This document shows positions 1 through 64,000 of a DNA stretch of 64,000 nucleotides, piece after piece (positions within the stretch are counted from its first letter, which is position 1; each line of letters starts with the position of its first letter). The position numbers were made by a program, and so were the translations under genes. This stretch comes from Dehalococcoidia bacterium. GTDB lineage: Bacteria > Chloroflexota > Dehalococcoidia > Bin125. The notes under the pieces were generated by a model. That model made no database searches. It had not been told where the DNA came from and saw nothing but the letters and a program-made list of their open reading frames with translations. Location of the stretch: assembly GCA_963555985.3 (NCBI GenBank), contig OY820591.1:2272001-2336000 (forward strand), read 5' to 3'.

Positions 1-1
1 G

Positions 2-1009
2 ATCTGGCAGCGGCTGGTTGGGCTGGTTGATGTCGTGATTGACGCTGCCGGTCAGACCTTGCTCGACGATCTTGGCGGCGGCTGGGAGTGGGCTGAAGCG
101 CAGGCGGAGCTGCGCGATTGCGTCTGGTGCAGCATTACTCCGTTCGGGCGCAGCGGTCCTCGGCGGGATTGGGCGGCGAACGACCTGGTCCAGCTTGCGC
201 TGGGCGGGCCGATGATGAGCAACGGCTACGACGATCACAGCCTTCCGCCGATCCGGCCCGAGGGCGAGCACAGCATTGCGATCAGTAACGAGTACGCGGT
301 TGCCGGCCTGCTCGCTGCGCTCTGGATGCGGTATGCCGGGTACCCAGGCCAGTTGGTTGATGTGTCTATCCATGAGGCGGTCTCTGCGACGACTGAGGGG
401 GCGTTTCCCAACTGGGAGTACTTTGGTCGCCTCGTTCAGCGCCAGACCGGGCGTCACGCTTCTCCCGACCCTTCTGCTCCATGGCAATTCCTCGCTGCGG
501 ACGGTGAGTATGTCTGTCTGATCAACGGCGGCCTGCCTCGCGGCGGGGCCGCTTGGGAGGGGTTGCTCGACTGGATGGACGAGCATGACGCGGCAGGCGA
601 CCTGCGCGATGCCCAATATCAGGAGCTGCTGTTCAGTGATCCTCGGGCGAACCCGCAAGGTCGTCGGCATGTCGCCGATACGATTGGCGACTTCGTCCAG
701 AGCCTGCACGCTGAAGAGGTGTACCGCCGCAGCCAGTCATTGCACTTTGCCTGGGGGATCGTGCGCCGGCCTGAGGAGAATCTGGATGATCCTCACTGGG
801 CTGATCGGGGGTTCTTCTGGGAGGGCGAACTGCCTGGGGGTGAGCGCACTGTTCGCTATCCCGGGGCTCCGTATCGGTTTACTCGGTCTCCGGTTCGGCT
901 TCGTCGGCGGCCTCCTCTGCTCGGGGAGCACAACTATGAGGTGTATGTCAGGGAGTTGGGATTGACGTCGGGGGAGTTGCGGGGTTTGCTTGAGTCTGGG
1001 GTTGTCTAG
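2..1009 (+). CDS. Class III CoA-transferase (CaiB/BaiF family), 5'-partial
   Basis: SITPFGRSGP..W.ANDLVQLALGG and C-terminal PPLLGEHNYEV motifs; frame is open from the window start. Confidence 0.9.
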   Translation: MWQRLVGLVDVVIDAAGQTLLDDLGGGWEWAEAQAELRDCVWCSITPFGRSGPRRDWAANDLVQLALGGPMMSNGYDDHSLPPIRPEGEHSIAISNEYAVAGLLAALWMRYAGYPGQLVDVSIHEAVSATTEGAFPNWEYFGRLVQRQTGRHASPDPSAPWQFLAADGEYVCLINGGLPRGGAAWEGLLDWMDEHDAAGDLRDAQYQELLFSDPRANPQGRRHVADTIGDFVQSLHAEEVYRRSQSLHFAWGIVRRPEENLDDPHWADRGFFWEGELPGGERTVRYPGAPYRFTRSPVRLRRRPPLLGEHNYEVYVRELGLTSGELRGLLESGVV

Positions 1010-1035
1010 GGGTTGTTGGGAGTGAGTGCATAGGG

Positions 1036-1064
1036 CCCCTCACCCTCTCCCAGAGGGAGAGGGG
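1036..1064. repeat. REP-like palindrome (CCCTCTCCC-N-GGGAGAGGG family)
   Basis: CCCCTCACCCTCTCCCAGAGGGAGAGGGG; related copies near 19713 and 48677. Confidence 0.75.
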
Positions 1065-2131
1065 ACCGGAGGGAGCCTCGGTAGCTCGCAGGAGAAGTCG
1101 AAGTCGATGGGGGCGTGGACTGGGTGGGTTGAACCGGCGAGGCCTCCGCTGAAGACGGCGGAGTACATGCCGCCGCCGCCGGCGACGATGAGGACGAGGT
1201 CTTCAGGACCTCGCAATGCGGGTAGGTGGGCGTCGTCGTCGCGGAAGGCTCGCTTTGTGGCCCAGCCCCGCATGACTGAGTTGGGGGTCACGGCCAGCTT
1301 CACGAGGCGCTCAATGACATCCTCGCGGCTGAGTCCGGCGGCGGCGAGGACTCCGGCGTGGACGGGGTTGAGCGCGACGAGCACGGGGCCGCAGCCGATC
1401 TGGGTGTTGTTGGCGCCGGCAATGGCGATCGATCCGGCGACGACGCGGAGGATGCGTTCGTGGGCTTCGGGATCGTCGTCGTCGGTTTGCATCATCACGG
1501 AGTGGGGTGCGTCGACGCCGACGAGCGTGAGCGCGGACTGGTCGGCGTCGTAGCCGAAGGCGGTGTGGAGCGGCGGGAAGGGGCTGCCTTCCTCATCCTC
1601 GGCGAGGCAGCAGGTGAACTTGCCGGGCTGACCGAGGGCGGCCATGTCGCCGTGTCCGGGGCGTGCGCCGCCGATGTTCATCAGGCAGAGGCGCAGGGCG
1701 CGGCCGATGCTGGCGTTGGCGCGATGGCCCGGGCCGAGGGCGCCCCAGCCGGAGGCGATCGGGCCGCAGACCTCCCGCGCCGGTCCGTTGACGATGATCA
1801 CCGGTCCCAGGCCGTGGGTCGTCGACTGCATGTTGTCGATGTCGAACTCGGGATTGGTGACTGCCCTTACGGCGGCCAGGACGACGGGGAAGTGCTCCGG
1901 GCGGCAACCGGCCATGACGGCGTTGATCGCGATTTTCTCGACGGTCGCCTGGCCGGGGCCGATCTCGCCGACAATGATGTCGGGGTCGAGTTCCACACCG
2001 GCGAGCAAGGCTTCGACCCGCTCTTCGGTGGGGATGACGACCGGCAGGCCGTCGGTCCACTCGCGCATGTGGAAGAGTTCGAGCGCCGTCGCCTCGTCGG
2101 AGGCCTGGTGGCGCGTGGCGACCAGGGTCAT
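1040..2131 (-). CDS. Conserved protein typically partnered with UGSC-type proteins
   Basis: WTDGLPVVIPTEERV, ATVEKIAINAVMAGC.PEHFPV and RANASIGRALRL motifs; ATG overlaps the upstream stop (ATGA). Confidence 0.8.
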   Translation of the reverse strand: MTLVATRHQASDEATALELFHMREWTDGLPVVIPTEERVEALLAGVELDPDIIVGEIGPGQATVEKIAINAVMAGCRPEHFPVVLAAVRAVTNPEFDIDNMQSTTHGLGPVIIVNGPAREVCGPIASGWGALGPGHRANASIGRALRLCLMNIGGARPGHGDMAALGQPGKFTCCLAEDEEGSPFPPLHTAFGYDADQSALTLVGVDAPHSVMMQTDDDDPEAHERILRVVAGSIAIAGANNTQIGCGPVLVALNPVHAGVLAAAGLSREDVIERLVKLAVTPNSVMRGWATKRAFRDDDAHLPALRGPEDLVLIVAGGGGMYSAVFSGGLAGSTHPVHAPIDFDFSCELPRLPPVPSPSGRG

Positions 2132-2658
2132 CGGGCGCGCCCCTCGAGCAGGTCGATGATGCCGGGCGCGGCCTCGCGGGCGACGCGGGCGAGGTTCTCG
2201 TCGCCAGTGCCTGAGCAAGGGTGAGGCAGGACGTAGCGGGGCACGGCGGGCATGCCGACGGCCTGGGCGGTGAAGGCAGCCAGTTCGACGAACACCTCCG
2301 TCACGATGGCGACGGATGGGAGGCCGGCCTTGGCGAAGATCGCTCCGTCACGCACGGTGCCGGAGGTGCAGCCGCCTCAATGTCCCCAGGCAGCGAGCAC
2401 CACGTCGCACTCTTCAACGATGACGGAAACCTGTTCGTCGGTCACGGCGGCGACGTTGGGCTTTTGGTAGTGGCGGAAGGTGGCCTGCGGCATTGCGGCC
2501 GCGAGTTCCGTCTCCAACTTGTGCATGAAGCGGGTGCCGTCGGGGAAGGCGTTCGAGACCAGGCCGACCGTCAGCGGGCCGCTGGTGTCTGCGAAGAGCT
2601 CGTAGGGCTCAATGGCGATGCCGCCCTCGGCGGTGGGATCGAGGAATGTGACGGGCAT
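2128..2658 (-). CDS. UGSC-family selenoprotein (Sec at TGA 2379-2377, motif H-U-G-G-C-T-S), 176 aa
   Basis: ORFs 2377..2700 and 2128..2355 share a frame; readthrough gives AAWGH-U-GGCTSGTVRDG; RBS GAGGAGG before the ATG at 2658; downstream hairpin. Confidence 0.85.
2343..2365 (-). promoter_or_regulatory. Candidate bacterial SECIS hairpin
   Basis: CTCCG-G-CAC-CGTGC-GTG-A-CGGAG starting 11 nt after the UGA. Confidence 0.55.
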
Positions 2659-2678
2659 GGCAGCCTCCTCAGAGGACA

Positions 2679-3164
2679 CTAGGGGATTTCCGTTGGGCAT
2701 TCGCGGTGGATGCCGAGCACTGCGAGCTGGCGGCCGCCGCCCACGAAGCAGGCGACGCAGGTGGAGAGGTCGAGGATCTCGTCGTCAGAGAACAGGGCGC
2801 GCAGGCCGACCCAGTAGTCGTCGTCCATCGAGGAGTGGTCGTAGCAGAAGCGCTCGGCGAAGTCGATCGCGGCGCGTTCTCGATCCGTGTAGAGCGGGCT
2901 CTCGCGGTAGTTCGAGACCTGCTGGTACACCTCTTCGGTCAGGCCGTTCTGCATCGCCGATGCAGAGCGGGTGTCCAGTCAAACCGAGCACTGATTGATC
3001 TCGGCGATCCTCATGCGCACGACTTCCCGTTCTCGAACGGGCAACTGGCTGTGCTCCATCACGGCTCGGGAGAGCGCGCTCATTGCGGCCCCCAGTTCGG
3101 GTCGGGGCTGGAAGAGGCGAGTGCTTTCTTCGCCTTCACCCGGGGCGATGTCAATCCGTGCCAT
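2679..3164 (-). CDS. AhpD/carboxymuconolactone decarboxylase-like selenoprotein (CxxU; Sec at TGA 2981-2979), 161 aa
   Basis: ORFs 2979..3164 and 2679..2954 are in frame; REVVRMRIAEINQ-CSVU-LDTR and YTDRERAAIDFAE are typical of AhpD/CMD. Confidence 0.88.
2948..2966 (-). promoter_or_regulatory. Candidate bacterial SECIS hairpin
   Basis: Perfect stem TCTGCATC-GGC-GATGCAGA 12 nt after the UGA; loop starts with G. Confidence 0.7.
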
Positions 3165-3282
3165 GTCTTGCTCCCTCTATTGCAACGATATTACCGTCGG
3201 CGACTTGGCCTCACAACGCTCCGTCTTTCGTCATGCAATTTGGAGGGACGTCCTTCTGGAGAGTTGTGCGTAAATCGATCTC

Positions 3283-3535
3283 TCCGTCATTGCCGCGCTC
3301 CGTCGCGGCAATCTCGCCGCGCGGGCGACGATGGTGCAGAGAACGGCGAGATACCCGCGGCAAGCGCGGGTATGACGGAACTCTAGGATCCAGGTTTACG
3401 TACAGGTCTCCTCGGGGGTGCCGCAGGCGGAGGGGGCAGGGAGCATCGCTGTTGCGGCACGACTGTATCTGGTCGGGATCGGGGACCCCCTCTGTCTCTT
3501 CGCGGGTATGACCCCGTATCAGGTACGAGGCAGGC
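3283..3535. repeat. Composite REP-like cluster
   Basis: TCCGTCAT...ATGACGGA-bounded unit with two internal hairpins (3283-3379), plus CGCGGGTATG-ACCCCGTATCAGGTACGAGGCAGGC (3501-3535). Confidence 0.7.
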
Positions 3536-3585
3536 GTGGACGCGGGGCTTGACCTCCAATGCGCTCCAGGGAGTGTGTACGGGCT

Positions 3586-4362
3586 CTAACGTGCGCGAGT
3601 GCCGCCGTCGACGTTGTAGATGCCGCCGGTGATGTAGGAGGCGTCGTCGCTGGCGAGGAAGGCCACCATTGCGGCGATCTCCTCGGCTTCGCCGTAGCGT
3701 CCCATGGGCGTTGAGGCGGCGAGGTTGCGGTGTACGGCTTCCGGGTCATCCGGGTTGACGCCGCGCTCCATGGCGCGCATCATGCGCGTCTCGATGGGAC
3801 CGGGACAGATGGCGTTGACGCGGATGCCGTCGTCGACCAGGGCAATGGCGGCGGACTTGGTCAAGCCCACGACGGCGCTCTTGCTGGCCCCGTATGCCGC
3901 TGCCGCCGCGGTGGCCTGAAGCCCCGCAACCGAGGCCGTGTTGATGATCGCGCCCCCGCCCGCTTGCTGCATCGCACGTCCTACAGCCTGCAAGCCTAGG
4001 AAGACGCCCTTGACGTTGACGGCGAAGACTCGATCGAATTCGTCTTCCGGGTAATCCAGCAGCGATCCGACCCAGCCCTCGATTCCTGCGTTGTTGAAGA
4101 ACACATCGATCTGCCCGAATTGGTCGAGCGCCGCCTGGACATAGCCGTTGACCTCGCCGGCGACGGTGACATCGGCTGGATAGGTCGCGATCTGGCCGCC
4201 GGCGCGGTGTACCGTTGCCACCGTTTCGTCCAGGTCGGAGTTGGGCAAATCAACGGCCAGGATGCGGGCGCCTTCGGAGGCGAAACGGACGGCGGTCGCC
4301 CGGCCGATGCCTCCGGCGGCTCCGGTGATCACGACGACCTTGCCTTCGAATCGGTCTGGCAT
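3586..4362 (-). CDS. Short-chain dehydrogenase/reductase
   Basis: TGAAGGIG, NNAG, YGASK and VNAICPG motifs. Confidence 0.95.
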   Translation of the reverse strand: MPDRFEGKVVVITGAAGGIGRATAVRFASEGARILAVDLPNSDLDETVATVHRAGGQIATYPADVTVAGEVNGYVQAALDQFGQIDVFFNNAGIEGWVGSLLDYPEDEFDRVFAVNVKGVFLGLQAVGRAMQQAGGGAIINTASVAGLQATAAAAAYGASKSAVVGLTKSAAIALVDDGIRVNAICPGPIETRMMRAMERGVNPDDPEAVHRNLAASTPMGRYGEAEEIAAMVAFLASDDASYITGGIYNVDGGTRAR

Positions 4363-4510
4363 TGGCAATCCTCGGTCTTCGTTCAGGTTGCGGCGCGCCT
4401 ACCAGCGGCCGCCGGGGTCAGTGTAAGAAGAACTGATCGTGAGATTGATCGCTGGACCGCGCTCTAGACTGCGCACTCCGGACGCGCTGCGGCTGGAGAG
4501 ATGCAGGCGG

Positions 4511-4723
4511 ATGAGCTTCTCCACGCACCCTCAGTTCCTCAACGAACATCGGCCCGATCATGGCTGTGGCGGCTGCTGGCGGTCGTTTCCTCGGGCGTGT
4601 CGATGCGGCGGGCAGATCCACGCGGAGCGGGGAGATGAGAGCGAGGCCGGGGATGTCTGGCTCAGGCGCTGGTGCTCGGAGTGCGGGATCGATTGGGACG
4701 AGCCGATTCGGGCGAAGTCGTAG
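4511..4723 (+). CDS. Small Cys-rich hypothetical protein (possible zinc-binding)
   Basis: 70 aa with CGGC, CRC..H and CSEC; fills the gap between genes. Confidence 0.5.
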   Translation: MSFSTHPQFLNEHRPDHGCGGCWRSFPRACRCGGQIHAERGDESEAGDVWLRRWCSECGIDWDEPIRAKS

Positions 4724-4772
4724 GCAGCGGGATGGGAGCGGGTCCCCGCGTGAAGCGGGGACTGGGAACGGA

Positions 4773-5150
4773 TCAGGGCTCCGGTTGGAAGTGGGGATGG
4801 GCGACGGCCTCATCGGGCCAGAGGAAGTCGAATCCTGCTTTCAGGGCGTATTGGCGGTCCAGGTCCTCGCGGTCGCCGATGTGCAGATAGACATCCGCCT
4901 CAAACTTGGCTTTGACGTCGGGCAGCATGTGCTTGCCGACGACGAAGTCGACCTCGATGTCGTGGGTGGCCCAGAGCGCTCGTTGACTGCTGAGGGTGCG
5001 ATCGGAGCAGCTGCCGATCAGGAAGCTCTTGTCGCGTACCAGGCGAACCATGTCCATCGTCAGGGGGCCGGGGGGATCGCCGACTTCCAGGGTGCCGTCG
5101 ATATCGAAGCTGATCAGAACCGTCACGGGCGACTCCTCGTCCTCTGGCAT
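4773..5150 (-). CDS. Minimal HAD-superfamily hydrolase
   Basis: ISFDIDGTL and HIGDREDLD motifs. Confidence 0.85.
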   Translation of the reverse strand: MPEDEESPVTVLISFDIDGTLEVGDPPGPLTMDMVRLVRDKSFLIGSCSDRTLSSQRALWATHDIEVDFVVGKHMLPDVKAKFEADVYLHIGDREDLDRQYALKAGFDFLWPDEAVAHPHFQPEP

Positions 5151-5159
5151 GGCGGACGC

Positions 5160-5202
5160 CCCCTTTCAGCCTTTGGCAGCTTCCCCCTTGGGGGGAAGCG
5201 GG
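5160..5202. repeat. REP-like palindrome
   Basis: GCTTCCCCCTTGGGGGGAAGC hairpin preceded by CCCCTTTCAGCCTTTGGCA, intergenic. Confidence 0.6.
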
Positions 5203-5210
5203 AAACTGAT

Positions 5211-6533
5211 CTAATCGAGGCTGGCGCTCCAGACGGTGTAGTTGCCGCCGAGGGGCATCGGCCCGCCCGAGACTCCAACTTCCGGCTTGACGCCGGTGAC
5301 CTGTCTGGCGCCGGCGCGGCCTTGCAGCTGTTGAATGCAGTCCGTGTGCATCCAGACGCGGCTGCGGCCACTGCCCACGTTGCCGCCGCTCGGGGAAACG
5401 GGGTTGGGGCCTTCGATGCTGATGTCGGTCTGGTAGAAGTCCAGCGCTTCGCCGAATTTGATCCCGCGATAGCCCAGGCCTTCCAGGTGGAATTGGTGGA
5501 AGAGCGAGAAGCCGTCGTACATGTTCTCGAAGGAGAGATCGTCGGCGGTGATCCCCGCGCCCTCGTAGATCTTGCGCGCGGTGCGGGCGGTGTCGGCTTC
5601 CACCTCATCGAGCGTGGGCAGCAAGCTGCGCGGTCGGGTGTTGCTGGAGGCGTGATTGAGGATGTAGACCGGCTTCTGCTTCATGTCCTGGGCGCGCTCG
5701 GCGGTGGAGAAGAGGTAGGCACCGGACATCATGATCGGAATGTCGTTGTCGAACAGGTTGGCGGGCTTGGCGATCCAGCGGGAGGCGAGATAGTCCTCCG
5801 GGATCAGTTCCTCGGGCCGGTGCTGAGCCCAGTAGCCCTCCGGGAACCTGAGGCCGTTGCGGCGCGAGTTCTCCATGAAGGGGGCCATCATTTCGTGCGT
5901 CTTGCCGTACTTGCGGCAATACTCCGCGAATTGCAGGGCTGTGCTGTAGGAGGCGGGACCGCCCCAGAGTTGGGTGATGGCTGGGGTGCCGGGCAGAGCG
6001 TTCCCGGCGTTGGCGCCGCCCTGGTAGTAGCGGCCCTCGAAGTTGTGCCAGCTCTTAACGACTAGGCAGGTGTGAGTGAGACCGTCGCCCACTGCCTGAG
6101 CGGTGACGTTGAGCGCGTTCGACATGCAGCCGGGGCCGTACATCGTGAACTTGACGTTGGTCAGTTCGGGCATGTTCGCCAGCAGCCACTCCGCGCTGAG
6201 CTTGGCGATGCCGTCGAGCGGGTCGTCGGTCTGCTTGAAGCTCTGGATCACGTCCATGGGAAGCGGCTTGCCCTGCTCCCAGAACGCGCCGGTCGTGGTG
6301 ACGGGGACCACGACCAGACCATCGATCTGGTCGGGCGCGACGCCGGCGTCGTCGATCGCCTTGCGCAGCGCATCGATGGTGATGGCGCCAACGCAGGTCT
6401 CGGGCCGGCCGTCCCAGCGCCGGGCCGTGGGCGCGTGACCGACGCCGACGGCGGCGACCTTGCCGCGGTGCTCCCAGATGCCGAGGCCTTCGTCGTTGCG
6501 GTAGATCGCATCCGGTGCAGTTGGTGTTGTCAT
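5211..6533 (-). CDS. Thiolase-like (SCP2-type) protein
   Basis: VAAVGVG, ENMYDGFS, PVSPSGGNVGSG and QLQGRAGARQV motifs; paired with a DUF35 gene. Confidence 0.85.
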   Translation of the reverse strand: MTTPTAPDAIYRNDEGLGIWEHRGKVAAVGVGHAPTARRWDGRPETCVGAITIDALRKAIDDAGVAPDQIDGLVVVPVTTTGAFWEQGKPLPMDVIQSFKQTDDPLDGIAKLSAEWLLANMPELTNVKFTMYGPGCMSNALNVTAQAVGDGLTHTCLVVKSWHNFEGRYYQGGANAGNALPGTPAITQLWGGPASYSTALQFAEYCRKYGKTHEMMAPFMENSRRNGLRFPEGYWAQHRPEELIPEDYLASRWIAKPANLFDNDIPIMMSGAYLFSTAERAQDMKQKPVYILNHASSNTRPRSLLPTLDEVEADTARTARKIYEGAGITADDLSFENMYDGFSLFHQFHLEGLGYRGIKFGEALDFYQTDISIEGPNPVSPSGGNVGSGRSRVWMHTDCIQQLQGRAGARQVTGVKPEVGVSGGPMPLGGNYTVWSASLD

Positions 6534-6575
6534 TGCTCGTATTCCTTGGCGTAGGGGCGGTCAGGCGGATCGGGA

Positions 6576-6989
6576 TCAGTTGGCGATCACTCGCCACTCG
6601 GGGACGAGTTGACCGTTGGCCGAGGGCTCGAAGATCACTTCGACCGCCGCGCCGACCGGCACGTCGTCGACCGGTACGCCGGGCAGGTGCGAGTACATCT
6701 GAATGCCCGGGTCGTCGTCCAGCATGATCACGGCGAGGTTGAAGGGCTGATCTTGTTGGAGCAGCCGCACGGGGCAGTCGTGCACGACGCCGTAGTTGTA
6801 GATCGTGCCGCGCCCGCTGACCTGCTTCCACTCGAGTTCGCCGCCGTCGCCGCACTCGCGGCAGGCGTCCGACGGCGGATGCTGCAAACGATCGCAGTCG
6901 ACGCAGTTCTGGATGACGAGGCGCTCTTCGTTGGCGGCGTCCCAGAAGGGTTGAGTGAGGCTGTCCGGCTCGACGCCTTGCTTGGTCAT
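6576..6989 (-). CDS. Zn-ribbon/OB-fold (DUF35) protein
   Basis: PFWDAA..RLVIQNCVDC....HPP...CREC and SGRGTIY motifs. Confidence 0.92.
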   Translation of the reverse strand: MTKQGVEPDSLTQPFWDAANEERLVIQNCVDCDRLQHPPSDACRECGDGGELEWKQVSGRGTIYNYGVVHDCPVRLLQQDQPFNLAVIMLDDDPGIQMYSHLPGVPVDDVPVGAAVEVIFEPSANGQLVPEWRVIAN

Positions 6990-7175
6990 CGCTTCCTCCC
7001 TGTCGCTGCGCAGCGCTGCTCAACCGTCTGCGGCGCTGGTACAGAATAGTGGCAGCGGCGGAGCGCGGCTTGCTCGCCCGCCATTCTTCCTCAAGACTCG
7101 CGCGTCGCGGTCGCATCTCCGCTTGCTAGGCTGGCCCTGACGATCATCCTTGGCATCGTCGCAGAAACTCAGCCC

Positions 7176-7478
7176 ATGTCCACTCAATACTCTCCCAACG
7201 ACGCGCGCACCATCAACGCCTCTGAGTTCGAAGCCCGCTGCCTCGCCCTGATCGACGAGGTAGCCGAAACCGGCGCGCCGATCACGATCACCAAAGACGG
7301 CCAGCCGGTCTCCCGTCTCGTTCCCTGCACTCCGGCGGAACGCAAGGGCCCGCCCTTCCCCAGTCCGATTGGCGCAGATCGAGACATCCTCATAATTTAT
7401 GACGACGACGCTCTCGTGGAGCCGCTGGCGAATGATTGGGAGGAAGAGTGGGACAAGCAGTGGGAGGAGTGGCTGTGA
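7176..7478 (+). CDS. Phd/YefM-family antitoxin
   Basis: INASEFEARCLALIDEVAETGAPITITKDGQPVSRLVP. Confidence 0.9.
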   Translation: MSTQYSPNDARTINASEFEARCLALIDEVAETGAPITITKDGQPVSRLVPCTPAERKGPPFPSPIGADRDILIIYDDDALVEPLANDWEEEWDKQWEEWL

Positions 7479-7879
7479 TCCTGCTCGATACGCATGTCCT
7501 GCTTTGGGCTCGGGCAGGCAGGTCGCAATTAGGCAGACAGGCTGCGGCGATAGTGAATGAAGCTTGGAGGCGTGGCGAGGCGGCCGTCTCGGCGCTGACG
7601 TTCTGGGAGCTCGCAATGCGCCAAGCAAAGTTACAGCTCACCTTGGACACCGGCATAGATCTGGCAACGTGGCGCATTCGACTCCTGGACAGCGGATTGA
7701 ACGAGATTCCTCTCAACGGAGAGATCGGTATCCGCGCCGGACTCCTGGCCGACCTCCACGGCGATCCCGCCGACCGCATCATCGTCGCCACCGCTCTGGA
7801 AGGCCACCAACTGGTCACCGCCGACCGGCGCATTCTCGGTTGGAGCGGCCAGCTCGAACGAATCGACGCCAGGCGCTAG
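7475..7879 (+). CDS. vapC: VapC (PIN domain) toxin
   Basis: ILLDTHVLLW, SALTFWEL and HGDPADRIIVATA motifs; GTGA overlap with the antitoxin. Confidence 0.92.
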   Translation: MILLDTHVLLWARAGRSQLGRQAAAIVNEAWRRGEAAVSALTFWELAMRQAKLQLTLDTGIDLATWRIRLLDSGLNEIPLNGEIGIRAGLLADLHGDPADRIIVATALEGHQLVTADRRILGWSGQLERIDARR

Positions 7880-7886
7880 CCCCGAT

Positions 7887-9530
7887 TCAGAGCGGAACCG
7901 CCAATCCGTCACTCCGTGGATCGCTCCCGCCGACCAATACGCCCGCCTCCGGATCGCGCACGATCACCTGGCCTTTGCCCACGACGCCCGTCCGCATCTC
8001 GCCGGTCGCCGGCATGACTGGGTGGCCTCGCAGCGCCAGCTTCGACAGCACCTCAATCCCCAGCGTGTCCTCGACGTAGATGCGACCGTTCGGCGGCTCC
8101 TCGTACATCGAGACCCTCGGCTCATCGATCGCGGATTGCGCGTCCATCCCTCGATCGATCAGGTTGATCGCCACTTGTGTCTGGCCCTGCGGCTGATTCC
8201 AGCCGCCCATCACCCCATAGCTGGCAAACAGCGAGCCGTCCCAGCGCGTGATCATGCTGGGCATGATCGTGTGATACGGACGCTTGCCTCCAGCGATCGC
8301 GTTCGGGTGATCGGTATGTTCTCGATCCACTACGAACCCTGCCCCGCGATTCTGCAAGCTGAACCCGCACTCGCGCGGCACGATGCAAGTGCCAAAGCCC
8401 TCGTAGTTCGAGTTAATGAAGGAGCAGGCGTTCCCGTCGCCGTCCGCCGCCGAGAGGTACACCGTGTCCGACTTCCCTGGCAACAATCCGCTCGCTGCGT
8501 GCTCGATCGCGCAGTCAGGATCGATCAGCGCCCGCCGCTTGGCCGCATACGCCTTGTCCAGCATCGCCTCAACCGGAACCTCCGACTTGACCGGATCTGC
8601 CACCAGCGCCCGCGCATCGGCGAATGCCAGGCGCAGCGCCTCGAGCACCACGTGCAGATATTCCGCCGAGCGCGCCGGCAACGACGGAATGTCGAACCCC
8701 TCGAGAATGTTGAGCGCCATCAGCGTCGTGATCCCCTGTCCGTTCGGAGGGCATTCCCACACTCGATAGCGCCGGTAGGTCGTCGAGATCGGATCCTCAA
8801 ACGTCGAACAATGATTGGCCAGGTCTTCCGCAGCCATCACGCCTCCGTGACCCTCCAGCGCCTCTACGATCTTCGCCGCCGGACGACCCTGATAGAACGC
8901 TGCCGGCCCACCTTCAGCCAACTCCCGCAGCACTCGCCCCAAGAGCGGATTGCGCCAGACCTGTCCCGCCTTCGGCGCTTCGCCATCCAACAGCATGTCC
9001 TGTCCCGCCGGACCCTGCGCCGCCAGCAACTCCGCCTGGAACGCCCAGCCGCGCGCGATCACCGGCGTCATCACAAACCCGCCCTCGGCGATCGCAATCG
9101 CCGGCGCGAGCACATCCGCCAACGTCATCCGCCCAAACCGCGACACTGTGTCATGCCAGCCCGCTGCCGACCCCGGAACCGTCACCGCGTGCGGACCCTG
9201 ACGCTGCCAGCCACCCGCGGTGCTCAGCGCAGTCTCCAGGTCGAGCGCAGCCGGACTGCGGCCGCTGCCGTTGATCGCTGAGACCGACTGATCCTCGGCG
9301 CGATAGAACAGGCAGAAGCAGTCGCCCCCGATCCCGGTGGAGGTTGGCTCGGTCACTCCGAGCACGGCAGCGGTGGCGACCGCTGCGTCGGCCGCGTTGC
9401 CTCCTTCCCGCAGGATCTGGAGACCTGCAAGCGCAGCGAGGGGTTGGCTCGCGCCGACGATCCCGCGCGTGGAGAGCACGGGCGAACGGCGCGATTCGAA
9501 GCGGATGGGGTGGTTGATGGCGTATGTCAT
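7887..9530 (-). CDS. ggt: Gamma-glutamyltransferase
   Basis: GGNAADAAVATAAVLGVTEP, catalytic DTVY, GKRPYHTIMP and SDPRSDG motifs. Confidence 0.95.
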   Translation of the reverse strand: MTYAINHPIRFESRRSPVLSTRGIVGASQPLAALAGLQILREGGNAADAAVATAAVLGVTEPTSTGIGGDCFCLFYRAEDQSVSAINGSGRSPAALDLETALSTAGGWQRQGPHAVTVPGSAAGWHDTVSRFGRMTLADVLAPAIAIAEGGFVMTPVIARGWAFQAELLAAQGPAGQDMLLDGEAPKAGQVWRNPLLGRVLRELAEGGPAAFYQGRPAAKIVEALEGHGGVMAAEDLANHCSTFEDPISTTYRRYRVWECPPNGQGITTLMALNILEGFDIPSLPARSAEYLHVVLEALRLAFADARALVADPVKSEVPVEAMLDKAYAAKRRALIDPDCAIEHAASGLLPGKSDTVYLSAADGDGNACSFINSNYEGFGTCIVPRECGFSLQNRGAGFVVDREHTDHPNAIAGGKRPYHTIMPSMITRWDGSLFASYGVMGGWNQPQGQTQVAINLIDRGMDAQSAIDEPRVSMYEEPPNGRIYVEDTLGIEVLSKLALRGHPVMPATGEMRTGVVGKGQVIVRDPEAGVLVGGSDPRSDGLAVPL

Positions 9531-9617
9531 GGCGCAAGTGTAGGCATCCTGTGATCCTCTAAACTGAACCAGCGCAGATCGCGCTAAACCCACATCCTCA
9601 CGCTCGAAGGAGCTGCC

Positions 9618-10535
9618 ATGACCACCGCCGCCGCGCCGACCATTACCAAGGAGCAGGTCGATTTCTACCACGAAAACGGCTTCCTGCTGATGCCCAAGCT
9701 GCTCCCCGACGACGTGCTCCAGGCGCTCCGCGACGAAACCGACCGGATCGTGGCCGAAGCCACCGGCCTCACCGATCACAACGCGCAGTACGACCTCGAA
9801 GATTCGCACACGCCCGAAGAACCGCGCGTGCGCCGGCTCAAGTCCCCTTCCTGGCACTGGCCCTTCTTCCGCGAGCTCGCGCAGCACCCGGTGCTGATGG
9901 AGGTCGTGACCGCCCTGATCGGCCCCAACGTCCGCCTCCAGAACGACAAGCTCAACATGAAGGCCGCCGAGTACGGCGCGCCCGTCGAGTGGCACCAGGA
10001 CTGGCCCTTCTACCCCCACACCAACGACGACCTCGTCGCCGCCGGCATCCTGCTCGACGACTGCTACGCCGTCAACGGCCCGCTGCTGGTCGTGCCGGGC
10101 TCGCACAAGCGCAAGATCTACGACCACCACCACCCCGAAGGCCGCTACTTCACCGGCGCCGTCGAACCGGAAGAGTTCGACTGGGACATGGAGAAGGATC
10201 TGGTCGCGCTGGAGGGGCCGGCGGGATCGGTCTCGTTCCACCATGTGCGGACGATGCACGGGTCGGCGCTGAACCGATCGGAGAATCCGCGCCGGTTGTT
10301 GCTCTTCGGCTACGCCGCCGCCGACGCCTGGCCGATCATGGGCCTGGGCAAGATGACGCTCGATCAGTACAACGGCTTCATGTGCGCCGGAGATACCGTC
10401 GAGCAGCCGCGTCAGACCGAGGTGCCGGCGTATCTGCCGTTGCCGGCCTCGCCGAAGCAGGGGTCGATCTACGAGAATCAGAAGACGGTCAAGAATCGAT
10501 TCTTCGACACCTACGAGGATCGCCGGAAGGGGTAA
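9618..10535 (+). CDS. Phytanoyl-CoA dioxygenase (PhyH) family Fe/2OG oxygenase
   Basis: WHQDW, VVPGSHK and HGSALNRS..RR motifs. Confidence 0.93.
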   Translation: MTTAAAPTITKEQVDFYHENGFLLMPKLLPDDVLQALRDETDRIVAEATGLTDHNAQYDLEDSHTPEEPRVRRLKSPSWHWPFFRELAQHPVLMEVVTALIGPNVRLQNDKLNMKAAEYGAPVEWHQDWPFYPHTNDDLVAAGILLDDCYAVNGPLLVVPGSHKRKIYDHHHPEGRYFTGAVEPEEFDWDMEKDLVALEGPAGSVSFHHVRTMHGSALNRSENPRRLLLFGYAAADAWPIMGLGKMTLDQYNGFMCAGDTVEQPRQTEVPAYLPLPASPKQGSIYENQKTVKNRFFDTYEDRRKG

Positions 10536-10613
10536 TCCAGAACTCGCTCTGGAAGCGGCCCGCGGCAAAGCCAAGAGCAAGATTCAAAAGGGGGCTAGAC
10601 GCCTGTGACCAAT

Positions 10614-11423
10614 ATGGCCAGAGCAGAGGCTCTCACTCGACTTGAGGAATCCATCGATCAGTGCCGCTCTCTCAAGGGGGGGAGCACCGACACCCAAGAT
10701 TTCAAAGTCTGGCACAGAAACACCTCCGTCGCCCTCAGATACATATTCGGCGAGCAGAGCGATCATCTGGAGGAGTTTCAGAACATCAGCTACACCCCTT
10801 GGGTATACGTCTCGGGAATGACTGACGCGGACTTCAGGCCGCCGTACGAAGCAGGGCTGAATCGAGCCGAGGCCATGTTGCTGTCGATGCATGAAGAGAT
10901 TGAAGAGTTCTGGAAGGAAGATCGCAAAACTGAGTCGAGAGATCTCGCTCCTGAGACTCAGCGTACGGGGTCCGGGGACAGGGTTTTTCTCGTGCATGGT
11001 CGCGACGATGGAGCCAAGGACTCGGTCGCGAGATATCTGGCGGAGTTGGGACTTGGCGTGGTTGTCCTGCATGAGCAGCCAAACAGGGGCCGTACGATCA
11101 TCGAGAAATTTGAAGACTACTCGGATGTCGGATCCGCGATTGTCCTGTGCACGGGAGACGATGTTGGTTCTCTGAGGGGAGCGGAAGAGGACATGGAGTC
11201 TCGAGCAAGGCAGAACGTGATATTCGAGTGGGGATACTTCGTTGGGAAGCTGGGGCGTGAGCGGGTGTTCGCGCTGGTTGCCGAAGGCATCACTCGCCCG
11301 TCGGACTATGACGGCGTGATCTACGTCCCGTTCGATGCGTCAGGTGCTTGGAGACTGTTGCTGGGCCAAGAAATGCGGGCCGCAGGCTTGCCGATCGACT
11401 TGAACCAGCTGGGACGGCGATAG
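10614..11423 (+). CDS. Stand-alone TIR-like (Cap12/Pycsar-type TIR) protein
   Basis: VFLVHGRD, GRTIIEKFE, RARQNVIFEWGYFVGKLGRERV and PSDYDGVIY motifs. Confidence 0.88.
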   Translation: MARAEALTRLEESIDQCRSLKGGSTDTQDFKVWHRNTSVALRYIFGEQSDHLEEFQNISYTPWVYVSGMTDADFRPPYEAGLNRAEAMLLSMHEEIEEFWKEDRKTESRDLAPETQRTGSGDRVFLVHGRDDGAKDSVARYLAELGLGVVVLHEQPNRGRTIIEKFEDYSDVGSAIVLCTGDDVGSLRGAEEDMESRARQNVIFEWGYFVGKLGRERVFALVAEGITRPSDYDGVIYVPFDASGAWRLLLGQEMRAAGLPIDLNQLGRR

Positions 11424-11548
11424 ACCCAGCTGGGTCTCCATGGCAACGGCGAAGATCGTCGGCTCAGCGCCGGAAATCAAAGAAGCAAGCAGGCTACTTG
11501 GCCGTTGCCAATTCGCTAGCCTTCTGCTAATCGAGCGGGAGGTACCTC

Positions 11549-13393
11549 ATGTCGAACTCGAACTACTGGAAGCGAATGCGGAACCGGCGGCTGTCTCGCC
11601 GGGCCGTGCTGCGATCGGCGGCGACGGCGGGAGTCGGCGCGGCCGGCTTGGCTCTGGTCGGCTGCGGCGACGATGACGACGACCAGCAGCAGGCGGCGCC
11701 GGCCGCAGCACAGGCCGAGCCGCAACAGGAGCAACAGCAACAGACGGCCGCGCAGGTCGCTCAGCAGGCCGAGCAGCAGGAACAGCAGGCCGAACAGCAA
11801 CAGCAGGCGATGCAGCAACAGCAACAGCAGGCCGCTGTCGCTCAGGCCCAGGAGACGGACGACACCCCGCCGATCGGCGGGGAGTTGCGGATTTCGGATA
11901 CGTCCGACTTGGCCTCGTTCGACGGCTTCCTCACTTTCGGCTACAAGGCCTTCCTACACGGTCACAACTGCTACCCGATGCTGACCCAGTTCTCCAATAA
12001 CCCGGGCCAGTCATCGATCGACTTCCAGCCCGAACTCTGGCTGGCCGACTCCTATGAGCAGCCCGACGACTCCACCTGGCTCTTCACGATCAAGGCCAAC
12101 GCCGTCTGGGAAGACCGCGAGCCGGTCAACGGTCGCAATGTGACAGCCGAGGATGTCGCGTTCTCCTTCGAGGAGGAGCGCTACGGCGGATATCCCAACC
12201 GCGGCGCGATCCAGCCCAGCCTCGTCGGTGTCGAAGCGACCGACGACCGCACGGTCAAGTTCGACCTCAACGGCCCGCTCGCGCCCTTCCTGCTCTACCT
12301 CGGACACCACGCCGGCCCCTATGTGATGCCGCCCGAGCTGCTCATTGACGAGCAGTCGCGCACCACCATGATCAGCGCCGGGCCGTTCCTGCTCGACGAG
12401 TACGAACCCGGCTCCCGTGTCGTCTACAAGCGCAACCCCGATTACTTCGACGCGCCCAAGCCCTACGCCGACACCCTTGTCATCAACTTCATCAGCGACA
12501 ACTCCGCCATCGCCGCCGCCTTCCTCACCGGCGAACTCAACACCACCTGGTTCGGCGTCGCCCCGCCAATCGTCGAAGAACTCGAAGAAGGCATCCCCGG
12601 CGCGACCTGGGAGTTCCAGCCCAGCCTCGTGATCGGCGGCATCTTCCCCGACCTCGCCCTCGAACCGTTCACCGACCCCCGCGTGCGCCAGGCGATCTCG
12701 GTCGCCATCGACCGCGATTCGATCCTGACCGTCGGCGGCGCGCTCGAGCGAGGCCAATGGTCCACCGCCCTCCCGCCGCTCGCCGGCTGGTGGGTCAATC
12801 CCAAGGAGGACGACGCGCTCGGCGCCTACTACCGCCATGATCCCGCCAAAGCCAGGCAACTGTTGGACGCCGCCGGCGTTGACGAACTCAGCGGCGTGCC
12901 CTTCCACACCACCACCGCCTACGGCCCGATCTTCGCCGAACAGTCGCAGGTCGTGCAGGCCAACCTGCTCCAGGTCGGCGTCGGCGTCGACCTCGTCGTC
13001 AACGAGCCGACCGTTCACTACTCCACGATCTTCAACGGCAGCACCACCGGTGTGATCGGACACACCCTCTCCGTGGCCTCGATCGAGCCGGACGAAGCGT
13101 TGCGCAACGTCTTCATTCCCGACAGCCCGCGCAGCCCCATTCCCAACGGCGAGCTGATGGGTGAAGACGCGCGTCTGCTCGAGCTGCTCAACCAGCAGCG
13201 CACCGAGAGCGATGTCGAAGCGCGCCGAGCCCAGCTCTACGACCTGCAACTCCACATCGCCGAGCAGATGTACTCGGTCCCCTGGGTCAACCCGCCGATC
13301 TCGCAGATCGCGCGGCCTGAACTCTCCGGCGTGCAATTCATCCAGACCTTCGCGCCCGCCCCCTCGCTGGAGGACATGTGGTTCAACACCTAG
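11549..13393 (+). CDS. ABC transporter family-5 substrate-binding lipoprotein with Tat signal
   Basis: SRRAVL twin-Arg, LVGC lipobox, Gln-rich linker, GPFLL..YEPGSRVVYKRNPDYF and DPRVRQAIS motifs. Confidence 0.92.
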   Translation: MSNSNYWKRMRNRRLSRRAVLRSAATAGVGAAGLALVGCGDDDDDQQQAAPAAAQAEPQQEQQQQTAAQVAQQAEQQEQQAEQQQQAMQQQQQQAAVAQAQETDDTPPIGGELRISDTSDLASFDGFLTFGYKAFLHGHNCYPMLTQFSNNPGQSSIDFQPELWLADSYEQPDDSTWLFTIKANAVWEDREPVNGRNVTAEDVAFSFEEERYGGYPNRGAIQPSLVGVEATDDRTVKFDLNGPLAPFLLYLGHHAGPYVMPPELLIDEQSRTTMISAGPFLLDEYEPGSRVVYKRNPDYFDAPKPYADTLVINFISDNSAIAAAFLTGELNTTWFGVAPPIVEELEEGIPGATWEFQPSLVIGGIFPDLALEPFTDPRVRQAISVAIDRDSILTVGGALERGQWSTALPPLAGWWVNPKEDDALGAYYRHDPAKARQLLDAAGVDELSGVPFHTTTAYGPIFAEQSQVVQANLLQVGVGVDLVVNEPTVHYSTIFNGSTTGVIGHTLSVASIEPDEALRNVFIPDSPRSPIPNGELMGEDARLLELLNQQRTESDVEARRAQLYDLQLHIAEQMYSVPWVNPPISQIARPELSGVQFIQTFAPAPSLEDMWFNT

Positions 13394-13441
13394 GCGGCGC
13401 GAGCTAGCGATTCGAGCGGCGGCGGACAAGGGGGCGGCCAG

Positions 13442-14392
13442 ATGCGCGGCTACCTCGTCCGCCGCATACTCCTCGCCATCCTCACGCTCTTCGGCATCAG
13501 CGTGATCGTCGCAGGAGTCATGCGCACCCTCCCGGGCGATGTCGTCGATGTGCTCGCCGCCGAAGCCTTCTACGACGACACCGAGAAAGAGCGACTGCGC
13601 GAGGAACTCGGTCTTGACGCGCCCTTCTTCGAGTATTTCGGCAACTGGTTCGTAGACGCTGTCCAGGGCGACTTCGGCAAGGCGCTCCGCACCCAGCGCG
13701 ATGTGCGTGGCGATCTTGTCAACCGCATCGACGTGACGATCGAGCTCGCCATTCTCGGTCTCATCATCGCCACGATGATCTCCGTGCCCCTGGGCGTGAT
13801 CGCCGCGCTCCAGCGCAGCCGCTGGCCCGATTATGTGGCCCGCAGCATCGCCGTCTTCGCGCTCGCCATCCCCGGATTCTGGCTCGCCACTCTCGCCATC
13901 GTCTTCGGCGCCAAATGGTTCACTTGGTCGCCGCCCCTGGGCTATCAGGCGATCTGGGAAGCGCCGCTCACCAATCTCCAGCAAATGTGGCTGCCCGCCC
14001 TGCTCTTCGGACTGATCCTCGCCGGCGTCCAAACCCGCATCCTCCGCACCGCCCTGCTCGATGTCCTGCGCCAGGATTACATGCTCACCGCACGCGCAAA
14101 AGGCCTCTCGCGCACCCTGCTCCTGCGCCGACACGCGCTGCGCAACTCCCTGATCCCCTTCATCACCGTGATTGGAGTGCAGTTCCCCGTAGTACTCGGC
14201 GGCTCGGTCGTCTTCGAATTGATCTTCAGCCTGCCGGGCATCGGCACCTACCTGCTCGACGGTATCGCCAACCGCGACTACATCGTCGTGCAGGCCGTCA
14301 ACGTCTGGATCGCCGGCGCCGTGATCCTCACCAACCTCTTCGTGGACGTGTCGTATGGCTTCCTCGACCCACGCATCCGCGTCAGCAGCTGA
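13442..14392 (+). CDS. ABC permease (DppB/OppB-like)
   Basis: YMLTARAKGL...HALRNSLIP and RDYIVVQA motifs. Confidence 0.93.
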   Translation: MRGYLVRRILLAILTLFGISVIVAGVMRTLPGDVVDVLAAEAFYDDTEKERLREELGLDAPFFEYFGNWFVDAVQGDFGKALRTQRDVRGDLVNRIDVTIELAILGLIIATMISVPLGVIAALQRSRWPDYVARSIAVFALAIPGFWLATLAIVFGAKWFTWSPPLGYQAIWEAPLTNLQQMWLPALLFGLILAGVQTRILRTALLDVLRQDYMLTARAKGLSRTLLLRRHALRNSLIPFITVIGVQFPVVLGGSVVFELIFSLPGIGTYLLDGIANRDYIVVQAVNVWIAGAVILTNLFVDVSYGFLDPRIRVSS

Positions 14393-15260
14393 GCCGCCCG
14401 TGCTCGGCGCCGGGCGCGCCCTCCGCGCCGTCGGCCGCGTCGTCAGGCGCTACCCCTTCCCCTGTCTGATCACGCTTATCCTCTGCGCCATTGGCGCAGG
14501 CTCCGGCCTGGCCGACTTCATCGCCCCCTACGATCCCAACGCCGTCAACCCCATCGACCGTCTGCAAGGTCCCAACTCCACCTACTGGATGGGCACCGAC
14601 GCGCTTGGCCGCGACGTCTTCACCCGCATCCTCTACGGCGGACGCGCCTCGCTCGGCGTCAGCATCGCTTCGGTTGCGCTGGGAGTGGTGATCGCCACCG
14701 CGGTTGGACTCGTCAGCGGGGCCTTGGGCGGCTGGTTCGACTCCCTCATCCAACGAGTCGTCGACATGCTGATGGCCTTCCCCGGCCTGATCATCGTGAT
14801 CTCGCTTACGGCATTCTTCGGCACCAGCGTCACTCTCCTGATCGTGGTCATCGCCATTGCCCTGCTCGGAGGCGGCATTCGCATCGCTCGAGCCGCCGCC
14901 ATCCAAGTCGGCTCCCAGCCCTACATCGAGGCCGCCCGCACGATCGGCGCCACCACGCCCAGGATCATCGTGCGTCACATCCTGCCCAACGCCCTGCCCC
15001 CGATCATGGTGATCGCCACCGCCTACCTCGGCATCGCCATCCTGATCGAAGCCTCCGTCTCCTTCCTCGGCTACGGCATCCAACCCCCGTCCGCCTCCTG
15101 GGGCTTCATGCTCGGAGCCGAAGCCCGCATCCACATGATCGAGCAACCCTGGCTCTCGGTCTGGCCGGGTCTCGCCATCTTCCTCACCGTCTTCAGCTTC
15201 AACATCATCGGCGACGCCCTCCGCGACGCCTGGGATCCACGCCTGCGCGGGGCTGGCTGA
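14355..15260 (+). CDS. ABC permease (DppC/OppC-like)
   Basis: GTDALGRDVFTR, YIEAARTIGA and GDALRDAWDPR motifs. Confidence 0.93.
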   Translation: MASSTHASASAAEPPVLGAGRALRAVGRVVRRYPFPCLITLILCAIGAGSGLADFIAPYDPNAVNPIDRLQGPNSTYWMGTDALGRDVFTRILYGGRASLGVSIASVALGVVIATAVGLVSGALGGWFDSLIQRVVDMLMAFPGLIIVISLTAFFGTSVTLLIVVIAIALLGGGIRIARAAAIQVGSQPYIEAARTIGATTPRIIVRHILPNALPPIMVIATAYLGIAILIEASVSFLGYGIQPPSASWGFMLGAEARIHMIEQPWLSVWPGLAIFLTVFSFNIIGDALRDAWDPRLRGAG

Positions 15261-15336
15261 TACCGCTGACCTAGCTCGACTTGTACGATGAGAGACGCAC
15301 GCAGTTAGGGATTTCGGCGGGCGGCAAGGGCGTCCC

Positions 15337-16458
15337 ATGAGCGCAGATAACCACCCCGGCGAACTGCACCTCCCCGACCTGGCCATCCAGGGCTTCCTCG
15401 GCATCCGCGACTTGACCATCAATCGTCTAGGGCGAGTCACACTCATCGCAGGCATGAACGGCGTCGGCAAGTCAACCGTATTGGACGCAGTGCGGGTGTT
15501 CGCTGATCGAGGAGGTACCGGGACCCTGATCGACTTGCTCGATCGACGAGACGAGCAGGTTGAGTACCAGGACGAAGATGGCGATTCGGTAGCAGGTATT
15601 CGCTGGGCATCCCTGTTCCACGGTCGCCGATTCACCCAAGAATCCACAATCTCGATCGGACCGATCGATGAAGATCGGCGATTGACCATGTGTGTTCGTC
15701 ACCCAACTGAGAATGAGATGGATCGCCTACAGCGGCGTTCTGAGGTGGTATGGGACGCCGACCTTCAGACGTTAGCGGCGCGACATCAAGGTGGGGAGCA
15801 AGCCACCATCATGGCCCCCACCCCGCGCCGGCGCACATATATGCCGCTGCCGCGTGAAGCGCACCGTCCCACTCGCCCATCCGTAATCCCGTGTGTTTCG
15901 GTCGGGCCGGGCCTCCTCAGTGGTCGCAGCATCCTCGACCTGTGGGCAGACATTGCTCTCACAGATTCCGAGACCAGAACGATCGAGGCGCTCAATCTGC
16001 TCGGTGACGGCATTCCCTGCGTTGAGCGAGTGGCCGTGATTGGTGCCCAACGCGCAGTCCAGCCGATGGCAATAGTCCGCGTAACCGGCCAAGAACAACC
16101 AATCCCGCTGAGCAGCCTCGGCGAAGGAGCCGTGCGCATGTTCGGTGTCGCGCTTGCACTCGCCAATAGTAGAAGCGGATTCCTGTTAATCGACGAAGTG
16201 GAGAACGGCATCCACCACTCAGTGCAGGAGCGGTTCTGGAAGATGATCCTAAAGACCGCGTGTCGCGACAATGTCCAGGTGCTCGCCACGACCCATAGTT
16301 GGGACACCGTGGCCGGCTACGCGCGCGCCGCGACACAGATCGAAGAAGTGGAAGGGTTGCTAGTGCGGCTGGAATGCGACGATGAAGGCATGTTTGCCGT
16401 GGAGTACACACAAGAGGACCTGAAAGTCGCAGCCGACCAGGGCATCGAGGTAAGGTAG
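15337..16458 (+). CDS. AAA_21/AAA_15-type ABC ATPase (defence-associated)
   Basis: Walker A GMNGVGKST, LGEG signature, LLIDEVENGIHH and ATTHS motifs. Confidence 0.9.
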   Translation: MSADNHPGELHLPDLAIQGFLGIRDLTINRLGRVTLIAGMNGVGKSTVLDAVRVFADRGGTGTLIDLLDRRDEQVEYQDEDGDSVAGIRWASLFHGRRFTQESTISIGPIDEDRRLTMCVRHPTENEMDRLQRRSEVVWDADLQTLAARHQGGEQATIMAPTPRRRTYMPLPREAHRPTRPSVIPCVSVGPGLLSGRSILDLWADIALTDSETRTIEALNLLGDGIPCVERVAVIGAQRAVQPMAIVRVTGQEQPIPLSSLGEGAVRMFGVALALANSRSGFLLIDEVENGIHHSVQERFWKMILKTACRDNVQVLATTHSWDTVAGYARAATQIEEVEGLLVRLECDDEGMFAVEYTQEDLKVAADQGIEVR

Positions 16459-16465
16459 CCAGTCG

Positions 16466-17098
16466 GTGAGTCCTCGCACCTCCCGGACATCTGCTCGTGT
16501 CCTGCTCGTTGAAGGACCAGATGATCTGCATGTCATCGAAGAATTGTGGTCGCGCCAACTCGGACTCGACCCGACATGGACGTCCGCCCCAAAGGAGGGT
16601 GCTGATCAGCTCCTTAGGTCGCTCTATGGCGAGGTAAACACCTCCAAACGTCAGGTTGTCGGAGTTGTCATTGATGCCGATGGCGATGTCCGGAGTCGCT
16701 GGGTCGCGATCCGAGACCAGCTTCGGAGAGCACGCATACAAGCTCCTGAACACCGAGAACAAGCCGGTACGATCATCACGGCCACAAGACGAAAGCCCCG
16801 CGTCGGAGTCTGGATCATGCCCGACAACGCCTCCCCAGGCGAACTCGAAGACTTCGTCGCCCAAATGGTGCCAACCGGCGATCTTGTCTGGCCCAGAGCC
16901 GAGCACTACATCGCAAGCATTCCTGAATCGGATCGCAAATTCACCGAAACGAAAACAACCAGAGCCATCGTCCACGCCTGGCTGGCCACCAGAGAAGACC
17001 CCCGCCGGATGGGTACCGCAATCCGAGCAGGCGACCTCCAAACCAACGGCGATCTCTGCAACCGCTTCCTCAACTGGCTCCAAAGACTCTTCGAGTAG
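16466..17098 (+). CDS. DUF3226-like TOPRIM-fold protein
   Basis: LLVEGPDD, VVIDAD and WIMPDNASPGELEDF motifs; directly follows the ATPase. Confidence 0.8.
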   Translation: MSPRTSRTSARVLLVEGPDDLHVIEELWSRQLGLDPTWTSAPKEGADQLLRSLYGEVNTSKRQVVGVVIDADGDVRSRWVAIRDQLRRARIQAPEHREQAGTIITATRRKPRVGVWIMPDNASPGELEDFVAQMVPTGDLVWPRAEHYIASIPESDRKFTETKTTRAIVHAWLATREDPRRMGTAIRAGDLQTNGDLCNRFLNWLQRLFE

Positions 17099-17139
17099 AC
17101 CAGACCACACTCCCAGCCTCCGCACCGAGCCAAACCGGA

Positions 17140-17450
17140 TACAGTGAGAACCCACGTGCTCAAGAACTCAGGAAGCCTGACGTGTCAAAGCCCTGTCTGC
17201 GAAACCAATCTCCGAGTCTCACAGCCGTCATCATCGCCCAACCGAACCTGAACAAACCTGAACGCCTGAACACCCAAAACCCCAGAAAACACAGGACATC
17301 CGTGATCTCAACGCCCAGAAAAAATTCTGAGCTGAACACCCTGAACACCCCTCGAAACCAGCGTCCCAACGCACAGCGTTTTTCTCAACCGAAATCGCCC
17401 GCGAACCCCAACCCAAAATCCCTACACTTCCACCACTCTGATCTCTGATC
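17140..17450 (+). other. C/A-rich intergenic element with LexA-box-like site and CTGAAC direct repeats
   Basis: AGAAC-CCAC-GTGCT at 17147-17160; CTGAAC at 17248, 17258, 17266, 17332 and 17341; A-tract 17319-17326; resembles 55900-56400. Confidence 0.55.
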
Positions 17451-17467
17451 CTGGAAAGGAAGATCCC

Positions 17468-18577
17468 ATGGCCACCGGACGTGTCGTCGTCGTCAAGGAA
17501 TATCAGCAGCCATTCGTGATCGAGGAATACCCCGTCCCCGATCCCGAGCCCGGCGCGATTGTGCTGCGCATCACCCAAGCCGGCGTCTGCGGCTCCGACC
17601 TCCACACCTGGCGCGGCGACATGGTTGCCACCCCCTTGCCCGCCGGCGGCCGCGTCATGGGACACGAAGGCACGGGCGTCGTCCATGCCCTCGGCGAAGG
17701 TGTTTCAACCGACTCGCTCGGCCGCGAGATCGCCCTCGGCGACCGCCTCATGTACTCCGCCATCACCCCCTGCGGACGCTGCTACCAGTGTTCGCGCGGC
17801 GAGCCCAACTGGTGCTCCGATCGTGGAGCCTGGTCGCGCGAAGCGGGCACGCACCCCTACTTCACCGGCACCTACGCCGACTACTACTACCTCAAGCCCA
17901 ACCACCCGGTTTTCAAGGTTCCCGACGAACTCCCGGACGAAGTGCTCGGCTTCGTCAACTGCGCGATGGGCACGACGACCGAAGGTCTAATGCGAGCGGG
18001 CTGCAAGGAGAACGACTTCGTCGTGATCCAGGGCGCGGGCGGGCTCGGCCTCAACGCCACCGCGATGGCCAAGGACATGGGCGCGCACAAGGTGATCGTG
18101 CTCGACCGCCTGCCGCAGCGGCTCGCCCTCGCCGAGGAGTTCGGCGCAGACCACACCATCAACGTCGAAGAGTTCAACACGCCCGAGACCCGCCGCCGCG
18201 CTGTCTGGGAACTGACCGAGGGTCGGGGCGCGAACATTGTGATGGAGCTGGTCGGGCGCTCCGAACTCCTCGCCGAAGGCATCACCTATCTCTGCAACGG
18301 CGGCACCTTCGTCGAAATCGGCGACATCGTGCTCGGTACCACGGTCGAGATCGACCCGACCTTCCTGCTCAGCGGCAAGAAAATCATGGGCTCGGTCATG
18401 TACCGGCCGCATCTGCTGCCGCTGATGATGGACATGCTGCTCAAGAATCAGCGAGACATTCCCTACGACAAGATCGTCTCGCACACCTACCCGCTCGCCG
18501 ACGTCAACCAAGCCTTCGAAGACAGCGAATGGCACGAACGAGACACGAACGTATCGCGGTCAATGCTGGTGCCCTAG
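17468..18577 (+). CDS. Zinc-dependent alcohol dehydrogenase family
   Basis: CGSDLH, GHEG, CGRCYQC...C and GAGGLG motifs. Confidence 0.95.
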   Translation: MATGRVVVVKEYQQPFVIEEYPVPDPEPGAIVLRITQAGVCGSDLHTWRGDMVATPLPAGGRVMGHEGTGVVHALGEGVSTDSLGREIALGDRLMYSAITPCGRCYQCSRGEPNWCSDRGAWSREAGTHPYFTGTYADYYYLKPNHPVFKVPDELPDEVLGFVNCAMGTTTEGLMRAGCKENDFVVIQGAGGLGLNATAMAKDMGAHKVIVLDRLPQRLALAEEFGADHTINVEEFNTPETRRRAVWELTEGRGANIVMELVGRSELLAEGITYLCNGGTFVEIGDIVLGTTVEIDPTFLLSGKKIMGSVMYRPHLLPLMMDMLLKNQRDIPYDKIVSHTYPLADVNQAFEDSEWHERDTNVSRSMLVP

Positions 18578-18580
18578 CGA

Positions 18581-19213
18581 TCAGTCAATCCAGTCCGGCG
18601 TAACGCCCCAGCGATCCTCCGACACGATCTCCCGCAGCGGCTTCCGATTCAGTGGGCCGAAACGTCCTCTGGGGTAGCCCAAAGGGACGCAGTAGACGAC
18701 CTGCGCGTTGTCGGGGATCTCGAAGAGCGCCTTGACCCGTTCATCGACGACGGCGTGGAGCGTGGTGATCGTCCCGCCGATGCCGAGCCCTCGTGCGGCC
18801 AGCAGCAAGTTCTGGACCGACGGAATCACCGACTGGGCAGCGCCCGCACCGGGCGCGGTGGCGCAGAGCAGAATCATTACGGGCACATCGCCGATTTCGT
18901 CGGCGAGGCGCATCGCCGAACGGCGCACGGGATTCTCGAAGGCGGGGTGATCGGGGCCTTCGATGCCCTCGTCGGCGCGCTTGGCCCACCAGGCTTCGTG
19001 GTAGAGCTTGCCCAGCTCGGCCTTCTTCTCCGGGTCGCGTACGACGAGGAAATGCCAGGGCTGCGCGTTGCCGCCGTTGGGCGCCTGTCGCGCGGCGTCG
19101 AGGATGATCTCCAGATCCTGATCGGAGATCGGGTCGGGGCGCATGCGGCGGATGGCGCGCATGGAGTAGATCGCTTCGTAGAGCGGGAGGCCGAGTCGTC
19201 CGTAGCGAGGCAT
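18581..19213 (-). CDS. Nitroreductase family protein
   Basis: RAIRR, APNGGNAQPWHF and QNLLLAARGLGIG motifs. Confidence 0.92.
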   Translation of the reverse strand: MPRYGRLGLPLYEAIYSMRAIRRMRPDPISDQDLEIILDAARQAPNGGNAQPWHFLVVRDPEKKAELGKLYHEAWWAKRADEGIEGPDHPAFENPVRRSAMRLADEIGDVPVMILLCATAPGAGAAQSVIPSVQNLLLAARGLGIGGTITTLHAVVDERVKALFEIPDNAQVVYCVPLGYPRGRFGPLNRKPLREIVSEDRWGVTPDWID

Positions 19214-19313
19214 GATGTGTTCCTCTCCGTCAATCAGGCGGGCGATTTGATTCGACGCTATCGTAAGCGTCCAACGAGACCGATTGACGACAAGCACAGG
19301 CACAGGAGTTCAC

Positions 19314-19712
19314 ATGGGACTAGAGCACATTCGCCCTGACGGATTGGTCAACCTGCCGACCTACACACAGGTCGTGTCTGCGACCGGCACGAAGACGATC
19401 TACATCTCGGGGCAGGTCGCATGGGATGACGAGGCCGGAGTCGTCGGCGCAGGCGACCTCGCCGTCCAGGCGAAGAAGGCCTACGAGAACCTCGCGGTCG
19501 CGCTCGAAGCGGCGGGCGCGATGCCGGCCGACGTGGCCAAGATGAACGTCTATATCGTGAACTATGACCCGTCGATGGTCCGGGCGTGGAACGACGCACG
19601 GAAGGCCTTCTTCGAAGGCACGACAGCACCCGCGACGACCTTGATTGGCGTACAAGCCCTGGCGGCGCCGGAGCTGATGATCGAGGTTGAGGCGATCGCG
19701 GTGTTGGACTGA
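19314..19712 (+). CDS. RidA/YjgF family protein
   Basis: YISGQV and PATTLIGVQALAAPELMIEVEAIA motifs. Confidence 0.92.
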   Translation: MGLEHIRPDGLVNLPTYTQVVSATGTKTIYISGQVAWDDEAGVVGAGDLAVQAKKAYENLAVALEAAGAMPADVAKMNVYIVNYDPSMVRAWNDARKAFFEGTTAPATTLIGVQALAAPELMIEVEAIAVLD

Positions 19713-19771
19713 TTCCTCTCCCTCTCCCTGAGGGAGAGGGAACAGGTCCCCGCTCGGGGGCGGGGACGGAG
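19713..19771. repeat. REP-like palindrome
   Basis: CCCTCTCCCTGAGGGAGAGGG followed by GTCCCCGC...GCGGGGAC. Confidence 0.7.
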
Positions 19772-19791
19772 ATTTCGGAAAGGAAACCGTG

Positions 19792-20208
19792 ATGGGCAAG
19801 ATTTCACTTGAGGATCGGTTTGCGATCATCGACCTCTGCTCGGTCTACAACTACACCGTCGACCAGGCCGACGGTGAGGGCTGGGCGGCGACGTTCACCG
19901 AGGACGGCATCTTCAACGGGCCGGCCGGACAGGCCGAGGGACGCGAGGCGCTGGTCGCGTTCTGCGGCCAGCTTGCCGAGGCGTTCCCGGGCGGGATGCA
20001 CTTCACCGACAACCATCTCTTCGAGCTCGATGGAGACACCTGCCGGCACAAGTGCTTCCTCGACTTCAAGGTCCCGTCGCCGGACGGATCCGTAGCCTCC
20101 GTGCTACTCGGCTACGAGGACATCCTGGTCAAGGTCGACGGCGAGTGGCTGTTCAAGCGCCGCGACGTCGTCTCAGTGACCGGCTACCAGCAGTCGTTGC
20201 CTGAGTAG
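19792..20208 (+). CDS. SnoaL/NTF2-like protein
   Basis: EDRFAIIDL..YNYTVD, WAATFTEDG and YEDILVKVDGEWLFKRR motifs. Confidence 0.9.
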   Translation: MGKISLEDRFAIIDLCSVYNYTVDQADGEGWAATFTEDGIFNGPAGQAEGREALVAFCGQLAEAFPGGMHFTDNHLFELDGDTCRHKCFLDFKVPSPDGSVASVLLGYEDILVKVDGEWLFKRRDVVSVTGYQQSLPE

Positions 20209-20313
20209 CCAACCGACCCGCACGACCGCGGCAGATGCCAAGCTGCGTTGGCTGTGTCTAGAGTGGAGTGAAAACCGCCGTACGCCGAATCTTGTCGACT
20301 TGAGAGTGCCGCC

Positions 20314-21645
20314 GTGGTTGATCAGTCGAACGAGCGTCAGCGTGGAGTACGCCGACTCGTAGCGGGCGGCATCAGCAGGGCAGCCGACATGCCGGGGCTG
20401 ACTCGCTCAGCTCCCTCGCTTCGCAGGTGTGCGGTCTGGATCCTACTCGCCATCGCGTGCAGCCTCCTGGTCCAGACATGCAGCTCGCAGAACCTACATC
20501 CCTCATCACAGCCGCCGATTGAGGCTGCGATAACCGAATCGGTAACGCAATCTCCAGAGCCGAAGCCAGCCGAAACTGAGCGCGATCCCGTCACTCCCTC
20601 CCAGCCCGCAACAAGCGGGGATGATATTGGAGGCGGCAACCCGCCTGCCCTGAGCGAGCTGGACAAAGACGCGAAACGCCCTGTGGTCGATACGACCGGC
20701 GCTGACAGCGAGCACAGACGAGACGCACGGCGTGTCGCAGCGACCGCTGCATTGCGGTATCGGCCTCAGGACAACGACAGCAACCGCCCGCAGGGTGACC
20801 CGAACGTTGCCGCGATCGCTCTCGACACGCCCAAGCGAACGCCTTTGGCTGATGCGGCTCTGAGCGAGGAGGTTGAGACGGCGACAGTTTCAGACGTGCA
20901 CGACCAGCACGCAGGTGACGCACCGCTGGTATCCGTCTCCGACACCGTGTTTACGCATCCCTTCGACGCCTGGGATCCGCCTTGGACGGGCATCCCGGCA
21001 AACTCCGAAGCGAAGGTGATCGCCGCCGCCGTCCCGGCCGGGCCTCACTGGCCAACGAAGCCCGCAACCCATGCAGCTGACGGCAGCCCTCTGATCTATC
21101 TCACCTTCGACGACGGACCGCACGAGGTCTGGACACCGCGGGTGTTGGAGGCACTGGCGGACTACGGCGCGATTGCCACTTTCTTCGTTACCGGAGCGCA
21201 CACGACCGAGCATCCCGAGCTAGTCGCCCGTACCGCGTCGGCAGGACACGGAATTGAGAATCACACCTACAACCATCTGCGCCTGGACGAGCTGGATGCA
21301 GACACGTTCCGCGCAGAGGTACAGCGAACCGATCGCGCCATCCAGGCGGCGCTCGGCGCCGACGCCCGCCCGGTCACCTGCCTACGAGCGCCCTTCGGCG
21401 CGTTCAACGACGAGACCGGCATTCGCGCCAGAGAACTCGGCAAGTGGTTGATTGGCTGGGACTACAGCCCGCAGGACTGGCTTGAGCAGGATCCGGTCAA
21501 ACTCGCAGCGGACACGCTCGCACATGCGCGGCCCGGCTCGATCTTGCTCTTCCACGACACCAATCGGGGCACGGCGGAGGCGCTGCCCGCCATCCTCACT
21601 GAACTCTCCCAGCGTGGGTATCAGTTCGCACTACTCTGCGAGTAA
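20314..21645 (+). CDS. Polysaccharide deacetylase (NodB homology) with membrane anchor and low-complexity linker; start uncertain
   Basis: LTFDDGP, NHTYNH, RAPFG and LFHD motifs. Confidence 0.85.
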   Translation: MVDQSNERQRGVRRLVAGGISRAADMPGLTRSAPSLRRCAVWILLAIACSLLVQTCSSQNLHPSSQPPIEAAITESVTQSPEPKPAETERDPVTPSQPATSGDDIGGGNPPALSELDKDAKRPVVDTTGADSEHRRDARRVAATAALRYRPQDNDSNRPQGDPNVAAIALDTPKRTPLADAALSEEVETATVSDVHDQHAGDAPLVSVSDTVFTHPFDAWDPPWTGIPANSEAKVIAAAVPAGPHWPTKPATHAADGSPLIYLTFDDGPHEVWTPRVLEALADYGAIATFFVTGAHTTEHPELVARTASAGHGIENHTYNHLRLDELDADTFRAEVQRTDRAIQAALGADARPVTCLRAPFGAFNDETGIRARELGKWLIGWDYSPQDWLEQDPVKLAADTLAHARPGSILLFHDTNRGTAEALPAILTELSQRGYQFALLCE

Positions 21646-21689
21646 GCGAACGCCCGCGCCTGGTTTAGCTCCGGATCGGGTGCGCGGCG

Positions 21690-23348
21690 CTACATCCGAA
21701 ACACCCCAAAGTCCGACGCCGGAATCGGCGCATTCAGCGCCGCCGCCAGACCGACTCCCAGCGCCGCCCGAGTGTCGAGCGGATCCAGAATGCCGTCGTC
21801 CCAGATTCGGGCGCTGCCGTAATAAGCGGAGCCTTCCTCCTCATACTTGGCCAGCGTGGGGGCCATGAACTCGCGCTGCTCCTCGCCGTTCATCGACTGC
21901 CCTCGCCGCGCCAGCCCGTCCATCCGGATCGTCAGCAGCACGTTCGCCGCCTGCTCGCCGCCCATCACCGACACCCGCGCATTCGGCCAGCCCCACAGCA
22001 GCCGCGGCGAGTACGCCCGTCCGCACATCGCATAGTTACCGGCCCCGAACGATCCCCCCAACACCAGCGAGAACTTCGGCACTTCGGCGCAGGCCACTGC
22101 CGTCACCATCTTTGCGCCATGCTTCGCAATCCCCTCGTGCTCGTAGCGGCGGCCCACCATGAAACCCGTGATGTTCTGCAAGAACAGCAGCGGAATCTTG
22201 CGCTTTGAGCACAATTGAATGAAATGCGCCCCCTTGAGCGCCGACTCGGAGAACAGAATCCCGTTGTTCGCCACAATCCCAACCGGATAGCCCTGAATCC
22301 GGGCAAACCCGCAGACCAGCGTCGCCCCATACGACGGCTTGAACTCGTGCAGCCGCGAGCCGTCCACGATCCGCGCGATCACCTCCCGCACGTCGTACGA
22401 CTTGCGCGTCGACTGCGGCACGACGCCGTAGATCTCCTCCGGGTCGTACAACGGAGCCTCAATCTCGTCCGGCGGGGTGATTGGCCACGGGGAGGGCGGA
22501 CGTTCGGCGCCGAGATTGGCGACCGCAGCACGGACCAGTTCAAGCGCGTGCTCGTCGTCCTCAGCGAGATGATCGGCGACACCGGAGATCTGCGTGTGGA
22601 CCAGTCCGCCCCCGAGGTCTTCGGCCGAGATCTGCTCGCCGGTGGCGGCCTGGACGAGCGGCGGCCCGCCCAAGAAGATCGTTCCCACGCCATCCACGAT
22701 CACCGCCTCATCGCTCATCGCCGGCACGTATGCGCCGCCCGCCGTGCATGAACCCATCACCGCCGCAATCTGCGCGATCCCCTGCGCCGACATCCGCGCC
22801 TGGTTGTAGAAGATGCGCCCAAAGTGATCGCGGTCGGGGAACACTTCCGCCTGCAAGGGCAGAAAGGCACCGCCCGAGTCAACCAGATACACGCAAGGCA
22901 GATGATTCTGCTCCGCGATCTCCTGTGCGCGCAGGTGCTTCTTGACCGTGATCGGGTAGTAGGAACCGCCCTTCACCGTCGCGTCGTTGGCGACGATCAT
23001 CACCTCACGCCCCGCGACGCGGCCAATCCCCGTCACGATCCCCGCACCCGGAGCTTCGTTGCCGTACACCTCCCAGGCCGCCAGTGGCGAGAGTTCGAGA
23101 AACGGTGACGAATGGTCAAGCAGGCGCTCGATCCGTTCGCGGGCGAGTAGCTTGCCGCGTCCGTGGTGACGGTCGACCGAGCGCGGGCCGCCGCCGGCGC
23201 GCACGCTGGCTTCTCGTTCGCGCAGTTCTTCGACCAGCCCACGCATCCAAGCCGCGTTCTCCTGAAATTCGGGCGAGGCCGTGTCTACCGAAGTCGGCAG
23301 CGGCAGAGCCGCCTCGATTCGTTCCCCCAACTCATGCGCCTGGCTCAT
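21690..23348 (-). CDS. Acyl-CoA carboxylase carboxyltransferase subunit (methylcrotonyl-CoA carboxylase beta-like)
   Basis: [24 protein letters not shown] and SVMGGEQAA motifs; ends FGVFRM. Confidence 0.95.
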
Positions 23349-23461
23349 AGCTCGCCCTGCCCTCTCAACGGCGACACTCCAGCCGCCTGCGGGCAAGGCT
23401 AACGCTGGCGCGCGGCGCTCTACACTCCCCGAAACGCAACCGTCCAGGTTAGGAGAGACCC

Positions 23462-24406
23462 ATGCCCGCCCAACTCGCTAACGGAGACTTCACCTACACC
23501 GCCCTCGACCTCTGGGAGCAACTGCCCGACGGCGTCACCCTGGTCGAATCGCCCGGCGTCGCCGTCGCTCCCGACGACACCGTGTACGTCCTCACCCGCA
23601 ACGTCGAGCACCCGGTGATGGTCTTCGACGCCGACGGCAGCTGGCGCGGGAGTTGGGGCCAGGGCAACTTCACCGACCGCTCCCACGGCATCTGGATCGG
23701 ACCGGAGGGCGATGTCTGGGGCGCCGACGACGGTACCCACACGATCACCCGCTGGTCGCCCGACGGGGAACTCCTGCAAACCCTCGGCGATCCCTACAAC
23801 CCCGCTCCGGCTTGGGGCGGCAAGCCGTTCAACCGCCCCACCCACGCGGCGGTCTCGCCGGTCAGCGGCGACATCTTCGTCACCGACGGCTACGGCAACA
23901 GCTGCGTCCACCGCTTCGACGCCGACGGCAATCACAAGCAGACCTGGGGCACGCCCGGCATTGACGCGGGACAATTCATCCGTCCGCACAACATCGCCAT
24001 CGACGACGACGGCCTGCTCTACATCGCCGACCGCGAGTGCCACCGCGTCCAGATCTTCAGCGAGAGCGGCCAGTTCGTGACGATGTGGAACAACATCCAC
24101 CGCCCCGACGGCCTCACGCTCGCGCCCGACGGCAACATCTACATCGGCGAACTGAACGAGATGGGCGGCATGGCCGACGCCCCCGGCCTCGGCCACCGGG
24201 TCAGCATCTACGACCGCTCCGGCAACCGTCTCGCCCTGCTGGGAGATGCCGATGAGGGCGAGGAAGCCGGCAAGTTCATCGCCCCCCACGGCATCGCCGT
24301 AGACAGCAAGGGCGACGTCTACGTCGGCGAGGTCTGCAACACGATTCGGGGGAAGGCGTTAGGGATGGAGTTGCACAGTCTCAAGAAGCTGGTGCGGGAG
24401 GGTTAG
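23462..24406 (+). CDS. NHL-repeat beta-propeller (PAL-like) protein
   Basis: [26 protein letters not shown] and [10 protein letters not shown] repeats. Confidence 0.9.
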
Positions 24407-24440
24407 TGCTCAGGCCTTCGAAGCGGCTAGAGTCGCAGTC

Positions 24441-25109
24441 ATGGCTGCGCTCGTTCCTGCAAGACCAAAGGTCTACCACATCGTCCACGTGGATCGGCTG
24501 GCCTCCATCATCGCCACTGGCGTGCTGGTCAGCGACGTTGTGACGACAGGAGGCAATTTTCCAGGCACGACGATCGGCATGAAGGGCATAAAGGAGCGTC
24601 GTCGCAACCTGGGGCTGCACAGCCAACCTGGGCTCCGCGTGGGCGAATGCGTTCCGTTCTATTTCTGCCCTCGCAGCGTAATGCTCTATGTCATTGCTCG
24701 TCGCAACCACGAGAATCTCGACTATCGCGGCGGTGAGAGTCCGATCCTCCACCTTGAAGCCGACCTCTATGACTCCGTCGCTTGGGCAGATGCGCGTGGT
24801 TACCGGTGGGCCTTCACGACCGGAAATGCTGGATCGCACTACTTCCAAGACTATGCCGATCTTTCAGAACTGCACCGGATCGACTGGGATGCCATCGCGA
24901 CGCACTCTTGGTCTGCGGTACGCGACGAGAAACAGGCCGAATAGCTCGTTGAGGAACAGTTCCCCTGGACTCTGGTTTCCCGGATTGGGTGTCGCACTGA
25001 GGCGACTTGGCGACGAACTGTCAACGCGGTTATGGAGTCTCAACACAGACCTTCCGTTCGGGTTATGCTTGACTGGTACTACAACCTCGACGACAGGGCA
25101 TCACGATGA
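24441..25109 (+). pseudogene. darT: DarT (DUF4433) DNA ADP-ribosyltransferase toxin with in-frame TAG at 24942-24944
   Basis: YHIVHVDRL, VPFYFCPRSVMLY, KQAE*LVEEQFPW..VSRIG and WYY; the extended frame ends in TGA overlapping the darG ATG. Confidence 0.88.
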
Positions 25110-26152
25110 TCGAGTTCAAGACCGGCGACATTTTTGCCGAAGACGCCGAGGCGCTCGTCAACAGCGTCAACTGCGTCGGCGTGATGGGGCGAGGCGTCGC
25201 TCTCCAGTTCAAGAACACTTTCCCTGAGAATTTCCAAGCCTATCGCTCAGCCTGCGATCGAGGGGAAGTGCAGCCCGGAGCGATGTTCGTCTTTGAGTCA
25301 CGGACACTTGGGAACCCGCGCTACATCATCAACTTCCCAACCAAGCGGCATTGGCGCAGTAAGAGCCGAATGACCGACATCGAAGCGGGACTCGCGGCGC
25401 TCGCGGACGAGATTCGAGCTCGAGGTATTCGCTCTGTCGCGCTCCCCCCTCTGGCCACCGGGCTTGGCGGATTGAGTTGGGCACAAGTGCGCCCGGCAAT
25501 CGAGAACGCCTTGCGGGACCTCAATGAGGTTCGTGTCACAGTGTTTGAGCCCGGCAGCGTTCCTGCCGACGGACGGCCGAACCGTTCTCGCACCGCGCCA
25601 AAAATGACTGTCGCTTCGGCTGTCCTGATCGGACTCATGGACCGCTACTTGCGCGGGTTATTGGACCCGTTCGTCACGCTTCTTGAGATTCACAAGCTGA
25701 TGTATTTCTTGCAGGAAGCAGGCGAACCACTGCGGCTTGACTACCGGAAGGCCGCGCACGGACCCTATGCGCCAAAACTGCGATTCGTCATGCGCGCCCT
25801 TGAGGGACATTACACGATCGGATACCGCGACGGCGGTGACGCGCCAACGAAAGAAATCCGGCTGGTCCCCGGCGCCACCCAAGACGCCATGCAATTCCTC
25901 GAAACCAAGCCCGATACCCGTGAGCGATTCGCGCGAGTCAGCGAGCTCGTAGACGGCTTTGAGTCCAGCTTTGGGCTTGAGCTTCTATCCACCGTGCACT
26001 GGGTTGCTATGCAACATCCGACAGCAACTGACGAAGCGCTGATCGAATTCACGTACGGATGGGGTCGTCACAAACGCAAGTTCGCGCCACGACAGATTCG
26101 GTTGGCCTTGTCCCACCTTCGCCAACACGGCTGGCTGCTTGAAGCGAGTTAG
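25106..26152 (+). CDS. darG: DarG macrodomain antitoxin
   Basis: GDIF, NSVNCVGVMGRGVALQFK, INFPTKRHW, KLMYFLQ and GLELLSTVHW motifs. Confidence 0.93.
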   Translation: MIEFKTGDIFAEDAEALVNSVNCVGVMGRGVALQFKNTFPENFQAYRSACDRGEVQPGAMFVFESRTLGNPRYIINFPTKRHWRSKSRMTDIEAGLAALADEIRARGIRSVALPPLATGLGGLSWAQVRPAIENALRDLNEVRVTVFEPGSVPADGRPNRSRTAPKMTVASAVLIGLMDRYLRGLLDPFVTLLEIHKLMYFLQEAGEPLRLDYRKAAHGPYAPKLRFVMRALEGHYTIGYRDGGDAPTKEIRLVPGATQDAMQFLETKPDTRERFARVSELVDGFESSFGLELLSTVHWVAMQHPTATDEALIEFTYGWGRHKRKFAPRQIRLALSHLRQHGWLLEAS

Positions 26153-26886
26153 TGCCCAACGCGATAGCGCAGGAACAACTCTCCAGTTGTTCCCCGCGCC
26201 GCCGCCAGCAAATCGAGACTCACCAGCTCGCTACGCACTGCCTCTCCCTCCCACTGCACCGCTCCGTGCCCGACCTCGCCGCCCACTACCCTCGGCGCAA
26301 GCGTCAGAAAGTACTCGTCGACCAACCCCAGACGCATCAGCGACCCGTTCAAGGCAGCCCCACCCTCCACCAGCACCCGCTTGGCGCCGAGCTCTGCTTG
26401 CATGTGCGCCAGCGCCGCCGCAACTTCATTCCCCGACGGCACGTTGATGACTGGCCTTCCTCGTGACTCGAGGGCCTGCCGAACTTCTCTCGGGGCTGCG
26501 TCGGAGAGATAGACCACCGCCTCGAACGACTGATCCGTGAAGAAGCGGCGTTCCGGAGGGAGGTTGCCGCTGCGGGTGATGACAGCGGCGATTGGGGTTC
26601 GTGACATGCCGCGGGACAGACGCCATTGCTCAAGGTCTTCGCGGTTGAGGCGGGCGGAGGTACCGCTGGCGCGGAAGGTGCCGCCGCCGTTGACGACGAC
26701 GTCGAAGTGGACGCGGAGCTCTCGCATGAGGCGTTGGTCGGTCTCCGAGCCGAGGCCGCGTTCGGTGCCTTCCACTACCGTCTGTCCGTCCGCCGACATG
26801 ACCATGTTGACCGCCACGTAGGGCCGATCGGCGGGCGGCGGCGGAAACTCGAGTCCGGTGTAGTCGAGAGGCTGGTCGGACATCAT
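26149..26886 (-). CDS. RibD C-terminal/DHFR-fold reductase
   Basis: RPYVAVNMVMSADG, VEGGAALNG and LVDEYFLTLAP motifs. Confidence 0.9.
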   Translation of the reverse strand: MMSDQPLDYTGLEFPPPPADRPYVAVNMVMSADGQTVVEGTERGLGSETDQRLMRELRVHFDVVVNGGGTFRASGTSARLNREDLEQWRLSRGMSRTPIAAVITRSGNLPPERRFFTDQSFEAVVYLSDAAPREVRQALESRGRPVINVPSGNEVAAALAHMQAELGAKRVLVEGGAALNGSLMRLGLVDEYFLTLAPRVVGGEVGHGAVQWEGEAVRSELVSLDLLAAARGTTGELFLRYRVGH

Positions 26887-26908
26887 CCGCTCATGCTAGG
26901 TTCGGCTC

Positions 26909-27151
26909 ATGGCGGAGCATGATCAGGTCGAGCACGACGACGAGCCTGAGGACGAGGAAACTCCATCGCGCGAGTTTCCGATCGGGCCAACGGCTCGTTT
27001 CACGATCGGCGGCAAACCGGTCGTGCTGGACGACTTCATCGATATCACGACCGGCGACCTCGCCAGCCGCCCTCGCATCGAACCAGTCGAACAGCCCCCG
27101 CCGGTACCCAAAGCAGTCGTCTGGAACGCCCGCCGCCCGCTGGACGACTAG
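26909..27151 (+). CDS. Hypothetical protein (80 aa, acidic N-terminus)
   Basis: Fills the gap between two minus-strand genes; host-like codon usage. Confidence 0.55.
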   Translation: MAEHDQVEHDDEPEDEETPSREFPIGPTARFTIGGKPVVLDDFIDITTGDLASRPRIEPVEQPPPVPKAVVWNARRPLDD

Positions 27152-27537
27152 CCCTCATCGTCGCGACGAAGTTCGGCGTACTCCCCGGCCGAAAGCAACC
27201 CCTCCGCGACCTTGCTGACCTCAATCTCAAGCAGCCAGGCGAGCTCATAGGGCGATTCATTCACCAGTTCCGGCCGCTCAATCGCCGCCTCGTTGCGCGC
27301 AATCACCCGCCCGGAGGCCGGAGACACCAGATCGATCACTGCCTTGGCCGACTCGATCACCCCAAAGGCCTGGCCCAGGTCGAGCCGCGAACCAGGCGCT
27401 GGAAGTTCGAGATAGACCACATCCCCCAGCTGATCCTGCGCATAGTCAGTCACACCCAGGCGGCGAATATCGCCGCTTGCACTGAGCCAGAGATCGTCGT
27501 CGGTGTAGCAGAGGCTGTCCGGTGTCTCGAACTCCAT
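27148..27537 (-). CDS. gcvH: Glycine cleavage H-like lipoyl carrier protein
   Basis: GVTDYAQDQLGDVVYLELP, ESAKA lipoyl-Lys and VNESPY motifs. Confidence 0.92.
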   Translation of the reverse strand: MEFETPDSLCYTDDDLWLSASGDIRRLGVTDYAQDQLGDVVYLELPAPGSRLDLGQAFGVIESAKAVIDLVSPASGRVIARNEAAIERPELVNESPYELAWLLEIEVSKVAEGLLSAGEYAELRRDDEG

Positions 27538-27543
27538 TGCCGC

Positions 27544-28014
27544 TCAGTTGTCCCCGTAGTCCGCTTCCCAGGTGATCTCGATCGCGTCTTTGACGCTCTC
27601 GTGCGCCGGACAGCCGGCGGCATGGAACTTGACCGCGCGGTCGGCGGCGGCGCGCTGGTCCTCCGATATGTCGGGCAGGTGGAAGACGACGTGGATCTTG
27701 GTGATGTGGATCGTCCGGTTGTCGTCGCCCTCGATCGTGCCCAAGACATCAGCCTTGTACGTGTTGGGGTCGAACTCGACCTTGCGCGCGGACAACGCCC
27801 GCGCGAGGGTGCCGTACATTCAACCGCCCACCGCAGCCACGATGTGGTCAAGCGTCGCCGCCACCGGCGGCGCTTCGGCGGGTACGCCGTAGTGCTCCTT
27901 GAGCTTGCCCTGCACGCCGTAGACGACCGGCTCAGGCACATCGCCGAGCGTCGCGTGGCGCATCCCGTTGCGGAGTTCGAGCTTGTTGCGGGAGATGTAT
28001 TCGAAGCGGGCCAT
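27544..28014 (-). CDS. OsmC-like selenoprotein (Sec at TGA 27822-27820), 156 aa
   Basis: Two abutting in-frame ORFs; LDHIVAAVGG-U-MYGTL occupies the OsmC peroxidatic Cys position; second Cys in GCPAHESV. Confidence 0.88.
27785..27805 (-). promoter_or_regulatory. Candidate bacterial SECIS hairpin
   Basis: CGCGCGGGC-GTT-GTCCGCGCG stem 14 nt after the UGA; G-initiated loop. Confidence 0.7.
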
Positions 28015-28032
28015 CTGAGACTCCTGAGTCCG

Positions 28033-29205
28033 TTAGCTGCTCGCCAGTAGGGTACGCATTCTGTCGACGCCTTCGACGATCTCCTCCAGCGAGGCGGCGT
28101 AGCTGAAACGCAGGTAGCCTTCGCCGAGGTGTCCGAAGCTGGTGCCAGCGATCACGGCGAGTCCGGCTTCTTCGAGCAGGCGTTCCTGGAGCGTGCGCGC
28201 GTCGATGCCGGTCTGGGCGATGTTGGGGAAGGCGTAGAACGCGCCGAGCGGGTTGACGCAGCTGACGCCAGGCACATCGTTGAGTTCCTTGACGATGACT
28301 TTGCGGCGCTCGTCGAAGGCGGTGGTCATGATGTCGACCGCTTCCTGCGGACCGTCGAGCGCCTCGATCGCGGCGTACTGCGTGGCGGCGTTGGGGCAGG
28401 AGTAGCTGTTGATCGCCAGCCGCTCGGCGAAGGGGAAAAGGCCGGGCGGGAAGACGCCGAAGCCCAGCCGCCAACCGGTCATGGCATAGGTCTTGCTCCA
28501 GCCGTCGAGCACGATCAGGCGGTCGCGGAGCTGCGGATAGTTGAGCCAGGAGGTGTGTTCGAGACCTTCGTAGAGGATGCGTGAGTAGATCTCGTCGCTG
28601 AGGATGACGACGTTCGGCCACTGTTCAAGGCCCTCGACCAGGCGCTCGACCTGATCGCGGCTGTAGACGCCGCCGGTCGGGTTGGCCGGGCTGTTGAGGA
28701 TGATCAGGCGGGTGCGCTCGTTGATTTGGCTGAGCACCTGATCGGGATCGAAAGTGAAGCCGCTCGACTCGTGCAACTCGATCGGCACCGGCGTCGCGCC
28801 GGAGAAGCGGATCACCGACTCGTAGATGGGGAAGCCCGGGTTCGGGTACATGATCTCGACGCCCGGCTCGCCCATCAGCAGGGCGGCGAAGAACATCACC
28901 GGCTTGGCGCCGGGGGTGATCAGGACTGATTCGGGATCGACCTCTGCGCCGTGGCGGCGTTGGAGATCACGGGCGACGGCCTCGCGCAGCTCCGGGATGC
29001 CCGCCCCGGGCGTGTAGCCGTGCTTGCCCTCGGCGAGAGCTTGGGAACCGGCGTCGACGATATTGTCGGGCGTGGCGAAATCGGGCTGTCCGATGCCGAG
29101 GTTGATGATCGAGCGTCCCTCAGCGGCGAGCTTGTTGGCGCGCGCCAAGACCTCGAACGCGGTCTCAGTCCCCAGGTTCTGCGCTGCGACGGTCGGGAGC
29201 ACCAT
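28033..29205 (-). CDS. PLP-dependent aminotransferase class I/II
   Basis: LGIGQPDF, NSPANPTG, SDEIY and SKTYAMTGWRLG motifs. Confidence 0.95.
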   Translation of the reverse strand: MVLPTVAAQNLGTETAFEVLARANKLAAEGRSIINLGIGQPDFATPDNIVDAGSQALAEGKHGYTPGAGIPELREAVARDLQRRHGAEVDPESVLITPGAKPVMFFAALLMGEPGVEIMYPNPGFPIYESVIRFSGATPVPIELHESSGFTFDPDQVLSQINERTRLIILNSPANPTGGVYSRDQVERLVEGLEQWPNVVILSDEIYSRILYEGLEHTSWLNYPQLRDRLIVLDGWSKTYAMTGWRLGFGVFPPGLFPFAERLAINSYSCPNAATQYAAIEALDGPQEAVDIMTTAFDERRKVIVKELNDVPGVSCVNPLGAFYAFPNIAQTGIDARTLQERLLEEAGLAVIAGTSFGHLGEGYLRFSYAASLEEIVEGVDRMRTLLASS

Positions 29206-29270
29206 GAACAACCTCCGATGGGGTCTAGCCTGACATCCCACGACCTCTCATGATAGGCAGGCCCCGGCGA

Positions 29271-30398
29271 ATGGCGGCTCAAACAACGGCTGGACCAGTC
29301 GAAGAATCCGGCCGGATCACCAACCTGGACGCGCTGCGTGGGATCGCGGTGTTCGGCATCCTGCTGATGAACGCCGTCTCCTACGGGCTGGAGCCGGCGG
29401 CCTACTTCAACATCAGCCTGGCCAACGACACGCCGCTCGACTGGATCATCGGCGTGTTCGGCGAGGTGGTCGTCGATCAGCGCTTCATGGGCGTGTTCTC
29501 GCTGCTGTTCGGCGCGGGGATCGTGCTGTTCGCCGATCGGGCGGACGCCCGGGGCAATCGCGGAGGTTGGCTGAGCTTGTGGCGCAACCTCTTACTGCTG
29601 GGCATCGGCGCGCTGCACATGTGGCTGTGGGAAGGCGACATTCTGGTCGCCTACGCAATCGCGTCGCCGTTCCTGCTGCTCTCGCGGCGGCTGCCGAACC
29701 GGGCGTTGCTCGCGCTGGGCGGCGCGCTGGTGCTGGGATCGGCGGCGATCTTCGCGGCGCTTCAGACCGGCGTCGATCCCGACGGTCGGCAGTTGGGCGA
29801 GCTCTGGTTCACGTCCGGCGAAACCGATGAGACGCTGGAGTCCCTGTTTCTGCTGACGTTCTTCATGCGGGCATTGGGGATGATGATGATCGGCGTCGCG
29901 CTGTTCCGCTCGGGACTGCTGAGCGGCGAGCGTTCGCGCGAGTACTACCGGCGGATGGCTGTGATCGGACTGGACATCGGCCTGCCGCTGGCGGCGCTCG
30001 GCGTAGGGATCACCGCACTCGATGACTTCGGGCCCGGTACCGCCTTGCTTTCGATGATCCCGAACACGGTGGGAACGATTCCAGCGACGCTGGGCATCTG
30101 CGCGTTGATCATCCTCTGGAACATGGGCGGCGAGTCGGTCTGGCGGCGGCGCGTGCACGCCGTGGGGCGAATGGCGCTGACGAACTATCTAACCCAGACG
30201 ATCCTGGGGATCATCTTCCTGCGCACGCTGTTCGAGCCGGACGATCTGAACCGCGCCTGGGTGCTGCTGTTCGTAATCGTCGTCTGGGGCGCGCAGCTGT
30301 GGTGGTCGCAGTGGTGGCTGTCGCGCTTCCGCTACGGCCCCTTCGAGTGGGTCTGGCGGGTGGCCACATATCGCCGAATGCAGCCGCTGCGCCGGTGA
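29271..30398 (+). CDS. DUF418 family membrane protein
   Basis: RITNLDALRGIAVFGILLMN, GRMALTNYLTQ and FRYGPFEWVWR motifs. Confidence 0.9.
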   Translation: MAAQTTAGPVEESGRITNLDALRGIAVFGILLMNAVSYGLEPAAYFNISLANDTPLDWIIGVFGEVVVDQRFMGVFSLLFGAGIVLFADRADARGNRGGWLSLWRNLLLLGIGALHMWLWEGDILVAYAIASPFLLLSRRLPNRALLALGGALVLGSAAIFAALQTGVDPDGRQLGELWFTSGETDETLESLFLLTFFMRALGMMMIGVALFRSGLLSGERSREYYRRMAVIGLDIGLPLAALGVGITALDDFGPGTALLSMIPNTVGTIPATLGICALIILWNMGGESVWRRRVHAVGRMALTNYLTQTILGIIFLRTLFEPDDLNRAWVLLFVIVVWGAQLWWSQWWLSRFRYGPFEWVWRVATYRRMQPLRR

Positions 30399-30432
30399 GC
30401 GCCTGGTGGATAGATTGAGTGCAAGGGAAGAC

Positions 30433-31308
30433 ATGTGGGCATTCTGGTATCTGATCGCTGCGCTGTCTGTTGCGTTGACGGCTGCGATGCATGGGGCGTC
30501 TCAAGTGCCGGAGTCGAGAGCGATCGCCATTGCGATTAGCGCGGGCGGAGGCCACTCTTGCGCCATTGACAACACACAACGCATCCATTGCTGGGGTTCC
30601 AACCTCCATGGTCAGCTTGACGTGCCGACGGGACAGTACGCGTCGGTGAGTGCAGGGGACACTCACACCTGCGCCATTGGCCTGGAAGGCTCGCTGCGCT
30701 GTTGGGGAACCGGCAAATTCGTGCGTCCTCTGGCACTGGTGGGAGAGTTCCTGGGGGTCAGCGCGGGCGAAGATCACACTTGTGCGTTGCAGAGCGGTGG
30801 ACAGCTGTTGTGTTTCGGCTGGAACCGCTACGGGCAGGCGGACCCTCCGGCAGGCACGTGGATCGACGTCGATGTAGGAGAGGACCATTCCTGCGGCATC
30901 CGTGAGAACGGCGCGATTCAATGTTGGGGGGACAACAGTTGGCGGCAGTCGGCCCCGCCGAAAGGCGTATTCGCCTCGCTCTCAGTCGGGGATGATCATG
31001 CCTGCGCCCTGAAGGACGCGGGGCACATCGTCTGTTGGGGAGACGAACAGCGCGGGCAGATTGGGCCGCCGGCAGATCTGCGGGCAGTGTCGATCTCGAG
31101 CGGATACGACTTGAATTGCGCTCTAACCAGCGACGGGCAGATTCGGTGCTGGGGTGAGCTAGGCGATCCTCCGGCGGCAATGCAGGAGATTGGATTCGTC
31201 GCGCTCGACGCGGGGCATGAGCACGCTTGCGGGATTACCACGCAAGGCGAGGTATACTGCTGGCCAGACAGTCCTACTGCTGTGCCCGCGTCGCTTGCGA
31301 CACGCTAG
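30433..31308 (+). CDS. Secreted RCC1-repeat protein
   Basis: About seven repeats of SAG.xHTCA....G.l.CWG.N..GQ; N-terminal hydrophobic segment. Confidence 0.88.
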   Translation: MWAFWYLIAALSVALTAAMHGASQVPESRAIAIAISAGGGHSCAIDNTQRIHCWGSNLHGQLDVPTGQYASVSAGDTHTCAIGLEGSLRCWGTGKFVRPLALVGEFLGVSAGEDHTCALQSGGQLLCFGWNRYGQADPPAGTWIDVDVGEDHSCGIRENGAIQCWGDNSWRQSAPPKGVFASLSVGDDHACALKDAGHIVCWGDEQRGQIGPPADLRAVSISSGYDLNCALTSDGQIRCWGELGDPPAAMQEIGFVALDAGHEHACGITTQGEVYCWPDSPTAVPASLATR

Positions 31309-31320
31309 CAAGTTGTGAGG

Positions 31321-33015
31321 TTACCGCGTCGGCAGCCGATCTTGGGCTCGCCAAATGCGCTCCAAGACGGATCTCCCTTCGTTCCCGGGCGTTACGAGTT
31401 CGGGCCGGTAGATCCAGGGCAACTCCCGGCTGTGACCGCGAATCACTACTGGGCGAATTCGGTATCCCAACAGCCTCTGCTTGGTGAAGCCCAACTCCAT
31501 TAACATTCCCTGCGTAGTTGGCACAGACCAGGCTTGATCGAAGATGAAGTTGCCGAATGAGTAGGCCACCAGCGCGTCGTGGCCTTGCTGGAAGTGCTCG
31601 ACAGCCTGGACCCAGTGCGGGTGATTCCCAATCAGCAGCGTCGCGCCCGATTCGATAGTGACGCCGGCAATCTCACGTTGTTCGGCGGTGGGATTTGAGG
31701 TGTACTCGACTCCCCAATTTGTGAAGACAAGAACGTGGTCGACGAGAGGCTTAGCGGTTTCGACATCCTCGCGAATCAGCTCGGAGCGCAGTGGAGCGGT
31801 GCCCGGGGTATCGTCTCGGGCGTGATACCAGGGCGCAATCGCGTCGTAACCGAGGATGGCGAAACGAACCGGGTTGCGAATGGCGGCGACTTCTACTACG
31901 GCAGGCTCACGCGAGGCTGCTCTGTTTTCGCCGGCTCCAACTGTGCGCATGTCTGCGCTGCGCAGGCGTTGGAGTGTGTCGAGAAGTGCCGCATTCCCGT
32001 TGCAGCCGCCCCAGCAGTCCTTCATATGGTTGCCGATGGTCAGAACGACATCAATGCCAGCATTGGCCATCGCGTCGACGGCGCGCGGGTGGCCTGTGAA
32101 GATCACGGTTTCGACGCATGGCGTCGGCTTACCTAGGTCGGTCAACGGCAATTCGAGGGGGGCAATGGTGAGATCGGCTGCGAGCGTGAGCTGGCGCACC
32201 CCGTTGAACATGGCATCGTAATCGTCGATCGCGTCCAAGACGTGATTGGTGCATCGCACAGGGAGGATCTCACCCGTGATCAGCAGACCAGCGGGATCGA
32301 ACGGCGGCTCGATCCGAATTCCCGCGGCTGCGAGCAGGTCGTAGCCTCTCTGGGCGTTGGGCGCTCGCACCCAGCGGACCAGACGCAATGGCGAATCCCT
32401 GGCCGGATCTCGATACGGATCGTGCCCGTCAACCGTGAGAGCGAGCACGCCAAATCGAATCGAATCGCTGGGAACCAGAGCGAATGCACCAGGAGTCGCG
32501 GCGACCAACTCGATCAACCTATTATCCGGTACAATAATGGCGGCGATGTCGGCCTGCGAGAGGCCGACTGCAGACGCGATGTCGACGGCCTGCGAGCTGG
32601 GTAGGTAGACGCTGATCGGTTGAGCGGTACCGCCAACCTGCGACCAGTTGGCAGTATCGCCGCGCAGTATGCTCAACGTCTCTTCGAGCGTGAGATCGAG
32701 TACGTCGCGGCGCTGATCGGTAACCGCTGCCCAGTGCGCAAAGACGACTGGTCGGTAACAAGGCGTATGTTGATCGACAACGTCTGGCACTGCCAGGACA
32801 CTCGTCCCGGCCGTCAACAGACGATGTGGATCAGTGAGCTTCGCATGCGGCCAGTGGCACGGTGCGGGATGCGCAGAGGCATCCGGACTCAGAAGCAGGA
32901 GGAGCGCGCCAGCAACGGTGAGAACGACGAACGACAGTCGGACCACGCGCAACCGCCTTGCGCCGGGATTCGGGCCCATGGGGCCACTACAATATCGCCA
33001 GTCATTGGCCGTCAC
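31321..33015 (-). CDS. CapA/PGA_cap family protein with N-terminal binding-protein-like domain
   Basis: GNHMKD, WGVEY, GNHPHWVQ and YSFGNFIFDQ motifs. Confidence 0.85.
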   Translation of the reverse strand: MTANDWRYCSGPMGPNPGARRLRVVRLSFVVLTVAGALLLLLSPDASAHPAPCHWPHAKLTDPHRLLTAGTSVLAVPDVVDQHTPCYRPVVFAHWAAVTDQRRDVLDLTLEETLSILRGDTANWSQVGGTAQPISVYLPSSQAVDIASAVGLSQADIAAIIVPDNRLIELVAATPGAFALVPSDSIRFGVLALTVDGHDPYRDPARDSPLRLVRWVRAPNAQRGYDLLAAAGIRIEPPFDPAGLLITGEILPVRCTNHVLDAIDDYDAMFNGVRQLTLAADLTIAPLELPLTDLGKPTPCVETVIFTGHPRAVDAMANAGIDVVLTIGNHMKDCWGGCNGNAALLDTLQRLRSADMRTVGAGENRAASREPAVVEVAAIRNPVRFAILGYDAIAPWYHARDDTPGTAPLRSELIREDVETAKPLVDHVLVFTNWGVEYTSNPTAEQREIAGVTIESGATLLIGNHPHWVQAVEHFQQGHDALVAYSFGNFIFDQAWSVPTTQGMLMELGFTKQRLLGYRIRPVVIRGHSRELPWIYRPELVTPGNEGRSVLERIWRAQDRLPTR

Positions 33016-33030
33016 GATAAAAACAGTCAG

Positions 33031-34332
33031 CTACTCCCCCACTGACAGACCAACTGCGCCAGCGTCGCGCAGCGCTGTGACCTCCTCATCGCTGTAGCCG
33101 TGCTCGCGCAGGATGTCGTCGCTGTCGCCGTCGAAGATCGGCGAGGGGCCTCTGGCCTCAGGCGGCGAATCCGACATCCGATAGACCGGCCCGACCATCG
33201 ACTCGGGTCCCGTCAGGGGATGCTCGATTTCGGCGATCGCGCCGATCGCCTGAACCTGCGGATCGTCGACCATGTCTTCGGGCAGATTGACCTGAGAGGC
33301 CGGCGCACCGGTCGCGTCCAGCTTCACGATCCAATTGGCGGTCGTGTCACTGCGGAACTGTGCGGCGATGTTCTCTCGCGCCCGATCGACGATGTCGAGT
33401 GCGGCCGGATCGAGGGGATTGAAGCTCTCCAAATCGGTAGAGTCATCCTCCTCGGTCAGGTCAAGCGCCTGGCGAACCTGCCGCCGATTGAGCGGGGTCA
33501 GGCAGCCGAGCATGATCGCGCCATCAGCGGTCTGGTAGCCGCCGTAGTAGAGCGCGAAGGCGGCGCCGATCATTGATCGCACGCCGGTGCGCGCCTCGAG
33601 CAGCTCGCGGTAGGCGCCGCCTCGTTCGCGGATCTGCTGAATAGCTTCGAGCGACGGCTGGAGGAACGTGGCGTCGCTGACCGGCAATCGGGCGATGCCG
33701 AAGTTCTGGAGCGTGAGCGCAGCGCCCAGTAGCGACGTCTCGATTCGTTGGCCTCGACCCGTGCGCTCCCGGTGGAACAAGGCGGCGCAGACGGACATGG
33801 CGCTGGTCCAGGCGGCGCCGTAGTCGGCCGGGGTTGTGGCCGTGATCTGCATCGGGCCGCCGCGTTCATTCAGTTTCTCGTCGCCCGCCATCAGCCCGGA
33901 GTAGGCCTGCGCGATGATGTCAGCGCCGGCTCGGTGGGCAGATGGCCCTTCCGGACCGTAGGCGGTGTTCTGCAAATAGATCAGCCGCTCATTGCGCGCC
34001 CGCAAGGTCTCGTAGTCCACGCCGAGCCGCTGCGCGACACCCGGTCGCGCGTTGATCAGGAAGACATCGAAACCGCGGATCAGTCGGTGAACCACCGCGC
34101 GGCCCTGCTCAGTTTGCAGATTGAGGATGATGCCGCGCTTGCCCCGGTTGTAGACGTGGAAGACCTTCGACTCATTGGGCATGAACTGACCGACGCCGCG
34201 CGTGGCGTCGCCTTGCGGCGACTCGATCTTGACCACGTCAGCGCCGAGATCGGAGAGCATCACACCGCACATCGGCCCGGCGATGATCTGGGTCAGTTCG
34301 AGAACCTTGATCCCGTCGAGCGGACCGGGCAT
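33031..34332 (-). CDS. Class III CoA-transferase
   Basis: PLDGIKVLELTQIIAGP and NRGKR motifs. Confidence 0.93.
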   Translation of the reverse strand: MPGPLDGIKVLELTQIIAGPMCGVMLSDLGADVVKIESPQGDATRGVGQFMPNESKVFHVYNRGKRGIILNLQTEQGRAVVHRLIRGFDVFLINARPGVAQRLGVDYETLRARNERLIYLQNTAYGPEGPSAHRAGADIIAQAYSGLMAGDEKLNERGGPMQITATTPADYGAAWTSAMSVCAALFHRERTGRGQRIETSLLGAALTLQNFGIARLPVSDATFLQPSLEAIQQIRERGGAYRELLEARTGVRSMIGAAFALYYGGYQTADGAIMLGCLTPLNRRQVRQALDLTEEDDSTDLESFNPLDPAALDIVDRARENIAAQFRSDTTANWIVKLDATGAPASQVNLPEDMVDDPQVQAIGAIAEIEHPLTGPESMVGPVYRMSDSPPEARGPSPIFDGDSDDILREHGYSDEEVTALRDAGAVGLSVGE

Positions 34333-34341
34333 GAGCTACTC

Positions 34342-35643
34342 CTAGTCCTGCGGGGGCAGGCCAATCGCGCCGGAGGCTCGCAAGGCGGCGATCTCCTCGG
34401 CGCTGTAGCCATACTCGGCCAGGACTTCGTCGGTGTCGCCGTCGAGCGGGGGCGCTGCGCCTTCCGCTCGGGGCGGCGTGGCAGACATGTTGAAGGGCGG
34501 GCCAACCATCGTTTCGGGGCCGGTGATCCGGTGCTCAAGATCGGCCATGATGCCCAGGGCCTGCACCTGCGGGTCGTCGATCATCTCCTCGGGGATGTTG
34601 ACCTGGGCGGCGGGCGCGCCAGCGGCGTCGAGCTTGGCGATCCAGTTCTCGGTCGTGTCCGAGGCGAAGCGTTCCGAGATCAAGGCGCGGACACGAGCGA
34701 CGATCTCTTCCGAGCCGTCGGCCAGCGGGTTGAAATCGCCGCTGTCGGTCGGATCGTCGCCAGGCTCCAGTCCGAGTGCATTGCGCACCTGGCTGCGGTT
34801 GGGCGGCGTCACGCAGCCGAGCATGAGCGCGCCGTCGGAGGTCTGGTAGCCGCCGTAGTAGAGGAAGAAGGCGCCGCCGACGAGGGCGCGGAGTCCGCCG
34901 CGCGCGCCGAGCAGTTCGCGGTAGCTGCCGCCGCGTTCGCGGACGGCGGCGAGGCCGTTGAGGATCGGATTGAGCATGATCGCGTCGGAGACCGGCATCC
35001 GCGCAGTGAAGGCATTCTGCAAGACCAGCGCGCCGGCGAGCAGCGAGGTGTCGATCTTCTGGCCCTCGCCGGTGCGCTCGCGGTGGAAGAGCGCCGCGCA
35101 GACGGCGATCGTGCTGGTGAAGGCAGCGGCGAAATCGGCGGGCGTAGTGGCGGTGATCAGATCAGGGCCGCCGTGCTCGTCCACCTTCTCGTCGCCGGCC
35201 ATGAGGCCCGAATAGGCTTGGGCGATGATGTCCGCCCCAGCTCGGTGAGCGGAGGGGCCGGCCGGTCCGTAGGCGGTGTTCTCGAGATAGATCAACGACG
35301 GGTTGAGCGGGCGTAGGCTCTCGTAGTCGATACCCAGCCGCTCGGGCACGCCGGGTCGGGCGTTGATCAGAAAGACGTCCATCTCGGAGATCAGGCGGTG
35401 GACGACGGCCTGCCCGTCCGGGTCCTGGAGGTTGAGCACCATCCCGCGCTTGCCGCGATTGAAAACGTGGAAGCCCTTGCTCTCGCCGGGCGCGATCTGA
35501 CCGAGCAGGCGCATGCCGTCGCCGGCGGCCGATTCGATCTTGATCACGTCCGCGCCCATGTCGGAGAGCATCACTCCGCACATCGGCCCAGCGATGATCT
35601 GCGTGACTTCCAAAACTCTGACGCCATCCAGCGCTCCTGGCAT
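34342..35643 (-). CDS. Class III CoA-transferase (tandem paralog)
   Basis: Same motifs; closely similar to 33031-34332. Confidence 0.93.
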   Translation of the reverse strand: MPGALDGVRVLEVTQIIAGPMCGVMLSDMGADVIKIESAAGDGMRLLGQIAPGESKGFHVFNRGKRGMVLNLQDPDGQAVVHRLISEMDVFLINARPGVPERLGIDYESLRPLNPSLIYLENTAYGPAGPSAHRAGADIIAQAYSGLMAGDEKVDEHGGPDLITATTPADFAAAFTSTIAVCAALFHRERTGEGQKIDTSLLAGALVLQNAFTARMPVSDAIMLNPILNGLAAVRERGGSYRELLGARGGLRALVGGAFFLYYGGYQTSDGALMLGCVTPPNRSQVRNALGLEPGDDPTDSGDFNPLADGSEEIVARVRALISERFASDTTENWIAKLDAAGAPAAQVNIPEEMIDDPQVQALGIMADLEHRITGPETMVGPPFNMSATPPRAEGAAPPLDGDTDEVLAEYGYSAEEIAALRASGAIGLPPQD

Positions 35644-35898
35644 CTGGGGCTCCTCTCTCGGTGCAGTCAGATCGAGAGGATAGAGCGGCGCGCGGGAGGC
35701 GTTCGTTCGCTTCGAAGGAGCTCGGTCATGCGGGTTGGTGCTAGCTCAGCGCAGCGATGATTCGCCAACGTCTGTTTCGGCCTGGTCGAGCAAGGCCCAG
35801 ATCGGGGTGAAATCGAAGCTGAAACCGGGCAGGATGTCCTCACCGCCTAGCTGTTCGGGGCGTTCGAGGGATTGCGGCTCCTGATTGGGACGGTAGCT

Positions 35899-37125
35899 CT
35901 AGACAGCGCGGCGTTGGGGATCGACGAGCCAGCCGAGTTGAGCGCCGAAGCCGATCCAATCGGCGACGCGGCCTTGCTGATCGCTAAGCGCGTCGTTGGG
36001 CGAGCGAACTTCGACGACGAAAGCGGGGCAGAGGTTCAGAAACCTCTGCGCGGCGGAGCGCCCCCGGCGGCGGCAAGCTGCTCGGGCGTCATCCAGGAGA
36101 CGTTGGGACCCCAGAGCGGTTTGCGGCTTGGTGGGTTCACATTGCAACTGCAACAACTGCCGACCGAAGACTTCGGCCGGGGAGAGGTAGTCGAGGCACT
36201 GGCGGGGGGTGTTGTTGTACAACTGCAGCACTTCGATCAAACGCGCGAGGCTGAGTTGGGCGAGGTCGAGCCGGCGCGGCAGGACCCGGCGCAGGCGTCC
36301 GATCGCATTCTCGATCCCGCCCTTCTGCCAGGGCGCGTAGGGGTCGCAGAAGAAGGTCTCCACGCCCAGCCGGTGCAGTTCGTAGTGGCGGGCGAACTCG
36401 GTCCCGTTGTCGAACGCGACCGTGCGCCGCAGGGCGGGCGGCCAGGCGCGGAGCAGGCTGAGCAGCAGGCGCGCGACCGGAGCGGCCGCCTTGCCCGCCA
36501 CGGGCAAGCCCACGAGCAGCCGCGAGGAGCGCTCGTGCAGCATCAGCAGGAGCGGACCGCCGCGCCCGAAGAGCATCAGGTCGGCCTCCCAGTGACCGGC
36601 TTCGAGCCGCCCGGCGGCCGCCGCCGGGCGCTCGCTCAGGGGCCGCCGCAGTTGGATGCGCTCGACCGAACTGCCGCCTTTGCGCCCGCGCCAACCGCGT
36701 TTCGCCTTGCGCCGCGGCAGATACTGGCGCCAACCGCCGCCGCGGCCGGGCTTGGCCCGCGAGGCTTGGGCGTAGATGAAGCGATAGATGCTCTCGTGCG
36801 AGATCACCGGCGCGCCCGCCTCGCGCGCCAGCCGGCCTGCGACCTGTTGCGGCGAGAGCCCGCGGGCCAACTCGCGCAGCACCCGCGCGCGCAGCTGATC
36901 GTCGCGTTCCAGCCGCGAACCGCGCCAGCGCCGCGCCTGGGCCTGTTGCTGGGCGTAGTCGGGACGGTAGCCGTCGCGCGCCGTGTTGCGTTTCAGCTCT
37001 CGAGCAATCGTCGATGGCGAGCGATCCAGAGCTGCAGCGATCTGCCGGATCGAGCGCCCCTCGGCCTGTAAGCGGGCAACCGCGCATCGCTCCGCCAGGT
37101 CCAACTGCGTGTACTGCGCGCCCAT
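35899..37125 (-). CDS. IS30 transposase reading through its right end into Uma2 sequence
   Basis: HTH SIRQIAAALDRSPSTIARELKRN; GHWEAD, DNGTEF and PWQKGGIEN motifs. Confidence 0.93.
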   Translation of the reverse strand: MGAQYTQLDLAERCAVARLQAEGRSIRQIAAALDRSPSTIARELKRNTARDGYRPDYAQQQAQARRWRGSRLERDDQLRARVLRELARGLSPQQVAGRLAREAGAPVISHESIYRFIYAQASRAKPGRGGGWRQYLPRRKAKRGWRGRKGGSSVERIQLRRPLSERPAAAAGRLEAGHWEADLMLFGRGGPLLLMLHERSSRLLVGLPVAGKAAAPVARLLLSLLRAWPPALRRTVAFDNGTEFARHYELHRLGVETFFCDPYAPWQKGGIENAIGRLRRVLPRRLDLAQLSLARLIEVLQLYNNTPRQCLDYLSPAEVFGRQLLQLQCEPTKPQTALGSQRLLDDARAACRRRGRSAAQRFLNLCPAFVVEVRSPNDALSDQQGRVADWIGFGAQLGWLVDPQRRAV

Positions 37126-37170
37126 GGGCTCACCTCAATCATCTGTCGCACTTCGTCTGTGAGACTAGGC
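36130..37170 (-). mobile_element. IS30-family insertion sequence (1041 bp)
   Basis: Imperfect terminal IRs (TGTCGCACTT..TGTGA / TGTTGCAGTT..TGTGA); 2-bp TSD (TT at 36128-29 and 37171-72); removal restores the Uma2 sequence D-Q-S-R. Confidence 0.9.
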
Positions 37171-37534
37171 TTTGGTCGTCGCTGAGGTCGAAGCCGGCAC
37201 TGGACTCCTGGACCATGCCGCCGGCGCCGGCCTTGGCCCAGGCTCGGACTTCAGCACAGATTTCCACGCCAATGTACGAGCTTGCTCCGCCTGCGGGCAT
37301 GTTGATCTCCAGCGCTCCGAAGTGTCCGCGTTCCAAGCGCAGGTCCTGGTTGAGGCTGCACAGCTCTTCGAGACAATCGTTGGTCAGCGTCCAAGCTTCG
37401 GGCAGACGGATGCGGATCGGCCAGATCTTGACCGGCATCACCGAGATTTCCGGCTCTCGCGTCAGCCTGGTCGTCATGCGCGGCGCTCCCCTCACATGAC
37501 TATTCAGCCTAGCGACGTAGAGCTGGCGGGGGAG

Positions 37535-38824
37535 TCAGGAAGCCGAAGTGCCGATCGCGCCGGACGCGCGCAACTCCGCGATCCGCTCCGCCGAAAACCC
37601 AAATTCCGACAACACCGCATCCGTCTCCCCATCCAACACCGGCGACGAGCGCGCCGTACCCGTCGGCGTCGCCGACATCTCCACCAGCGCACCCACATGA
37701 CGCTCCGGCCCAGTCAGCGGATGCTCAATCTCCCGCATGATCCCCATCGCCTCTACCTGCGGATCCTCTCCGATCTCCTCCGGCCAGTTCACCGGCGACG
37801 CCGGCGCTCCGGCAGCGTCCAGGCGTTCCATCCACTCCCTCATCGTGCCGCTGCGCAGCTTGGCCGCGATCTGCTCCCGCACCCGCGCCACAATTCCGTC
37901 CGACTCCGGCGCGATCGCGTTGAAGTCGTCGTCATCCGTAGGATCGTCGCTAATCTCCAGGGCGCGCCGGATTTGCGCGCGGTTCTGCGGAGTCAGCGCA
38001 CCGAGAATGATCGCGCCGTCACGCACCGGGTAACCGCCGTAGTACAGGCGGAAGGCCTTGCCTTGGCGTGGCAGATCACGACGCGCAGCGTTCAGCTCGG
38101 CGTAGGATGCGCCCGCCTCACGCATCTGCGAGAGCGCCTCCCGCAGCGGATCAACCAAAATCGCATCGGAGACCGGTACCCGAGAAACCCAGCTGGACTG
38201 GAGCGTGAGACCGGCGGCGAGCAATGACGTCGAGAGAAACTGGCCCTCGCCCGTCCGTTCGCGGTGCCAGAGCGCCGCGCAGACGCCCATCGCCCCACCC
38301 AGCGCAGCCACGTAATCGGCGGGGGCAGTAGCTGTAATGTGCTCAGGCGCCCCGTCCGCGCCAACCTTCATATCGCCCGCCATCAGACCGGAATAGGCCT
38401 GCACCACAATGTCGGAGCCCGCGCGCTCGGCGCTGGGCCCGCGGCTGCCGAAGCCGGTGACGTGGAGGTAGATCAGATCCGGACGGATTGCACTGAGGGT
38501 CTCGTAGTCCATGCCGATGCGTTTGTCGACGCCGGGGCGGACATTGGTGACGAAGACATCGAACTGGGGGATCAACTCGTGCGCGACCTCTCTGCCGGCC
38601 GCTGCCGCCAGGTTGATCACGATCCCGCGCTTGCCCCGGCTCAGAGCATGAAATGCCTTACTCTCGCCCGGCGCGAACTGGCCAATCCGCCGCGCCCCCT
38701 CGCCGCCGGGCGGCTCCAGCTTGATTACCTCTGCGCCCAGATCAGCGAGCGCAGTCCCGCAATACGGCCCGGCGATAATCTGAGCCAGTTCGAGCACCTT
38801 GATGCCGTCGAGCGGACCGGGCAT
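37535..38824 (-). CDS. Class III CoA-transferase (third paralog)
   Basis: MPGPLDGIKVLELAQIIAGP and AGSDIVVQAYSG motifs. Confidence 0.93.
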   Translation of the reverse strand: MPGPLDGIKVLELAQIIAGPYCGTALADLGAEVIKLEPPGGEGARRIGQFAPGESKAFHALSRGKRGIVINLAAAAGREVAHELIPQFDVFVTNVRPGVDKRIGMDYETLSAIRPDLIYLHVTGFGSRGPSAERAGSDIVVQAYSGLMAGDMKVGADGAPEHITATAPADYVAALGGAMGVCAALWHRERTGEGQFLSTSLLAAGLTLQSSWVSRVPVSDAILVDPLREALSQMREAGASYAELNAARRDLPRQGKAFRLYYGGYPVRDGAIILGALTPQNRAQIRRALEISDDPTDDDDFNAIAPESDGIVARVREQIAAKLRSGTMREWMERLDAAGAPASPVNWPEEIGEDPQVEAMGIMREIEHPLTGPERHVGALVEMSATPTGTARSSPVLDGETDAVLSEFGFSAERIAELRASGAIGTSAS

Positions 38825-38904
38825 TGCCAACCTCCCGAGGTTGTTGGGGCAGGGTATGCCAGACGCCCGATTTAGACTGCAAGGCAAAGCTGAAAGAGGG
38901 AACC

Positions 38905-39768
38905 ATGAGCGACTACGAACACATCCTCTACGACCACGACGGCCCCGTCGTCACGATCACCTGGAACAACCCGGAGACCCTGAACGCAATCACGCCCGTG
39001 CTCGAGCGCGAGTTTCATGCCGCGCTCGATCAGGCCAACGCTGATCCGGACGCCCGCGCAATCATCTTCACCGGCGCAGGACGTGCCTTCTCCTCCGGCT
39101 ACAACATCGACGGCGGGATCGACAGTGAGGTAGCCGGCGCGCGCCTGCCCGTCTCCGAGCACCTGGAGCGCTGGTTCAACTTTTCGACCAAGAACCCAGA
39201 CATGATGATGCACCTGATGACGCTGGAGACGCCGATCATCGCGGCGGTCAACGGCTGGTGCATCGGCGGCGGCTTCTGGTACGCGCTGGCGGCGGATATC
39301 ACGATTGCCTCCGATCGCGCGGTCTTCGCCCAGCCGGAGGTGCGGATGATCTCGAATTCGTCCGTGCTGTTCGGGATTCTCGCAGGCTGGAAGGTCGCGC
39401 ACCGCTACGCGCTGACCGGCGACCACTTCGACGCCCAGGAAGCCCTCCGGATCGGCGTGATCAACGAGATCGCGCCAGCCGAAGATTTGATGGAGCGTGC
39501 AGACGCGCTGGCGCGGCGGCTAGCGCTAGTACCGGCTCACTCGGTTCGCTACAACAAGCTGATTACGGCTAGAGGCCTGGAGGCGATGGGTCTGCGCAAC
39601 GCGCTTAACGTCGGCTCGATGCTCTCCACCCTCGTCGAAGCCTCCGCCGACGGTCCCCAGGTGGAGCACCTGGACGAAGCCCGTCGCCAAGGCGGCTTCG
39701 GCGCGTTCCTGCGAGCGCGGGACGAACCATTCCGCCCCGAGCCGTTTGGCCCGCGCAGCGAGCGTTAG
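38905..39768 (+). CDS. Enoyl-CoA hydratase/isomerase family
   Basis: TGAGRAFSSG, PIIAAVNGWCIGGG and FAQPE motifs. Confidence 0.93.
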   Translation: MSDYEHILYDHDGPVVTITWNNPETLNAITPVLEREFHAALDQANADPDARAIIFTGAGRAFSSGYNIDGGIDSEVAGARLPVSEHLERWFNFSTKNPDMMMHLMTLETPIIAAVNGWCIGGGFWYALAADITIASDRAVFAQPEVRMISNSSVLFGILAGWKVAHRYALTGDHFDAQEALRIGVINEIAPAEDLMERADALARRLALVPAHSVRYNKLITARGLEAMGLRNALNVGSMLSTLVEASADGPQVEHLDEARRQGGFGAFLRARDEPFRPEPFGPRSER

Positions 39769-39769
39769 C

Positions 39770-42553
39770 GTGCCCCTCTCTCGCAACGAGCTGAGGCCGC
39801 GCGCGGCCGAATTCGCTCGGGATTGGGCCGACGCCACCTACGAGAAGGCCGAGACCCAGAGCTTCTACAACGAGTTCTTCGCCATCTTCGAGGTCAAGCG
39901 GCGCAGCGTCGCCCGCTACGAAGAGCACATAAAGCGGCTCGACAATTCAGGCGGCTTCATCGATCTGTTTTGGCCGAAAGTGCTGTTGGTCGAGCAGAAG
40001 AGCGCTGGCCGGAGTTTGGCGGCGGCGCGCGAACAGGCGCTTGGCTACTTCGACGCCCTGCCAGAGTCTGAGCGCCCGCGCTATCTGCTGCTCTGCGACT
40101 TTCAAAACTGGGAACTGCTCGACCTCGATCTCGAGGAAGAAGTCCGCTTTGCGCTGCACCAGTTGCCGGACTACATCGACCAATTCAATTTCGTGCAGGG
40201 TTTGCAAAAGCACCCCTTCCGCGATCAGGATCCGGTCAATATCGACGCATCCGAGCTAATCGGCGCAGTCTACGACGGGCTGAATGCGTCCGGCCATCGC
40301 GGTCATGCACTCCAGCGCTTTCTCGTGCGGATCGTCTTCTGCCTCTTCGCCGACAACACCGGAATCTTCGAACGCGACAGCTTCCTGCAACTGCTGGAGG
40401 AGCGCACCTCCCCGGACGGCGCCGACACCGGCATGTGGCTCGACCACCTGTTCACTGTGCTCGACACGCCTGTGGCCGAGCGGTCAACGCTGCTCGACGA
40501 AGATCTCGCAGCATTTCCCTACGTGAACGGCGACCTATTCAGAGAACGATTGGATGCGCCGGACTTCGACTCCAGTTTGAGAACGTCGCTGATCAACGCG
40601 GCGCGCTTTGATTGGTCGAGAATTTCGCCAGCGATCTTCGGCGCGTTGTTCCAGTCGGTAATGAATCCCGACGAGCGCCGCGCGATGGGGGCGCACTACA
40701 CCACGGAGCAGAACATCCTCAAGGTGATCGAGCCACTCTTTCTCGATGACCTGCGGGCCGAATTTGAGCACCTCAAGCAGAACCGCGGAACGCGGCGACG
40801 GGCGGAACTGGAGCGCTTCCAACGCCGGCTCGGTGAGCTGCGCCTGTTCGACCCGGCCTGCGGCTGCGGCAACTTCCTGATTATCGCCTACCGAGAGCTG
40901 CGCCGGCTTGAAATCGAGGTGTTGCAGGAGCTGTATCCGTTCACTGAGACGGCAGCGCTGGACGTGTCTCAGCTCTCCAACATCAATGTGCACCAGTGCT
41001 ATGGAATCGAGATTCTCGACTTTTCCGCCCGCATCGCTGAGACCGCGCTCTGGATGATGGACCACATCATGAACGTGCGCCTCTCGGAGCAGCTCGGGCA
41101 GTATTTCGCGCGTATTCCGCTGGGCGAGTCGCCGCACATTCGCTGCGCCGACGCGCTCGAGATCGACTGGAACGACGTGCTACCGGCAGAGCAGTGCAGC
41201 TATGTCTTCGGCAATCCACCGTTCGTTGGCTCCAAGCTACAAACGCGGAGGCAACGGGATCAGATCCGGCGAATCGCCGATCTCGGCGGCAGTGGTGGCT
41301 CGCTCGACTACGTCGCCGCCTGGTTCCTGCTCGCCGCTGAGTATGTGCAACGCGGCGAAGCTCAGATCGGCTTCGTCGCAACCAACTCGATCACGCAGGG
41401 TCAGCAGGTCGGTCAGCTCTGGCCACTGCTCTTCAACCGCCACGGGCTCGAGATCGTCTATGCGCACCGTGCCTTCGCCTGGGGTTCAGACGCCAAGGGA
41501 ATAGCGCGCGTGCATGTCGTCGTGATCGGTTTGACTCGGTCAACGGCAGCACGTGCGAAGCGGGCACTCTACTCATATGACGATCTCAAGGGCGAACCGT
41601 CTCAGAGCGTGCATCGAGCCATTTCGCCGTATCTGATCGACGCCGACGCGCTCCAAAATCCACACCTGACAGTCAAATCAGCGTCATCGCCGCTCAACGG
41701 CCTCACACCGCTTCGCTACGGTACACAGCCGATAGACGACGGGAACTTGATTCTGAACGCGACTGAACGTTCGAAGATACTGAGTCAGTGCCCCAACCTC
41801 GAACCCCACGTGCGGCCGTTCGTCGGCGCACAGGAATTCTTGCAAGGAGGAGAGCGGTGGCTACTGTGCTTGGAAACTGCTCCACCTGCGAGCATCCGCT
41901 CGTGTTCCGACGTTGCGAAACGAATCTCGGCGGTTCGCGAGTTTCGCTCGAAAAGCAAGCGGGCAGTCACTCGTGAACTGGCAGCCAAGCCAAGGAGCTT
42001 TGCATTTTCGACGATTCCTGCCAACCCGTTTCTGACGATTCCTGAAGTCAGTTCGGAGCGCCGAGAGTACGTTCCGATCGGTTGGTTGGAGCCGCCAACC
42101 ATTCCCAGCAACCTGGTTCGGGTCCTCGAAGCTGCAACGCTCTGGCAATTTGCGTTGTTGACCTCGGCGATGCACAACGCCTGGATGCGCACTGTGGCAG
42201 GTCGCCTCGAAAGTCGTTACCGCTACTCAATCGGGATTGTCTACAACACTTTCCCTCTGCCCGACGCCGACGACGAGCAACTGCAAACGCTCGCCCCTCA
42301 CGCCCAGGTCGTGCTGGACGCCCGCGCACAGTTCCCGGACGCCTCCCTCGCCGATCTCTACGACCCCGACCTCATGCCGCCGCCGCTGCGCAAAGCGCAC
42401 CAACAACTCGACCGCGCCGTAGACCGCCTCTACCGCCGCGCCCCCTTCCGCTCCGAGCGCGAGCGAGTCGAACACCTGCTGGGGCGTTACGAGCGGATGG
42501 TTGCGCCACTCGAAGCGACGCGGCCCAAGCGTCGCCAACGTCGCTCTCGCTAA
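39770..42553 (+). CDS. MmeI-like type IIL restriction-modification enzyme
   Basis: N-terminal IDLFW..LLVEQKS nuclease motif; GAHYT, DPACGCGNF, GNPPF and SSERREYVPIG motifs. Confidence 0.92.
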   Translation: MPLSRNELRPRAAEFARDWADATYEKAETQSFYNEFFAIFEVKRRSVARYEEHIKRLDNSGGFIDLFWPKVLLVEQKSAGRSLAAAREQALGYFDALPESERPRYLLLCDFQNWELLDLDLEEEVRFALHQLPDYIDQFNFVQGLQKHPFRDQDPVNIDASELIGAVYDGLNASGHRGHALQRFLVRIVFCLFADNTGIFERDSFLQLLEERTSPDGADTGMWLDHLFTVLDTPVAERSTLLDEDLAAFPYVNGDLFRERLDAPDFDSSLRTSLINAARFDWSRISPAIFGALFQSVMNPDERRAMGAHYTTEQNILKVIEPLFLDDLRAEFEHLKQNRGTRRRAELERFQRRLGELRLFDPACGCGNFLIIAYRELRRLEIEVLQELYPFTETAALDVSQLSNINVHQCYGIEILDFSARIAETALWMMDHIMNVRLSEQLGQYFARIPLGESPHIRCADALEIDWNDVLPAEQCSYVFGNPPFVGSKLQTRRQRDQIRRIADLGGSGGSLDYVAAWFLLAAEYVQRGEAQIGFVATNSITQGQQVGQLWPLLFNRHGLEIVYAHRAFAWGSDAKGIARVHVVVIGLTRSTAARAKRALYSYDDLKGEPSQSVHRAISPYLIDADALQNPHLTVKSASSPLNGLTPLRYGTQPIDDGNLILNATERSKILSQCPNLEPHVRPFVGAQEFLQGGERWLLCLETAPPASIRSCSDVAKRISAVREFRSKSKRAVTRELAAKPRSFAFSTIPANPFLTIPEVSSERREYVPIGWLEPPTIPSNLVRVLEAATLWQFALLTSAMHNAWMRTVAGRLESRYRYSIGIVYNTFPLPDADDEQLQTLAPHAQVVLDARAQFPDASLADLYDPDLMPPPLRKAHQQLDRAVDRLYRRAPFRSERERVEHLLGRYERMVAPLEATRPKRRQRRSR

Positions 42554-42579
42554 CCGGTTCGATTGACGAGCTCACGTAG

Positions 42580-42678
42580 GCAGACGGTCCGCAGGTAGAG
42601 CACCTGGACGAGGCACGACGTCAGGGCGGCTTCAGAGCGTTCCGGCCGGAGCTGTTTGGTCCGCGAAGCGCGCGCTAG
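42580..42678 (+). pseudogene. Remnant copy of the enoyl-CoA hydratase 3' end (39646-39768)
   Basis: ADGPQVEHLDEARRQGGFRAF/RPELFGPRSAR*; 29/32 aa identical, 24-nt deletion. Confidence 0.9.
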
Positions 42679-42899
42679 CCGGCGGCGATGACAATCGCCA
42701 CAGCCAAGCCTGCGATCGCGAGCATCGCCAGGATCAGCTGAACCTGCTGACGCGCGAACATCGCTTGCAGTCGCAGTTCGAATTCTTCGCGCGTCGGGTA
42801 CTCAGACATCGCGTCGGTGAACTCGTCCGCGTCTTCCGAGCTCGCGCCAATCTTGCGCAGCACCCTCCGAATCCGCAGCATTGGCGTCATCACGGTCAT
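42675..42899 (-). CDS. Small membrane-anchored protein, DUF1640/CCDC90-like
   Basis: LRKIGASSEDADEF head, PTREEF neck and C-terminal TM helix; paralog at 45085. Confidence 0.65.
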   Translation of the reverse strand: MTVMTPMLRIRRVLRKIGASSEDADEFTDAMSEYPTREEFELRLQAMFARQQVQLILAMLAIAGLAVAIVIAAG

Positions 42900-42990
42900 G
42901 ACTGGCAGCCTCCCGCCGGGACGTTCAGGTTCGGGCGTCTGCTAGCCTCAGCCTAGCCAGTGGGTGACGCGCCGTCATTGGAGAACAAAG

Positions 42991-43542
42991 ATGGTTCGGG
43001 TTGAAGGACTGTATGACCTGGAGACGGTGCGGCGCGAGTGGATCGGGCGCAAGACCGAGGTCGTGCCCGGCCGCTATCCGGTCGAATACGACAGCATCCG
43101 CCGCCACTGCCACATGGTCGAAGACACCAACCCGCTCTTCCTCGATCCCGAATACGGCAAGGCCTCGGAGTGGGGCGCCGTGATCGCGCCGCCGGTGATG
43201 ACCCGCTACTTCGCCGGCGCAGGCGTCTGGCCGCCAACCTCGTCCGACCAGATGGCGACCCTGACGCGCGCCATTCCCACACGCGGCGTGCGCATGATCA
43301 ACCTCAACACCGAGTGGGAGTACTTACTGCCCGCCAAAGTCGGCGATCACCTCGCCTCGCAGACCGAGGTGACCGACATCTACGAGAAGTCGATCCGGCT
43401 CGATCCGCGCTCCGTCTGGATCGTCACCGAGACCAGGATCACGAATCAGCACGGCGAGTTGGTCGCCGTCGGCACCAACACGCTCTGCACCCATCGAACC
43501 CCCGAACAAGTCGAAGCAGAGGAAGGCGAGCGCCCGCTATGA
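42991..43542 (+). CDS. MaoC/FAS1-like dehydratase, N-type subunit
   Basis: IRRHCHMVEDTNPLFLDPEY and IAPP motifs. Confidence 0.88.
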   Translation: MVRVEGLYDLETVRREWIGRKTEVVPGRYPVEYDSIRRHCHMVEDTNPLFLDPEYGKASEWGAVIAPPVMTRYFAGAGVWPPTSSDQMATLTRAIPTRGVRMINLNTEWEYLLPAKVGDHLASQTEVTDIYEKSIRLDPRSVWIVTETRITNQHGELVAVGTNTLCTHRTPEQVEAEEGERPL

Positions 43543-44003
43543 CGACCCGAACCGCTCCGAACAGCATCGCAACCGAACAAACCTATTGGAACGATGTCCG
43601 CGTCGGCGACCTGATTGACGGCTACGACCTGAGCTTGGACTGGACCAAGATGGTCGAGCAGGTCTCGGGCTCGCAGGACTTCTATCCCGTCCACCACGAC
43701 CCCGAATTCGCCGCCGAAGCCGGACATCCCGCCATCTTCTACAACACCGGCTTCACCCAGGCCGCGCTCTGCCGCGTGATCACCGACTGGGCCGGACCGG
43801 CCGGCTGGCTGCAAAAGTTCCGCTTCGAGATGCGGCGCATGAACATTCCCAACGACCAGGTGCACGCGCGCGGCAAGGTTGTCGGCAAAGCCAACCTGGA
43901 CGACGCTCACGGCACGGTCGAACTCGAAGTCTGGCTCGAAAACGACCGCCTCGGCGTGACCACCCCCGGCTGGGCGACCGTACGCCTGCCCAAGCGCAGC
44001 TAG
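43539..44003 (+). CDS. MaoC-like dehydratase
   Basis: SQDFYPVHHDPEFA hydratase motif; ATGA coupling. Confidence 0.88.
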   Translation: MTTRTAPNSIATEQTYWNDVRVGDLIDGYDLSLDWTKMVEQVSGSQDFYPVHHDPEFAAEAGHPAIFYNTGFTQAALCRVITDWAGPAGWLQKFRFEMRRMNIPNDQVHARGKVVGKANLDDAHGTVELEVWLENDRLGVTTPGWATVRLPKRS

Positions 44004-44034
44004 CGGCGGCGACCCACTGACCTCGGAGACGCCC

Positions 44035-45075
44035 ATGACACGGATCGGCATCATCGGCGCCGGCGCCATCGGCGGTACTGTTGGCGGAATGCTCACCCGC
44101 GCCGGCTACGACGTGACCCTGATCGATCACTGGGTCGAGCACGTCGAAGCGATGAAGGCCAACGGCCTGCGCCTATCGGGGCCGCTGATCGGCGATATCC
44201 GCGTGCCGGTCAAGGCGCTCCATCTCTACGAGGTGCAGGCCATCTCCGAGCCGTTCGACATCGGCATCGTCGCGGTCAAGTCCTACGACACCGAGTGGGC
44301 CACCCACCTGCTCAATCCCTTGGTGCGCGAGAACGGCGCGGTCGTCGACTTCCAAAACGGCATCAACGACGAGCGAGTCGCCGCCATCGCCGGGCGCGAC
44401 CGCACCCTCGGCTGCGTGATCACGATCGGTTGCGGGATGTACGACCCCGGCCACTGCCTGCGCACCGACACCCGCACGCTGGGCTTCAAAGTCGGTGAGC
44501 TGGACGGCTCAGACTCCGACCGCGCCCGCGAGATCGCCGCCATCATCAATCACGTCGCCGGCGCCGAGTCCACCACCAACCTCTGGGGCGAACGCTGGGG
44601 CAAGCTCGCCGTCAACTGCATGGCCAACCCCATCGCCGGACTCTCCGGCTACGGCTCCGGCGAGGTCCGAGCCCGCAACGAGACCCGCTGGCTCTGCACC
44701 CGCATCGCCGCCGAGGTGGTCCAGGTAGGCCGTGCCTACGGTCACCAAATCGACGCCGTTTGGGGCATCCCTGCGCAGAAGTTCATAGACGTAGCCAACG
44801 GCGCCGATCCAGCAGAGCTGGACGCCGAGCTCATCGCCGGAGCGCAAGCGCTCGGCGCAGGCCGCCCCAGCTTCCTCCAAGACGTCATCCGCCGCCGCCG
44901 AGTAGAAATCGACGCCCTCAACGGCTGGGTAGTCGAACAAGGCCAAGCCGTAGAAGTACCCACCCCAATCAACGCCGCAGTCACAGAAGTGGTGCGGTCG
45001 TTCGCGGTCGGGGAGTTGCAATCGGATCCAGCCAACATCGGCCGAATCATGAAACGGCTTGAGGGAAGTCGGTAG
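44035..45075 (+). CDS. Ketopantoate reductase family protein
   Basis: GAGAIG, VKSYDT, QNG, WGKLAVN, SFLQD and EIDALNG motifs. Confidence 0.92.
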   Translation: MTRIGIIGAGAIGGTVGGMLTRAGYDVTLIDHWVEHVEAMKANGLRLSGPLIGDIRVPVKALHLYEVQAISEPFDIGIVAVKSYDTEWATHLLNPLVRENGAVVDFQNGINDERVAAIAGRDRTLGCVITIGCGMYDPGHCLRTDTRTLGFKVGELDGSDSDRAREIAAIINHVAGAESTTNLWGERWGKLAVNCMANPIAGLSGYGSGEVRARNETRWLCTRIAAEVVQVGRAYGHQIDAVWGIPAQKFIDVANGADPAELDAELIAGAQALGAGRPSFLQDVIRRRRVEIDALNGWVVEQGQAVEVPTPINAAVTEVVRSFAVGELQSDPANIGRIMKRLEGSR

Positions 45076-45084
45076 GGTTGGCCC

Positions 45085-45321
45085 ATGGCGCTCAACCCAC
45101 TTCGCATCCGTCGCAGCGTCATCAACCTCGGAGCGACCGAAGATCAGGCTGACGAGGCAACCGAAGCGCTGATCGAAGGATTCGCCGGTCTCGTGACCAC
45201 CGAAGACCTGCACGCCGCGCTAGGAGCGCTGGAACATCGCATTGTCAATCGGCTGCTGCTCGCGATGATTGGTCTGAGCGCTGTCATCATTGGATCGGTG
45301 GCGCTGATTGTCCATTTGTAA
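45085..45321 (+). CDS. Small membrane-anchored protein, DUF1640/CCDC90-like
   Basis: LGATEDQADE, LVTTEDL and C-terminal TM helix. Confidence 0.7.
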   Translation: MALNPLRIRRSVINLGATEDQADEATEALIEGFAGLVTTEDLHAALGALEHRIVNRLLLAMIGLSAVIIGSVALIVHL

Positions 45322-45338
45322 CCGGGGAGAGCGGTGCA

Positions 45339-45588
45339 ACACCGGCGGGTGCAGCGGTGCCTAGAGTAGTGCGGTTAGTTCCGGGGAGGATCGGCTGAGT
45401 CGCGGATCCGATCGAACGAATTCGATTGGCCTGTCCTGCCGCCTTGAATCCACCTCGCACGAGTGTCGCATCATCGGCATTGGCGCGACCGAAGAGCAGG
45501 CGGACGACTTCGTCGATGCAATCAGCGGCCCGGCAACCGAGGTAAGCTCGAACCAAGCCCACACACGCTGGCGAAATCAAATGCAATG
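45339..45588 (+). pseudogene. Decayed copy of the ketopantoate reductase 3' end plus a second small-gene copy
   Basis: TPAGAAVPRVVR versus TPINAAVTEVVR; then ALNP and, after a frameshift, IGATEEQADDFVDAI. Confidence 0.7.
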
Positions 45589-47445
45589 AACATGTCAGAT
45601 TCGAATAGGCCCATCACTGCTCAGGAACTCATGTCATGCGGCTGGGAGGATGTGTTACGCGGTCTCAATGAACAAGGCTATATGGCCATGGAGGGCGAAT
45701 TCAGGAAGGCGGCGGCAGTCGCATTCGAGCAGGATCGGACCACCGATGGAAGTGCACTTCGCCTGCTGGCCGAGCTGTGCTCAATGATGCTCTCCGTTTC
45801 TGACTCCAAAGTCCCGTTCAGACCCGAGTGGGTATTGGAGGACCGACGATCCAGAATTCCAGACGACTTGCTTCCTGCAGAAACTGCCGCTCTTTCTGAT
45901 TTCGTCCCGACAGTGGAGAATCCATGGCTCAAGGGGCGTCTTGCTCACGTTGTGTGGATCGCGAGCAAGCCACGGGATGTTCCGTTCGCGTTGATGACGA
46001 TTGATTGCTATCGGTCGTTGCCGCTAACCGTTTCCGCGTGGCTTCACGGCAGTCACGCCGCATGGGCTCAAGCGATCATGCTCAGCAAGGGTCTGCGAGA
46101 CGCAGTTGGCAACCGCCTAGAGGAAGTCGAGCACGCTCTCGTCGAGACAGCCTTGTCCTCAGAGTTCGGGCAGGAGGTACCGATTCTGCCGATCGGCCGC
46201 CTTCTCCGGAAACACGGACTCGGCAAATCAAGAGCCGGCGACATCGCGTCTCTGTTCGCCAAATGCGCGCAGGGCATTGCTGCGGACGGCGAACACACCA
46301 ACGCTGCTGCCTACTTCGAGCAGGCGAGCGAGTGGTACGGCGTCGCCGACGACCGGAATTCGCAAATCGAGATGATCGTCGCCGAGGCGGAATCGTACGT
46401 CGCGGAGGGTGAACAGCGTCTCCAGTCAGAGGCGCCCTCAGCCTCAGTCGCCGCCTCATGGTTCAATGACGCGGTCCAGGCCTACCGCAAGGTTCCGAGT
46501 GCCGAGCGATCACGATTTGGCATCGATGAGCGGATTCATGACCTGCGCATGTTGTTGTCTGAAACGAGGCGTGAGTCCATGAGCGAGTTCAAGACTTTTG
46601 AGACTAGTACCGATGTCTCAGAAGCAGTAACGCGAATACAAGACGAATTGCGGGGCCACGATCTCCCTCAATCGCTCAAACGCTTTGCCGCTCTGGTCGC
46701 GCCGCCGTCCCACCAACAGATGATTGACGAGGCAAAGGCGATTGCCGAGCAGACCATCTTTACGAAGCTGTTCGGCGTCAGTCACATGAGTTCCGACGGC
46801 CGCGTGGTTGGGCACCGGGACCCTTCCCGTCCCGACAATGCGGAGCAGGAGGACAAGGGTCTTGAAGACGATACGTTTCGCCAGTACCAGCACACATTCG
46901 GCTTCATCGGCGCCTGTGTAGTCGAACCAGCGCGACTTGTGATTTCAGAAGAACATCAGCTAACGGAGCGCTACTTTGCAGAGCTCGCTGCGGTGTCTCC
47001 ACTCGTGCCTCTCGGTCGTGAGATCATATTCGCAAAGGGCCTCCACGCTGGGTTCGTCGGTGACTACGTTACTGCTGCCCACTTGCTGATACCTCAGTTC
47101 GAGCATTTCATTCGCTGCGCTATTGCGAACACCGGAGGTCCAACGACGAATCTCTACGACTCTGGCGTCGAGCACCACAAGACCCTCGACGCTCTTCTGG
47201 CGCTCCCTGAAGCAGAACCCACATTTGGGAAAGATCTGTTCGAGATGTTGAAAGCCATCCTCTCCGATCCGAACGGCGAAGGCTTGCGAAACCAGATCGC
47301 GCACGGCCTGCTTGACGATCACGATTTCCCGTGGGACCGCGCAGCATTTCTGTGGGGACTAGCACTGTCGCTCACAGTCAGATCACTCGTCGTAGATGGT
47401 GGAACGATTCCGGATCTTCGAGGGTCGGACGATCCTGCAATGTGA
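45586..47445 (+). CDS. DUF4209 (HEPN-like) domain protein
   Basis: HLLIPQFEHFIR and GLRNQIAHG (R-x4-H) near the C-terminus; atypical codon usage. Confidence 0.8.
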   Translation: MNMSDSNRPITAQELMSCGWEDVLRGLNEQGYMAMEGEFRKAAAVAFEQDRTTDGSALRLLAELCSMMLSVSDSKVPFRPEWVLEDRRSRIPDDLLPAETAALSDFVPTVENPWLKGRLAHVVWIASKPRDVPFALMTIDCYRSLPLTVSAWLHGSHAAWAQAIMLSKGLRDAVGNRLEEVEHALVETALSSEFGQEVPILPIGRLLRKHGLGKSRAGDIASLFAKCAQGIAADGEHTNAAAYFEQASEWYGVADDRNSQIEMIVAEAESYVAEGEQRLQSEAPSASVAASWFNDAVQAYRKVPSAERSRFGIDERIHDLRMLLSETRRESMSEFKTFETSTDVSEAVTRIQDELRGHDLPQSLKRFAALVAPPSHQQMIDEAKAIAEQTIFTKLFGVSHMSSDGRVVGHRDPSRPDNAEQEDKGLEDDTFRQYQHTFGFIGACVVEPARLVISEEHQLTERYFAELAAVSPLVPLGREIIFAKGLHAGFVGDYVTAAHLLIPQFEHFIRCAIANTGGPTTNLYDSGVEHHKTLDALLALPEAEPTFGKDLFEMLKAILSDPNGEGLRNQIAHGLLDDHDFPWDRAAFLWGLALSLTVRSLVVDGGTIPDLRGSDDPAM

Positions 47446-47463
47446 TCGACCACCAAGAGGAGC

Positions 47464-48660
47464 TTACGCCCCATTCCCAGGACCACCAAACTCCGGCAAC
47501 ACCTTCTCCGAGAAATCCTCAATCGTCCGCAAAATCTGACCCCGCGACAACAGCCCGTTGTACTGCCACATGAAAATCCAACTCACCGGCGTCACATCCA
47601 GCATGTTCTGCACCTGACGCTTGACCGAATCCAGCGTCCCCGCAAACAGCAAACCGTTCTCCAACTGCTCCTCCAGCGTCAAGAGCTCGCCGCCCGGAGG
47701 ACGCAGCGCCTCCGCGAAGCCGAAGGGAGCGAACCAAGCGCCGCCCGCAAACGCCGCCGAGTGACGCCAGAGCTCGATCGCCTCCTCGTCGGTGTCCGTG
47801 ATGATCACGTCGCGCAGCACGCCCAGACCCTCGCCCGGCTTCAGCTCCCGCCCCACTGAGGCCGCCTCTTCCTGGTAGACCTCGTAGAGCCGGTTCTGCA
47901 GCTCCGGGTACATCGGCGGCAAGATCGCCGTGATCCCCTCGCGGGCGCACCAGCGGATCGTCCGCTCCGACGAGGCGAACGGCTGGAACAGCGGCGGGTG
48001 CGGCTTTTGCAGCGGCTTGGGCACGACCCCGATCTGGCGCACGATGTTGTTCTCATCCACACCCTTGCCGTACATCCGCGTCGCCTCGATGTCCCAGGGC
48101 GTGCCCTCGGGCGGAATCTGCCAGGCGTGACCCTTGTACTCGACCATCTCCTCGGTCCAGCACTTGCGGATGATGTTGAAATGCTCCTCAAAGGCGGCGC
48201 GGTTGGCCGCGTCAATCGCATCGTGGTTACCTGGATGCGCCGCGTGAACGCCGTGGATCTGCTGCGCGAGCGTGTCGACCCAGCGCCGCTGATACCCCCG
48301 CGCAAAGCCCGCGAGCGCCCGACCGCCGGTCATGTGGTCGAGCATCGCAATGTCCTCGGCTACCCGAATCGGGTTCTGCGCGGGCAAGACCAGCCCAAGC
48401 TGTCCGACGCGGATGCGCTCCGTCTGCATCGCCAGGTAAAGGTCGAGCATGATCGGATTCGGCGAGACCTCGAACCCCTCAATGTGGAAGTGATGCTCGG
48501 TGAACCCGATCGAGTCGTAGCCGAGCGCGTCGCCGGCTTTGGCGAACTCCGACAAGTCCGCCAGCATCTCCTGATACAGCTCGGGACGGTTGCCGGCCAT
48601 GCCCGCTTCGATGTCTTCACGGGTACCGACGGAGGGGAGGAAGAAGAGACTGACCTGCAT
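47464..48660 (-). CDS. Luciferase-like (LLM) flavin-dependent oxidoreductase
   Basis: FTEHHF, NPIRVAEDIAMLDHMTGGR and PKPLQKPHPP motifs. Confidence 0.93.
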   Translation of the reverse strand: MQVSLFFLPSVGTREDIEAGMAGNRPELYQEMLADLSEFAKAGDALGYDSIGFTEHHFHIEGFEVSPNPIMLDLYLAMQTERIRVGQLGLVLPAQNPIRVAEDIAMLDHMTGGRALAGFARGYQRRWVDTLAQQIHGVHAAHPGNHDAIDAANRAAFEEHFNIIRKCWTEEMVEYKGHAWQIPPEGTPWDIEATRMYGKGVDENNIVRQIGVVPKPLQKPHPPLFQPFASSERTIRWCAREGITAILPPMYPELQNRLYEVYQEEAASVGRELKPGEGLGVLRDVIITDTDEEAIELWRHSAAFAGGAWFAPFGFAEALRPPGGELLTLEEQLENGLLFAGTLDSVKRQVQNMLDVTPVSWIFMWQYNGLLSRGQILRTIEDFSEKVLPEFGGPGNGA

Positions 48661-48676
48661 GGGAGATCCTATATCT

Positions 48677-48734
48677 GCCCCTCTCCCTCTGGGAGAGAGC
48701 CTGCCCCCGCGAAGGCGGGGGGATGGGGTGAGGG
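48677..48734. repeat. REP-like palindrome
   Basis: CCCCTCTCCCTCTGGGAGAG-AGCCTGCCCCCGCGAAGGCGGGG-GGATGGGGTGAGGG. Confidence 0.75.
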
Positions 48735-49499
48735 CTACGAGCCGAGGTCGTTGAGGAATAACGAAACGGCGTCGTTGAAAGCGGACGGATTGTCGATGTT
48801 GGCGGCGTGACCGGCGTCTGGGACGACGACGTGCGTGCTGTTGAGGATCCGGTTCGCCATGTAGTCGGTCCCGGCCAGGAACGGCGTGTCGTTCTCGCCG
48901 ACGAGGACGAGCGTAGGCTTCTCGATCGATTTGAGCGATTGGATCACGCGGTTGTCGAACTGCGCCAGCATCCCCCGCGCAGCCCTAGCCAGACCCGCTG
49001 CCGAGCGGTGCGTCGAAACCCGTACCTCCTCGGAACCGCCCAGCGCCGCCAGACCGTCCTGCTCCAACGCCTCCGCCCGAGGAATCGCCATGCCGGTGTT
49101 CCAACCCTCACGAGCCTTGGGGTTGTTGTAACCGGGACCGGTGTCGAACAGCATCAGCGCCCGCGTCCGCTCGGGATGGACGAGGTGGAACGCTAGCGAC
49201 ATATACCCGCCCAGCGACAATCCGCCAATCACCGCGTCGTCCACACCTTCGGCGTCCAGAATCGCCGCCATGTCCGCCACCGTCTCCGCCTCGCTGTAGC
49301 AGGACAAGTCCTCAGGCGAATCGGTCTGCCCATGCCCGCGCATGTCCCAGACGATCAGCCGATAATCCGCCGAAAGCAGCTCCAGCTGCCCAGCCCACAT
49401 CTGCGAAGTCGCCCCATACCCATGAGACAGCAGAATCGCCGGACCCGAACCCAGCGCCTCGTAGTAGACAGTCACCCCATCGCGCTCAATCGAAGCCAT
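48735..49499 (-). CDS. Alpha/beta hydrolase
   Basis: DMRGHG, GLSLGG, GEND and AGHAAN motifs. Confidence 0.93.
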   Translation of the reverse strand: MASIERDGVTVYYEALGSGPAILLSHGYGATSQMWAGQLELLSADYRLIVWDMRGHGQTDSPEDLSCYSEAETVADMAAILDAEGVDDAVIGGLSLGGYMSLAFHLVHPERTRALMLFDTGPGYNNPKAREGWNTGMAIPRAEALEQDGLAALGGSEEVRVSTHRSAAGLARAARGMLAQFDNRVIQSLKSIEKPTLVLVGENDTPFLAGTDYMANRILNSTHVVVPDAGHAANIDNPSAFNDAVSLFLNDLGS

Positions 49500-49560
49500 A
49501 CCAATCCTCCGCTCTGATCCACAGGATAAGCCCGAATCCTCTCTCTTATCCCTGCGCTTT

Positions 49561-49588
49561 CCGTCATTCCTGCGAAGGCAGGAACCTC
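49561..49588. repeat. REP half-element
   Basis: CCGTCATTCCTGCGAAGGCAGGAACCTC. Confidence 0.65.
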
Positions 49589-49709
49589 GAACCTCCAAGT
49601 CTCCCAACCACCCCAACGACAACTACAACACATCCAAACCAGTTTGCAAACCGAACATCCATCCAGATAAGATCAAGAGTCCTGGATTCCCCAAGAAAGG
49701 AACATCACC

Positions 49710-50036
49710 ATGCCCTTCGACTACACCTACCAATCCTCCATGACCGGCGTCGGCCAAATCGCCCGCTCCGACGAAGCCGGCCACGTCCGCATCAAAGCGC
49801 TCGCCATCCTCGTCCGCGAACTCTCCCCCGCCAACCCCAAACACCTCGAAATCTCCCGCGCCCTCGGACCTCAGCCCAGCCCCAACCCCACCTTCCCCGA
49901 ACGCCCCCTCACGCCCAGCGAGCGCAAAGAGTTCCACCTCCACCCGATCCCGGCCGATCTCGCCGCTCCTGCCCCCGCTGACGCCACGCCCGCGGACGAC
50001 GAGGAAAATACCGAGGAAGAGGACGACCCCTTCTGA
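49710..50036 (+). CDS. Hypothetical protein with acidic C-terminal tail ending DDPF
   Basis: RBS AGAAAGGAA; upstream TTGCAA-18-TAAGAT promoter-like sequence; C-ending codons. Confidence 0.65.
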   Translation: MPFDYTYQSSMTGVGQIARSDEAGHVRIKALAILVRELSPANPKHLEISRALGPQPSPNPTFPERPLTPSERKEFHLHPIPADLAAPAPADATPADDEENTEEEDDPF

Positions 50037-50193
50037 TCCCCCGGCTGCCCTCTTTTTTTGAGCCTCTGTTTTTTTTCTGAGGCCGCCCCAAACAGCGCTC
50101 CACGCCCGTTGTTCTGAGCCCCGTGTCCAAACCCAGCCTTCCCGCCGCCGCCCTGCTCCTACACTGACCCCGCCTAGCCTCTGGAGTCCACCC

Positions 50194-52131
50194 ATGAGCC
50201 AACCCATCACCCCCGATATCGTCTACGACCTGCCCGGCGTCATCACACCCGCAATCTCACCCGACGGCGAGTGGGTCGCCTACGTCGCCGCCCGTACCGA
50301 CCGTGAGACCCAGCGGGGACAGTCGCACCTCGAACTCGCCCCGTTCGCCGGCGGCGAGTCGCGGCGTCTGACCGCCGGCCCCGCCGACAGCAGCCCGGCC
50401 TGGTCGCCCGACGGCTCGCAGATCGCGTTCCTGCGACCCGCCTCAAGCGATGACACCGCAGCCCACCAGATCTGGCTCCTCCCCACCGACGGCGGCGAAG
50501 CCCAGCGGCTCACCGACCTGCCCCACCACATCGCTTCGATCGAATGGCTGCCCGACGGCTCAGGACTGATCGCCGTCGTCGACATTGACCCCCAGCGCCA
50601 TCAACCCACCGATCTGCCCCAAACCCAGGTAATCCGCGACGTCTACTACCGCGGCGACGAAGTCGGCTACCGAATCGACGCCTGGCATCATCTCTTCCGC
50701 GTCGATGCGAGTACCGGCGAGTGCACCCAGCTCACCTTTGGCGACTACACCAACGCACATCCCACCGTCTCGCCCAATGGCCGCTGGATCGCCTTCGCCT
50801 CCGATCGCGGACCCGACCGCCGCAACCGCCGTCCCTTCGGCAGCGAGCTCTGCGTCATCGCCACTGAGGGCGGACACGTCGAACGCCTGACCTCGGGTGT
50901 GCAATCGGTCAGCCGCCCCTGCTGGTCGCCCGATGGACAATCGCTCGCGGTCGCACTCACCGACATGTCCCAGCGGCATCAGTCCTACCTCTACCGGATC
51001 GAGCGTTACAGCGGCGAACGCACGCGGCTGACCGACGACACTGTCAATCCCCAAAGTGGATTCTTCCCGCTCGCGCCCCCGCCGGCGATGGTCTGGTGCG
51101 GCGACCAGATCATATTCGCGGCCGATGTGCGCGGGCGCTCCGCGATCTACCAAGTCGCGTCCGATGGAAGCAGCGAACCTGTCGCGCTCCGAGCCGAAGC
51201 GGAACTGATCAACGGCGTCGACATCAGCGCCGACGGATCACGGATCGCAGCGATCGTCACCAACCCCGCCGACCCGGGCGAACTCATCACACTGACGGAC
51301 GAAACCGTCACTCAAATCACCCAGGCATCCGCCGAATACACGTCCGCGCACGAAGCCGGCGCAGTCGAAATCTTCACGATCGAGCGCGACGGCTGGGAAA
51401 TCCCCTGCGGCCTGATGTTCCCGCCCGGCTTCGATCCGGACGGCTCCTATCCGCTCGTGATCGAAATCCACGGCGGACCCAACGGCTTCTTCGGCGAAGG
51501 TTTCAATGCCCTCCACCAAGTCATCGCCGGAGCCGGCTACATCGTCCTCTTCGTCAACCCGCGCGGCTCCTCCACCTATGGCGGCGACTTCACCGACGCC
51601 GTCACCGCCGACTGGGGCGGCGAGGACTCGCTCGACCTGCTCGCCGCCCTCGATCACGTCTGCGAGCGCCCCTACGTGGACTCGTCGCGGCTGGGCGTAC
51701 ACGGCTACTCCTACGGCGGCTACATGACCACCTGGCTGGTCGGCCACGACCACCGCTTCAAGGCGGCGGTCGCCGGCGCTCCGGTAGTCAACCTCGATTC
51801 CATGTGGGGCACCTCCGATATCGGCCCCTCCTGGGGCGGCTACCAGTGGGGCGGACTCCCCGGCGAAAATCACGACTGGTACCGAGAACGCTCACCCTTG
51901 ACCTATGCGCCCGATGTCCAGACCCCCGTCCTGATCATGCACGGCGACGCCGACCATCGCGTCCCCATCGCCCAGGGCGAGGAGTACTTCGCCGCCCTCC
52001 GCTACCGAGGCAAACCAGCCGAATTCGTCCGCTTCCCCGGCTGCTCCCACCTCTTCCTCCGCACCGGCCACCCCGCCCTCCGCCGCGAGTACTACCAGCG
52101 CTTGATCGACTGGCTCGACTGCTGGTTATAG
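50194..52131 (+). CDS. S9 family peptidase with TolB/WD40-like propeller
   Basis: WSPDG repeats; IHGGP, GYSYGG, D.RVP and SH motifs. Confidence 0.95.
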   Translation: MSQPITPDIVYDLPGVITPAISPDGEWVAYVAARTDRETQRGQSHLELAPFAGGESRRLTAGPADSSPAWSPDGSQIAFLRPASSDDTAAHQIWLLPTDGGEAQRLTDLPHHIASIEWLPDGSGLIAVVDIDPQRHQPTDLPQTQVIRDVYYRGDEVGYRIDAWHHLFRVDASTGECTQLTFGDYTNAHPTVSPNGRWIAFASDRGPDRRNRRPFGSELCVIATEGGHVERLTSGVQSVSRPCWSPDGQSLAVALTDMSQRHQSYLYRIERYSGERTRLTDDTVNPQSGFFPLAPPPAMVWCGDQIIFAADVRGRSAIYQVASDGSSEPVALRAEAELINGVDISADGSRIAAIVTNPADPGELITLTDETVTQITQASAEYTSAHEAGAVEIFTIERDGWEIPCGLMFPPGFDPDGSYPLVIEIHGGPNGFFGEGFNALHQVIAGAGYIVLFVNPRGSSTYGGDFTDAVTADWGGEDSLDLLAALDHVCERPYVDSSRLGVHGYSYGGYMTTWLVGHDHRFKAAVAGAPVVNLDSMWGTSDIGPSWGGYQWGGLPGENHDWYRERSPLTYAPDVQTPVLIMHGDADHRVPIAQGEEYFAALRYRGKPAEFVRFPGCSHLFLRTGHPALRREYYQRLIDWLDCWL

Positions 52132-53430
52132 CTACTTCTGCGGCCGCATCACCGCCGCCAGCGGCCGCAGCGTCCCCCGCAGCACGGCCTCCGCAGACGG
52201 GATCCGGATGCTCGGATCCTTCATCCGCAGATAGATCAGTCCAAGCACGACGCTAATCACGATCCCGGCCAGACCCATCAGGATGAACACTTCCTGCTCG
52301 CCGATCACGTCGGCGAGCTGACCGAATCCAAGCCCGGTGAACGACTGCACCCCGAACGGGAGAAAGGTGAGCGCAGTGACCCGCCCGTGGTACTCCCGAT
52401 CCGACTGGCGAATCACCTCCGCCGTGTTGAGCGTCTGGAAGGCCGAAAACCCGGAGCCGATCAGGAAAACGACCGGCAACATCACCAGCGCGTTCGGCGT
52501 GACTCCGAGCAGGGCGACGCCCAGGGCAAAGGCCACGCTCATGATCAGCAGCACGCCGCCCGACCAGCGCGTTCCGACCACGCCGGCGACCGAGAGTCCG
52601 ACGATGAACGACCCGACGCCCATGGGCCAGGTCGTGAGACCCAGGTTTCGGGACTCGATGCCGAACACGTTCTCGAGCAGTCCGGGCAGGATGTTCTGAT
52701 ACGGGCCCGCTGTCGCGGAGACCAGCAGCAGGGTCGCCAGCAGCACCCGCAGCCTGGGCTGACGCCAGGCGTAGCGCAGACCCAACAGCAGTTCGCGCGT
52801 CACCGAGCCGCGCGGCACATTGCGCGGGCTGCCCGGAGGCATCAGGTAAAGCGAGAAGATCGTCACCACCAAAATGCCGGCCATGATGAAGTACGCCCCG
52901 TCCGCGCCGATGAAGGGCGCAAAGAGCAGCAACGAGCCGAGCACGGGACCAACCGATTGCGGGAACGTGAGCCCGGTTTGGAGCAGCGCCACCCCGTTCC
53001 CGACCAGCCGCGGCGGCACGATATCGGCAACGTAGGCTCGGCGCGACGGCCCAGTGAAAGCGAAACACGCGCCGAGGAAGAGCGTGCTGACCGTCAGCCA
53101 GATCACCTCGATCCGGCCGATCACGATCAGGAACCCGATAATGGCGTAGTTGATGCAGATCGCCGTCTGCGCGAGCACGATCAAGCGCCGCTTCGAGAGC
53201 CGGTCGGTCAGCGCGCCCGCGAACGGCCCGATGAAGAACCAGGCGATCCCGTTGCCCGCCATCGCCAGCGCAACCGAGGAGTTGGTCCCGCCCAGGTCGA
53301 AGGCCACAATCGGCAGCACCGTGAAGTTCATCGAGAACGACATGAACGCCATCACAGTCAACAGCCAATGCAGCCGGAAGAGTCCGACTCCAAAAGCGGC
53401 AAACGTCTGCTGGGCGCCCGAACGCAACAT
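52132..53430 (-). CDS. MFS transporter
   Basis: GALTDRLSKRR motif A; about 12 hydrophobic segments; EYHGRV. Confidence 0.9.
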   Translation of the reverse strand: MLRSGAQQTFAAFGVGLFRLHWLLTVMAFMSFSMNFTVLPIVAFDLGGTNSSVALAMAGNGIAWFFIGPFAGALTDRLSKRRLIVLAQTAICINYAIIGFLIVIGRIEVIWLTVSTLFLGACFAFTGPSRRAYVADIVPPRLVGNGVALLQTGLTFPQSVGPVLGSLLLFAPFIGADGAYFIMAGILVVTIFSLYLMPPGSPRNVPRGSVTRELLLGLRYAWRQPRLRVLLATLLLVSATAGPYQNILPGLLENVFGIESRNLGLTTWPMGVGSFIVGLSVAGVVGTRWSGGVLLIMSVAFALGVALLGVTPNALVMLPVVFLIGSGFSAFQTLNTAEVIRQSDREYHGRVTALTFLPFGVQSFTGLGFGQLADVIGEQEVFILMGLAGIVISVVLGLIYLRMKDPSIRIPSAEAVLRGTLRPLAAVMRPQK

Positions 53431-53493
53431 TGCCGTTGATCCTATGCTGACCTCAGCAGCGAAGCTGTCTTGACCGCAACCCGGAGCACACCG

Positions 53494-54039
53494 ATGGACG
53501 TCGACCAGGCCATCCGCGAGCGCCGCACCATCGGCGCATTCACCAAACAGCCCGTCCCCCGCCAAGAAGTCGAAGCGCTCATCGACGCCGCGACCTGGGC
53601 TCCAAATCACAAGCACACTGAACCCTGGCGCTTCCACGTCGTCGCCGGCGACGCTCGCGAAGCGCTCGCCGACGCAATCGTGGCCGAGGCGGAAGCCGCA
53701 GGAGTCAAGCACAAGAAAGACCCGCGCGGTAAGCTGCTGCGCTCGCCTCAGTTCATCGCCGTCACTCAAACAGCCGTCCTCGACGACCCCGTGCGCGACC
53801 GCGAAGACTACGCCGCTGTCTGCTGCGCCGTCCAGAACCTGATGCTGGCCGCCCACGCACGCGGCCTGGCAACCAAGTGGAGCACCGGCACACTGGCCGA
53901 GTCGAACGCCGCCAAACGCTGGTTCGGCCTCAAGCCCCAAGATCGCATCGTCGCCTACGTCTACCTCGGCTACGCGCCGGAGAACGTCCGCATCCCGCCG
54001 CCCGAACGTCAGCCCGCAGTCGTTGAGTGGCGCGTCTAG
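53494..54039 (+). CDS. Nitroreductase family protein
   Basis: RRTI, APNHKHTEPWRF and QNLMLAAHARGL motifs. Confidence 0.92.
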   Translation: MDVDQAIRERRTIGAFTKQPVPRQEVEALIDAATWAPNHKHTEPWRFHVVAGDAREALADAIVAEAEAAGVKHKKDPRGKLLRSPQFIAVTQTAVLDDPVRDREDYAAVCCAVQNLMLAAHARGLATKWSTGTLAESNAAKRWFGLKPQDRIVAYVYLGYAPENVRIPPPERQPAVVEWRV

Positions 54040-54148
54040 AGCCGTCTAGCGCACGCACGATCTCCTCTCCCTCCGCATTGCAGGAGAGATGAGGTCTGGC
54101 GCAAATCGCCTCCCAGCGCTTGCGCGGCGCGGGGGCAGCAACGACCAC

Positions 54149-54793
54149 TCAGCGCGACCGCTCGTGGATGAACGCAGCAATCGCATCTGCCGCATCAACC
54201 AGGTTGTCCTCCTGCGTCCGCCCCGAGCGTTTGCGCGGCCTCAAACCGTGATCGCCGTCCCCGACCCAATGCAGCCGAATCGTTGGGCTCAGGTCATACG
54301 CCTCAACCTCCTCGCGGTTGCCATACTCATCGCGTTCGCCTTGCACGATCAAGGTGGGCGTGTTGAGGAGTTGCAGATGCACGGTCATCGCCCGCGAAGG
54401 ATCACGCGGCGCATGAAACGGATAACTCACACACACCAGTCCGGCGGGCTCCACCGAATCCGCAATGTAGCTCGCCACCCGCCCACCCATGCTGCGCCCG
54501 CCGAAGAAGAGCTGATGCGTGGGCACGCCTTGCTGAGACAGCTGCTGGATCACCTGGAACCAGGCTGAGGCGAGGACGTCATCGGGATCCGGCGGCCAAG
54601 GACGGCGTCCCGCTTCCATGGCGCGGCGCATGTAGGGGAAGTCGAAACGGGCCACGCGCACGCCACGCTCGGCGATCAGTTCGGCCAGCCGAGTGGTGTT
54701 CGGGTGAGTCGAGGAGGCGCCCGCTCCGTGCGTCAGCACGAGCGTGGGCGCGGGCGGCGACTCTGGCAGGTTCCAGATCAGCGGCGTGTCCAT
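54149..54793 (-). CDS. Alpha/beta hydrolase (KANL3/Tex30-like)
   Basis: HGAGA, GRSMGGR, QGERD and GDH motifs. Confidence 0.9.
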   Translation of the reverse strand: MDTPLIWNLPESPPAPTLVLTHGAGASSTHPNTTRLAELIAERGVRVARFDFPYMRRAMEAGRRPWPPDPDDVLASAWFQVIQQLSQQGVPTHQLFFGGRSMGGRVASYIADSVEPAGLVCVSYPFHAPRDPSRAMTVHLQLLNTPTLIVQGERDEYGNREEVEAYDLSPTIRLHWVGDGDHGLRPRKRSGRTQEDNLVDAADAIAAFIHERSR

Positions 54794-54807
54794 GTGTCGG
54801 CAAGCCG

Positions 54808-55896
54808 TCAGCGAGTTCGCGCGATAATCGGAGCCATCTCGTCGATCAGATCGTTGGCCGCCGCCGGATCGAGGGCAGTCAGAGCCAAGTGATCGACTCC
54901 GTGCGCGGCGGCTTGCTCCGACTTCCGGATGATTTGGTCCGGCGTGCCGATGATCATGTCTTCGAAACGGTCCTGGGTGATGAAGCGCTCCTCGCCTTCT
55001 TTGAGATAGCTGTAGTGGCCCTCGTGCACATCAAGGTAGAGGCGGTCGAGCGGCCGCCCGCGCGCCTCCGCGTATTGCGTGATGTACTGGTTGTACTCTG
55101 CTGCGGCGTCGGGGTTTGCGCCCTTGAGATTGCCGCCCCAGCCGCCGTACTCGGACTCCCAGAGGGTGTGGTTGTAGACCGCCGCGACCGCGCCGGCGCG
55201 GTGGATGACGCGCTCGGACATGATGTCCTCGCCCTCTTCGAGCACGCAGGCTCCGGTCAATCCAACCGTGTACGGCTTCTCAGTGGAACGTCCTGCGGAG
55301 CGGGCGGCGTCCTCGATGATCGGGAACCCGGAGTCGAGCCACGGCCCCGTCCCTGATGTCACCCAGCCGTCGCCGACCTCACCCACAACCGCAGTCGCCC
55401 GCGGGCCGTTGGCGGCGAGGTAGATCGGGATGTGGTCCTTGATGTTGTAGAAGTCGGGATGGTCGGGATGGATCAGGCGGATCCAGGTCTCACGGCCGGT
55501 GACGTCGTCGGTGTGGAGGATGTCGTTGCCATCAAGCAGATCGCGCACCTGCTGCGCGTAAGCGCGGAACTTGGCCACGGGATACGAGGGCAGACCCATC
55601 GTGTTGCGTCCGGTGTAACCGGTACCCAGCGCCAGAATCGTGCGGCCCGGCGCGAGCTTGTTGATCGTTGCTATCGCAGAGGCGGTCACCGGCGCGATCC
55701 GATTGGACGGAATCGAGACCAGCGTGCCCAGCTTGATTGTCGATGTGCGCTCGGCGGCGAGCGCCATCGCCGCGTAGCAGTCGGACCAGATCAGCTGCGA
55801 GTCGGGGAACCAAGCGTGGGTGAAGCCCGCCTGCTCGGCGCGGACGACTTCCTTCCACATGTCGATGTAGGTGGGAACGAGCAGTCCGTAGTCCAT
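54808..55896 (-). CDS. LLM oxidoreductase (Mer-like)
   Basis: HAWFPDSQLIWSD, APGRTILALGTG and IYLAANGPR motifs. Confidence 0.92.
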   Translation of the reverse strand: MDYGLLVPTYIDMWKEVVRAEQAGFTHAWFPDSQLIWSDCYAAMALAAERTSTIKLGTLVSIPSNRIAPVTASAIATINKLAPGRTILALGTGYTGRNTMGLPSYPVAKFRAYAQQVRDLLDGNDILHTDDVTGRETWIRLIHPDHPDFYNIKDHIPIYLAANGPRATAVVGEVGDGWVTSGTGPWLDSGFPIIEDAARSAGRSTEKPYTVGLTGACVLEEGEDIMSERVIHRAGAVAAVYNHTLWESEYGGWGGNLKGANPDAAAEYNQYITQYAEARGRPLDRLYLDVHEGHYSYLKEGEERFITQDRFEDMIIGTPDQIIRKSEQAAAHGVDHLALTALDPAAANDLIDEMAPIIARTR

Positions 55897-55899
55897 GGT

Positions 55900-56400
55900 T
55901 CGCCTCCTCAAGTCTGTTCAGGTGTTCAGGCGCAATTTTTTTCCGAGGGCGGTCAGGCGCGATCCTCAGTGTATTGCTGGAGATCGTGCATCAGAGTGTT
56001 CAGGTTTGTTCAGTCCTGTTCAGTCGGATTGCAAGACTGGGGCGTTCGGGCTTGGACGGGCTTGTTCGGGCTTGGACGAGCTTGTTTGGGCTTGGACGGG
56101 GCCTTGCGAACGCGGGCGGGCGCTCCGGCAGCAAGTGGAAGGTGTTTCGGCGAATTTTTTTTCCGGCGGAGGAAAAAGTGCGAAGATCCAGTGTTTTACG
56201 GGAGATCCTGCGTTTGGGGTGGAAGGTGGTGGAAGATTTGGCGATGGTATTGCCGGTGTGGAACCGGCCGCGCGGGGAAAGCAGACGGCAGACGGATGGC
56301 TCCGAGCGGGGTTGGGCGACCAGGGATGCCGTCATCGCGGGCTCGTTTCTCGATTGCACGTCAGCGTACAAATGTACTGTTAGGAGTGCAAGATGTCAAG
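55900..56400 (-). other. C/A-rich (minus strand) intergenic element with phased decamer repeats
   Basis: GTTCAG at 55998, 56008 and 56018; six decamers at 56041-56100; GTGGAAG at 56219 and 56229; T-tracts at 55934 and 56153. Confidence 0.65.
56366..56399 (-). promoter_or_regulatory. Sigma70-type promoter with LexA-box-like palindrome over the -10
   Basis: TTGACA-17 nt-TACATT on the minus strand; GTAC-N4-GTAC at 56366-56377. Confidence 0.7.
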
Positions 56401-56466
56401 CGGTTGATTGGGATCCGCAATGGCTGGGAGCCCGCGGGGAATTTGAGTTGGACGGATTCCCGCCTG

Positions 56467-56611
56467 GGGAGGGCTTTGCGAAACCCCCATTTCCGTCATT
56501 CCAGGCTTGACCTGGAATCTCGTTCGGAGTTCGGTCTATCTGGTCGGGCGAGATTCCAGCTTTCGCTGGAATGACGAGAGCAGCGGGAATGCCAATTTGC
56601 AAAGGCCTCCC
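56467..56611. mobile_element. MITE-like element (145 bp) inserted in a REP
   Basis: Terminal IRs GGGAGGGCTTTGCGAA / TTTGCAAAGGCCTCCC (14/16); flanks TG and TA; internal CGTCATTCC..GGAATGACG REP. Confidence 0.7.
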
Positions 56612-56658
56612 TACGCGGGAATGACGGAGGAGGGCGGGGACGGAGAGCTGATGCGTTC

Positions 56659-57747
56659 CTAACTCCGCTTGTGGATGACTTCGCGGGAGAAGTCGGCGAT
56701 GATCTCGCGGGCGCCGGCGGGGTCGTTGGCAGTCAAGGCGATGTTGTCGACGCCGATGGATTCGAGGTGTTCGAGCTTCTCGATGATCTGCGGGCCGGTG
56801 CCGACCAAGCTGCGCTCCAGCACCTGTGGGAAGATGAAGCGCTCTTCGCCCGGCTTGAGGTAGACCATGTGTCCCTCGTGCACATCTAGGTAGAGCCGGT
56901 CGTCCGGCGTGCCTTTGGCGGCGGAGTATTCGCGAATGTAGTTGTGGTACTCGCCGGCGAGATCGGGGTTGTCCATGCCCAGGTTCGCGCCGGGGCCGAA
57001 GGCTGCCTCCCACATCGCGTGGACGCCGGGCACCATGCCGGGGCCGAGAATCTGCATCACTCGCTCAGAGTTGATGGCCTCGCTCTCATGCAGGACCAGT
57101 CCTGCAGTGAGACCGACCGTGTACGGCTTCTCGGTACTGCGTCCGGCCGCCTCGGCTGCGGCGGCGATCACCGGGAAGCTTTGTTGGGCATTGAGACCCA
57201 TCCCGGTCGTCACCCAGCCGTCGCCGACTTCGCCCACCACGCCCATCGCCCGCGGGCCGTTTGCCGCGACGTAGATCGGGATGAAATCGTCCAGGTTGAG
57301 GAACTCGGAGCGGTGCCCGTGAATCAGGCGGATGTAGCGCTCTTGGCCGGTCACGTCGTCGGTGTAGAGCACGTCTTCGCCGTTGAGCAGCCCGCGCACC
57401 TGCTTGGCGTACTCGCGGTAGCGCGCGATCGGGTAGGCAGGCAGTCCCATCGTGTTGCGCCCGGTGTAGCCCGTACCGATACCAAGAATGATCCGGCCCG
57501 GCGCGAGCTTGTTCAGCGAGGCGACCGCCGATGCCGTTACCGGCGCGATCCGGTTCGAGGGAATCGAGACGAGGGTGCCCAGCTTGATCTTGGAAGTGTG
57601 ATGCGCCGCCAGCGCCATTGTCGCGTAGACATCGGAGTAGATCAGCTGCGAGTCATAGAACCAGGCATGGGTAAAACCCGCCTCCTCGGCCGCGACTGCT
57701 TCCTCCCAGGCGTTAATCCAGCTGGGAATCCCGATTCCGTAGTCCAT
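56659..57747 (-). CDS. LLM oxidoreductase (paralog of 54808-55896)
   Basis: Long identical blocks such as KLGTLVSIPSNRIAPVTASA and RLYLDVHEGH. Confidence 0.92.
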   Translation of the reverse strand: MDYGIGIPSWINAWEEAVAAEEAGFTHAWFYDSQLIYSDVYATMALAAHHTSKIKLGTLVSIPSNRIAPVTASAVASLNKLAPGRIILGIGTGYTGRNTMGLPAYPIARYREYAKQVRGLLNGEDVLYTDDVTGQERYIRLIHGHRSEFLNLDDFIPIYVAANGPRAMGVVGEVGDGWVTTGMGLNAQQSFPVIAAAAEAAGRSTEKPYTVGLTAGLVLHESEAINSERVMQILGPGMVPGVHAMWEAAFGPGANLGMDNPDLAGEYHNYIREYSAAKGTPDDRLYLDVHEGHMVYLKPGEERFIFPQVLERSLVGTGPQIIEKLEHLESIGVDNIALTANDPAGAREIIADFSREVIHKRS

Positions 57748-57796
57748 GTCGTGCTCCTAGTGGTGTACGTGACTGGCTGAGGCGAAGCCGAGCGAC

Positions 57797-58795
57797 TTAC
57801 TTCAGCTGATACGTCGGCGGGGTCTCCCACTGATCGGTCGGTGGCGACTCTTGCGCGGCGACTGCGTGGAGTTCGTCTTGACGCTCGTACTCCTTCGCCT
57901 GCCGGATCTGGGCGCTGCGCTTGATCTTGCGCACCGTCGATCGCGCCGCCGTCAGCGGATTCGGTGCTTTCTTGACACCCCCATTGGCCTGCACCACGCC
58001 GCTGAGCCGCAGCGACTCCAGATGCGCCTGGACGTTGCCGTCGGCGGCTCGGCGAAGGCGCTTGTCGATCGTGTCGGCGTAGATCGCCTCCATGATCTGC
58101 CAAGAGGTCTTCGGTTCGCCGCCCTGGAGTTGCTCGAGGATCTGGTCTTCGCGCATCTGCCGGTGCGCGACGTACATCTCCAACCGGTCGCGGGCTTTGG
58201 CCTCCTCGCTGTCGCGGATCAGCGGGCCATGGCCCGGGCACAGCACCTGGATGTTCGGCAGTTCGAGCAGACGGCGCAGGGAAGCCATGTAGGAGTTGAT
58301 GTCGCCCACGACGGTGGTCGTGTTGCCGAGGATGGTGTCGCCCGTGAACAGCACGCCGTCTTCCTCAATGTAGTAACAGAGCGAATCGACGCTGTGTCCG
58401 GGCGATCCGATGATCTGGACGCGCACGCCGTTGTCGAGCGTGAGTTCCTGCCCGTCGGCGAAGGTGCGTACGTCTTTGTCGGGCAGGCGACCGCTGAGGA
58501 GCTCGACACCGTTCTCCGGTACTGCGACTTCGGCCTTGAGATGCTCGTGCACGTTCTTCAGGTTGCCGGAGTGGTCGAAGTGGTGGTGCGAGATTGCGGC
58601 GACGCCGATCTCGGACTGGTCAATCGCGGCGAGATAGCCGCGCAGCATCCACCAGAACTTGTCGATCGCTTCGCCGGAGTCAATCGTCAGCACCTGTCCG
58701 CAGGGTTGACCGACGATGTAGATGTTGGTCTGGGTGGGACGCATCGGCTCGGTCTCCGGGACCGGCACCATGCGCACGGAATCGCTGACTTGCAT
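57797..58795 (-). CDS. Metallo-beta-lactamase fold hydrolase (LACTB2-like)
   Basis: SHHHFDHSG, PGHS, FTGDTILG and PGHGP motifs. Confidence 0.92.
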   Translation of the reverse strand: MQVSDSVRMVPVPETEPMRPTQTNIYIVGQPCGQVLTIDSGEAIDKFWWMLRGYLAAIDQSEIGVAAISHHHFDHSGNLKNVHEHLKAEVAVPENGVELLSGRLPDKDVRTFADGQELTLDNGVRVQIIGSPGHSVDSLCYYIEEDGVLFTGDTILGNTTTVVGDINSYMASLRRLLELPNIQVLCPGHGPLIRDSEEAKARDRLEMYVAHRQMREDQILEQLQGGEPKTSWQIMEAIYADTIDKRLRRAADGNVQAHLESLRLSGVVQANGGVKKAPNPLTAARSTVRKIKRSAQIRQAKEYERQDELHAVAAQESPPTDQWETPPTYQLK

Positions 58796-58831
58796 CGTTT
58801 GTACCCCTCGTTGAACGCCCTGACATAGCGG

Positions 58832-59359
58832 CTACACGTCGATTCGAGCGGGATGCCCCATCACCGAGCGCAGAGTCAAGATCTGGCCGAGATGCGCATT
58901 GCCGTGCGCGATGCAGGTTTGCAGGATCTGCTTCGACTTGGCCTGGCGCCCGAACTGGACGACGCGGACGGTAGAGGCGAGTTCGTCGTCGGAGACGGCA
59001 CGGAGCCATTGCATCACGTCTTCGTGGACATCAACCCCATACTGAACCAGCGCCTCAACGGACGGGAAGCGCAGCGCCTGCGCTTCGCTCCGATCCATGT
59101 CGGTGCCTTGCGCGACTCTGGGAAAACCCCAGGCCGCATCCAGTTCCTGCCGCAACCAGACGGGCGGGCGGCGATCCTGGCAGACGAAGTTGATGATGTT
59201 GTCCTTGGTGCGGAAGTAGTGCCAGGCGTGGAAGCCGGGCGCGACCGTGCCCTCGCTGTACTGCCAGTGCAGCTGCTCGTCGTCGAGATCGTCGAGCGAG
59301 GCGATGTAGCCGTTGTGAGTGCTCTCCATGAAGTGGATGAGGAGTTCCGAGGGTTGCAT
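58832..59359 (-). CDS. DinB superfamily protein
   Basis: HAWH and HGNAHLGQI His motifs. Confidence 0.85.
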   Translation of the reverse strand: MQPSELLIHFMESTHNGYIASLDDLDDEQLHWQYSEGTVAPGFHAWHYFRTKDNIINFVCQDRRPPVWLRQELDAAWGFPRVAQGTDMDRSEAQALRFPSVEALVQYGVDVHEDVMQWLRAVSDDELASTVRVVQFGRQAKSKQILQTCIAHGNAHLGQILTLRSVMGHPARIDV

Positions 59360-60333
59360 CAGGCGTGACTTCCAATCGCAATCCCCGCGACCTGCGGAGC
59401 CACGTCGCGGGCGAGAAACTCAGGCACGTCATCGCGGTCGAACATGAAGTGCTGGAACTGCACTTCGGCGATGCCAGCTTCGGCGAGACGGCCGAGTGCA
59501 TCGACGATCTCGTCGGCGCCGCCGGCAAGCATCCCCTGGGCGCGAATCTGACCGAGGAACTCGTCGAGCGACTGGCCGGTCTGACCGAACATGCTCTGGA
59601 TGAAGCGCCCGCCGGCACGCTCCAGCTCGGGCGGGCCAGCCGCGTGGAACATCATCATTGAGTGTTCGATCTCGCCGGGGTCGCGGTTGATCGCTTCGCA
59701 GGCGCGGGCCATGACATCTCGCTTGTGTGCGTAGGCCTCCGGCGTGAGCGCCACGCAATTCCACTCGACGGCGTACTTCGCGGCCATCGGGATCGTGCGG
59801 CGTTCGCCGCCGCCGCCGATCAGGATCGGCGGACGACCTGAATCGGGCTTGGGCAGGCTGTCGGCGTTGTCGAGTTGGTAGTACTGGCCCTGGTAGGACG
59901 CTTCACCCGGCTCCCAGAGCGCTTGCATGAGCTGGATCGCTTCCTCTAACCGCTCGAAGCGCTCGCGGGTTGAGGGGAAATTGAGGCCGTAGGCGTGATG
60001 CTCGGGCTCATTCCAGCCAGCGCCCAGACCCATCACAAAGCGCCCGCCGGAGAGCTCGTCAAGCTGCGCCGCCATCCGGCCCACGTCGACCGGACGACGG
60101 AAGGTGACCGGCGTCACCATCGGCCCGAAGCGGAGATCGGATGTCTCCTCAGCCGCCATGACGAAGGAGAGAAAACACTCCAACGAGTCCCGCTGCACAG
60201 GACCGGTGAAATAGTGATCGCTGCGAAACACCGACGGGAAACCCAGGCGATCGGCGAGCCTCAGAATGTGCCGCCAATCCTCCCAGGTGAGACCGTTCTG
60301 ACCCTCCACCATCAAGGCAACGCGCATCGGCAT
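59359..60333 (-). CDS. LLM-class, probably F420-dependent, oxidoreductase
   Basis: FRSDHY, SGGRFVMGLGAGWNEPEH and ILIGGGGERRT motifs. Confidence 0.9.
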   Translation of the reverse strand: MPMRVALMVEGQNGLTWEDWRHILRLADRLGFPSVFRSDHYFTGPVQRDSLECFLSFVMAAEETSDLRFGPMVTPVTFRRPVDVGRMAAQLDELSGGRFVMGLGAGWNEPEHHAYGLNFPSTRERFERLEEAIQLMQALWEPGEASYQGQYYQLDNADSLPKPDSGRPPILIGGGGERRTIPMAAKYAVEWNCVALTPEAYAHKRDVMARACEAINRDPGEIEHSMMMFHAAGPPELERAGGRFIQSMFGQTGQSLDEFLGQIRAQGMLAGGADEIVDALGRLAEAGIAEVQFQHFMFDRDDVPEFLARDVAPQVAGIAIGSHA

Positions 60334-60384
60334 CCTCCTCGCAGCCTGGATCGAGCGGATCCTGTCCGGCCGGTCGCCCCCATG

Positions 60385-61494
60385 CTACCGACGTGCGGAG
60401 ACAGCCTCGTCCACGGGAAAAGCGATCGCATCGTCGAGCACGATCACGGACACGTGCTCGCCGGGATGCCAGACATGCTCGGCGCGCAGTCTCGCCTCGA
60501 GCTTGACTCCGGACGCCAGCCGCACGCGCACGACCTGATCGTGGCCGTAGTATTCGCTGTCGAGCACAGTCGCGGCGCCCGGCTGCTCCGGACGTGCGGG
60601 TTTGAGCGCCAACTGCTCCGGACGCAGAAGGACATCGATCTGGTTGCCTCCCAAGACATCGTCGTCCGGGGAAATCGTCAGTGCGATATCACCGAGTTCG
60701 GTGCTGGCGTAATGACCGCGCAGCTCACCGCGCACGAGATTGGCGTCGGCAACGAAATTGGCCACGAAGCGGTTCGCCGGATGGTGATAGATCTCGAGCG
60801 GAGACCCAATCTGCTCGATTCGCCCCTTGCGCATCACGGCCACGCGATCGGCGAGCGAGATCGCCTCTTCCCGATCGTGCGTGACGAACACCGCCGCCGT
60901 CTCCGCCGCCTTGAGGATGTTGCGCATTGATGTCCGCAGGGACACCCGCAGGTTCTGATCAAGGTTCGAGAACGGCTCGTCCAGCAGCACCGCCGCCGGG
61001 CCGGGGGCCAGCGCGCGGGCAAGCGCGACGCGCTGCGCTTCGCCGCCGGAAAGCTCGTGCGGGAAGCGGTCACCGAAGCCAGCTAGGCCGACGAGCTCGA
61101 GCAATTCCTCCACCCGCTGAGGTGCGCTGTCGCCGCGCCAGCGCCGCAGCGGCCGGGTCCACCAGGCTGTGTGGCCCCGCCGGAGACCGAACGCGATGTT
61201 CTCGGCGACCGACAGGTGTGGAAACAGGGCGAAATCTTGCGGGACAATCCCGATCCGGCGTCGCTCGGGCGGCGACCAGACGCCGGGGCCCACGACCGTT
61301 CGGCCGTTGATCTGCACGACTCCGCGGTCGGGCTGCTCAAATCCGGCCAGCATTCGCAGCGTCGTGGACTTGCCGCAGCCGGACGGACCGAGCAGCGCGA
61401 CGATCTCTCCCCGCTGCACCTCGAAGGAAGCTTCGCGCACCGCAGTCGTACCACCAAACGACTTGGTGATTTCCTGCGCGACCAGGGCGGGCAT
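60385..61494 (-). CDS. Fe3+ ABC transporter ATP-binding subunit with TOBE domain; start uncertain
   Basis: GPSGCGKST, LSGGE, LLDEPF and VTHD motifs. Confidence 0.93.
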   Translation of the reverse strand: MPALVAQEITKSFGGTTAVREASFEVQRGEIVALLGPSGCGKSTTLRMLAGFEQPDRGVVQINGRTVVGPGVWSPPERRRIGIVPQDFALFPHLSVAENIAFGLRRGHTAWWTRPLRRWRGDSAPQRVEELLELVGLAGFGDRFPHELSGGEAQRVALARALAPGPAAVLLDEPFSNLDQNLRVSLRTSMRNILKAAETAAVFVTHDREEAISLADRVAVMRKGRIEQIGSPLEIYHHPANRFVANFVADANLVRGELRGHYASTELGDIALTISPDDDVLGGNQIDVLLRPEQLALKPARPEQPGAATVLDSEYYGHDQVVRVRLASGVKLEARLRAEHVWHPGEHVSVIVLDDAIAFPVDEAVSARR

Positions 61495-61507
61495 GGCGTT
61501 GGCTTGG

Positions 61508-63115
61508 TCAGGCACGGAGGTCACGCTCGTGTCCAAACAGAATGATCATCGGCAGCGCCGCGCAAGCTAGCAGCAGCAGTCCGCTGGCCGCGGCGCGCGC
61601 GAAAAAGACATCCTCCTGCTGCACCCACAGATCCGTGGCGAGGGTCTCGAATCCGATCGGAGAGAGCAAGAGCGTGGCGGGGAGTTCTTTCATCGTCGTG
61701 AGGAATACGAGCGCAAACCCAGCCAGCACTCCCGGAGTGATCAGAGGCAGCGTAACGCTGTAGAAGGTTTGCCATGAACTTCGACTGAGCGAACGCGCAG
61801 CCTCTTCCAGTCCCGGCTGGACACGTACTAGAGACGCGCGCACCCCGGAAATCGCCTGCGGCAAGAAGAGCACGGCATAGGCGAAGATCAATGCGGCCAA
61901 CGTCTGGTAGAGCGGCGGGGTGACTCGGAGCGTGAAAAAAATCAGCGCAAAGGCGACGACCACGCCCGGAAGCGCGTAGCCAACGTAGGCCGCTCGGTCG
62001 ACGATCCGCGAAAGAAATCCCGGCCGCCGAACAACCACGATCACGATCGGGATCGCAACAGCGACCGTGACGGCTCCCGCGAGCGCAGATGCGTAGACTG
62101 AGTTGAGCGCCGCGCTCCAGACGCCGGGGAAGGTCTCGCCGGCATTGAGTCCGACCGAAAGCCAGTGGAACAACACGGCGACGGGCACGAGCAGGGCGAC
62201 CGCTGAGACGATGAACAGGCCAATCAGCGCGGGCCAGCGATAGCGCCGCAGCCGGATCAGTCTGGGCGTCCGCGCTGCGCCGCTGCCGAGCCGGTGATAT
62301 CGGGCATTGCGGCGCTGGGACCAATCGATAGCCAAGACGATTGCGACCAGCGCCACCAGAACCAGCGAGAGCACGGCGACGCTTTCGCGGTCGAAGGTGG
62401 AACCAAAGCGAACGTAAATCGCTCGTGTGAACGTGTCGAAGCGCATCATCGAGACCGCGCCGAAGTCGGAGATCACGTAGAGCGCCACCAGCAAACTGCC
62501 AGCCGCCAGCGGCACCCGCAGCTGTGGAACGGTCACGCGCCAGAAGGCTCCCCAAGCCGACTGTCCGAGCGAGCGGGCCGCTTCCTCAAGGGCTGGATCG
62601 AGATCGCGCAGTCCCGCGCGCACCACGATCAGTAGATAGGGAAATGTGAACAGCGTGAGCGCTAGCCAAGCGCCGACGAAGCCGTAAATCTCGGGGATAC
62701 TCTCGACACCCAGCGGCGCGAGCAAATCCTGTAGTGAGCCGTACGGCCCGAGCGCGATGATGAAGGCGAACGCGCCCACGTAGGAAGGAATTGCGAGCGG
62801 CATGATCGTGATCGACCGCCACCAGCGCGCGAAGGGAAGATCGGTGCGCTCAGTCAGGTAGGCAATCGGCAGCGCGAGCGCGGCTGAGGCGGCGGTGACT
62901 GCGAGTGTCAGTGCCGCCGTGTTCAGCAGCAGACGCAACGTGCTGTCTGAGAGGATCTTCGACCATGCGTCGGCGTCCGCCTGTGCAGCGCGGACGATCA
63001 GATAGCAGAGCGGGATGCAGGCTGCGCCAGCGGCGGCGAGGGCGAGTACCCAGACGACGGGGATGTTGAAGCGGATGCGGGTTGGAAGCTCCGTGGCGCC
63101 GCTGAAGAGGCTCAT
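61508..63115 (-). CDS. Fe3+ ABC transporter permease (FbpB-like)
   Basis: Two LEEAARSL motifs; KELPATLLL. Confidence 0.92.
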   Translation of the reverse strand: MSLFSGATELPTRIRFNIPVVWVLALAAAGAACIPLCYLIVRAAQADADAWSKILSDSTLRLLLNTAALTLAVTAASAALALPIAYLTERTDLPFARWWRSITIMPLAIPSYVGAFAFIIALGPYGSLQDLLAPLGVESIPEIYGFVGAWLALTLFTFPYLLIVVRAGLRDLDPALEEAARSLGQSAWGAFWRVTVPQLRVPLAAGSLLVALYVISDFGAVSMMRFDTFTRAIYVRFGSTFDRESVAVLSLVLVALVAIVLAIDWSQRRNARYHRLGSGAARTPRLIRLRRYRWPALIGLFIVSAVALLVPVAVLFHWLSVGLNAGETFPGVWSAALNSVYASALAGAVTVAVAIPIVIVVVRRPGFLSRIVDRAAYVGYALPGVVVAFALIFFTLRVTPPLYQTLAALIFAYAVLFLPQAISGVRASLVRVQPGLEEAARSLSRSSWQTFYSVTLPLITPGVLAGFALVFLTTMKELPATLLLSPIGFETLATDLWVQQEDVFFARAAASGLLLLACAALPMIILFGHERDLRA

Positions 63116-63239
63116 GCGTCGAGGTTATCGGAGTAATTCGTTGTGAAATCAGAGAATCGGCGGAGTTGATCGCGGCCGCTGCCGTCGGCTCTGCACGGTG
63201 AGGCGACGGCAGCGGCCATGCCAACCCAAGCGGGGATGG

Positions 63240-63998
63240 CTAGGGAAGCGCGCCTACCTTTTCGAGCAGTTCGATCGTGCCCTCAAGGTCGGAAAGCGAT
63301 GTCAGCGCCAGCGACGGCGGACTGAGTTCGGCCAGCGGCACGAGCGTCGGCCAGGCATTGACGCCGGCAGCGACGGGGTACTCAAACGTTTCCTCGCGGA
63401 AGTAGGTCTGACCCTCTTCTGAGAGCAGGAAGCGGATGAAGCGCAGTGCGTTGCTGTCGTTGTCGGACGCTTCCAGCAGCGCGACGCCGGCGACATTGAT
63501 CAGAGCGCCCGCCTCACCAGGATCGGTGAAGTGGTTCGCTCCGCGCCAGCTGTCGTCTACGGAAGTCTTGCGGATCAAGTAGTAGTGATTGACTAGCCCG
63601 ACATCGAGTTCGCCGTCGTGAACCGCCTGCACCTGGGGCGAGTTCTTGGGGTAGACCTTGACGTCGTTGGCGATCATCCCGCGCAGCCATTCCTCGGTCG
63701 CAGCTTCGCCGTGAATCTGGCGCATGGCCGTGACGAAAGCCTGGAAGCTGCCGTTGGTCGGCGCCCAACCGATCCGGCCCTTCCACTCGGGGTCGACCAG
63801 ATCGAAGACGCTGTCGGGTGGGTTGGGGACGCGGTCGGGGGAGATCACGAGGACACGGGCGCGACCCGACGTCGCGATCCAGCGGCCGCCGGAGTCGCGG
63901 AACTTTCGATCCACCAGTGCGAGAATGTCGGCCGGGAGCCGTGTGGAGGCTCCGGCTTCGGCGAGTGCGGCCAGCGCTCCGGCGTCCTGCCCGTAGAA
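63240..63998 (-). CDS. Fe3+ ABC substrate-binding protein (FbpA/FutA-like), 5'-partial
   Basis: GRAR, WAPTNGSFQAF, VNHYY and ETFEYP motifs; frame is open to the window end. Confidence 0.9.
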   Translation of the reverse strand, partial: FYGQDAGALAALAEAGASTRLPADILALVDRKFRDSGGRWIATSGRARVLVISPDRVPNPPDSVFDLVDPEWKGRIGWAPTNGSFQAFVTAMRQIHGEAATEEWLRGMIANDVKVYPKNSPQVQAVHDGELDVGLVNHYYLIRKTSVDDSWRGANHFTDPGEAGALINVAGVALLEASDNDSNALRFIRFLLSEEGQTYFREETFEYPVAAGVNAWPTLVPLAELSPPSLALTSLSDLEGTIELLEKVGALP

Positions 63999-64000
63999 GA

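Follow-up and report, generated by a model that had tools for sequence, protein, structure and literature searches.

The analysed stretch of DNA (the window; 64,000 nt of a Dehalococcoidia bacterium, Chloroflexota, Bin125; GCA_963555985.3, contig OY820591.1, positions 2,272,001-2,336,000 of the forward strand) holds metabolic genes of a Dehalococcoidia lineage in a conserved, syntenic block that is interrupted at a few fixed intergenic points, or slots, by small acquired cassettes. These slots very probably represent insertion hotspots with a rapid turnover of cargo, located mostly between convergent genes or at the ends of transcription units. They are empty in many related species, and at the empty sites the convergent stop codons often overlap; filled slots in relatives hold one small cassette of 1-4.5 kb with low GC3 and mostly anti-phage or candidate anti-phage content. 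The whole account, combining the slots, their turnover and the delivery of cargo by the recombination machinery of the host, seems to us rather probable.

Six accessory units, each starting 1-78 bp past the stop codon of a co-oriented metabolic host gene, had been proposed by the first-pass annotation and were recovered with Pfam, PADLOC and NCBIfam profiles. The hosts and their cargo are as follows:

9618-10535, plus strand, PhyH-family dioxygenase, host of slot 1 (PF05721, E=4e-37; GC3 0.91)
10605-11423, plus strand, TIR-domain protein, cargo of slot 1, candidate single-gene system PDC-S35 (E=3e-84; CAP12-PCTIR_TIR, E=1.4e-34; GC3 0.67)
14355-15260, plus strand, dppC-type ABC permease, host of slot 2 (BPD_transp_1, E=5.5e-29)
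15337-16458, plus strand, AAA_21/ABC-type ATPase, cargo of slot 2 (PDC-M38A; AbiLi, E=6e-43; 76 bp from dppC)
16466-17098, plus strand, DUF3226 TOPRIM/OLD-like protein, cargo of slot 2 (PDC-M38B)
23462-24406, plus strand, NHL-repeat protein, host of slot 3 (PF01436; 90-95% identical in relatives)
24441-25109, plus strand, DarT, ssDNA ADP-ribosyltransferase toxin (PF14487, E=2.5e-41, profile positions 1-152 of 201)
25106-26152, plus strand, DarG antitoxin with macro domain, intact (NF048014, 433 bits vs cutoff 250; PADLOC DarG, E=1e-127)
37535-38887, minus strand, family III CoA-transferase (c), host of slot 4 (PF02515, E=1.9e-92)
35899-37495, minus strand, Uma2-family gene split by an IS30-family insertion, cargo of slot 4 (Uma2, PF05685, on both pieces; HTH_38, rve)
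38824-39768, plus strand, enoyl-CoA hydratase (ECH), host of slot 5 (live 3' end, copy A, 39646-39768)
39770-42553, plus strand, MmeI-family type IIG restriction-modification (RM) enzyme, cargo of slot 5 (all five MmeI Pfam domains; REase_MTase_IIG, 1126 bits)
44035-45075, plus strand, ketopantoate reductase (PanE/ApbA), host of slot 6 (PF02558, PF08546; TIGR00745)
45085-45321, plus strand, 78-aa small TM protein (9 bp from PanE; atlas score 0.92)
45586-47445, plus strand, DUF7380+DUF4209 protein, candidate system PDC-S39, cargo of slot 6 (E=7e-172 from residue 44 of the long ORF; GC3 0.63)

The GC3 of the cargo in the window (0.62-0.75) is lower than that of the adjacent host genes (0.78-0.91), and composition alone marks the cargo of slots 1 and 2 (0.62-0.67 in the latter) as putatively acquired. 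Three of the six cargos match only PDC-* profiles, names which we take to denote candidate systems, and two units, DarT and Uma2, are broken. The TIR gene starts at GTG 10605 (69 bp from PhyH) or ATG 10614. In slot 2, dppC closes an SBP5-dppB-dppC set with no ATPase genes after it, and the ATPase and DUF3226 genes form a candidate two-gene system, PDC-M38, of AbiL/PARIS-like type. The TOPRIM label given to the DUF3226 protein receives moderate support from its predicted model (pLDDT 90), whose best PDB folds are retron Eco2 and C-terminal regions of OLD nucleases (probability 0.80-0.99, TM 0.43-0.49, E 0.003-0.045). DarT, 34 bp from the NHL gene, carries an in-frame TAG (24942-24944), past which the same frame continues; L004, a relative, has a Leu codon at this place. 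The TGA that ends DarT overlaps the ATG of DarG, and the DarG stop overlaps that of a convergent RibD_C gene (26149-26886, minus strand). Uma2 has no match in the PADLOC defence library. The 287-aa ECH proteins of relatives suggest a true ECH start near 38905, the MmeI enzyme likely starts with GTG 39770, 1 nt past the ECH stop, and the 78-aa TM protein resembles CCDC90/DUF1640 proteins, which may serve as a lead only.

The units had also been described as free of integrases, att-tRNA genes and clustering. The window indeed contains no tRNA, no match to any Rfam family and, among its scanned ORFs, no tyrosine or serine recombinase. A DDE transposase, however, lies inside the span: ORF 35899-37125 is an IS30 transposase (NF033563, E=5e-64) fused in frame to the 3' part of Uma2 and thus interrupting this gene, the 5' part of which (37139-37495) is separated from the CoA-transferase by 39 bp. 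The absence of a clustered island depends on its definition, as the TIR, M38A/B and DarT/G genes qualify under the spacing rule given in the Methods of PMC10924106 (defence genes at most 10 genes apart, at least five genes, at least three families).

The existence of slots is seen from comparison with 33 syntenic Dehalococcoidia/Chloroflexota loci (relatives, designated by L numbers) with the same gene order and ECH 82-89% identical. Variable cargo in fixed slots, as anticipated by the first-pass annotation, was observed in all four slots compared (3-6), whereas neighbouring junctions are fixed within a narrow range: 3 bp between OsmC and the next gene (28 of 28), 4-42 bp between MaoC and PanE (n=29) and 17-223 bp between the LLM gene and a hydrolase (n=28). 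The window fills all four of these slots vs 0-2 in 20 relatives. Slot 3 (NHL/RibD_C) is occupied in only one of 21 relative loci, L004, the DarT and DarG of which are 54% and 65% identical to those of the window, with the adjoining NHL gene being 95% identical. Slot 4 (CoA-transferase b/c) ranges from 49 to 2471 bp and is occupied (>500 bp) in eight of 29 relatives, and five relatives have slot-4 cargo antisense to the host genes (a DUF6978+DUF1828 pair in L002, L007, L017 and L029, and a DUF1828 gene in L027). Slot 5 (ECH/next gene) measures 124-2695 bp and is occupied in seven of 28, its contents including an acyl-CoA dehydrogenase, a DUF899 protein and an LRR protein. One cargo type can occur at different slots, as homologues of the MmeI enzyme were found in slot 6 of L018 (70%) and beside slot 4 of L028 (66%).

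In slot 6 of the window, the DUF4209 stop lies 18 bp from the stop of a convergent LLM gene (47464-48660, minus strand). The length of this slot in relatives varies from 8 to 4465 bp; it is occupied in 19 of 29 relatives, and in five it is shorter than 100 bp. At least 12 cargo types were recognized, including type II RM systems (L001, L006, L013, L017), fused RM (L012, L029) and MmeI-like IIG (L018) enzymes, a DEAD helicase with MZB (L003, L009, L019), a trypsin-like protein (L011, L021), HATPase_c_3 (L002), DUF3800 (L025), HARE-HTH sets (L007, L027, L028) and unknowns (L004, L008). PADLOC matches at E<=1e-5 were obtained for 17 of the 32 slot-6 ORFs. The cargo shares its strand with PanE in six genomes and with the LLM gene in 13, and its GC3 is 0.53-0.76 (29 ORFs) vs an anchor median of 0.82 (349 genes). 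In 13 relatives, tblastn gave a match to the 78-aa TM gene at the corresponding place, two of these matches being partial.

The slots are not specific to defence, since both the slot-5 contents in relatives and the low-GC3 inserts of the window include non-defence genes. The latter are:

20314-21645, plus strand, polysaccharide deacetylase, low-GC3 non-defence insert (PF01522; GC3 0.72)
30406-33015, RCC1-repeat protein (plus strand) and PGA_cap protein (minus strand), low-GC3 inserts (GC3 0.68-0.69)

The deacetylase, inserted between SnoaL and a convergent carboxyltransferase, is missing in L009, the sole relative locus with both flanks, where the gap is about 60 bp; the aminotransferase/CoA-transferase-a gap containing RCC1 and PGA_cap measures 3789 bp in the window vs 560-2009 bp in 21 relatives.

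Turnover is evident from the core tree (seven proteins, 2716 columns, 28 taxa), on which sisters differ in cargo (L016, empty, vs L019 with the helicase; L002 vs L029; L004 vs L008; L006 vs L011) and the same types of cargo reappear in distant branches. Core identities of 82-86% are accompanied by cargo identities of 42-82%, and in the pair L004/L008 a core identity of 96.5% stands against 62% for the cargo. No recent transfer of flank plus cargo was detected among the compared species, the flank ends of genomes with the same cargo being no more alike than whole genes. Divergence beside slot 6 is raised in the gain/loss pair L016/L019 (88% vs 96-100%) and about equally in the both-empty pair L023/L026 (84% vs ~92%), and is therefore uninformative.

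Evidence on how the cargo entered comes from displaced gene ends, represented in the window, together with a small neighbour gene, by the following features:

42580-42678, plus strand, ECH remnant (copy B), last ~33 codons (blastn E=6e-13; tblastn E=2.5e-12)
42675-42899, minus strand, 74-aa small membrane-anchored protein, paralogue of the 45085-45321 gene (E=3e-6)
~45336-45562, plus strand, degenerate remnant of the PanE 3' end and the 5' half of the small TM gene (collinear translated similarity; a stop and a frameshift inside)

Two sites had been claimed to keep a diverged host 3' end; the ECH case is strong, and the PanE case is weak by itself, as 27 of 2000 shuffles reach its nucleotide local alignment and the TM fragment gives E=0.008-0.013. 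The other four sites of the window yielded no host-end remnants at E<1. In four relatives, remnants of the PanE 3' end (L002, L011, L029) and of the CoAT_b 5' end (L006) were found, remnants being present at a minority of occupied slots. The ECH remnant shares 83% identity with copy A and has lost 24 nt in frame; its frame is still open, its stop is aligned with that of copy A, and its TAG overlaps the stop of the convergent 74-aa gene, which is the resident ECH neighbour in most of the 33 relatives (tblastn, 44-67% identity). All three amino-acid changes and the deletion fall on the remnant, the live-type tail being present in the six closest ECH proteins (85-97% identical), which indicates that the remnant has decayed.

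The differences between live and displaced ends are concentrated at third codon positions (14/17 for ECH, 22/34 in L002, 10/14 in L006; 63/96 pooled over five cases), an excess that is significant both against equal shares (P=1e-10) and against neutral decay weighted by GC (P=8e-5). Such divergence favours, without proving, recombination anchored in a gene end. It agrees with the proposal that one side was joined by homology and the other by an illegitimate junction, and excludes duplication at insertion only weakly. Under a model of such duplication, in which the live copy is selected and the remnant decays, a third-position share of 0.57 is expected, and the excess has P=0.027 for ECH and P=0.053 for the pooled cases.

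The latter process, in which a cassette would enter independently of any element and duplicate ~100-230 bp of its target, the downstream copy then decaying, is possible, though we regard it as unlikely. It has a close precedent in the long target duplications of Furuta, Abe & Kobayashi (2010, PMC2853133), where RM units, type IIG included, appear inserted relative to an empty site between direct repeats of >30 bp that are single-copy in the empty genome, some repeats overlapping a gene 3' end and no other mobility genes being described. The MmeI unit likewise lies between direct repeats (99-123 bp), of which relatives have one copy at the empty site, and no mobility gene accompanies it; both ECH copies carry common derived residues missing from 27 relatives, the amino-acid changes and the deletion are confined to the remnant, and the pooled codon-position data are compatible with this model at the 5% level. 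However, the repeats described in PMC2853133 are near-identical (44/46, 417/423), whereas those of the window combine 83% identity and an in-frame indel with a third-position bias, significant for ECH under this very model. Furthermore, remnants here also flank non-RM cargo (the small TM gene, and a 746-aa unknown protein in L006), the model alone leaves many different cargos in one slot unexplained, and at slot 6 of the window just half a small gene lies between the repeat copies, which does not fit an inserted element and fits PanE-anchored re-acquisition.

Recombination anchored in the gene end resembles the homology-facilitated illegitimate recombination by which T6SS effector-immunity modules of Vibrio cholerae were proposed to be displaced (Kirchberger et al. 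2017, PMC5361080). As described there, the anchor is provided by an upstream gene region that is conserved, and the end without homology is joined illegitimately; the former downstream piece is pushed aside and persists as an orphan, and plain homologous replacement, which leaves no scar, is considered the commoner route. The V. cholerae orphan is a whole immunity gene, possibly still useful, whereas that of the slots is a gene end without function. Neither a donor nor an empty site of the same species was seen among the loci compared, so that the crossover and the illegitimate join in the slots are putative.

A decayed or trans-mobilised integrative element, the recombinase of which would target gene 3' ends and the body of which would bring a replacement end, its integrase being later deleted or acting elsewhere, appears quite improbable. 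Elements that integrate into gene ends classically show the attL/attR layout of gene 5' part, new 3' end, cargo and displaced old 3' end, and the slot layout matches it. Hotspots of E. coli often hold integrase-only islands (PMC10121019). Against this, the lack of integrases extends to the relatives, whose 59 distinct slot ORFs, 48 of them searched with Pfam and the remaining 11 assigned to RM or helicase by PADLOC, include no integrase or transposase; 156 comparisons revealed neither a common boundary motif nor terminal inverted repeats (best z=3.4), the window is devoid of tRNA, the scarcity of remnants does not suit such elements, and the cassettes are single systems packed 1-78 bp from their neighbours. 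Integron cassettes are small, often promoterless, co-oriented with an upstream promoter and variable among strains. Unlike integrons, the slots have no IntI integrase, attC-like shared boundary element or array at a single attI site, and in relatives they carry cargo in both orientations.

Mere compaction and chance in a gene-dense genome with scattered acquired genes, very improbable as an explanation, would agree with the general gene layout (of the 60 adjacent gene pairs in the window, 44 have the same orientation, and the gap is <=80 bp in 66% of co-oriented cases; no promoter or terminator signals set the junctions apart from background) and is largely refuted for slots 3-6 by variable slots beside fixed junctions, variation in the 33 relatives being concentrated at the same few intergenic points, by the diversity of slot-6 cargo and by the full occupancy in the window. 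The arrangement of all six cargos, co-oriented with and close to the upstream gene, has a naive P of ~0.005 from a background of 21 of 50 non-cargo genes with such a neighbour <=80 bp away (gene list without the GGT gene); at three of the six slots the flanking genes converge, which by itself places every insert 3' of a co-oriented gene, so the orientation part alone gives P ~0.125.

Neither the slots nor their immediate surroundings encode a recombinase. Cargo most likely enters through the host's own recombination acting on DNA taken up from relatives, a route to which we would give about an even chance. Commonly, ordinary double crossovers in the conserved flanks would exchange cargo without scars; occasional one-sided events, with homology in the flanking gene end and an illegitimate join opposite, would leave the displaced end as a diverged remnant. 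The position of cargo 3' of genes may mainly reflect where insertions are tolerated, as no promoter or operon is broken there. Readthrough from the host gene does not appear to be a general rule, given the antisense slot-4 cargo in five relatives and slot-6 cargo on either strand; at the tightest junctions (MmeI, 1 nt; small TM gene, 9 nt), the cargo is likely co-transcribed with the host gene.

Similar patterns are known elsewhere. The core defence hotspots cDHS1 and cDHS2 of Pseudomonas aeruginosa hold variable defence content between core genes found in all genomes (Johnson et al. 2023, PMC10250203) and, as reported there, share with the slots the absence of an obvious mobile-element class, a GC content unlike that of the core and rapid diversification. 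They span 1-224 kb (median 26 kb) and combine many systems, in contrast to the slots, several of which lie within 40 kb and hold a single cassette of 1-4.5 kb each; the ssrA tmRNA gene flanks cDHS2 ("similar to cDHS1"), whereas no RNA gene lies near the window slots; and, unlike the regions described there, many slots occupy zero-length convergent intergenic sites and some carry non-defence cargo. E. coli hotspots are likewise fixed chromosomal positions with diverse defence systems (Hochhauser et al. 2023, PMC10121019), hotspot #37 having no detectable mobile element in 68% of cases; many of them keep integrase or recombinase genes, of which none were found in the window slots, and phylum and scale differ. 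The block described here thus adds a further case to the "defence hotspot" pattern already known, and is not a new kind of system. Its cargo alleles are older than the species, and cargo turnover outpaces species divergence, so that the slots sample a shared pool.

Pfam, PADLOC and NCBIfam scans resolved the metabolic gene run of the window, which comprises among others a gamma-glutamyltranspeptidase, PhyH, a dpp-type transporter, three family-III CoA-transferases, enoyl-CoA hydratase (ECH), hot-dog dehydratases, ketopantoate reductase (PanE) and several LLM genes, the G+C content of the window being ~64% and GC3 of the native genes 0.78-0.91. All six accessory units, described in the first-pass annotation as defence cassettes lodged behind the 3' ends of metabolic genes, proved to be present, each starting 1-78 bp past the stop of a co-oriented host gene. 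These positions are referred to below as slots:

Slot 1, behind PhyH: TIR protein (PDC-S35)
Slot 2, behind dppC: AAA_21 ATPase and DUF3226 protein (PDC-M38A/B)
Slot 3, behind the NHL gene: DarT-DarG
Slot 4, behind CoA-transferase c: Uma2
Slot 5, behind ECH: MmeI-family type IIG enzyme
Slot 6, behind PanE: 78-aa membrane protein, then DUF7380+DUF4209 (PDC-S39)

GC3 of all six units is low (0.62-0.77), and for this reason they are read as acquired. Low-GC3 inserts of a non-defence nature, namely a polysaccharide deacetylase, an RCC1-repeat protein and a PGA_cap protein, are also found in the window. The three PDC matches (PDC-S35, PDC-M38 and PDC-S39) presumably represent candidate systems, as the label suggests. 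Of 50 non-cargo genes, 21 follow a co-oriented gene at a distance of no more than 80 bp, and so do six of six units (nominal P ~0.005). Slots 3, 5 and 6 are located between convergent genes, where an insert in either orientation lies downstream of a co-oriented gene, and no promoter- or terminator-like matches were detected at the host-cargo junctions (overall counts were at the level of shuffled sequences and uninformative for readthrough). The layout alone is therefore weak evidence, and the argument rests on the relatives. According to the rule in the Methods of PMC10924106, a defence island comprises at least five defence genes representing at least three families, with a spacing of up to 10 genes. 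The TIR, M38A, M38B, DarT and DarG genes, separated by 3 and 7 genes, agree with this spacing and constitute such an island only when PADLOC candidate families are counted.

Outside the units, the gamma-glutamyltranspeptidase gene (PF01019, E=3e-141; 7887-~9560, minus strand) is divergent from PhyH. A Phd/YefM-type antitoxin gene (7176-7478, GC3 0.75) and the 171-aa ORF without a family that follows it may form another small accessory unit (7176-8079), beyond the span reported earlier. SBP5-dppB-dppC (11549-15260) has no ATPase genes behind it, the ATPase/TOPRIM cassette coming directly next; the 369-bp gap 3' of this cassette contains no ATPase remnant, and the ORF 17182-17448 has no Pfam match. 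A tandem repeat with a 20-nt period (56044-56100; 2.8 copies, 91% matches) was located in unannotated sequence separating two LLM genes; the tandem-repeat search of the window revealed nothing relevant to the slots.

For comparison, species-representative genomes were scanned with the ECH protein. Of the 80 loci returned, 33 from Dehalococcoidia/Chloroflexota MAGs (designated L001-L032 and L065), with ECH 82-89% identical and gene order kept over ~20 kb, were used, and a slot was counted as occupied when the gap exceeded 500 bp. Distances between conserved genes fell into two classes among these relatives, fixed junctions and variable slots.

Table. Distances between conserved genes (junction; number of relatives; range; relatives with >500 bp; window)
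OsmC > next gene; 28; 3 bp in all; 0; 0 bp
MaoC > PanE; 29; 4-42 bp; 0; 31 bp
LLM > hydrolase; 28; 17-223 bp; 0; 74 bp
Slot 3, NHL > RibD_C; 21; 9-1725 bp; 1; 1742 bp
Slot 4, CoA-transferase b > c; 29; 49-2471 bp; 8; 1891 bp
Slot 5, ECH > MaoC; 28; 124-2695 bp; 7; 3269 bp
Slot 6, PanE > LLM; 29; 8-4465 bp; 19 (<100 bp: 5); 2388 bp

Slot 5 measures at most 390 bp and is free of a cassette in 21 of 28 relatives, and the slot 3 gap is 9-17 bp in 14 loci, the stops overlapping at those empty sites that were read at the sequence level. Among the 20 relatives with all four of slots 3-6 visible, seven have none occupied, eight have one and five have two; in the window all four are filled. The same core genes flank slots 3-6 across the 33 syntenic loci, as is expected of a hotspot. 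Variable cargo in fixed slots, proposed earlier for all six sites, is borne out at four of them (slots 3-6, each both occupied and empty among relatives), for which the comparison of sequences supports slot exchange.

The convergent stops at empty slots share a CTAG palindrome with zero intergenic DNA (window 26149-26152 and 42675-42678; ~4021-4033 in L010), and cassette insertion points coincide exactly with CTAG stop overlaps; the final RibD_C codons vary among genomes. Non-coding inserts of 110-260 bp with long G+C-rich inverted repeats, which look like miniature elements, were seen in slot 3 of L008 (~1821-2073), L011 (~2158-2421) and L005 (~2146-2264). The L003 region upstream of RibD_C was rejected as slot cargo, being a synteny break (LLM, hydrolase, rhomboid). 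Fragments of a DUF418 gene, with either the ends only or an internal deletion, lie between the aminotransferase and CoA-transferase a in four relatives (L003 6651-7201, L004 4995-5174, L008 4889-4978, L011 5233-5322) and show gene decay in a further variable gap. Several intergenic gaps share a short element (L002 4484-4564 and 6119-6163, L011 5888-5962), which was detected because its translation resembles the N-terminal residues of the hydrolase ORF; in L002 it is present in the CoA-transferase a/b gap of 189 bp.

No fewer than 12 cargo types were recognized in slot 6, among them type II RM pairs, a fused RM enzyme, an MmeI homologue, DEAD-box helicases with an MrfA-type zinc domain, trypsin-like proteins, a HATPase_c_3 protein, DUF3800, HARE-HTH gene sets and large family-less proteins; GC3 of this cargo is 0.53-0.76 versus a median of 0.82 across 349 anchor genes. 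With respect to the defence content of an MGE-free core defence hotspot, 17 of 32 slot-6 ORFs had PADLOC matches at E<=1e-5, whereas in slots 4 and 5 together only one of 21 did. Slot 4 of the relatives contains chiefly DUF6978+DUF1828 pairs and unknown proteins, and slot 5 an acyl-CoA dehydrogenase, DUF899 and an LRR protein, so that the slots are not reserved for defence. MmeI homologues occupy three places, i.e., slot 5 of the window, slot 6 of L018 (70% identity) and a position beside slot 4 of L028 (66%). DarTG is found in slot 3 of the window and of L004, and in L002 and L027 a DarG adjoins RibD_C where the locus is cut off. Large slot-borne proteins of 441-792 aa without a Pfam or PADLOC family (L004 14432-15991, L008 13617-15995, L007 14447-16582, L006 6278-8518, L001 7356-8681) occupy positions held by known defence systems in other genomes.

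On a core tree of seven concatenated proteins (28 taxa, 2716 columns), sisters do not agree in the content of slot 6: the slot is empty in L016 and carries a helicase in L019, and L002 and L029, L004 and L008, and L006 and L011 are likewise dissimilar, while one cargo type reappears in distant branches. Amino-acid identity is 42-82% for cargo of the same type versus 82-86% for the core; between L004 and L008 the core is 96.5% and the cargo 62% identical, and between L004 and the window DarT is 54% and DarG 65% identical, whereas the adjoining NHL gene is 95% identical. Slot contents therefore turn over faster than species split, and the alleles sampled are old and diverged. Differential loss from a single ancestral island was rejected, since one slot would need at least 12 cassettes and many parallel losses in sister genomes.

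The first-pass annotation had also reported a second copy of the host gene's 3' end at two sites. This stands for ECH, the last ~33 codons of which occur twice in the window; the PanE copy is weaker and degenerate. The elements concerned are:

39646-39768: copy A, the live ECH 3' end
42580-42678: copy B, the displaced ECH remnant, just past the MmeI stop
42675-42899, minus strand: small gene of a 74-aa membrane protein
45085-45321, plus strand: paralogous small gene of a 78-aa membrane protein
~45443-45562: partial small gene

The TAG of copy B and the stop of the convergent small gene overlap, in precisely the arrangement seen at the relatives' empty sites. The ECH 3' end is single-copy in each relative, and the MmeI unit is flanked by direct repeats longer than 30 bp. 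At slot 6, the stretch from the intact small gene to PDC-S39 contains a degenerate copy of the PanE 3' end together with the first half of the small gene; this copy could be recognized only under softer scoring and in translation, and by strict nucleotide alignment it is not significant (425 of 1000 shuffles). PanE 3' remnants also follow the small gene in L002, L011 and L029, and in L006 a cargo gene for a 746-aa protein is adjoined by a 5' remnant of CoA-transferase b. No remnants were found at the other four sites of the window when the last 60-80 codons and the last 183 nt of every gene were searched against it, nor by local alignments evaluated with shuffles; matches to paralogous CoA-transferase and LLM ends were rejected as remnants, being real genes.

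The 74-78-aa proteins, with a C-terminal TM helix, sit exactly at slots 5 and 6 and are CCDC90/DUF1640-like according to an atlas lead (score 0.92). They diverge rapidly (44-68% identity, the flanks being 85-90% identical), are present in three tandem copies in L002 (10943-11616) and L029 (10907-11595), and in four genomes the small gene forms a unit between PanE and the displaced PanE 3' end.

The two ECH copies are identical at 82 of 99 positions, with 14 of the 17 differences at third codon positions and an in-frame 24-nt deletion; all three amino-acid changes and the deletion are on copy B. Third positions account for 22 of 34 differences in L002, 10 of 14 in L006 and 63 of 96 in the five cases pooled. 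The six closest ECH proteins of a large protein set (85-97% identical) all have, at the protein level, the tail type of the live copy. We favour, though do not consider proven, the explanation that the incoming DNA came from a close relative and carried a gene end of its own, diverged at synonymous sites, with one crossover in the gene and an illegitimate junction at the other end, as in homology-facilitated illegitimate recombination. A duplication made at insertion is a live rival. A duplication after which one copy was kept by selection while the other decayed (expected third-position share 0.57) is only weakly rejected by the third-position excess (P=0.027 for ECH, P=0.053 pooled). The MmeI unit resembles an RM unit inserted with a long duplication of its target in its size (2.8 kb, i.e., <20 kb), the lack of other mobile genes and the empty site in relatives; however, near-identical repeats are expected of such an insertion, and the ECH copies, with their third-position differences and indel, are not near-identical. 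Neutral decay of a fresh duplicate is rejected by the third-position excess (P=8e-5 pooled), even with GC-weighted mutation. Co-transfer of flank ends with cargo gave no signal. Divergence adjoining slot 6, viewed as a possible recombination tract, was elevated both in a gain/loss pair and in a pair with the slot empty on both sides.

The absence of an integrase and of an att-tRNA, as initially reported, was confirmed: no tyrosine or serine recombinase was found among the window ORFs scanned, and no tRNA or tmRNA in the window. The 59 distinct slot ORFs of the relatives include no integrase or transposase. Neither a recombinase by an att repeat nor a tRNA/tmRNA target, which characterize tRNA- or gene-end-targeting integrative islands, was revealed. 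No shared boundary motif, terminal inverted repeats or short target duplications were detected among the cassettes (13 junction segments, 156 comparisons, best z=3.4), which speaks against a single site-specific system for all slots. The locus also differs from an integron, given the lack of an IntI-type integrase in the window and of a boundary motif common to the junctions compared. The Rfam scan of the window matched no family.

As for the readthrough expression assumed at first, MmeI starts 1 nt past the ECH stop and the small gene 9 nt past that of PanE, and for these two co-transcription with the host gene is plausible from their spacing. It cannot be a rule, because in slot 4 of L002, L007, L017 and L029 the DUF6978+DUF1828 pair runs antisense to its flanking genes, as does the DUF1828 gene in L027, and slot-6 cargo lies on either strand among the relatives.

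Three of the window cargos are candidate defence systems, and two units are broken. Both DarT and DarG domains were found, with a 4-bp gene overlap; DarG is intact, and DarT has an in-frame TAG at 24942-24944 (codon 168), where relative L004 has a Leu codon, the frame then running to a TGA that overlaps the DarG start. The pair is not intact, and in view of this TAG the toxin of the window is probably inactive, with the DarG antitoxin retained. Uma2 (35899-37495, minus strand), which had no match in the PADLOC defence library, is split by an IS30-family transposase (NF033563, E=5e-64), whose ORF continues in frame into the 3' part of Uma2. GC3 of the transposase (0.84) is native-like, unlike that of other cargo, and the IS30 is a secondary insertion; the inverted-repeat scan detected no clear terminal repeats of it. 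The MmeI-like enzyme contains all five Pfam MmeI domains (N-terminal, helicase-spacer, MTase, TRD and C-terminal) in one polypeptide (E 1e-24 to 6e-84), as expected of an MmeI-family type IIG enzyme. A sequence search of solved structures found nothing for DUF3226. Its predicted fold matched OLD C-terminal regions and retron Eco2 in Foldseek with prob 0.80-0.99 and TM of only 0.43-0.49, and 35 sequences share invariant E-G and acidic residues, which we take to be a TOPRIM signature. With these moderate scores, the protein appears TOPRIM/OLD-like at the fold level.

The simplest account would be that host recombination acts on DNA from relatives: exchange would be scarless when both flanks pair, a displaced gene end would be left behind when only one does, and gene 3' ends would be positions where inserts do no harm. 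We regard as improbable a far stronger reading, in which the lineage possesses a dedicated integrase-independent cassette exchange, with the last ~100-200 nt of core genes (perhaps also the CCDC90-like small genes at slots 5 and 6) serving as portable homology pads of a chromosome-dispersed, integron-like defence library and host operons transcribing at least the tightly abutted cassettes. The phenomenon is of a known kind, and no new molecular machine is revealed. Of the published descriptions compared, the core defence hotspots of P. aeruginosa (PMC10250203) come closest, and those of E. coli (PMC10121019) are similar; passages of the former describe conserved flanks and no clear mobile element, propose recombination and call the hotspots 'enigmatic'. 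The present slots share with such MGE-free hotspots flanks of core genes that are conserved across genomes, variable and empty sites and the lack of mobility genes among relatives' slot ORFs. A one-sided recombination model was proposed, in the relevant part of PMC5361080, for T6SS module displacement in V. cholerae.

Taken together, the slots bear on the open question of how defence genes move without a visible mobile element; a passage of PMC10924106 states that the role of MGE-independent mechanisms, e.g., homologous recombination, 'remains unclear' in uncultured communities. In this uncultured Chloroflexota lineage the locus offers a natural case on a small scale, in which several slots each carry a single cassette and, for slots 3-6, empty sites are seen in related species. 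The family-less large proteins of slot 6 (L004, L007 and L008), located beside known systems, are leads for discovery, and the surviving displaced gene ends, few in number, bear on the chemistry of insertion.

Follow-up and report, generated by a model that had tools for sequence, protein, structure and literature searches.

The known electron donors of Ohr peroxidases are lipoylated E2 proteins, and Cussiol and co-workers reportedly described a lipoyl-dependent Ohr peroxidase in 2010. The locus analysed here resembles this lipoyl-dependent Ohr (6ebd and 6ebg, both with dihydrolipoamide) in its two-cysteine Ohr/OsmC fold and, as proposed below, in a dihydrolipoyl reductant, and differs from it in that a free-standing GcvH is the candidate donor and selenocysteine (Sec) would be the catalytic residue. 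In the hydrogenosomes of Trichomonas vaginalis, an L/H/OsmC relay consisting of OsmC and an incomplete glycine decarboxylase complex has been shown (Nyvltova et al., 2016, as cited in PMC7946386). For the bacterium Hyphomicrobium denitrificans, the protein GcvH_1 (Hden_1299), which is encoded near OsmC (Hden_1301), is presented as its probable electron donor in a 2026 preprint (bioRxiv 10.64898/2026.10.01.755906). OsmC-like selenoproteins were described in 2005 in a survey of the Sargasso Sea (Zhang, Fomenko and Gladyshev, PMC1088965). An OsmC-like selenoprotein is also listed in a 2026 review as PF02566 with the motif UxxT, and neither GcvH nor glycine cleavage occurs in the part of that review's account that was available (PMC13188914).

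The locus belongs to a stretch of 64,000 nucleotides, hereafter called the window, from a Dehalococcoidia MAG with an assembly of 3.33 Mb, a completeness of 96.4% and a contamination of 7.5%. The original prediction described an aminotransferase gene, an OsmC gene with a Sec codon and gcvH in the same orientation, separated by 18 and 6 bp, and this arrangement was confirmed on the minus strand (Table 1), with the gaps at 28015-28032 between the aminotransferase and OsmC and at 27538-27543 between OsmC and gcvH. The stretch 27148-28014 thereby comprises OsmC and gcvH including the gcvH stop codon. The gcvH gene, located directly downstream of the OsmC-like gene, is almost certainly co-transcribed with it, and the aminotransferase gene is probably a co-transcribed upstream neighbour. 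The aminotransferase scores below every NCBIfam cut-off, and we rejected it as a part of the module, since it is syntenic with OsmC only in the genera g1, g7 and g8 and since genus g3 has the aminotransferase but lacks the pair. Likewise rejected was a readthrough fusion of OsmC and gcvH: the two genes are in the same frame here with only TGA-GCG-GCA between them, but the frame is shared in just 3 of 13 adjacent pairs, the stop codons of these three being TGA, TAG and TAG. No Rfam match was obtained in the whole 64-kb window at gathering thresholds. A promoter and terminator scan of 26800-29500 gave no promoter-like site, and the single terminator-like site falls within the aminotransferase gene and is not above shuffle level.

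Table 1. Features of the OsmC(U)-gcvH locus, in positions of the window.
Feature	Position	Strand	Evidence or remark
Class I/II aminotransferase	28036-29241	minus	PF00155, E 8.7e-64
Selenoprotein gene of the OsmC/Ohr fold, 156 codons; stop codon 27544-27546 (TGA)	27547-28014	minus	PF02566, 39.7 bits
In-frame TGA, Sec65, motif VGG-U-MYGT	27820-27822	minus	aligned on Cys59 of E. coli OsmC (profile)
GC-rich hairpin, candidate SECIS, 14 nt past UGA	27785-27805	minus	nine-pair stem, MFE fold
Cys135 codon, motif GCPAHESVK, second (resolving-type) cysteine	27610-27612	minus	invariant in 19/19; aligned with Cys125
Orphan gcvH, 129 codons, stop 27148-27150	27151-27537	minus	PF01597, 107 bits; TIGR00527, 116.6 bits
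GcvH Lys65 codon, motif IESAKAVIDL, expected lipoyl-lysine	27343-27345	minus	motif invariant in 10 OsmC-adjacent GcvH of the clade
Small convergent ORF, family-less	26909-27151	plus	overlaps the gcvH stop region by 4 nt; kept in relatives

We consider it probable that the two genes form a redox unit, in which a lipoyl-GcvH that is recharged by dihydrolipoamide dehydrogenase (Lpd) reduces a Sec-dependent OsmC peroxidase, termed OsmC(U) in the following. From the genes we infer that OsmC(U) is a peroxidase, that GcvH is lipoylated and passes its electrons to OsmC(U), and that Lpd recharges GcvH. OsmC(U) would be a hydroperoxide reductase of the OsmC/Ohr fold, in which U65 replaces the peroxidatic cysteine and Cys135 acts as the resolving residue. 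Lys65 of GcvH would be lipoylated by LipB and LipA, and the lipoyl-GcvH would be reduced with NADH by the single Lpd of the PDH operon. The resulting dihydrolipoyl-GcvH would then reduce the oxidised Sec of OsmC(U), be it a selenenylsulfide or a selenenic acid, and OsmC(U) itself may reduce organic or lipid hydroperoxides or H2O2.

The original prediction noted that neither gcvT nor gcvP is present in the window, and this holds for the entire 96.4%-complete assembly, in which no match to gcvT (TIGR00528, PF01571) or gcvP (PF02347) was found. One full GcvH is encoded in the genome, which barely passes TIGR00527 (116.6 versus 115.85 bits), reaches 125.9 versus 117 bits for NF002270 and matches PF01597 with 107 bits. 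The protein is thus a GcvH by sequence that stands outside any glycine cleavage system, a true orphan as originally described. Its Lys65, the expected lipoyl-lysine, corresponds to the established lipoylation site of the GcvH family. The remaining components of a relay are present as well: a single Lpd above cut-off is encoded within an E1-E2-Lpd (PDH) operon, and the gene for LipB, which is above TIGR00214, adjoins the one for LipA. With OsmC, the H protein and dihydrolipoamide dehydrogenase present and P and T absent, the Trichomonas-type gene set is complete in this genome. We compared 41 genomes of the family, including the window's own, of which 35 have an OsmC(U) orthologue. LipB and E2 are present in all 41, including the four without GcvH; therefore GcvH is not needed for lipoylation, and a lipoyl relay was rejected as the main reason for keeping the orphan GcvH.

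A tree of 36 GcvH sequences places the OsmC-adjacent copies of the window genome, of G049 and of eight g8 genomes in one clade (99/100) with a long stem. The canonical GcvH of g7 and g9, which are linked to gcvT, fall outside this clade. The copies of G048 and G001 are placed elsewhere on long branches, and the GcvH of two loci from a wider set of public genomes (L119 and L120) form a further small clade when added. A single origin of most OsmC-adjacent GcvH copies is possible, as the deep nodes of the tree are poorly supported. The motif IESAKAVIDL is invariant in all 10 GcvH of the clade. The orphan GcvH is under purifying selection, with dN/dS values in the clade of 0.08-0.20 (0.076-0.201 for seven pairs within g8); for the window GcvH against that of G044 the value is 0.405 at a near-saturated dS. 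Two full GcvH genes are found only in G005, and none of the 41 genomes has both the OsmC-linked and the canonical type.

Among the 41 family genomes, gcvT and gcvP strictly co-occur, with both genes in the same 22 genomes and neither in the same 19. Fourteen of these 19 have OsmC(U) together with GcvH, four have neither and one has a GcvH fragment only; thus no cleavage-less genome has a full GcvH without OsmC(U), and OsmC(U) without GcvH is found in 0 of the 41 genomes. In 11 of the 14, gcvH is located directly downstream of OsmC(U), namely in the window genome, eight g8 genomes, G048 (g9) and G049 (g7), while in G001 it lies about 260 nt upstream of OsmC(U) and the remaining two genomes, G024 and G054, have their orphan GcvH far from OsmC(U). 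In g8, the OsmC stop codon overlaps the gcvH start codon, as TGATG or GTGA. Both genes are missing from G002 and G011 (g3), from G050 and from G010 (84% complete), and the genome with the GcvH fragment, G016 (79% complete), has no OsmC(U). Where the cleavage system is present, OsmC(U) is found in 21 of 22 genomes and is far from gcvH in 16 of these 21. It lies directly upstream of gcvT-gcvH-gcvPA-gcvPB in G003, and its distance from gcvH is about 4.5 kb in three g5 genomes and about 7.7 kb in G009, on the same strand. In the nearest genus, g7, the aminotransferase-OsmC-orf80 slot occurs without gcvH in most genomes. In g3, the pair was replaced in one step by an unrelated 143-codon gene between the aminotransferase and orf80, and G050 also lacks an aminotransferase orthologue, two cases that count against a two-gene unit. 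Since adjacent genes are trivially lost together, co-loss is weak evidence alone. Furthermore, the genomes are kin and the number of independent events is therefore small, with perhaps 6-8 losses of the cleavage system.

A wider set was obtained by a pattern scan of public genomes with one genome per species, from which the best 80 of 469 related stretches were taken. Besides Chloroflexota, these 80 loci include MAGs labelled Methylomirabilota, Actinomycetota and Bacillota, and since the set overlaps the family sample in many genomes, the counts of the two are not independent. Among these best 80 of 469, gcvH is directly downstream of OsmC(U) in 12 loci and upstream in one, OsmC-gcvT-gcvH occurs in one (L137), gcvP is within 4 kb in one, and 64 lack any gcv gene over this distance, contig ends cutting some of the flanks. 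The genes OsmC, an LplA/LipL-like gene, gcvT, gcvH and gcvP follow each other in this order in L139, and L119 and L120 are adjacent OsmC-gcvH pairs in new surroundings. Unlinked OsmC(U) loci have varied neighbours and no other recurring partner. Altogether the pair recurs in at least five gene contexts, among them aminotransferase-OsmC-gcvH, UGSC-OsmC-gcvH, a LuxR-flanked OsmC-gcvH, OsmC-gcvH-amidohydrolase and gcvH-OsmC, as well as OsmC-gcvT-gcvH-gcvP and OsmC-LplA-like-gcvT-gcvH. A GcvH search among longer proteins retrieved no OsmC-GcvH fusion, its two matches both being gcvT-gcvH, which is a weak negative. The linkage on which the original prediction was built is confirmed as a recurrent arrangement, with its several contexts and adjacency in 11 of the 14 cleavage-less genomes that have both genes, and not as a general one, given its absence from 64 of 80 loci. 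As observations that count against a two-gene unit we also note the 16 of 21 family genomes in which OsmC(U) is unlinked in the presence of a full cleavage system, the g7 slots without gcvH, the unlinked orphans of G024 and G054, the lack of a fusion and the weak support for a SECIS element described below.

The comparative data favour a functional OsmC(U)-GcvH pair, because the pair occurs in these various contexts, GcvH is co-retained with OsmC(U), the orphan GcvH is under purifying selection and the codons of the two genes overlap in g8. The main rival is that the adjacency was inherited from an ancestor with OsmC(U) next to gcvTHP, from which gcvT and gcvP were deleted, and that OsmC(U) is reduced by another donor, for which the lipoyl domain of the PDH E2 could serve, or else thioredoxin or another thiol. 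The orphan GcvH would then have a different job, e.g., with a lipoyl-dependent enzyme, as a lipoate reservoir or as a moonlighting protein. Such an ancestral order does exist, since OsmC(U) is directly upstream of gcvT-gcvH-gcvP in G003 (L041 of the wider set) and L137, and OsmC(U) is found 4.5-7.7 kb from gcvH in g5 and g10; moreover, the orphan GcvH is unlinked in two genomes and OsmC(U) stands alone in 64 of 80 loci, and it thus can evidently work with no GcvH beside it. However, the orphan GcvH is under purifying selection, a role in lipoyl relay is unlikely with LipB and E2 present even in GcvH-less genomes, and no cleavage-less genome of the sample has a full GcvH without OsmC(U). In addition, the pair persists while the gene order differs by lineage, up to the stop/start overlap in g8, and an ancestral OsmC-gcvTHP operon would itself point to a link with the H protein. 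We therefore prefer the two-gene unit and regard inherited adjacency as rather unlikely. The original prediction that GcvH is the reductant of OsmC(U) is in line with the comparative data, but to call it the dedicated reductant goes further than these, considering the many unlinked OsmC(U) loci and the two genomes with an unlinked orphan.

Both the operon and the pair might be accommodated by a more speculative reading, which we put forward only tentatively: the H protein of these Dehalococcoidia may be the native donor of the selenoperoxidase in two modes, at first fed by glycine cleavage and later as a dedicated, Lpd-recharged carrier. In the operon mode, OsmC(U) heading gcvT-gcvH-gcvP would directly oxidise the glycine-derived dihydrolipoyl-H, so that glycine oxidation would pay for peroxide removal, bypassing NADH. 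Once glycine cleavage had been lost, a GcvH lineage would have been retained and remodelled into a thioredoxin-like lipoyl carrier that the Lpd of PDH recharges; such remodelling could show in the long stem of the clade, in the ESAKAVIDL motif and, in g8, in the gcvH start codon overlapping the OsmC stop.

In the proposed two-gene unit, OsmC(U) would be a peroxidase. The protein matches PF02566 with 39.7 bits against a gathering score of 27.5 over residues 56-150, and it is the product of the only OsmC-family gene in the genome. Its score for NF041052, 'OsmC-related (seleno)protein', is 20.3 bits and thus below the cut-off of 95, from which it follows that it belongs to another subfamily. When a profile of the family was compared with E. 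coli OsmC (1qwi; E 0.018), U65 aligned on Cys59 and C135 on Cys125, the peroxidatic and the resolving cysteine of the E. coli protein. In an alignment of 19 sequences, Cys135 is invariant in 19/19, and position 65 is occupied by U or C in 18 sequences and by S in the other. Arg19, which is located in the first beta-hairpin, Asp56 and Glu139 are also invariant, and CPAHESVK (from Cys135) and TLDHIVAAV, preceding Sec, are invariant or nearly so. An AlphaFold2 model built from the 19 sequences has a mean pLDDT of 83.2 and is poor within the N-terminal 50 residues (54-64), residues 21-50 included. A Foldseek search with this model gave 56 PDB matches at E <= 0.001; among the 32 matches listed, nearly all are Ohr/OsmC proteins or structural-genomics relatives, with TM-scores of 0.47-0.64, and the top ones include Ohr bound to dihydrolipoamide (6ebd and 6ebg). 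A single-sequence search of the PDB sequences returned only spurious matches (protein A repeats, TBP) and no true relative.

The divergence that is apparent from the NF041052 score, the E-value of the match to E. coli OsmC, the single-sequence PDB search and the poorly modelled N-terminus could also mean that the OsmC-like selenoprotein is not a peroxidase, all the more as the OsmC superfamily includes members without known activity. It might instead be a thiol or selenol oxidoreductase whose target or partner is the lipoyl group of GcvH, for instance one that repairs the lipoyl arm, controls its redox state or reduces another oxidised substrate. We consider this improbable, as neither catalytic cysteine position is lost, the first being occupied by Sec, Arg19, Asp56 and Glu139 are invariant and the fold search was topped by Ohr/OsmC peroxidases, among them the dihydrolipoamide-bound Ohr.

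That the OsmC-like gene encodes a selenoprotein, as had been predicted, is well supported. Its ORF is open only with readthrough of the in-frame TGA at codon 65. This TGA is present at the identical codon in 35/35 family orthologues with 59-92% protein identity, each of which has exactly one in-frame TGA, and at the aligned codon in 80/80 loci of the wider set (the best 80 of 469 related stretches), and in both sets it is flanked by conserved sequence on both sides in relatives down to 58% identity. Because the same codon is affected in 35/35 orthologues and 80/80 loci, the in-frame TGA is not due to chance. In the protein database, natural forms with Cys (P0014) or Ser (P0034) at the Sec site are present; most matches there are C-terminal fragments of about 90 residues, and a few are full-length entries with C, S or W/R, those with W/R being read as a mistranslated or altered TGA. 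The Sec machinery is encoded in the genome, with selA, selB and selD, the latter with an in-frame TGA of its own, all above cut-offs, and a tRNA-SeC with anticodon tca found with ARAGORN.

In the window, the nine-pair GC-rich hairpin that begins 14 nt past the UGA has a z-score of -2.4 in the MFE fold, and a hairpin is predicted in 22/22 distinct orthologue sequences with z-scores from -2.2 to +1.2. In the register of the window hairpin 80.9% of cells pair, versus 16-65% in slid controls, with weak covariation and one pair changed on both sides; RNAalifold recovered no common hairpin register across the orthologues. We thus treat the hairpin as a candidate SECIS element with moderate to weak support. 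The notion that the TGA is a real stop and that the gene is split or dead, with two ORFs of 64 and 91 codons, would agree with the split reported by gene callers, the ~90-residue database fragments and the weak SECIS covariation, but is very improbable in view of the same TGA with conserved flanks in all 35 and 80 relatives down to 58% identity, the contiguous Cys form, the full Sec machinery and the in-frame TGA in the genome's own selD.

If the proposed unit is true, it would represent a bacterial, selenium-dependent version of the lipoyl-H-protein/OsmC peroxide defence, for which the hydrogenosomes of Trichomonas have so far provided the sole demonstration, and it would explain why many genomes retain an 'orphan' gcvH after the loss of glycine cleavage. 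Annotators should not take a lone gcvH beside a split OsmC gene for what is left of a glycine cleavage system, and should merge the two pieces of OsmC into a single selenoprotein. The lineage is frequent among uncultured Dehalococcoidia, many of which are labelled as sponge or marine metagenomes, so that the module may be relevant to oxidative-stress tolerance in these habitats. A literature search by title and abstract opening found no report of a Sec-OsmC coupled to GcvH. The idea of the relay itself is not new, as it is shown for L/H/OsmC of Trichomonas and as GcvH is proposed as donor in H. denitrificans; Sec-OsmC, lipoyl-dependent OsmC/Ohr and the H protein as donor are each already in print, and the gain is incremental.

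Three of the closest systems, as far as the available parts of the sources describe them, compare with the locus as follows. With the OsmC-like selenoprotein of the Sargasso Sea survey and NF041052 it shares the OsmC fold, a UGA-encoded Sec in place of the first redox cysteine and, as a predicted element here, a hairpin behind the UGA, whereas the motif is U-x-x-x-T (UMYGT) here and UxxT there. Like GcvH_1 of H. denitrificans, the protein described here is a bacterial GcvH-like protein that is encoded near OsmC and proposed as its donor; in contrast, H. denitrificans also has a classical GcvH and cleavage genes, whereas here the GcvH is the sole copy and the cleavage system is missing, and selenocysteine is unmentioned in the available account of H. 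denitrificans. The likeness to Trichomonas consists of an OsmC-family peroxidase, the H protein and dihydrolipoamide dehydrogenase being present, P and T being absent and a proposed path from NADH via the L protein, lipoyl-H and OsmC to peroxide. Unlike its counterpart in Trichomonas, the system proposed here from the genes is bacterial, with adjacent genes, a peroxidatic Sec, a divergent OsmC subfamily and a separate, fast-evolved H clade.

Where OsmC(U), the gene of the OsmC-like selenoprotein, stands beside glycine cleavage genes in a related genome (locus L139), it is followed by a gene for an LplA/LipL-like protein and then by gcvT-gcvH-gcvP; the LplA/LipL-like protein gives weak matches to GcvH:protein octanoyl and lipoyl transferase models. 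In a genome of the family sample (G023, 88% complete), gcvT, gcvH and gcvP are each present in two pieces, with a TGA inside gcvH; the operon is decaying there, or else the assembly contains errors. In a genome of genus g9 (G048), a UGSC-family gene lies directly upstream of OsmC(U)-GcvH; it is split in two by a stop and is probably a second selenoprotein gene. Two genomes of g7, the genus nearest to that of the window, carry transposase genes immediately after OsmC(U), in the position that gcvH occupies in the window, and in a Clostridia MAG OsmC(U) is followed by an ORF with a GRDB domain.

Features in the window, elsewhere in its genome (G000) and in related genomes (L, OsmC(U) loci; C, contigs)
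Feature	Location	Strand	Details
DarT	window 24441-24944	+	NCBIfam equivalog, 162 bits (cut-off 150)
DarG	window 25106-26152	+	NCBIfam equivalog, 433 bits (cut-off 250)
80-codon ORF	window 26909-27151	+	convergent with gcvH; 4-nt overlap with gcvH stop codon
selD	G000 C1:1998583-1999506
selA, found twice	G000 C1:1680550-1681896; C7:5496-6842
gcvT, gcvH, gcvP pieces	G023 C4:766831-769694
LplA/LipL-like protein	L139 4449-5273		275 residues; PF21948
UGSC-family gene	L038 4558-5094		PF24696; G048
Transposase genes	L019 1-1344; L021 178-1125 / L044 3070-4014		DDE and IS110 types
GRDB-domain ORF	L157 719-1243		glycine/sarcosine/betaine reductase B family; Clostridia MAG

In the genome of the window itself, selD contains an in-frame TGA and therefore SelD itself is a selenoprotein, and selA is found twice with equal scores, probably due to a duplicated contig in an assembly with a contamination estimate of 7.5%. 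The small ORF that converges with gcvH matched no family in Pfam or NCBIfam, and relatives keep it adjoining RibD_C with 41-70% identity. About 1 kb away from the OsmC-gcvH unit, on the opposite strand, lie DarT and DarG, which by their equivalog matches are a type II toxin-antitoxin pair.

Follow-up and report, generated by a model that had tools for sequence, protein, structure and literature searches.

A solitary restriction-modification (R-M) gene of the MmeI family has been inserted behind an intact enoyl-CoA hydratase gene in an uncultured Dehalococcoidia genome, where it is bracketed, across junctions that are real in the data, by two versions of the same hydratase gene end that have both been under selection. 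The first version (copy A) ends the active gene, while the second (copy B) lies orphaned downstream of the R-M gene. We propose that this arrangement probably originated from 3'-end displacement by recombination between diverged relatives. The window analyzed here is a stretch of 64,000 nucleotides from a metagenome-type assembly of 3.33 Mb with an estimated contamination of 7.5%; all coordinates, including those in Table 1, refer to this window.

Table 1. Coordinates of the genes and sequence elements around the hydratase/R-M junction.
Feature	Position	Strand	Remarks
Family III CoA-transferase	37535..38824	-	Pfam CoA_transf_3, E 1.9e-92; divergent left neighbour of the hydratase
Enoyl-CoA hydratase/isomerase gene, intact, 287 aa	38905..39768	+	Pfam ECH_1, E 2.5e-41; ends in copy A
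Copy A, active hydratase end: last 40 codons and TAG, 123 nt	39646..39768	+	
24 nt (8 codons, FLRARDEP) in A, absent from B	39706..39729	+	TTCC flanks
Predicted MmeI-family type IIG/IIL R-M gene, 927 aa	39770..42553	+	GTG start, TAA stop
Spacer from MmeI stop to remnant, 26 nt	42554..42579	+	Ends in TAG, in the remnant's frame
Copy B, orphaned non-coding hydratase 3' remnant: 32 codons and TAG, 99 nt	42580..42678	+	
Small membrane-protein ORF, 74 aa, convergent	42675..42899	-	Stop overlaps the remnant's TAG
Two overlapping hot-dog/MaoC dehydratase genes	42991-43542, 43539-44003	+	Exact look-ups, MaoC domain, synteny; conserved right flank

The hydratase is a member of the crotonase family (ECH_1 at 142 bits vs. 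a Pfam cut-off of 27; protein on record P0246), with orthologues of 81-89% identity in genera g7 and g8 and of 93-97% identity on congeneric contigs. The start of the CoA-transferase at 38824 agrees with an exact protein look-up, and orthologues in relatives hold the same position in conserved synteny. On the other side, the 74-aa ORF corresponds exactly to a protein on record with four cluster mates (88-91% identity) and has no Pfam or PADLOC match. A single 'MaoC' ORF at 43038-44003 was rejected as a mis-framed merge of the two dehydratase genes. An Rfam search of 34000-49000 matched no family, and a promoter and terminator scan of 38500-43200 returned no promoters and three terminator-like sites, with 3.5 expected; a terminator-like site within the remnant (42639-42652) is not significant. 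The spacer has no homology to the hydratase or the neighbouring ORF. By eye, the words CTCTCGC and ACGAGCT are common to the MmeI start region and the spacer, possibly by chance.

Comparison with relatives supports the view that the MmeI gene was inserted where the hydratase and the small ORF were ancestrally adjacent. In none of 30 family loci with flanks is the hydratase separated from its right neighbour by an MmeI gene: the junction is tight in 22, carries other cargo in six and is without the small ORF and both dehydratase genes in two. Each of these 30 loci has one match to the hydratase tail, and the same junction picture recurs in further sets of nine loci and two metagenome loci. The hydratase stop in relatives overlaps or abuts the stop of the small ORF, as copy B does in the window, which supports the remnant having kept the ancestral adjacency to the small neighbour gene. 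When the six relatives with other cargo were searched for a downstream repeat of their own hydratase tail, none was found, save two weak matches of 28-35 nt (locus L149).

The two gene ends share their protein message and differ in its spelling. Copies A and B are identical at 82 of 99 aligned bases, with one in-frame gap of 24 nt in B (A 39706-39729) that has four equivalent placements because TTCC flanks it. The codon comparison comprises 32 codons only, of which 29 encode the same residue (16 identical and 13 synonymous) and three are non-synonymous, namely GGC/AGA (G to R), CCG/CTG (P to L) and GAG/GCG (E to A). The alignment agrees with the first-pass annotation, in which 42580-42678 had been described as repeating 39646-39768 with 13 synonymous and three non-synonymous changes and a 24-nt deletion. 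Fourteen of the 17 base differences fall at codon position 3, an excess with a binomial P of 4.7e-5 against one third and of 1.9e-3 against 0.45, the proportion to be expected when one copy remains coding and the other decays. With a dS of 1.00 and a dN of 0.051 (dN/dS 0.05), both copies bear the mark of purifying selection, acting while they diverged to the point of synonymous saturation; random synonymous choice would leave 13.2 +/- 2.6 of the 29 same-residue codons identical, compared with the 16 observed. The longest identical run measures 14 nt (GAGCACCTGGACGA) and lies inside the repeat, not at its edge.

A TAG (42577-42579) stands in frame immediately before copy B, which lies outside every current ORF. 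The eight codons missing from it are kept in 10/10 orthologous ends examined, and R and L are found in B alone; judged by these losses and replacements, the remnant is a decaying stub. A search with the hydratase end across the whole 3.33-Mb assembly gave the remnant as the other match (83.6% over 67 nt, E 1.4e-13) and, beyond it, just one 24-nt chance match.

Insertion of an R-M gene with a long target duplication was reportedly described by Nobusato and co-workers in 2000. The consulted part of Furuta, Abe and Kobayashi (2010; PMC2853133) gives as criteria the presence of R and M in the insert, an insert below 20 kb and a repeat above 30 bp; it also describes R-M insertions as being without a mobility gene, which is not a numbered criterion, and lists a type IIG/S gene that sits at a tRNA and has a 47-bp repeat. 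The locus resembles the class as presented there, with an R-M gene on less than 20 kb, direct repeats above 30 bp and only one copy where relatives have an empty site. Duplication of the target on the spot, followed by decay of one copy, agrees with these three criteria and with an insert that has no mobility gene, yet we consider it very improbable. The repeats given in the same part of that paper are near-identical (44/46 to 47/47), whereas those of the window agree at 82/99 bases and diverge synonymously to saturation; the repeat, 99/123 nt in extent, does not show the near-identity at birth of a target duplication (dS 1.0). In simulations of duplication plus decay, at least 14 position-3 differences were reached in 1/5000 runs and at most three non-synonymous codons in 0/5000, the corresponding figures being 6% and 4% with a five-fold faster active copy. 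Differences that are saturated at synonymous sites thus imply that the two copies cannot be one duplicated target. The earlier claim that this is no simple target duplication is upheld by the saturated dS, the purifying selection on both copies and the simulations (at most 1/5000).

An assembly or co-assembly chimera of two strains is an extremely improbable source of the arrangement. The metagenome-type assembly with its estimated contamination leaves room for one, and strain variants of the remnant region do exist, as an X5 contig covering 42621-42950 has nine differences. Against this, the stretches 39402-39879 and 42408-43319 are represented with 0 differences by per-run contigs of X2 and X3, and the left junction (39588-39916) is also spanned by a contig of about 95% identity from another study. 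The per-run contigs may include the source sample and are therefore not fully independent. Since contigs from two samples span both junctions without mismatch, the locus is not a chimera. The first-pass annotation had named a lack of reads across 42540-42600 as the sign of a chimera; this stretch is crossed in two runs by contigs of 912 nt (42408-43319) with 0 differences. Joints skipping the 2.9-kb insert numbered 0 among the 15 joints listed of 98; as contigs cannot show rare forms, this count speaks neither for nor against excision. In run X1, cover is low to the right of the MmeI gene.

The inserted gene is predicted to encode a single-chain type IIG/IIL R-M enzyme of the MmeI family, a group whose members cut about 20 nt away from their site and methylate a single strand. 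Its GTG start, which was picked by the N-termini of homologues, lies 1 nt past the hydratase stop, and presumably both genes are co-transcribed. All five MmeI Pfam domains score above their cut-off (MmeI_Mtase, E 5.8e-84), PADLOC returns REase_MTase_IIG (E 0) and phmmer aligns query residues 1-917 with residues 1-909 of the chain in PDB 5HR4 (E 5.7e-261). The protein is thus similar over its full length to MmeI of Methylophilus methylotrophus, with which it also shares the PD-ExK triad, gamma-type motifs and the lack of a separate methylase gene, the adjoining genes being the hydratase and the 74-aa ORF. FDPACGCGNFL and GNPPFVG, which we take to be the motifs of gamma-class N6-adenine methyltransferases, are conserved in comparison with MmeI. 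Residues D65/E75/K77 align under D70/E80/K82 of MmeI, the PD-ExK residues that serve as a family criterion in the consulted part of Morgan et al. (2009; PMC2731913). Its target recognition part (residues about 600-750) has only 24-62% identity to the five nearest alleles compared, in 50-residue steps. The allele itself is a mosaic, its identity to P0124 being 98% over residues 301-400 vs. 28-44% over 601-750. No other genome turned up that has this MmeI allele downstream of a hydratase; among 5.8 billion proteins, the best non-self match is 73% identical.

Elsewhere, a lone MmeI homologue in genus g9 is bracketed by a 24-28-nt repeat of a tRNA-Ser 3' end in 2/3 carrier genomes, and the tRNA-Ser site is empty in three related genomes. 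This case is a parallel to the window and also to the type IIG/S insertion at a tRNA in the consulted part of PMC2853133. Flanking repeats were found in two of eight independent insertion contexts of close MmeI homologues; a search of 16 loci of such homologues plus a further one was positive for the window and the g9 tRNA site alone. Integrative elements, including recombinase-less cis-mobilisable derivatives, restore the 3' end of their target tRNA or protein gene. The locus is similar to such elements in its 3'-end direct repeat at both borders and its target kept intact with an element-borne end. A recombinase-less MmeI cassette, with a substitute hydratase 3' end in its attachment region, might have been integrated site-specifically by a tyrosine or serine recombinase encoded elsewhere. 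Its topology would match that of elements which enter a gene at its 3' end and rebuild that end, the g9 homologue likewise sits behind its tRNA-Ser repeat with no other gene, and a surrogate end borne by the unit would naturally diverge at synonymous sites. We nevertheless regard site-specific integration as unlikely. The insert of 2,811 nt has no ORF with a family match besides the MmeI gene, that gene has MmeI domains only, and the unit has no recombinase gene in or beside it, unlike integrative elements. In addition, there is no identical core above 14 nt, no second copy of the unit or its ends was found in the genome, and the closest transposase-like gene (35899-37125) is not part of the repeat-bounded unit.

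The hydratases of congeners bear on the origin of both ends. Five congeneric proteins, encoded on five different contigs, all have A-like tails, and for the contigs of two of them no close MmeI gene is on record. Their common tail, ADGPQ...RRQGGFGAF...PEPFGPRSER, is shared bar the last one or two residues and with single changes in three proteins. The B-specific residues R and L are matched by 0/5. The expectation of the first-pass annotation that the remnant would match alleles lacking the R-M gene was not borne out, since protein tails without a close MmeI gene are A-like and 0/5 are B-like; this is no refutation, because the R and L changes of B are GC-to-AT transitions and can be stub decay. 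The congeneric comparison was made on proteins only, with no donor or resident allele seen as DNA, and scans of metagenomes and species-representative genomes for congeneric DNA gave a best identity of 89%, all matches being from other genera. One contig encodes P0003 together with its own MmeI gene P0136 and, if collinearity is assumed, cannot hold this insert too, which is a weak hint.

Two Q residues (ADGPQ, RRQGG) are present in both A and B. Together they occur in only six congeneric proteins, the window's own included, of 131 hydratase homologues, and in 0/10 orthologous ends from other genera, a pattern in favour of two selected versions. Alternatively, copy B could be the remnant of a tandem hydratase paralogue that diverged under selection within one genome, the MmeI gene having taken the place of the spacer and of about 90% of the second copy and left its last 32 codons; no foreign end would be needed. 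Such a paralogue would cover the saturated synonymous sites as well as the shared lineage-specific Q residues. Four adjacent hydratase copies, 48-53% identical to the query, exist in the class-level relative G029, and the neighbouring CoA-transferases and small ORF do occur as tandem paralogues. However, a second hydratase at this position is found in 0/30 and 0/9 loci and in 0/2 metagenome loci, the five Q,Q-tail congeneric proteins lie on five different contigs, and no second Q,Q-type protein is present among the 131 homologues examined, down to 59% identity. We give a tandem paralogue a small chance.

The hydratase is mosaic among congeners: residues 1-95 contain 6-15 differences, compared with 0-2 for residues 96-200 and again 0-2 for residues 201-285. 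The window groups within its relatives for the hydratase and outside them for the reductase gene. Together with the mosaic MmeI allele, these observations make recombination plausible at this locus; the protein mosaic is compatible with a donor lineage having supplied the new end and the cargo, without being specific for it. A breakpoint search in 96-nt windows against 10 orthologues from other genera, which are too distant to resolve one, gave no switch.

In the case of 3'-end displacement, the ancestral order would have been CoA-transferase (-), hydratase (+) and small ORF (-). A segment with a solitary MmeI-family gene, and with it the hydratase 3' end of a congeneric lineage as distant as the synonymous saturation implies, would have recombined into the hydratase. 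Version A would now end the intact hydratase, with the MmeI gene beginning 1 nt later, while version B would have been pushed 2.9 kb downstream, where it lost translation and began to decay by a 24-nt slippage deletion and two to three replacement changes. According to a first route, the MmeI unit of the donor, already flanked by a long target duplication, would have left by looping out and then integrated into a diverged host through one Campbell-type crossover within about 120 nt of homology, so that the two copies differ along their whole length. A second route would be homology-facilitated illegitimate recombination, with the homologous anchor lying in the hydratase and the illegitimate join falling at 42579/42580. 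The suggestion that the R-M gene came with a replacement 3' end is partly borne out. The data establish the insertion, both selected versions, an intact enzyme and genuine junctions; the donor, which may have been an R-M-linked allele, the polarity, with either the active end or the remnant as the foreign one, and the route of the displacement are what we infer. Displacement has against it that homologous recombination is inefficient between sequences of about 82% identity whose longest identical run is 14 bases. The A-like protein tails of relatives, the search for donor or resident DNA that gave nothing closer than 89%, the failure to find the MmeI allele behind a hydratase in another genome, flanking repeats in only two of eight insertion contexts and the sample of 32 codons also weigh against it.

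C-terminal displacement at loci of the Rhs/CDI/T6SS type was reportedly described by Jackson and co-workers in 2009. For Rhs/CDI/T6SS effector loci, a homologous anchor combined with an illegitimate join is the route proposed in the consulted part of Kirchberger et al. (2017; PMC5361080). As in that account, the locus would have received a new 3' end on a conserved 5' part with the old end orphaned downstream, and its layout fits displacement: the hydratase is intact with a single 3' end, the cargo follows it, and a homologous stub lies orphaned further downstream. At the loci treated there, the new end is a different toxin domain and the swap is favoured by selection, whereas both ends in the window code for the same metabolic-enzyme peptide, the cargo is an R-M gene and the displacement would be a by-product.

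The diverged spelling of the two copies (longest identical run 14 nt) suggests that repeat-mediated loss of the insert would be suppressed, and the locus offers a concrete case where an insert could be stabilised because its flanking repeats differ at synonymous sites. As a speculative and rather doubtful extension, MmeI-type genes within this particular family of the Dehalococcoidia might travel as recombinase-less single-gene units, each with a copy of the last codons or bases of the gene that it follows. Entry would take place by one homologous crossover in this short copy, and insertions with a differently spelled copy would persist because the host could not loop them out, the recoded piece of a host gene being both landing pad and lock.

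Solitary R-M genes spread widely without a mobility gene, and the locus described here would be a rare footprint of one such move, in which two versions of the same 32 codons, selected in different lineages, bracket one R-M gene. An R-M insertion between repeats is not necessarily a target duplication, and the spread of R-M genes may thereby be tied to the 3'-end displacement that is familiar from toxin loci.

An MmeI-family gene follows the stop codon of the enoyl-CoA hydratase gene after a single base and is itself followed by a second, orphan version of the hydratase end (the remnant or copy B; the active end, 39646-39768, is copy A). Residues 1-917 of its product align with the solved MmeI structure 5HR4 (E 5.7e-261), the catalytic residues D70, E80 and K82 of MmeI are matched by D65, E75 and K77, and the product keeps the NPPF motif of methyltransferases. 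Catalytic-residue criteria for the family are described in PMC2731913, and on its sequence the window enzyme is an ordinary new MmeI family member. The real right-flank units are two hot-dog dehydratase genes (42991-43542 and 43539-44003) that overlap in ATGA; a single long gene at 43038-44003 was rejected, since that alternative frame is open only through the high G+C content.

Features of the hydratase/MmeI locus and of the repeat-flanked MmeI inserts in genus g9
Feature	Position	Strand or orientation	Remarks
Enoyl-CoA hydratase family gene	38905-39768	+	Pfam ECH_1, E 2.5e-41
MmeI-family gene, 927 codons	39770-42553	+	all five MmeI domains present; PADLOC type IIG model, E 0
Spacer, 26 nt	between MmeI TAA stop and remnant		ends in TAG
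Remnant (copy B), 99 nt	42580-42678		repeats hydratase end
Small ORF, 74 codons	42675-42899	convergent	overlaps TAG of remnant
g9 repeat-flanked MmeI gene, alone in insert	L054, L055 (genomes G015, G008) 4798-7833		direct repeat of tRNA 3' end

The two versions of the hydratase end are identical at 82 of 99 bases in an alignment with one 24-nt gap, which corresponds to 39706-39729 in copy A and is flanked by TTCC. The encoded residue is kept in 29 codons (16 identical, 13 synonymous) and changed in three (from A to B: G to R, P to L and E to A), codon position 3 holds 14 of the 17 base differences, and dS and dN amount to 1.00 and 0.051, respectively (ratio 0.05; Nei-Gojobori). Every number in the first-pass description of this repeat proved correct on realignment and recount. 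If synonyms were picked at random in line with the codon usage of this genome, 13.2 +/- 2.6 codons would be identical; the 16 observed are no more than that, and the nucleotide likeness of A and B thus reflects the shared peptide alone. The differences are spread evenly along the copies and the longest identical run is 14 nt. Apart from the remnant, nothing else in the 3.33-Mb assembly matches the hydratase end significantly.

Such a pattern disfavours a target duplicated on the spot, with one copy coding and the other decaying. This model expects about 45% of the differences at codon position 3 (P = 1.9e-3 for 14 of 17); in simulation, 14 or more position-3 differences arose in one of 5000 runs and three or fewer non-synonymous codons in none of 5000. 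Even a five-fold faster active copy yields only 6% (position 3) and 4% (non-synonymous). Because the model nearly never reproduces the pattern, both copies must have been coding sequence while almost all of their divergence accumulated. An assembly chimera, the event named beforehand as the refutation of the first-pass reading, is likewise disfavoured. Per-run contigs of the runs X2 and X3, which come from a pair of samples in a single study (possibly the source of the assembly), cover 39402-39879 and 42408-43319 with zero differences and cross the remnant junction without mismatch, and a 329-nt contig from another study (X1) spans 39588-39916 with 16 differences. The left junction is thus also present in an about 95%-identical relative.

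The gene order CoA-transferase(-), hydratase(+), small ORF(-), two dehydratase genes and reductase is found in relatives from two other genera, and two metagenome contigs have the same order. From species-representative genomes, 33 family loci were taken, of which 30 had flanks. In none of the 30 does an MmeI gene separate the hydratase from its right neighbour; the junction is tight in 22, whereas six hold other cargo of 0.7-2.4 kb (resembling, by eye from ORF N-termini, carboxyltransferase, transposase, acyl-CoA dehydrogenase and DUF899-type genes) and in two the small ORF is gone together with both dehydratases. The hydratase tail is single in all 30. Judged by these comparisons, the MmeI gene is an insertion, and the remnant occupies the old place of the hydratase end. 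In L140 and L166 (8883-9601) the homologue of the small membrane ORF stands in three tandem copies after the hydratase, and a further paralogue, on the other strand, comes after the reductase both in the window (45085-45321) and in many relatives. On the left, an IS30-like ORF (35899-37125, minus strand; HTH_38 and a weak rve match under the Pfam cut-off), whose C-terminus runs into a Uma2-nuclease-like piece, occupies the place of further CoA-transferase paralogues in relatives.

Both ends carry Q in ADGPQ and Q in RRQGG. Among 131 hydratase homologues examined, the two occur together only in the window protein and in five others that are 93-97% identical, which are called congeneric and are known as proteins alone; the pair occurs in none of the ten orthologous ends taken from other genera. 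This confinement identifies A and B as both of this genus's type, and their silent-site distance is as large as that between different genera. Had the insertion truncated a tandem hydratase paralogue, the two ends could be explained with no import, but no tandem hydratase stands at this position in any of 41 related loci, and no second Q,Q-type protein turned up beside the window protein and the five congeneric ones, which lie on five different contigs.

The first-pass annotation had further predicted that the remnant would match alleles free of the insert. At the protein level the result goes the other way: the proteins of insert-free relatives match A, not B, at the differing positions. As those positions may be decay, either end may be the resident one. 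The contigs of the congeneric proteins P0004 and P0248 also carry right-flank genes, their hydratase tails are A-like, and neither contig contributes an MmeI homologue among the 120 best database matches (down to 62% identity). The R and L specific to B occur in none of the five congeners, and a single GC-to-AT transition could produce each (R from GGA, L from CCG); the alanine that B has in PRSAR is also found in P0248, and the codons lost in the 24-nt deletion are kept by every orthologue. The replacements and the deletion in B resemble neutral decay of a few per cent once translation had ceased, an amount compatible with an insertion no younger than the split from the about 95%-identical X1 relative. 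The contig of a third congener, P0003, encodes the MmeI-family protein P0136, which is only 66% identical to the window enzyme and has its nearest relatives among alleles at another site, empty in the window at 54787-54814. The protein collection searched contained no protein more than 73% identical to the window enzyme.

We favour a displacement of the hydratase 3' end after recombination with a diverged congener, whose DNA, comprising a hydratase end and the MmeI gene, would have recombined into the hydratase and left the other end stranded behind the insert. Two routes fit, each known in principle. In the first, a unit flanked, in the host it came from, by a long target duplication would loop out between its repeats and enter the homologous gene of the new host by one crossover; the reciprocal-hybrid copies would then differ wherever donor and host differ, matching the even spread of differences between A and B. 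In the second, homology-facilitated illegitimate recombination would have its anchor in the hydratase, which has a 96-nt stretch 92-96% identical even between genera, and its illegitimate join at 42579/42580. For R-M genes, PMC2853133 describes long target duplication; for toxin loci, PMC5361080 describes displacement leaving orphan 3' stubs; and PMC3240628 notes the low efficiency of homology-facilitated illegitimate recombination.

Three signals make import by recombination plausible, short of proof. Among congeners the hydratase is a mosaic, with 6-15 differences in residues 1-95 and 0-2 in each of the segments 96-200 and 201-285. By its hydratase the window groups inside the relatives (11 differences to the nearest vs 13-18 among the others), while by its reductase it falls outside them (20-25 vs 7-16). 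In a comparison with P0124, P0125, P0126, P0128 and P0136, the MmeI allele shares 98% identity with P0124 in residues 301-400 and is nearest to P0128 in 451-600, and its recognition part (601-750) reaches only 28-62% identity, which suggests domain exchange among family alleles. Separately, the hydratase stretch at about 39240-39390 (alignment columns 336-480) shows 92-96% DNA identity even between genera, against 70-85% elsewhere; this could be recent exchange, or constraint on DNA or RNA.

MmeI homologues also occupy other sites. Three g9 genomes carry one, 62-64% identical, behind tRNA-Ser(gga), and a 24-28-nt copy of the tRNA 3' end stands 7-11 nt past the MmeI stop in two of them; in three other g9 genomes (L218, L219, L220) the site is uninterrupted, with the tRNA directly joined to the downstream sequence. 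This parallel suggests that a trans-acting recombinase could have moved the window unit as a cassette, but the unit has no recombinase gene, and A and B share no identical stretch longer than 14 nt. Flanking repeats occur in two of eight independent insertion contexts of close MmeI homologues.

Across relatives, MmeI genes sit in four different junctions of one roughly 30-kb conserved region. At 54787-54814 the window has an empty site where a luciferase-like monooxygenase gene adjoins an Abhydrolase_11 gene; four genomes of genus g8 (L044, L045, L047, L048) hold an MmeI homologue slotted there almost ORF-precisely, with 12-44 nt upstream and a stop that overlaps the next start or ends 10 nt before it, and no target repeat was found at these four insertions. 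In one of them (L045, genome G007) the MmeI gene has a 58%-identical homologue of the IS30-like ORF 1.4 kb downstream. Between NHL-repeat and RibD_C genes the window has a DarT (PF14487, E 2.5e-41) and macro-domain (DarG-like) gene pair at 24441-26152; in relative G066 (L049) this place is taken by a 63%-identical MmeI homologue. Another ORF, carrying DUF7380 and DUF4209 (45463-47445; PADLOC defence candidate PDC-S39, E 5.7e-172), sits between the reductase/small-ORF genes and a luciferase-like monooxygenase gene; this junction holds the closest homologue of the window MmeI among the genomes compared (71%) in G053 (L042/L151), and is empty or filled with up to 3.6 kb of other DNA in other relatives.

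By its formal criteria, the window insert is an insertion with long target duplication, yet A and B are not copies of one target, as that class implies. C-terminal displacement has the same topology, but here the anchor is a metabolic gene and the cargo an R-M gene. Because their longest identical run is 14 nt, A and B can hardly recombine to delete the insert, and we infer that diverged repeat pairs of this kind would survive preferentially, loss of the insert being hindered. Signs of the donor arrangement in congeneric DNA, or further such units with recoded gene ends, would raise the value of the finding.
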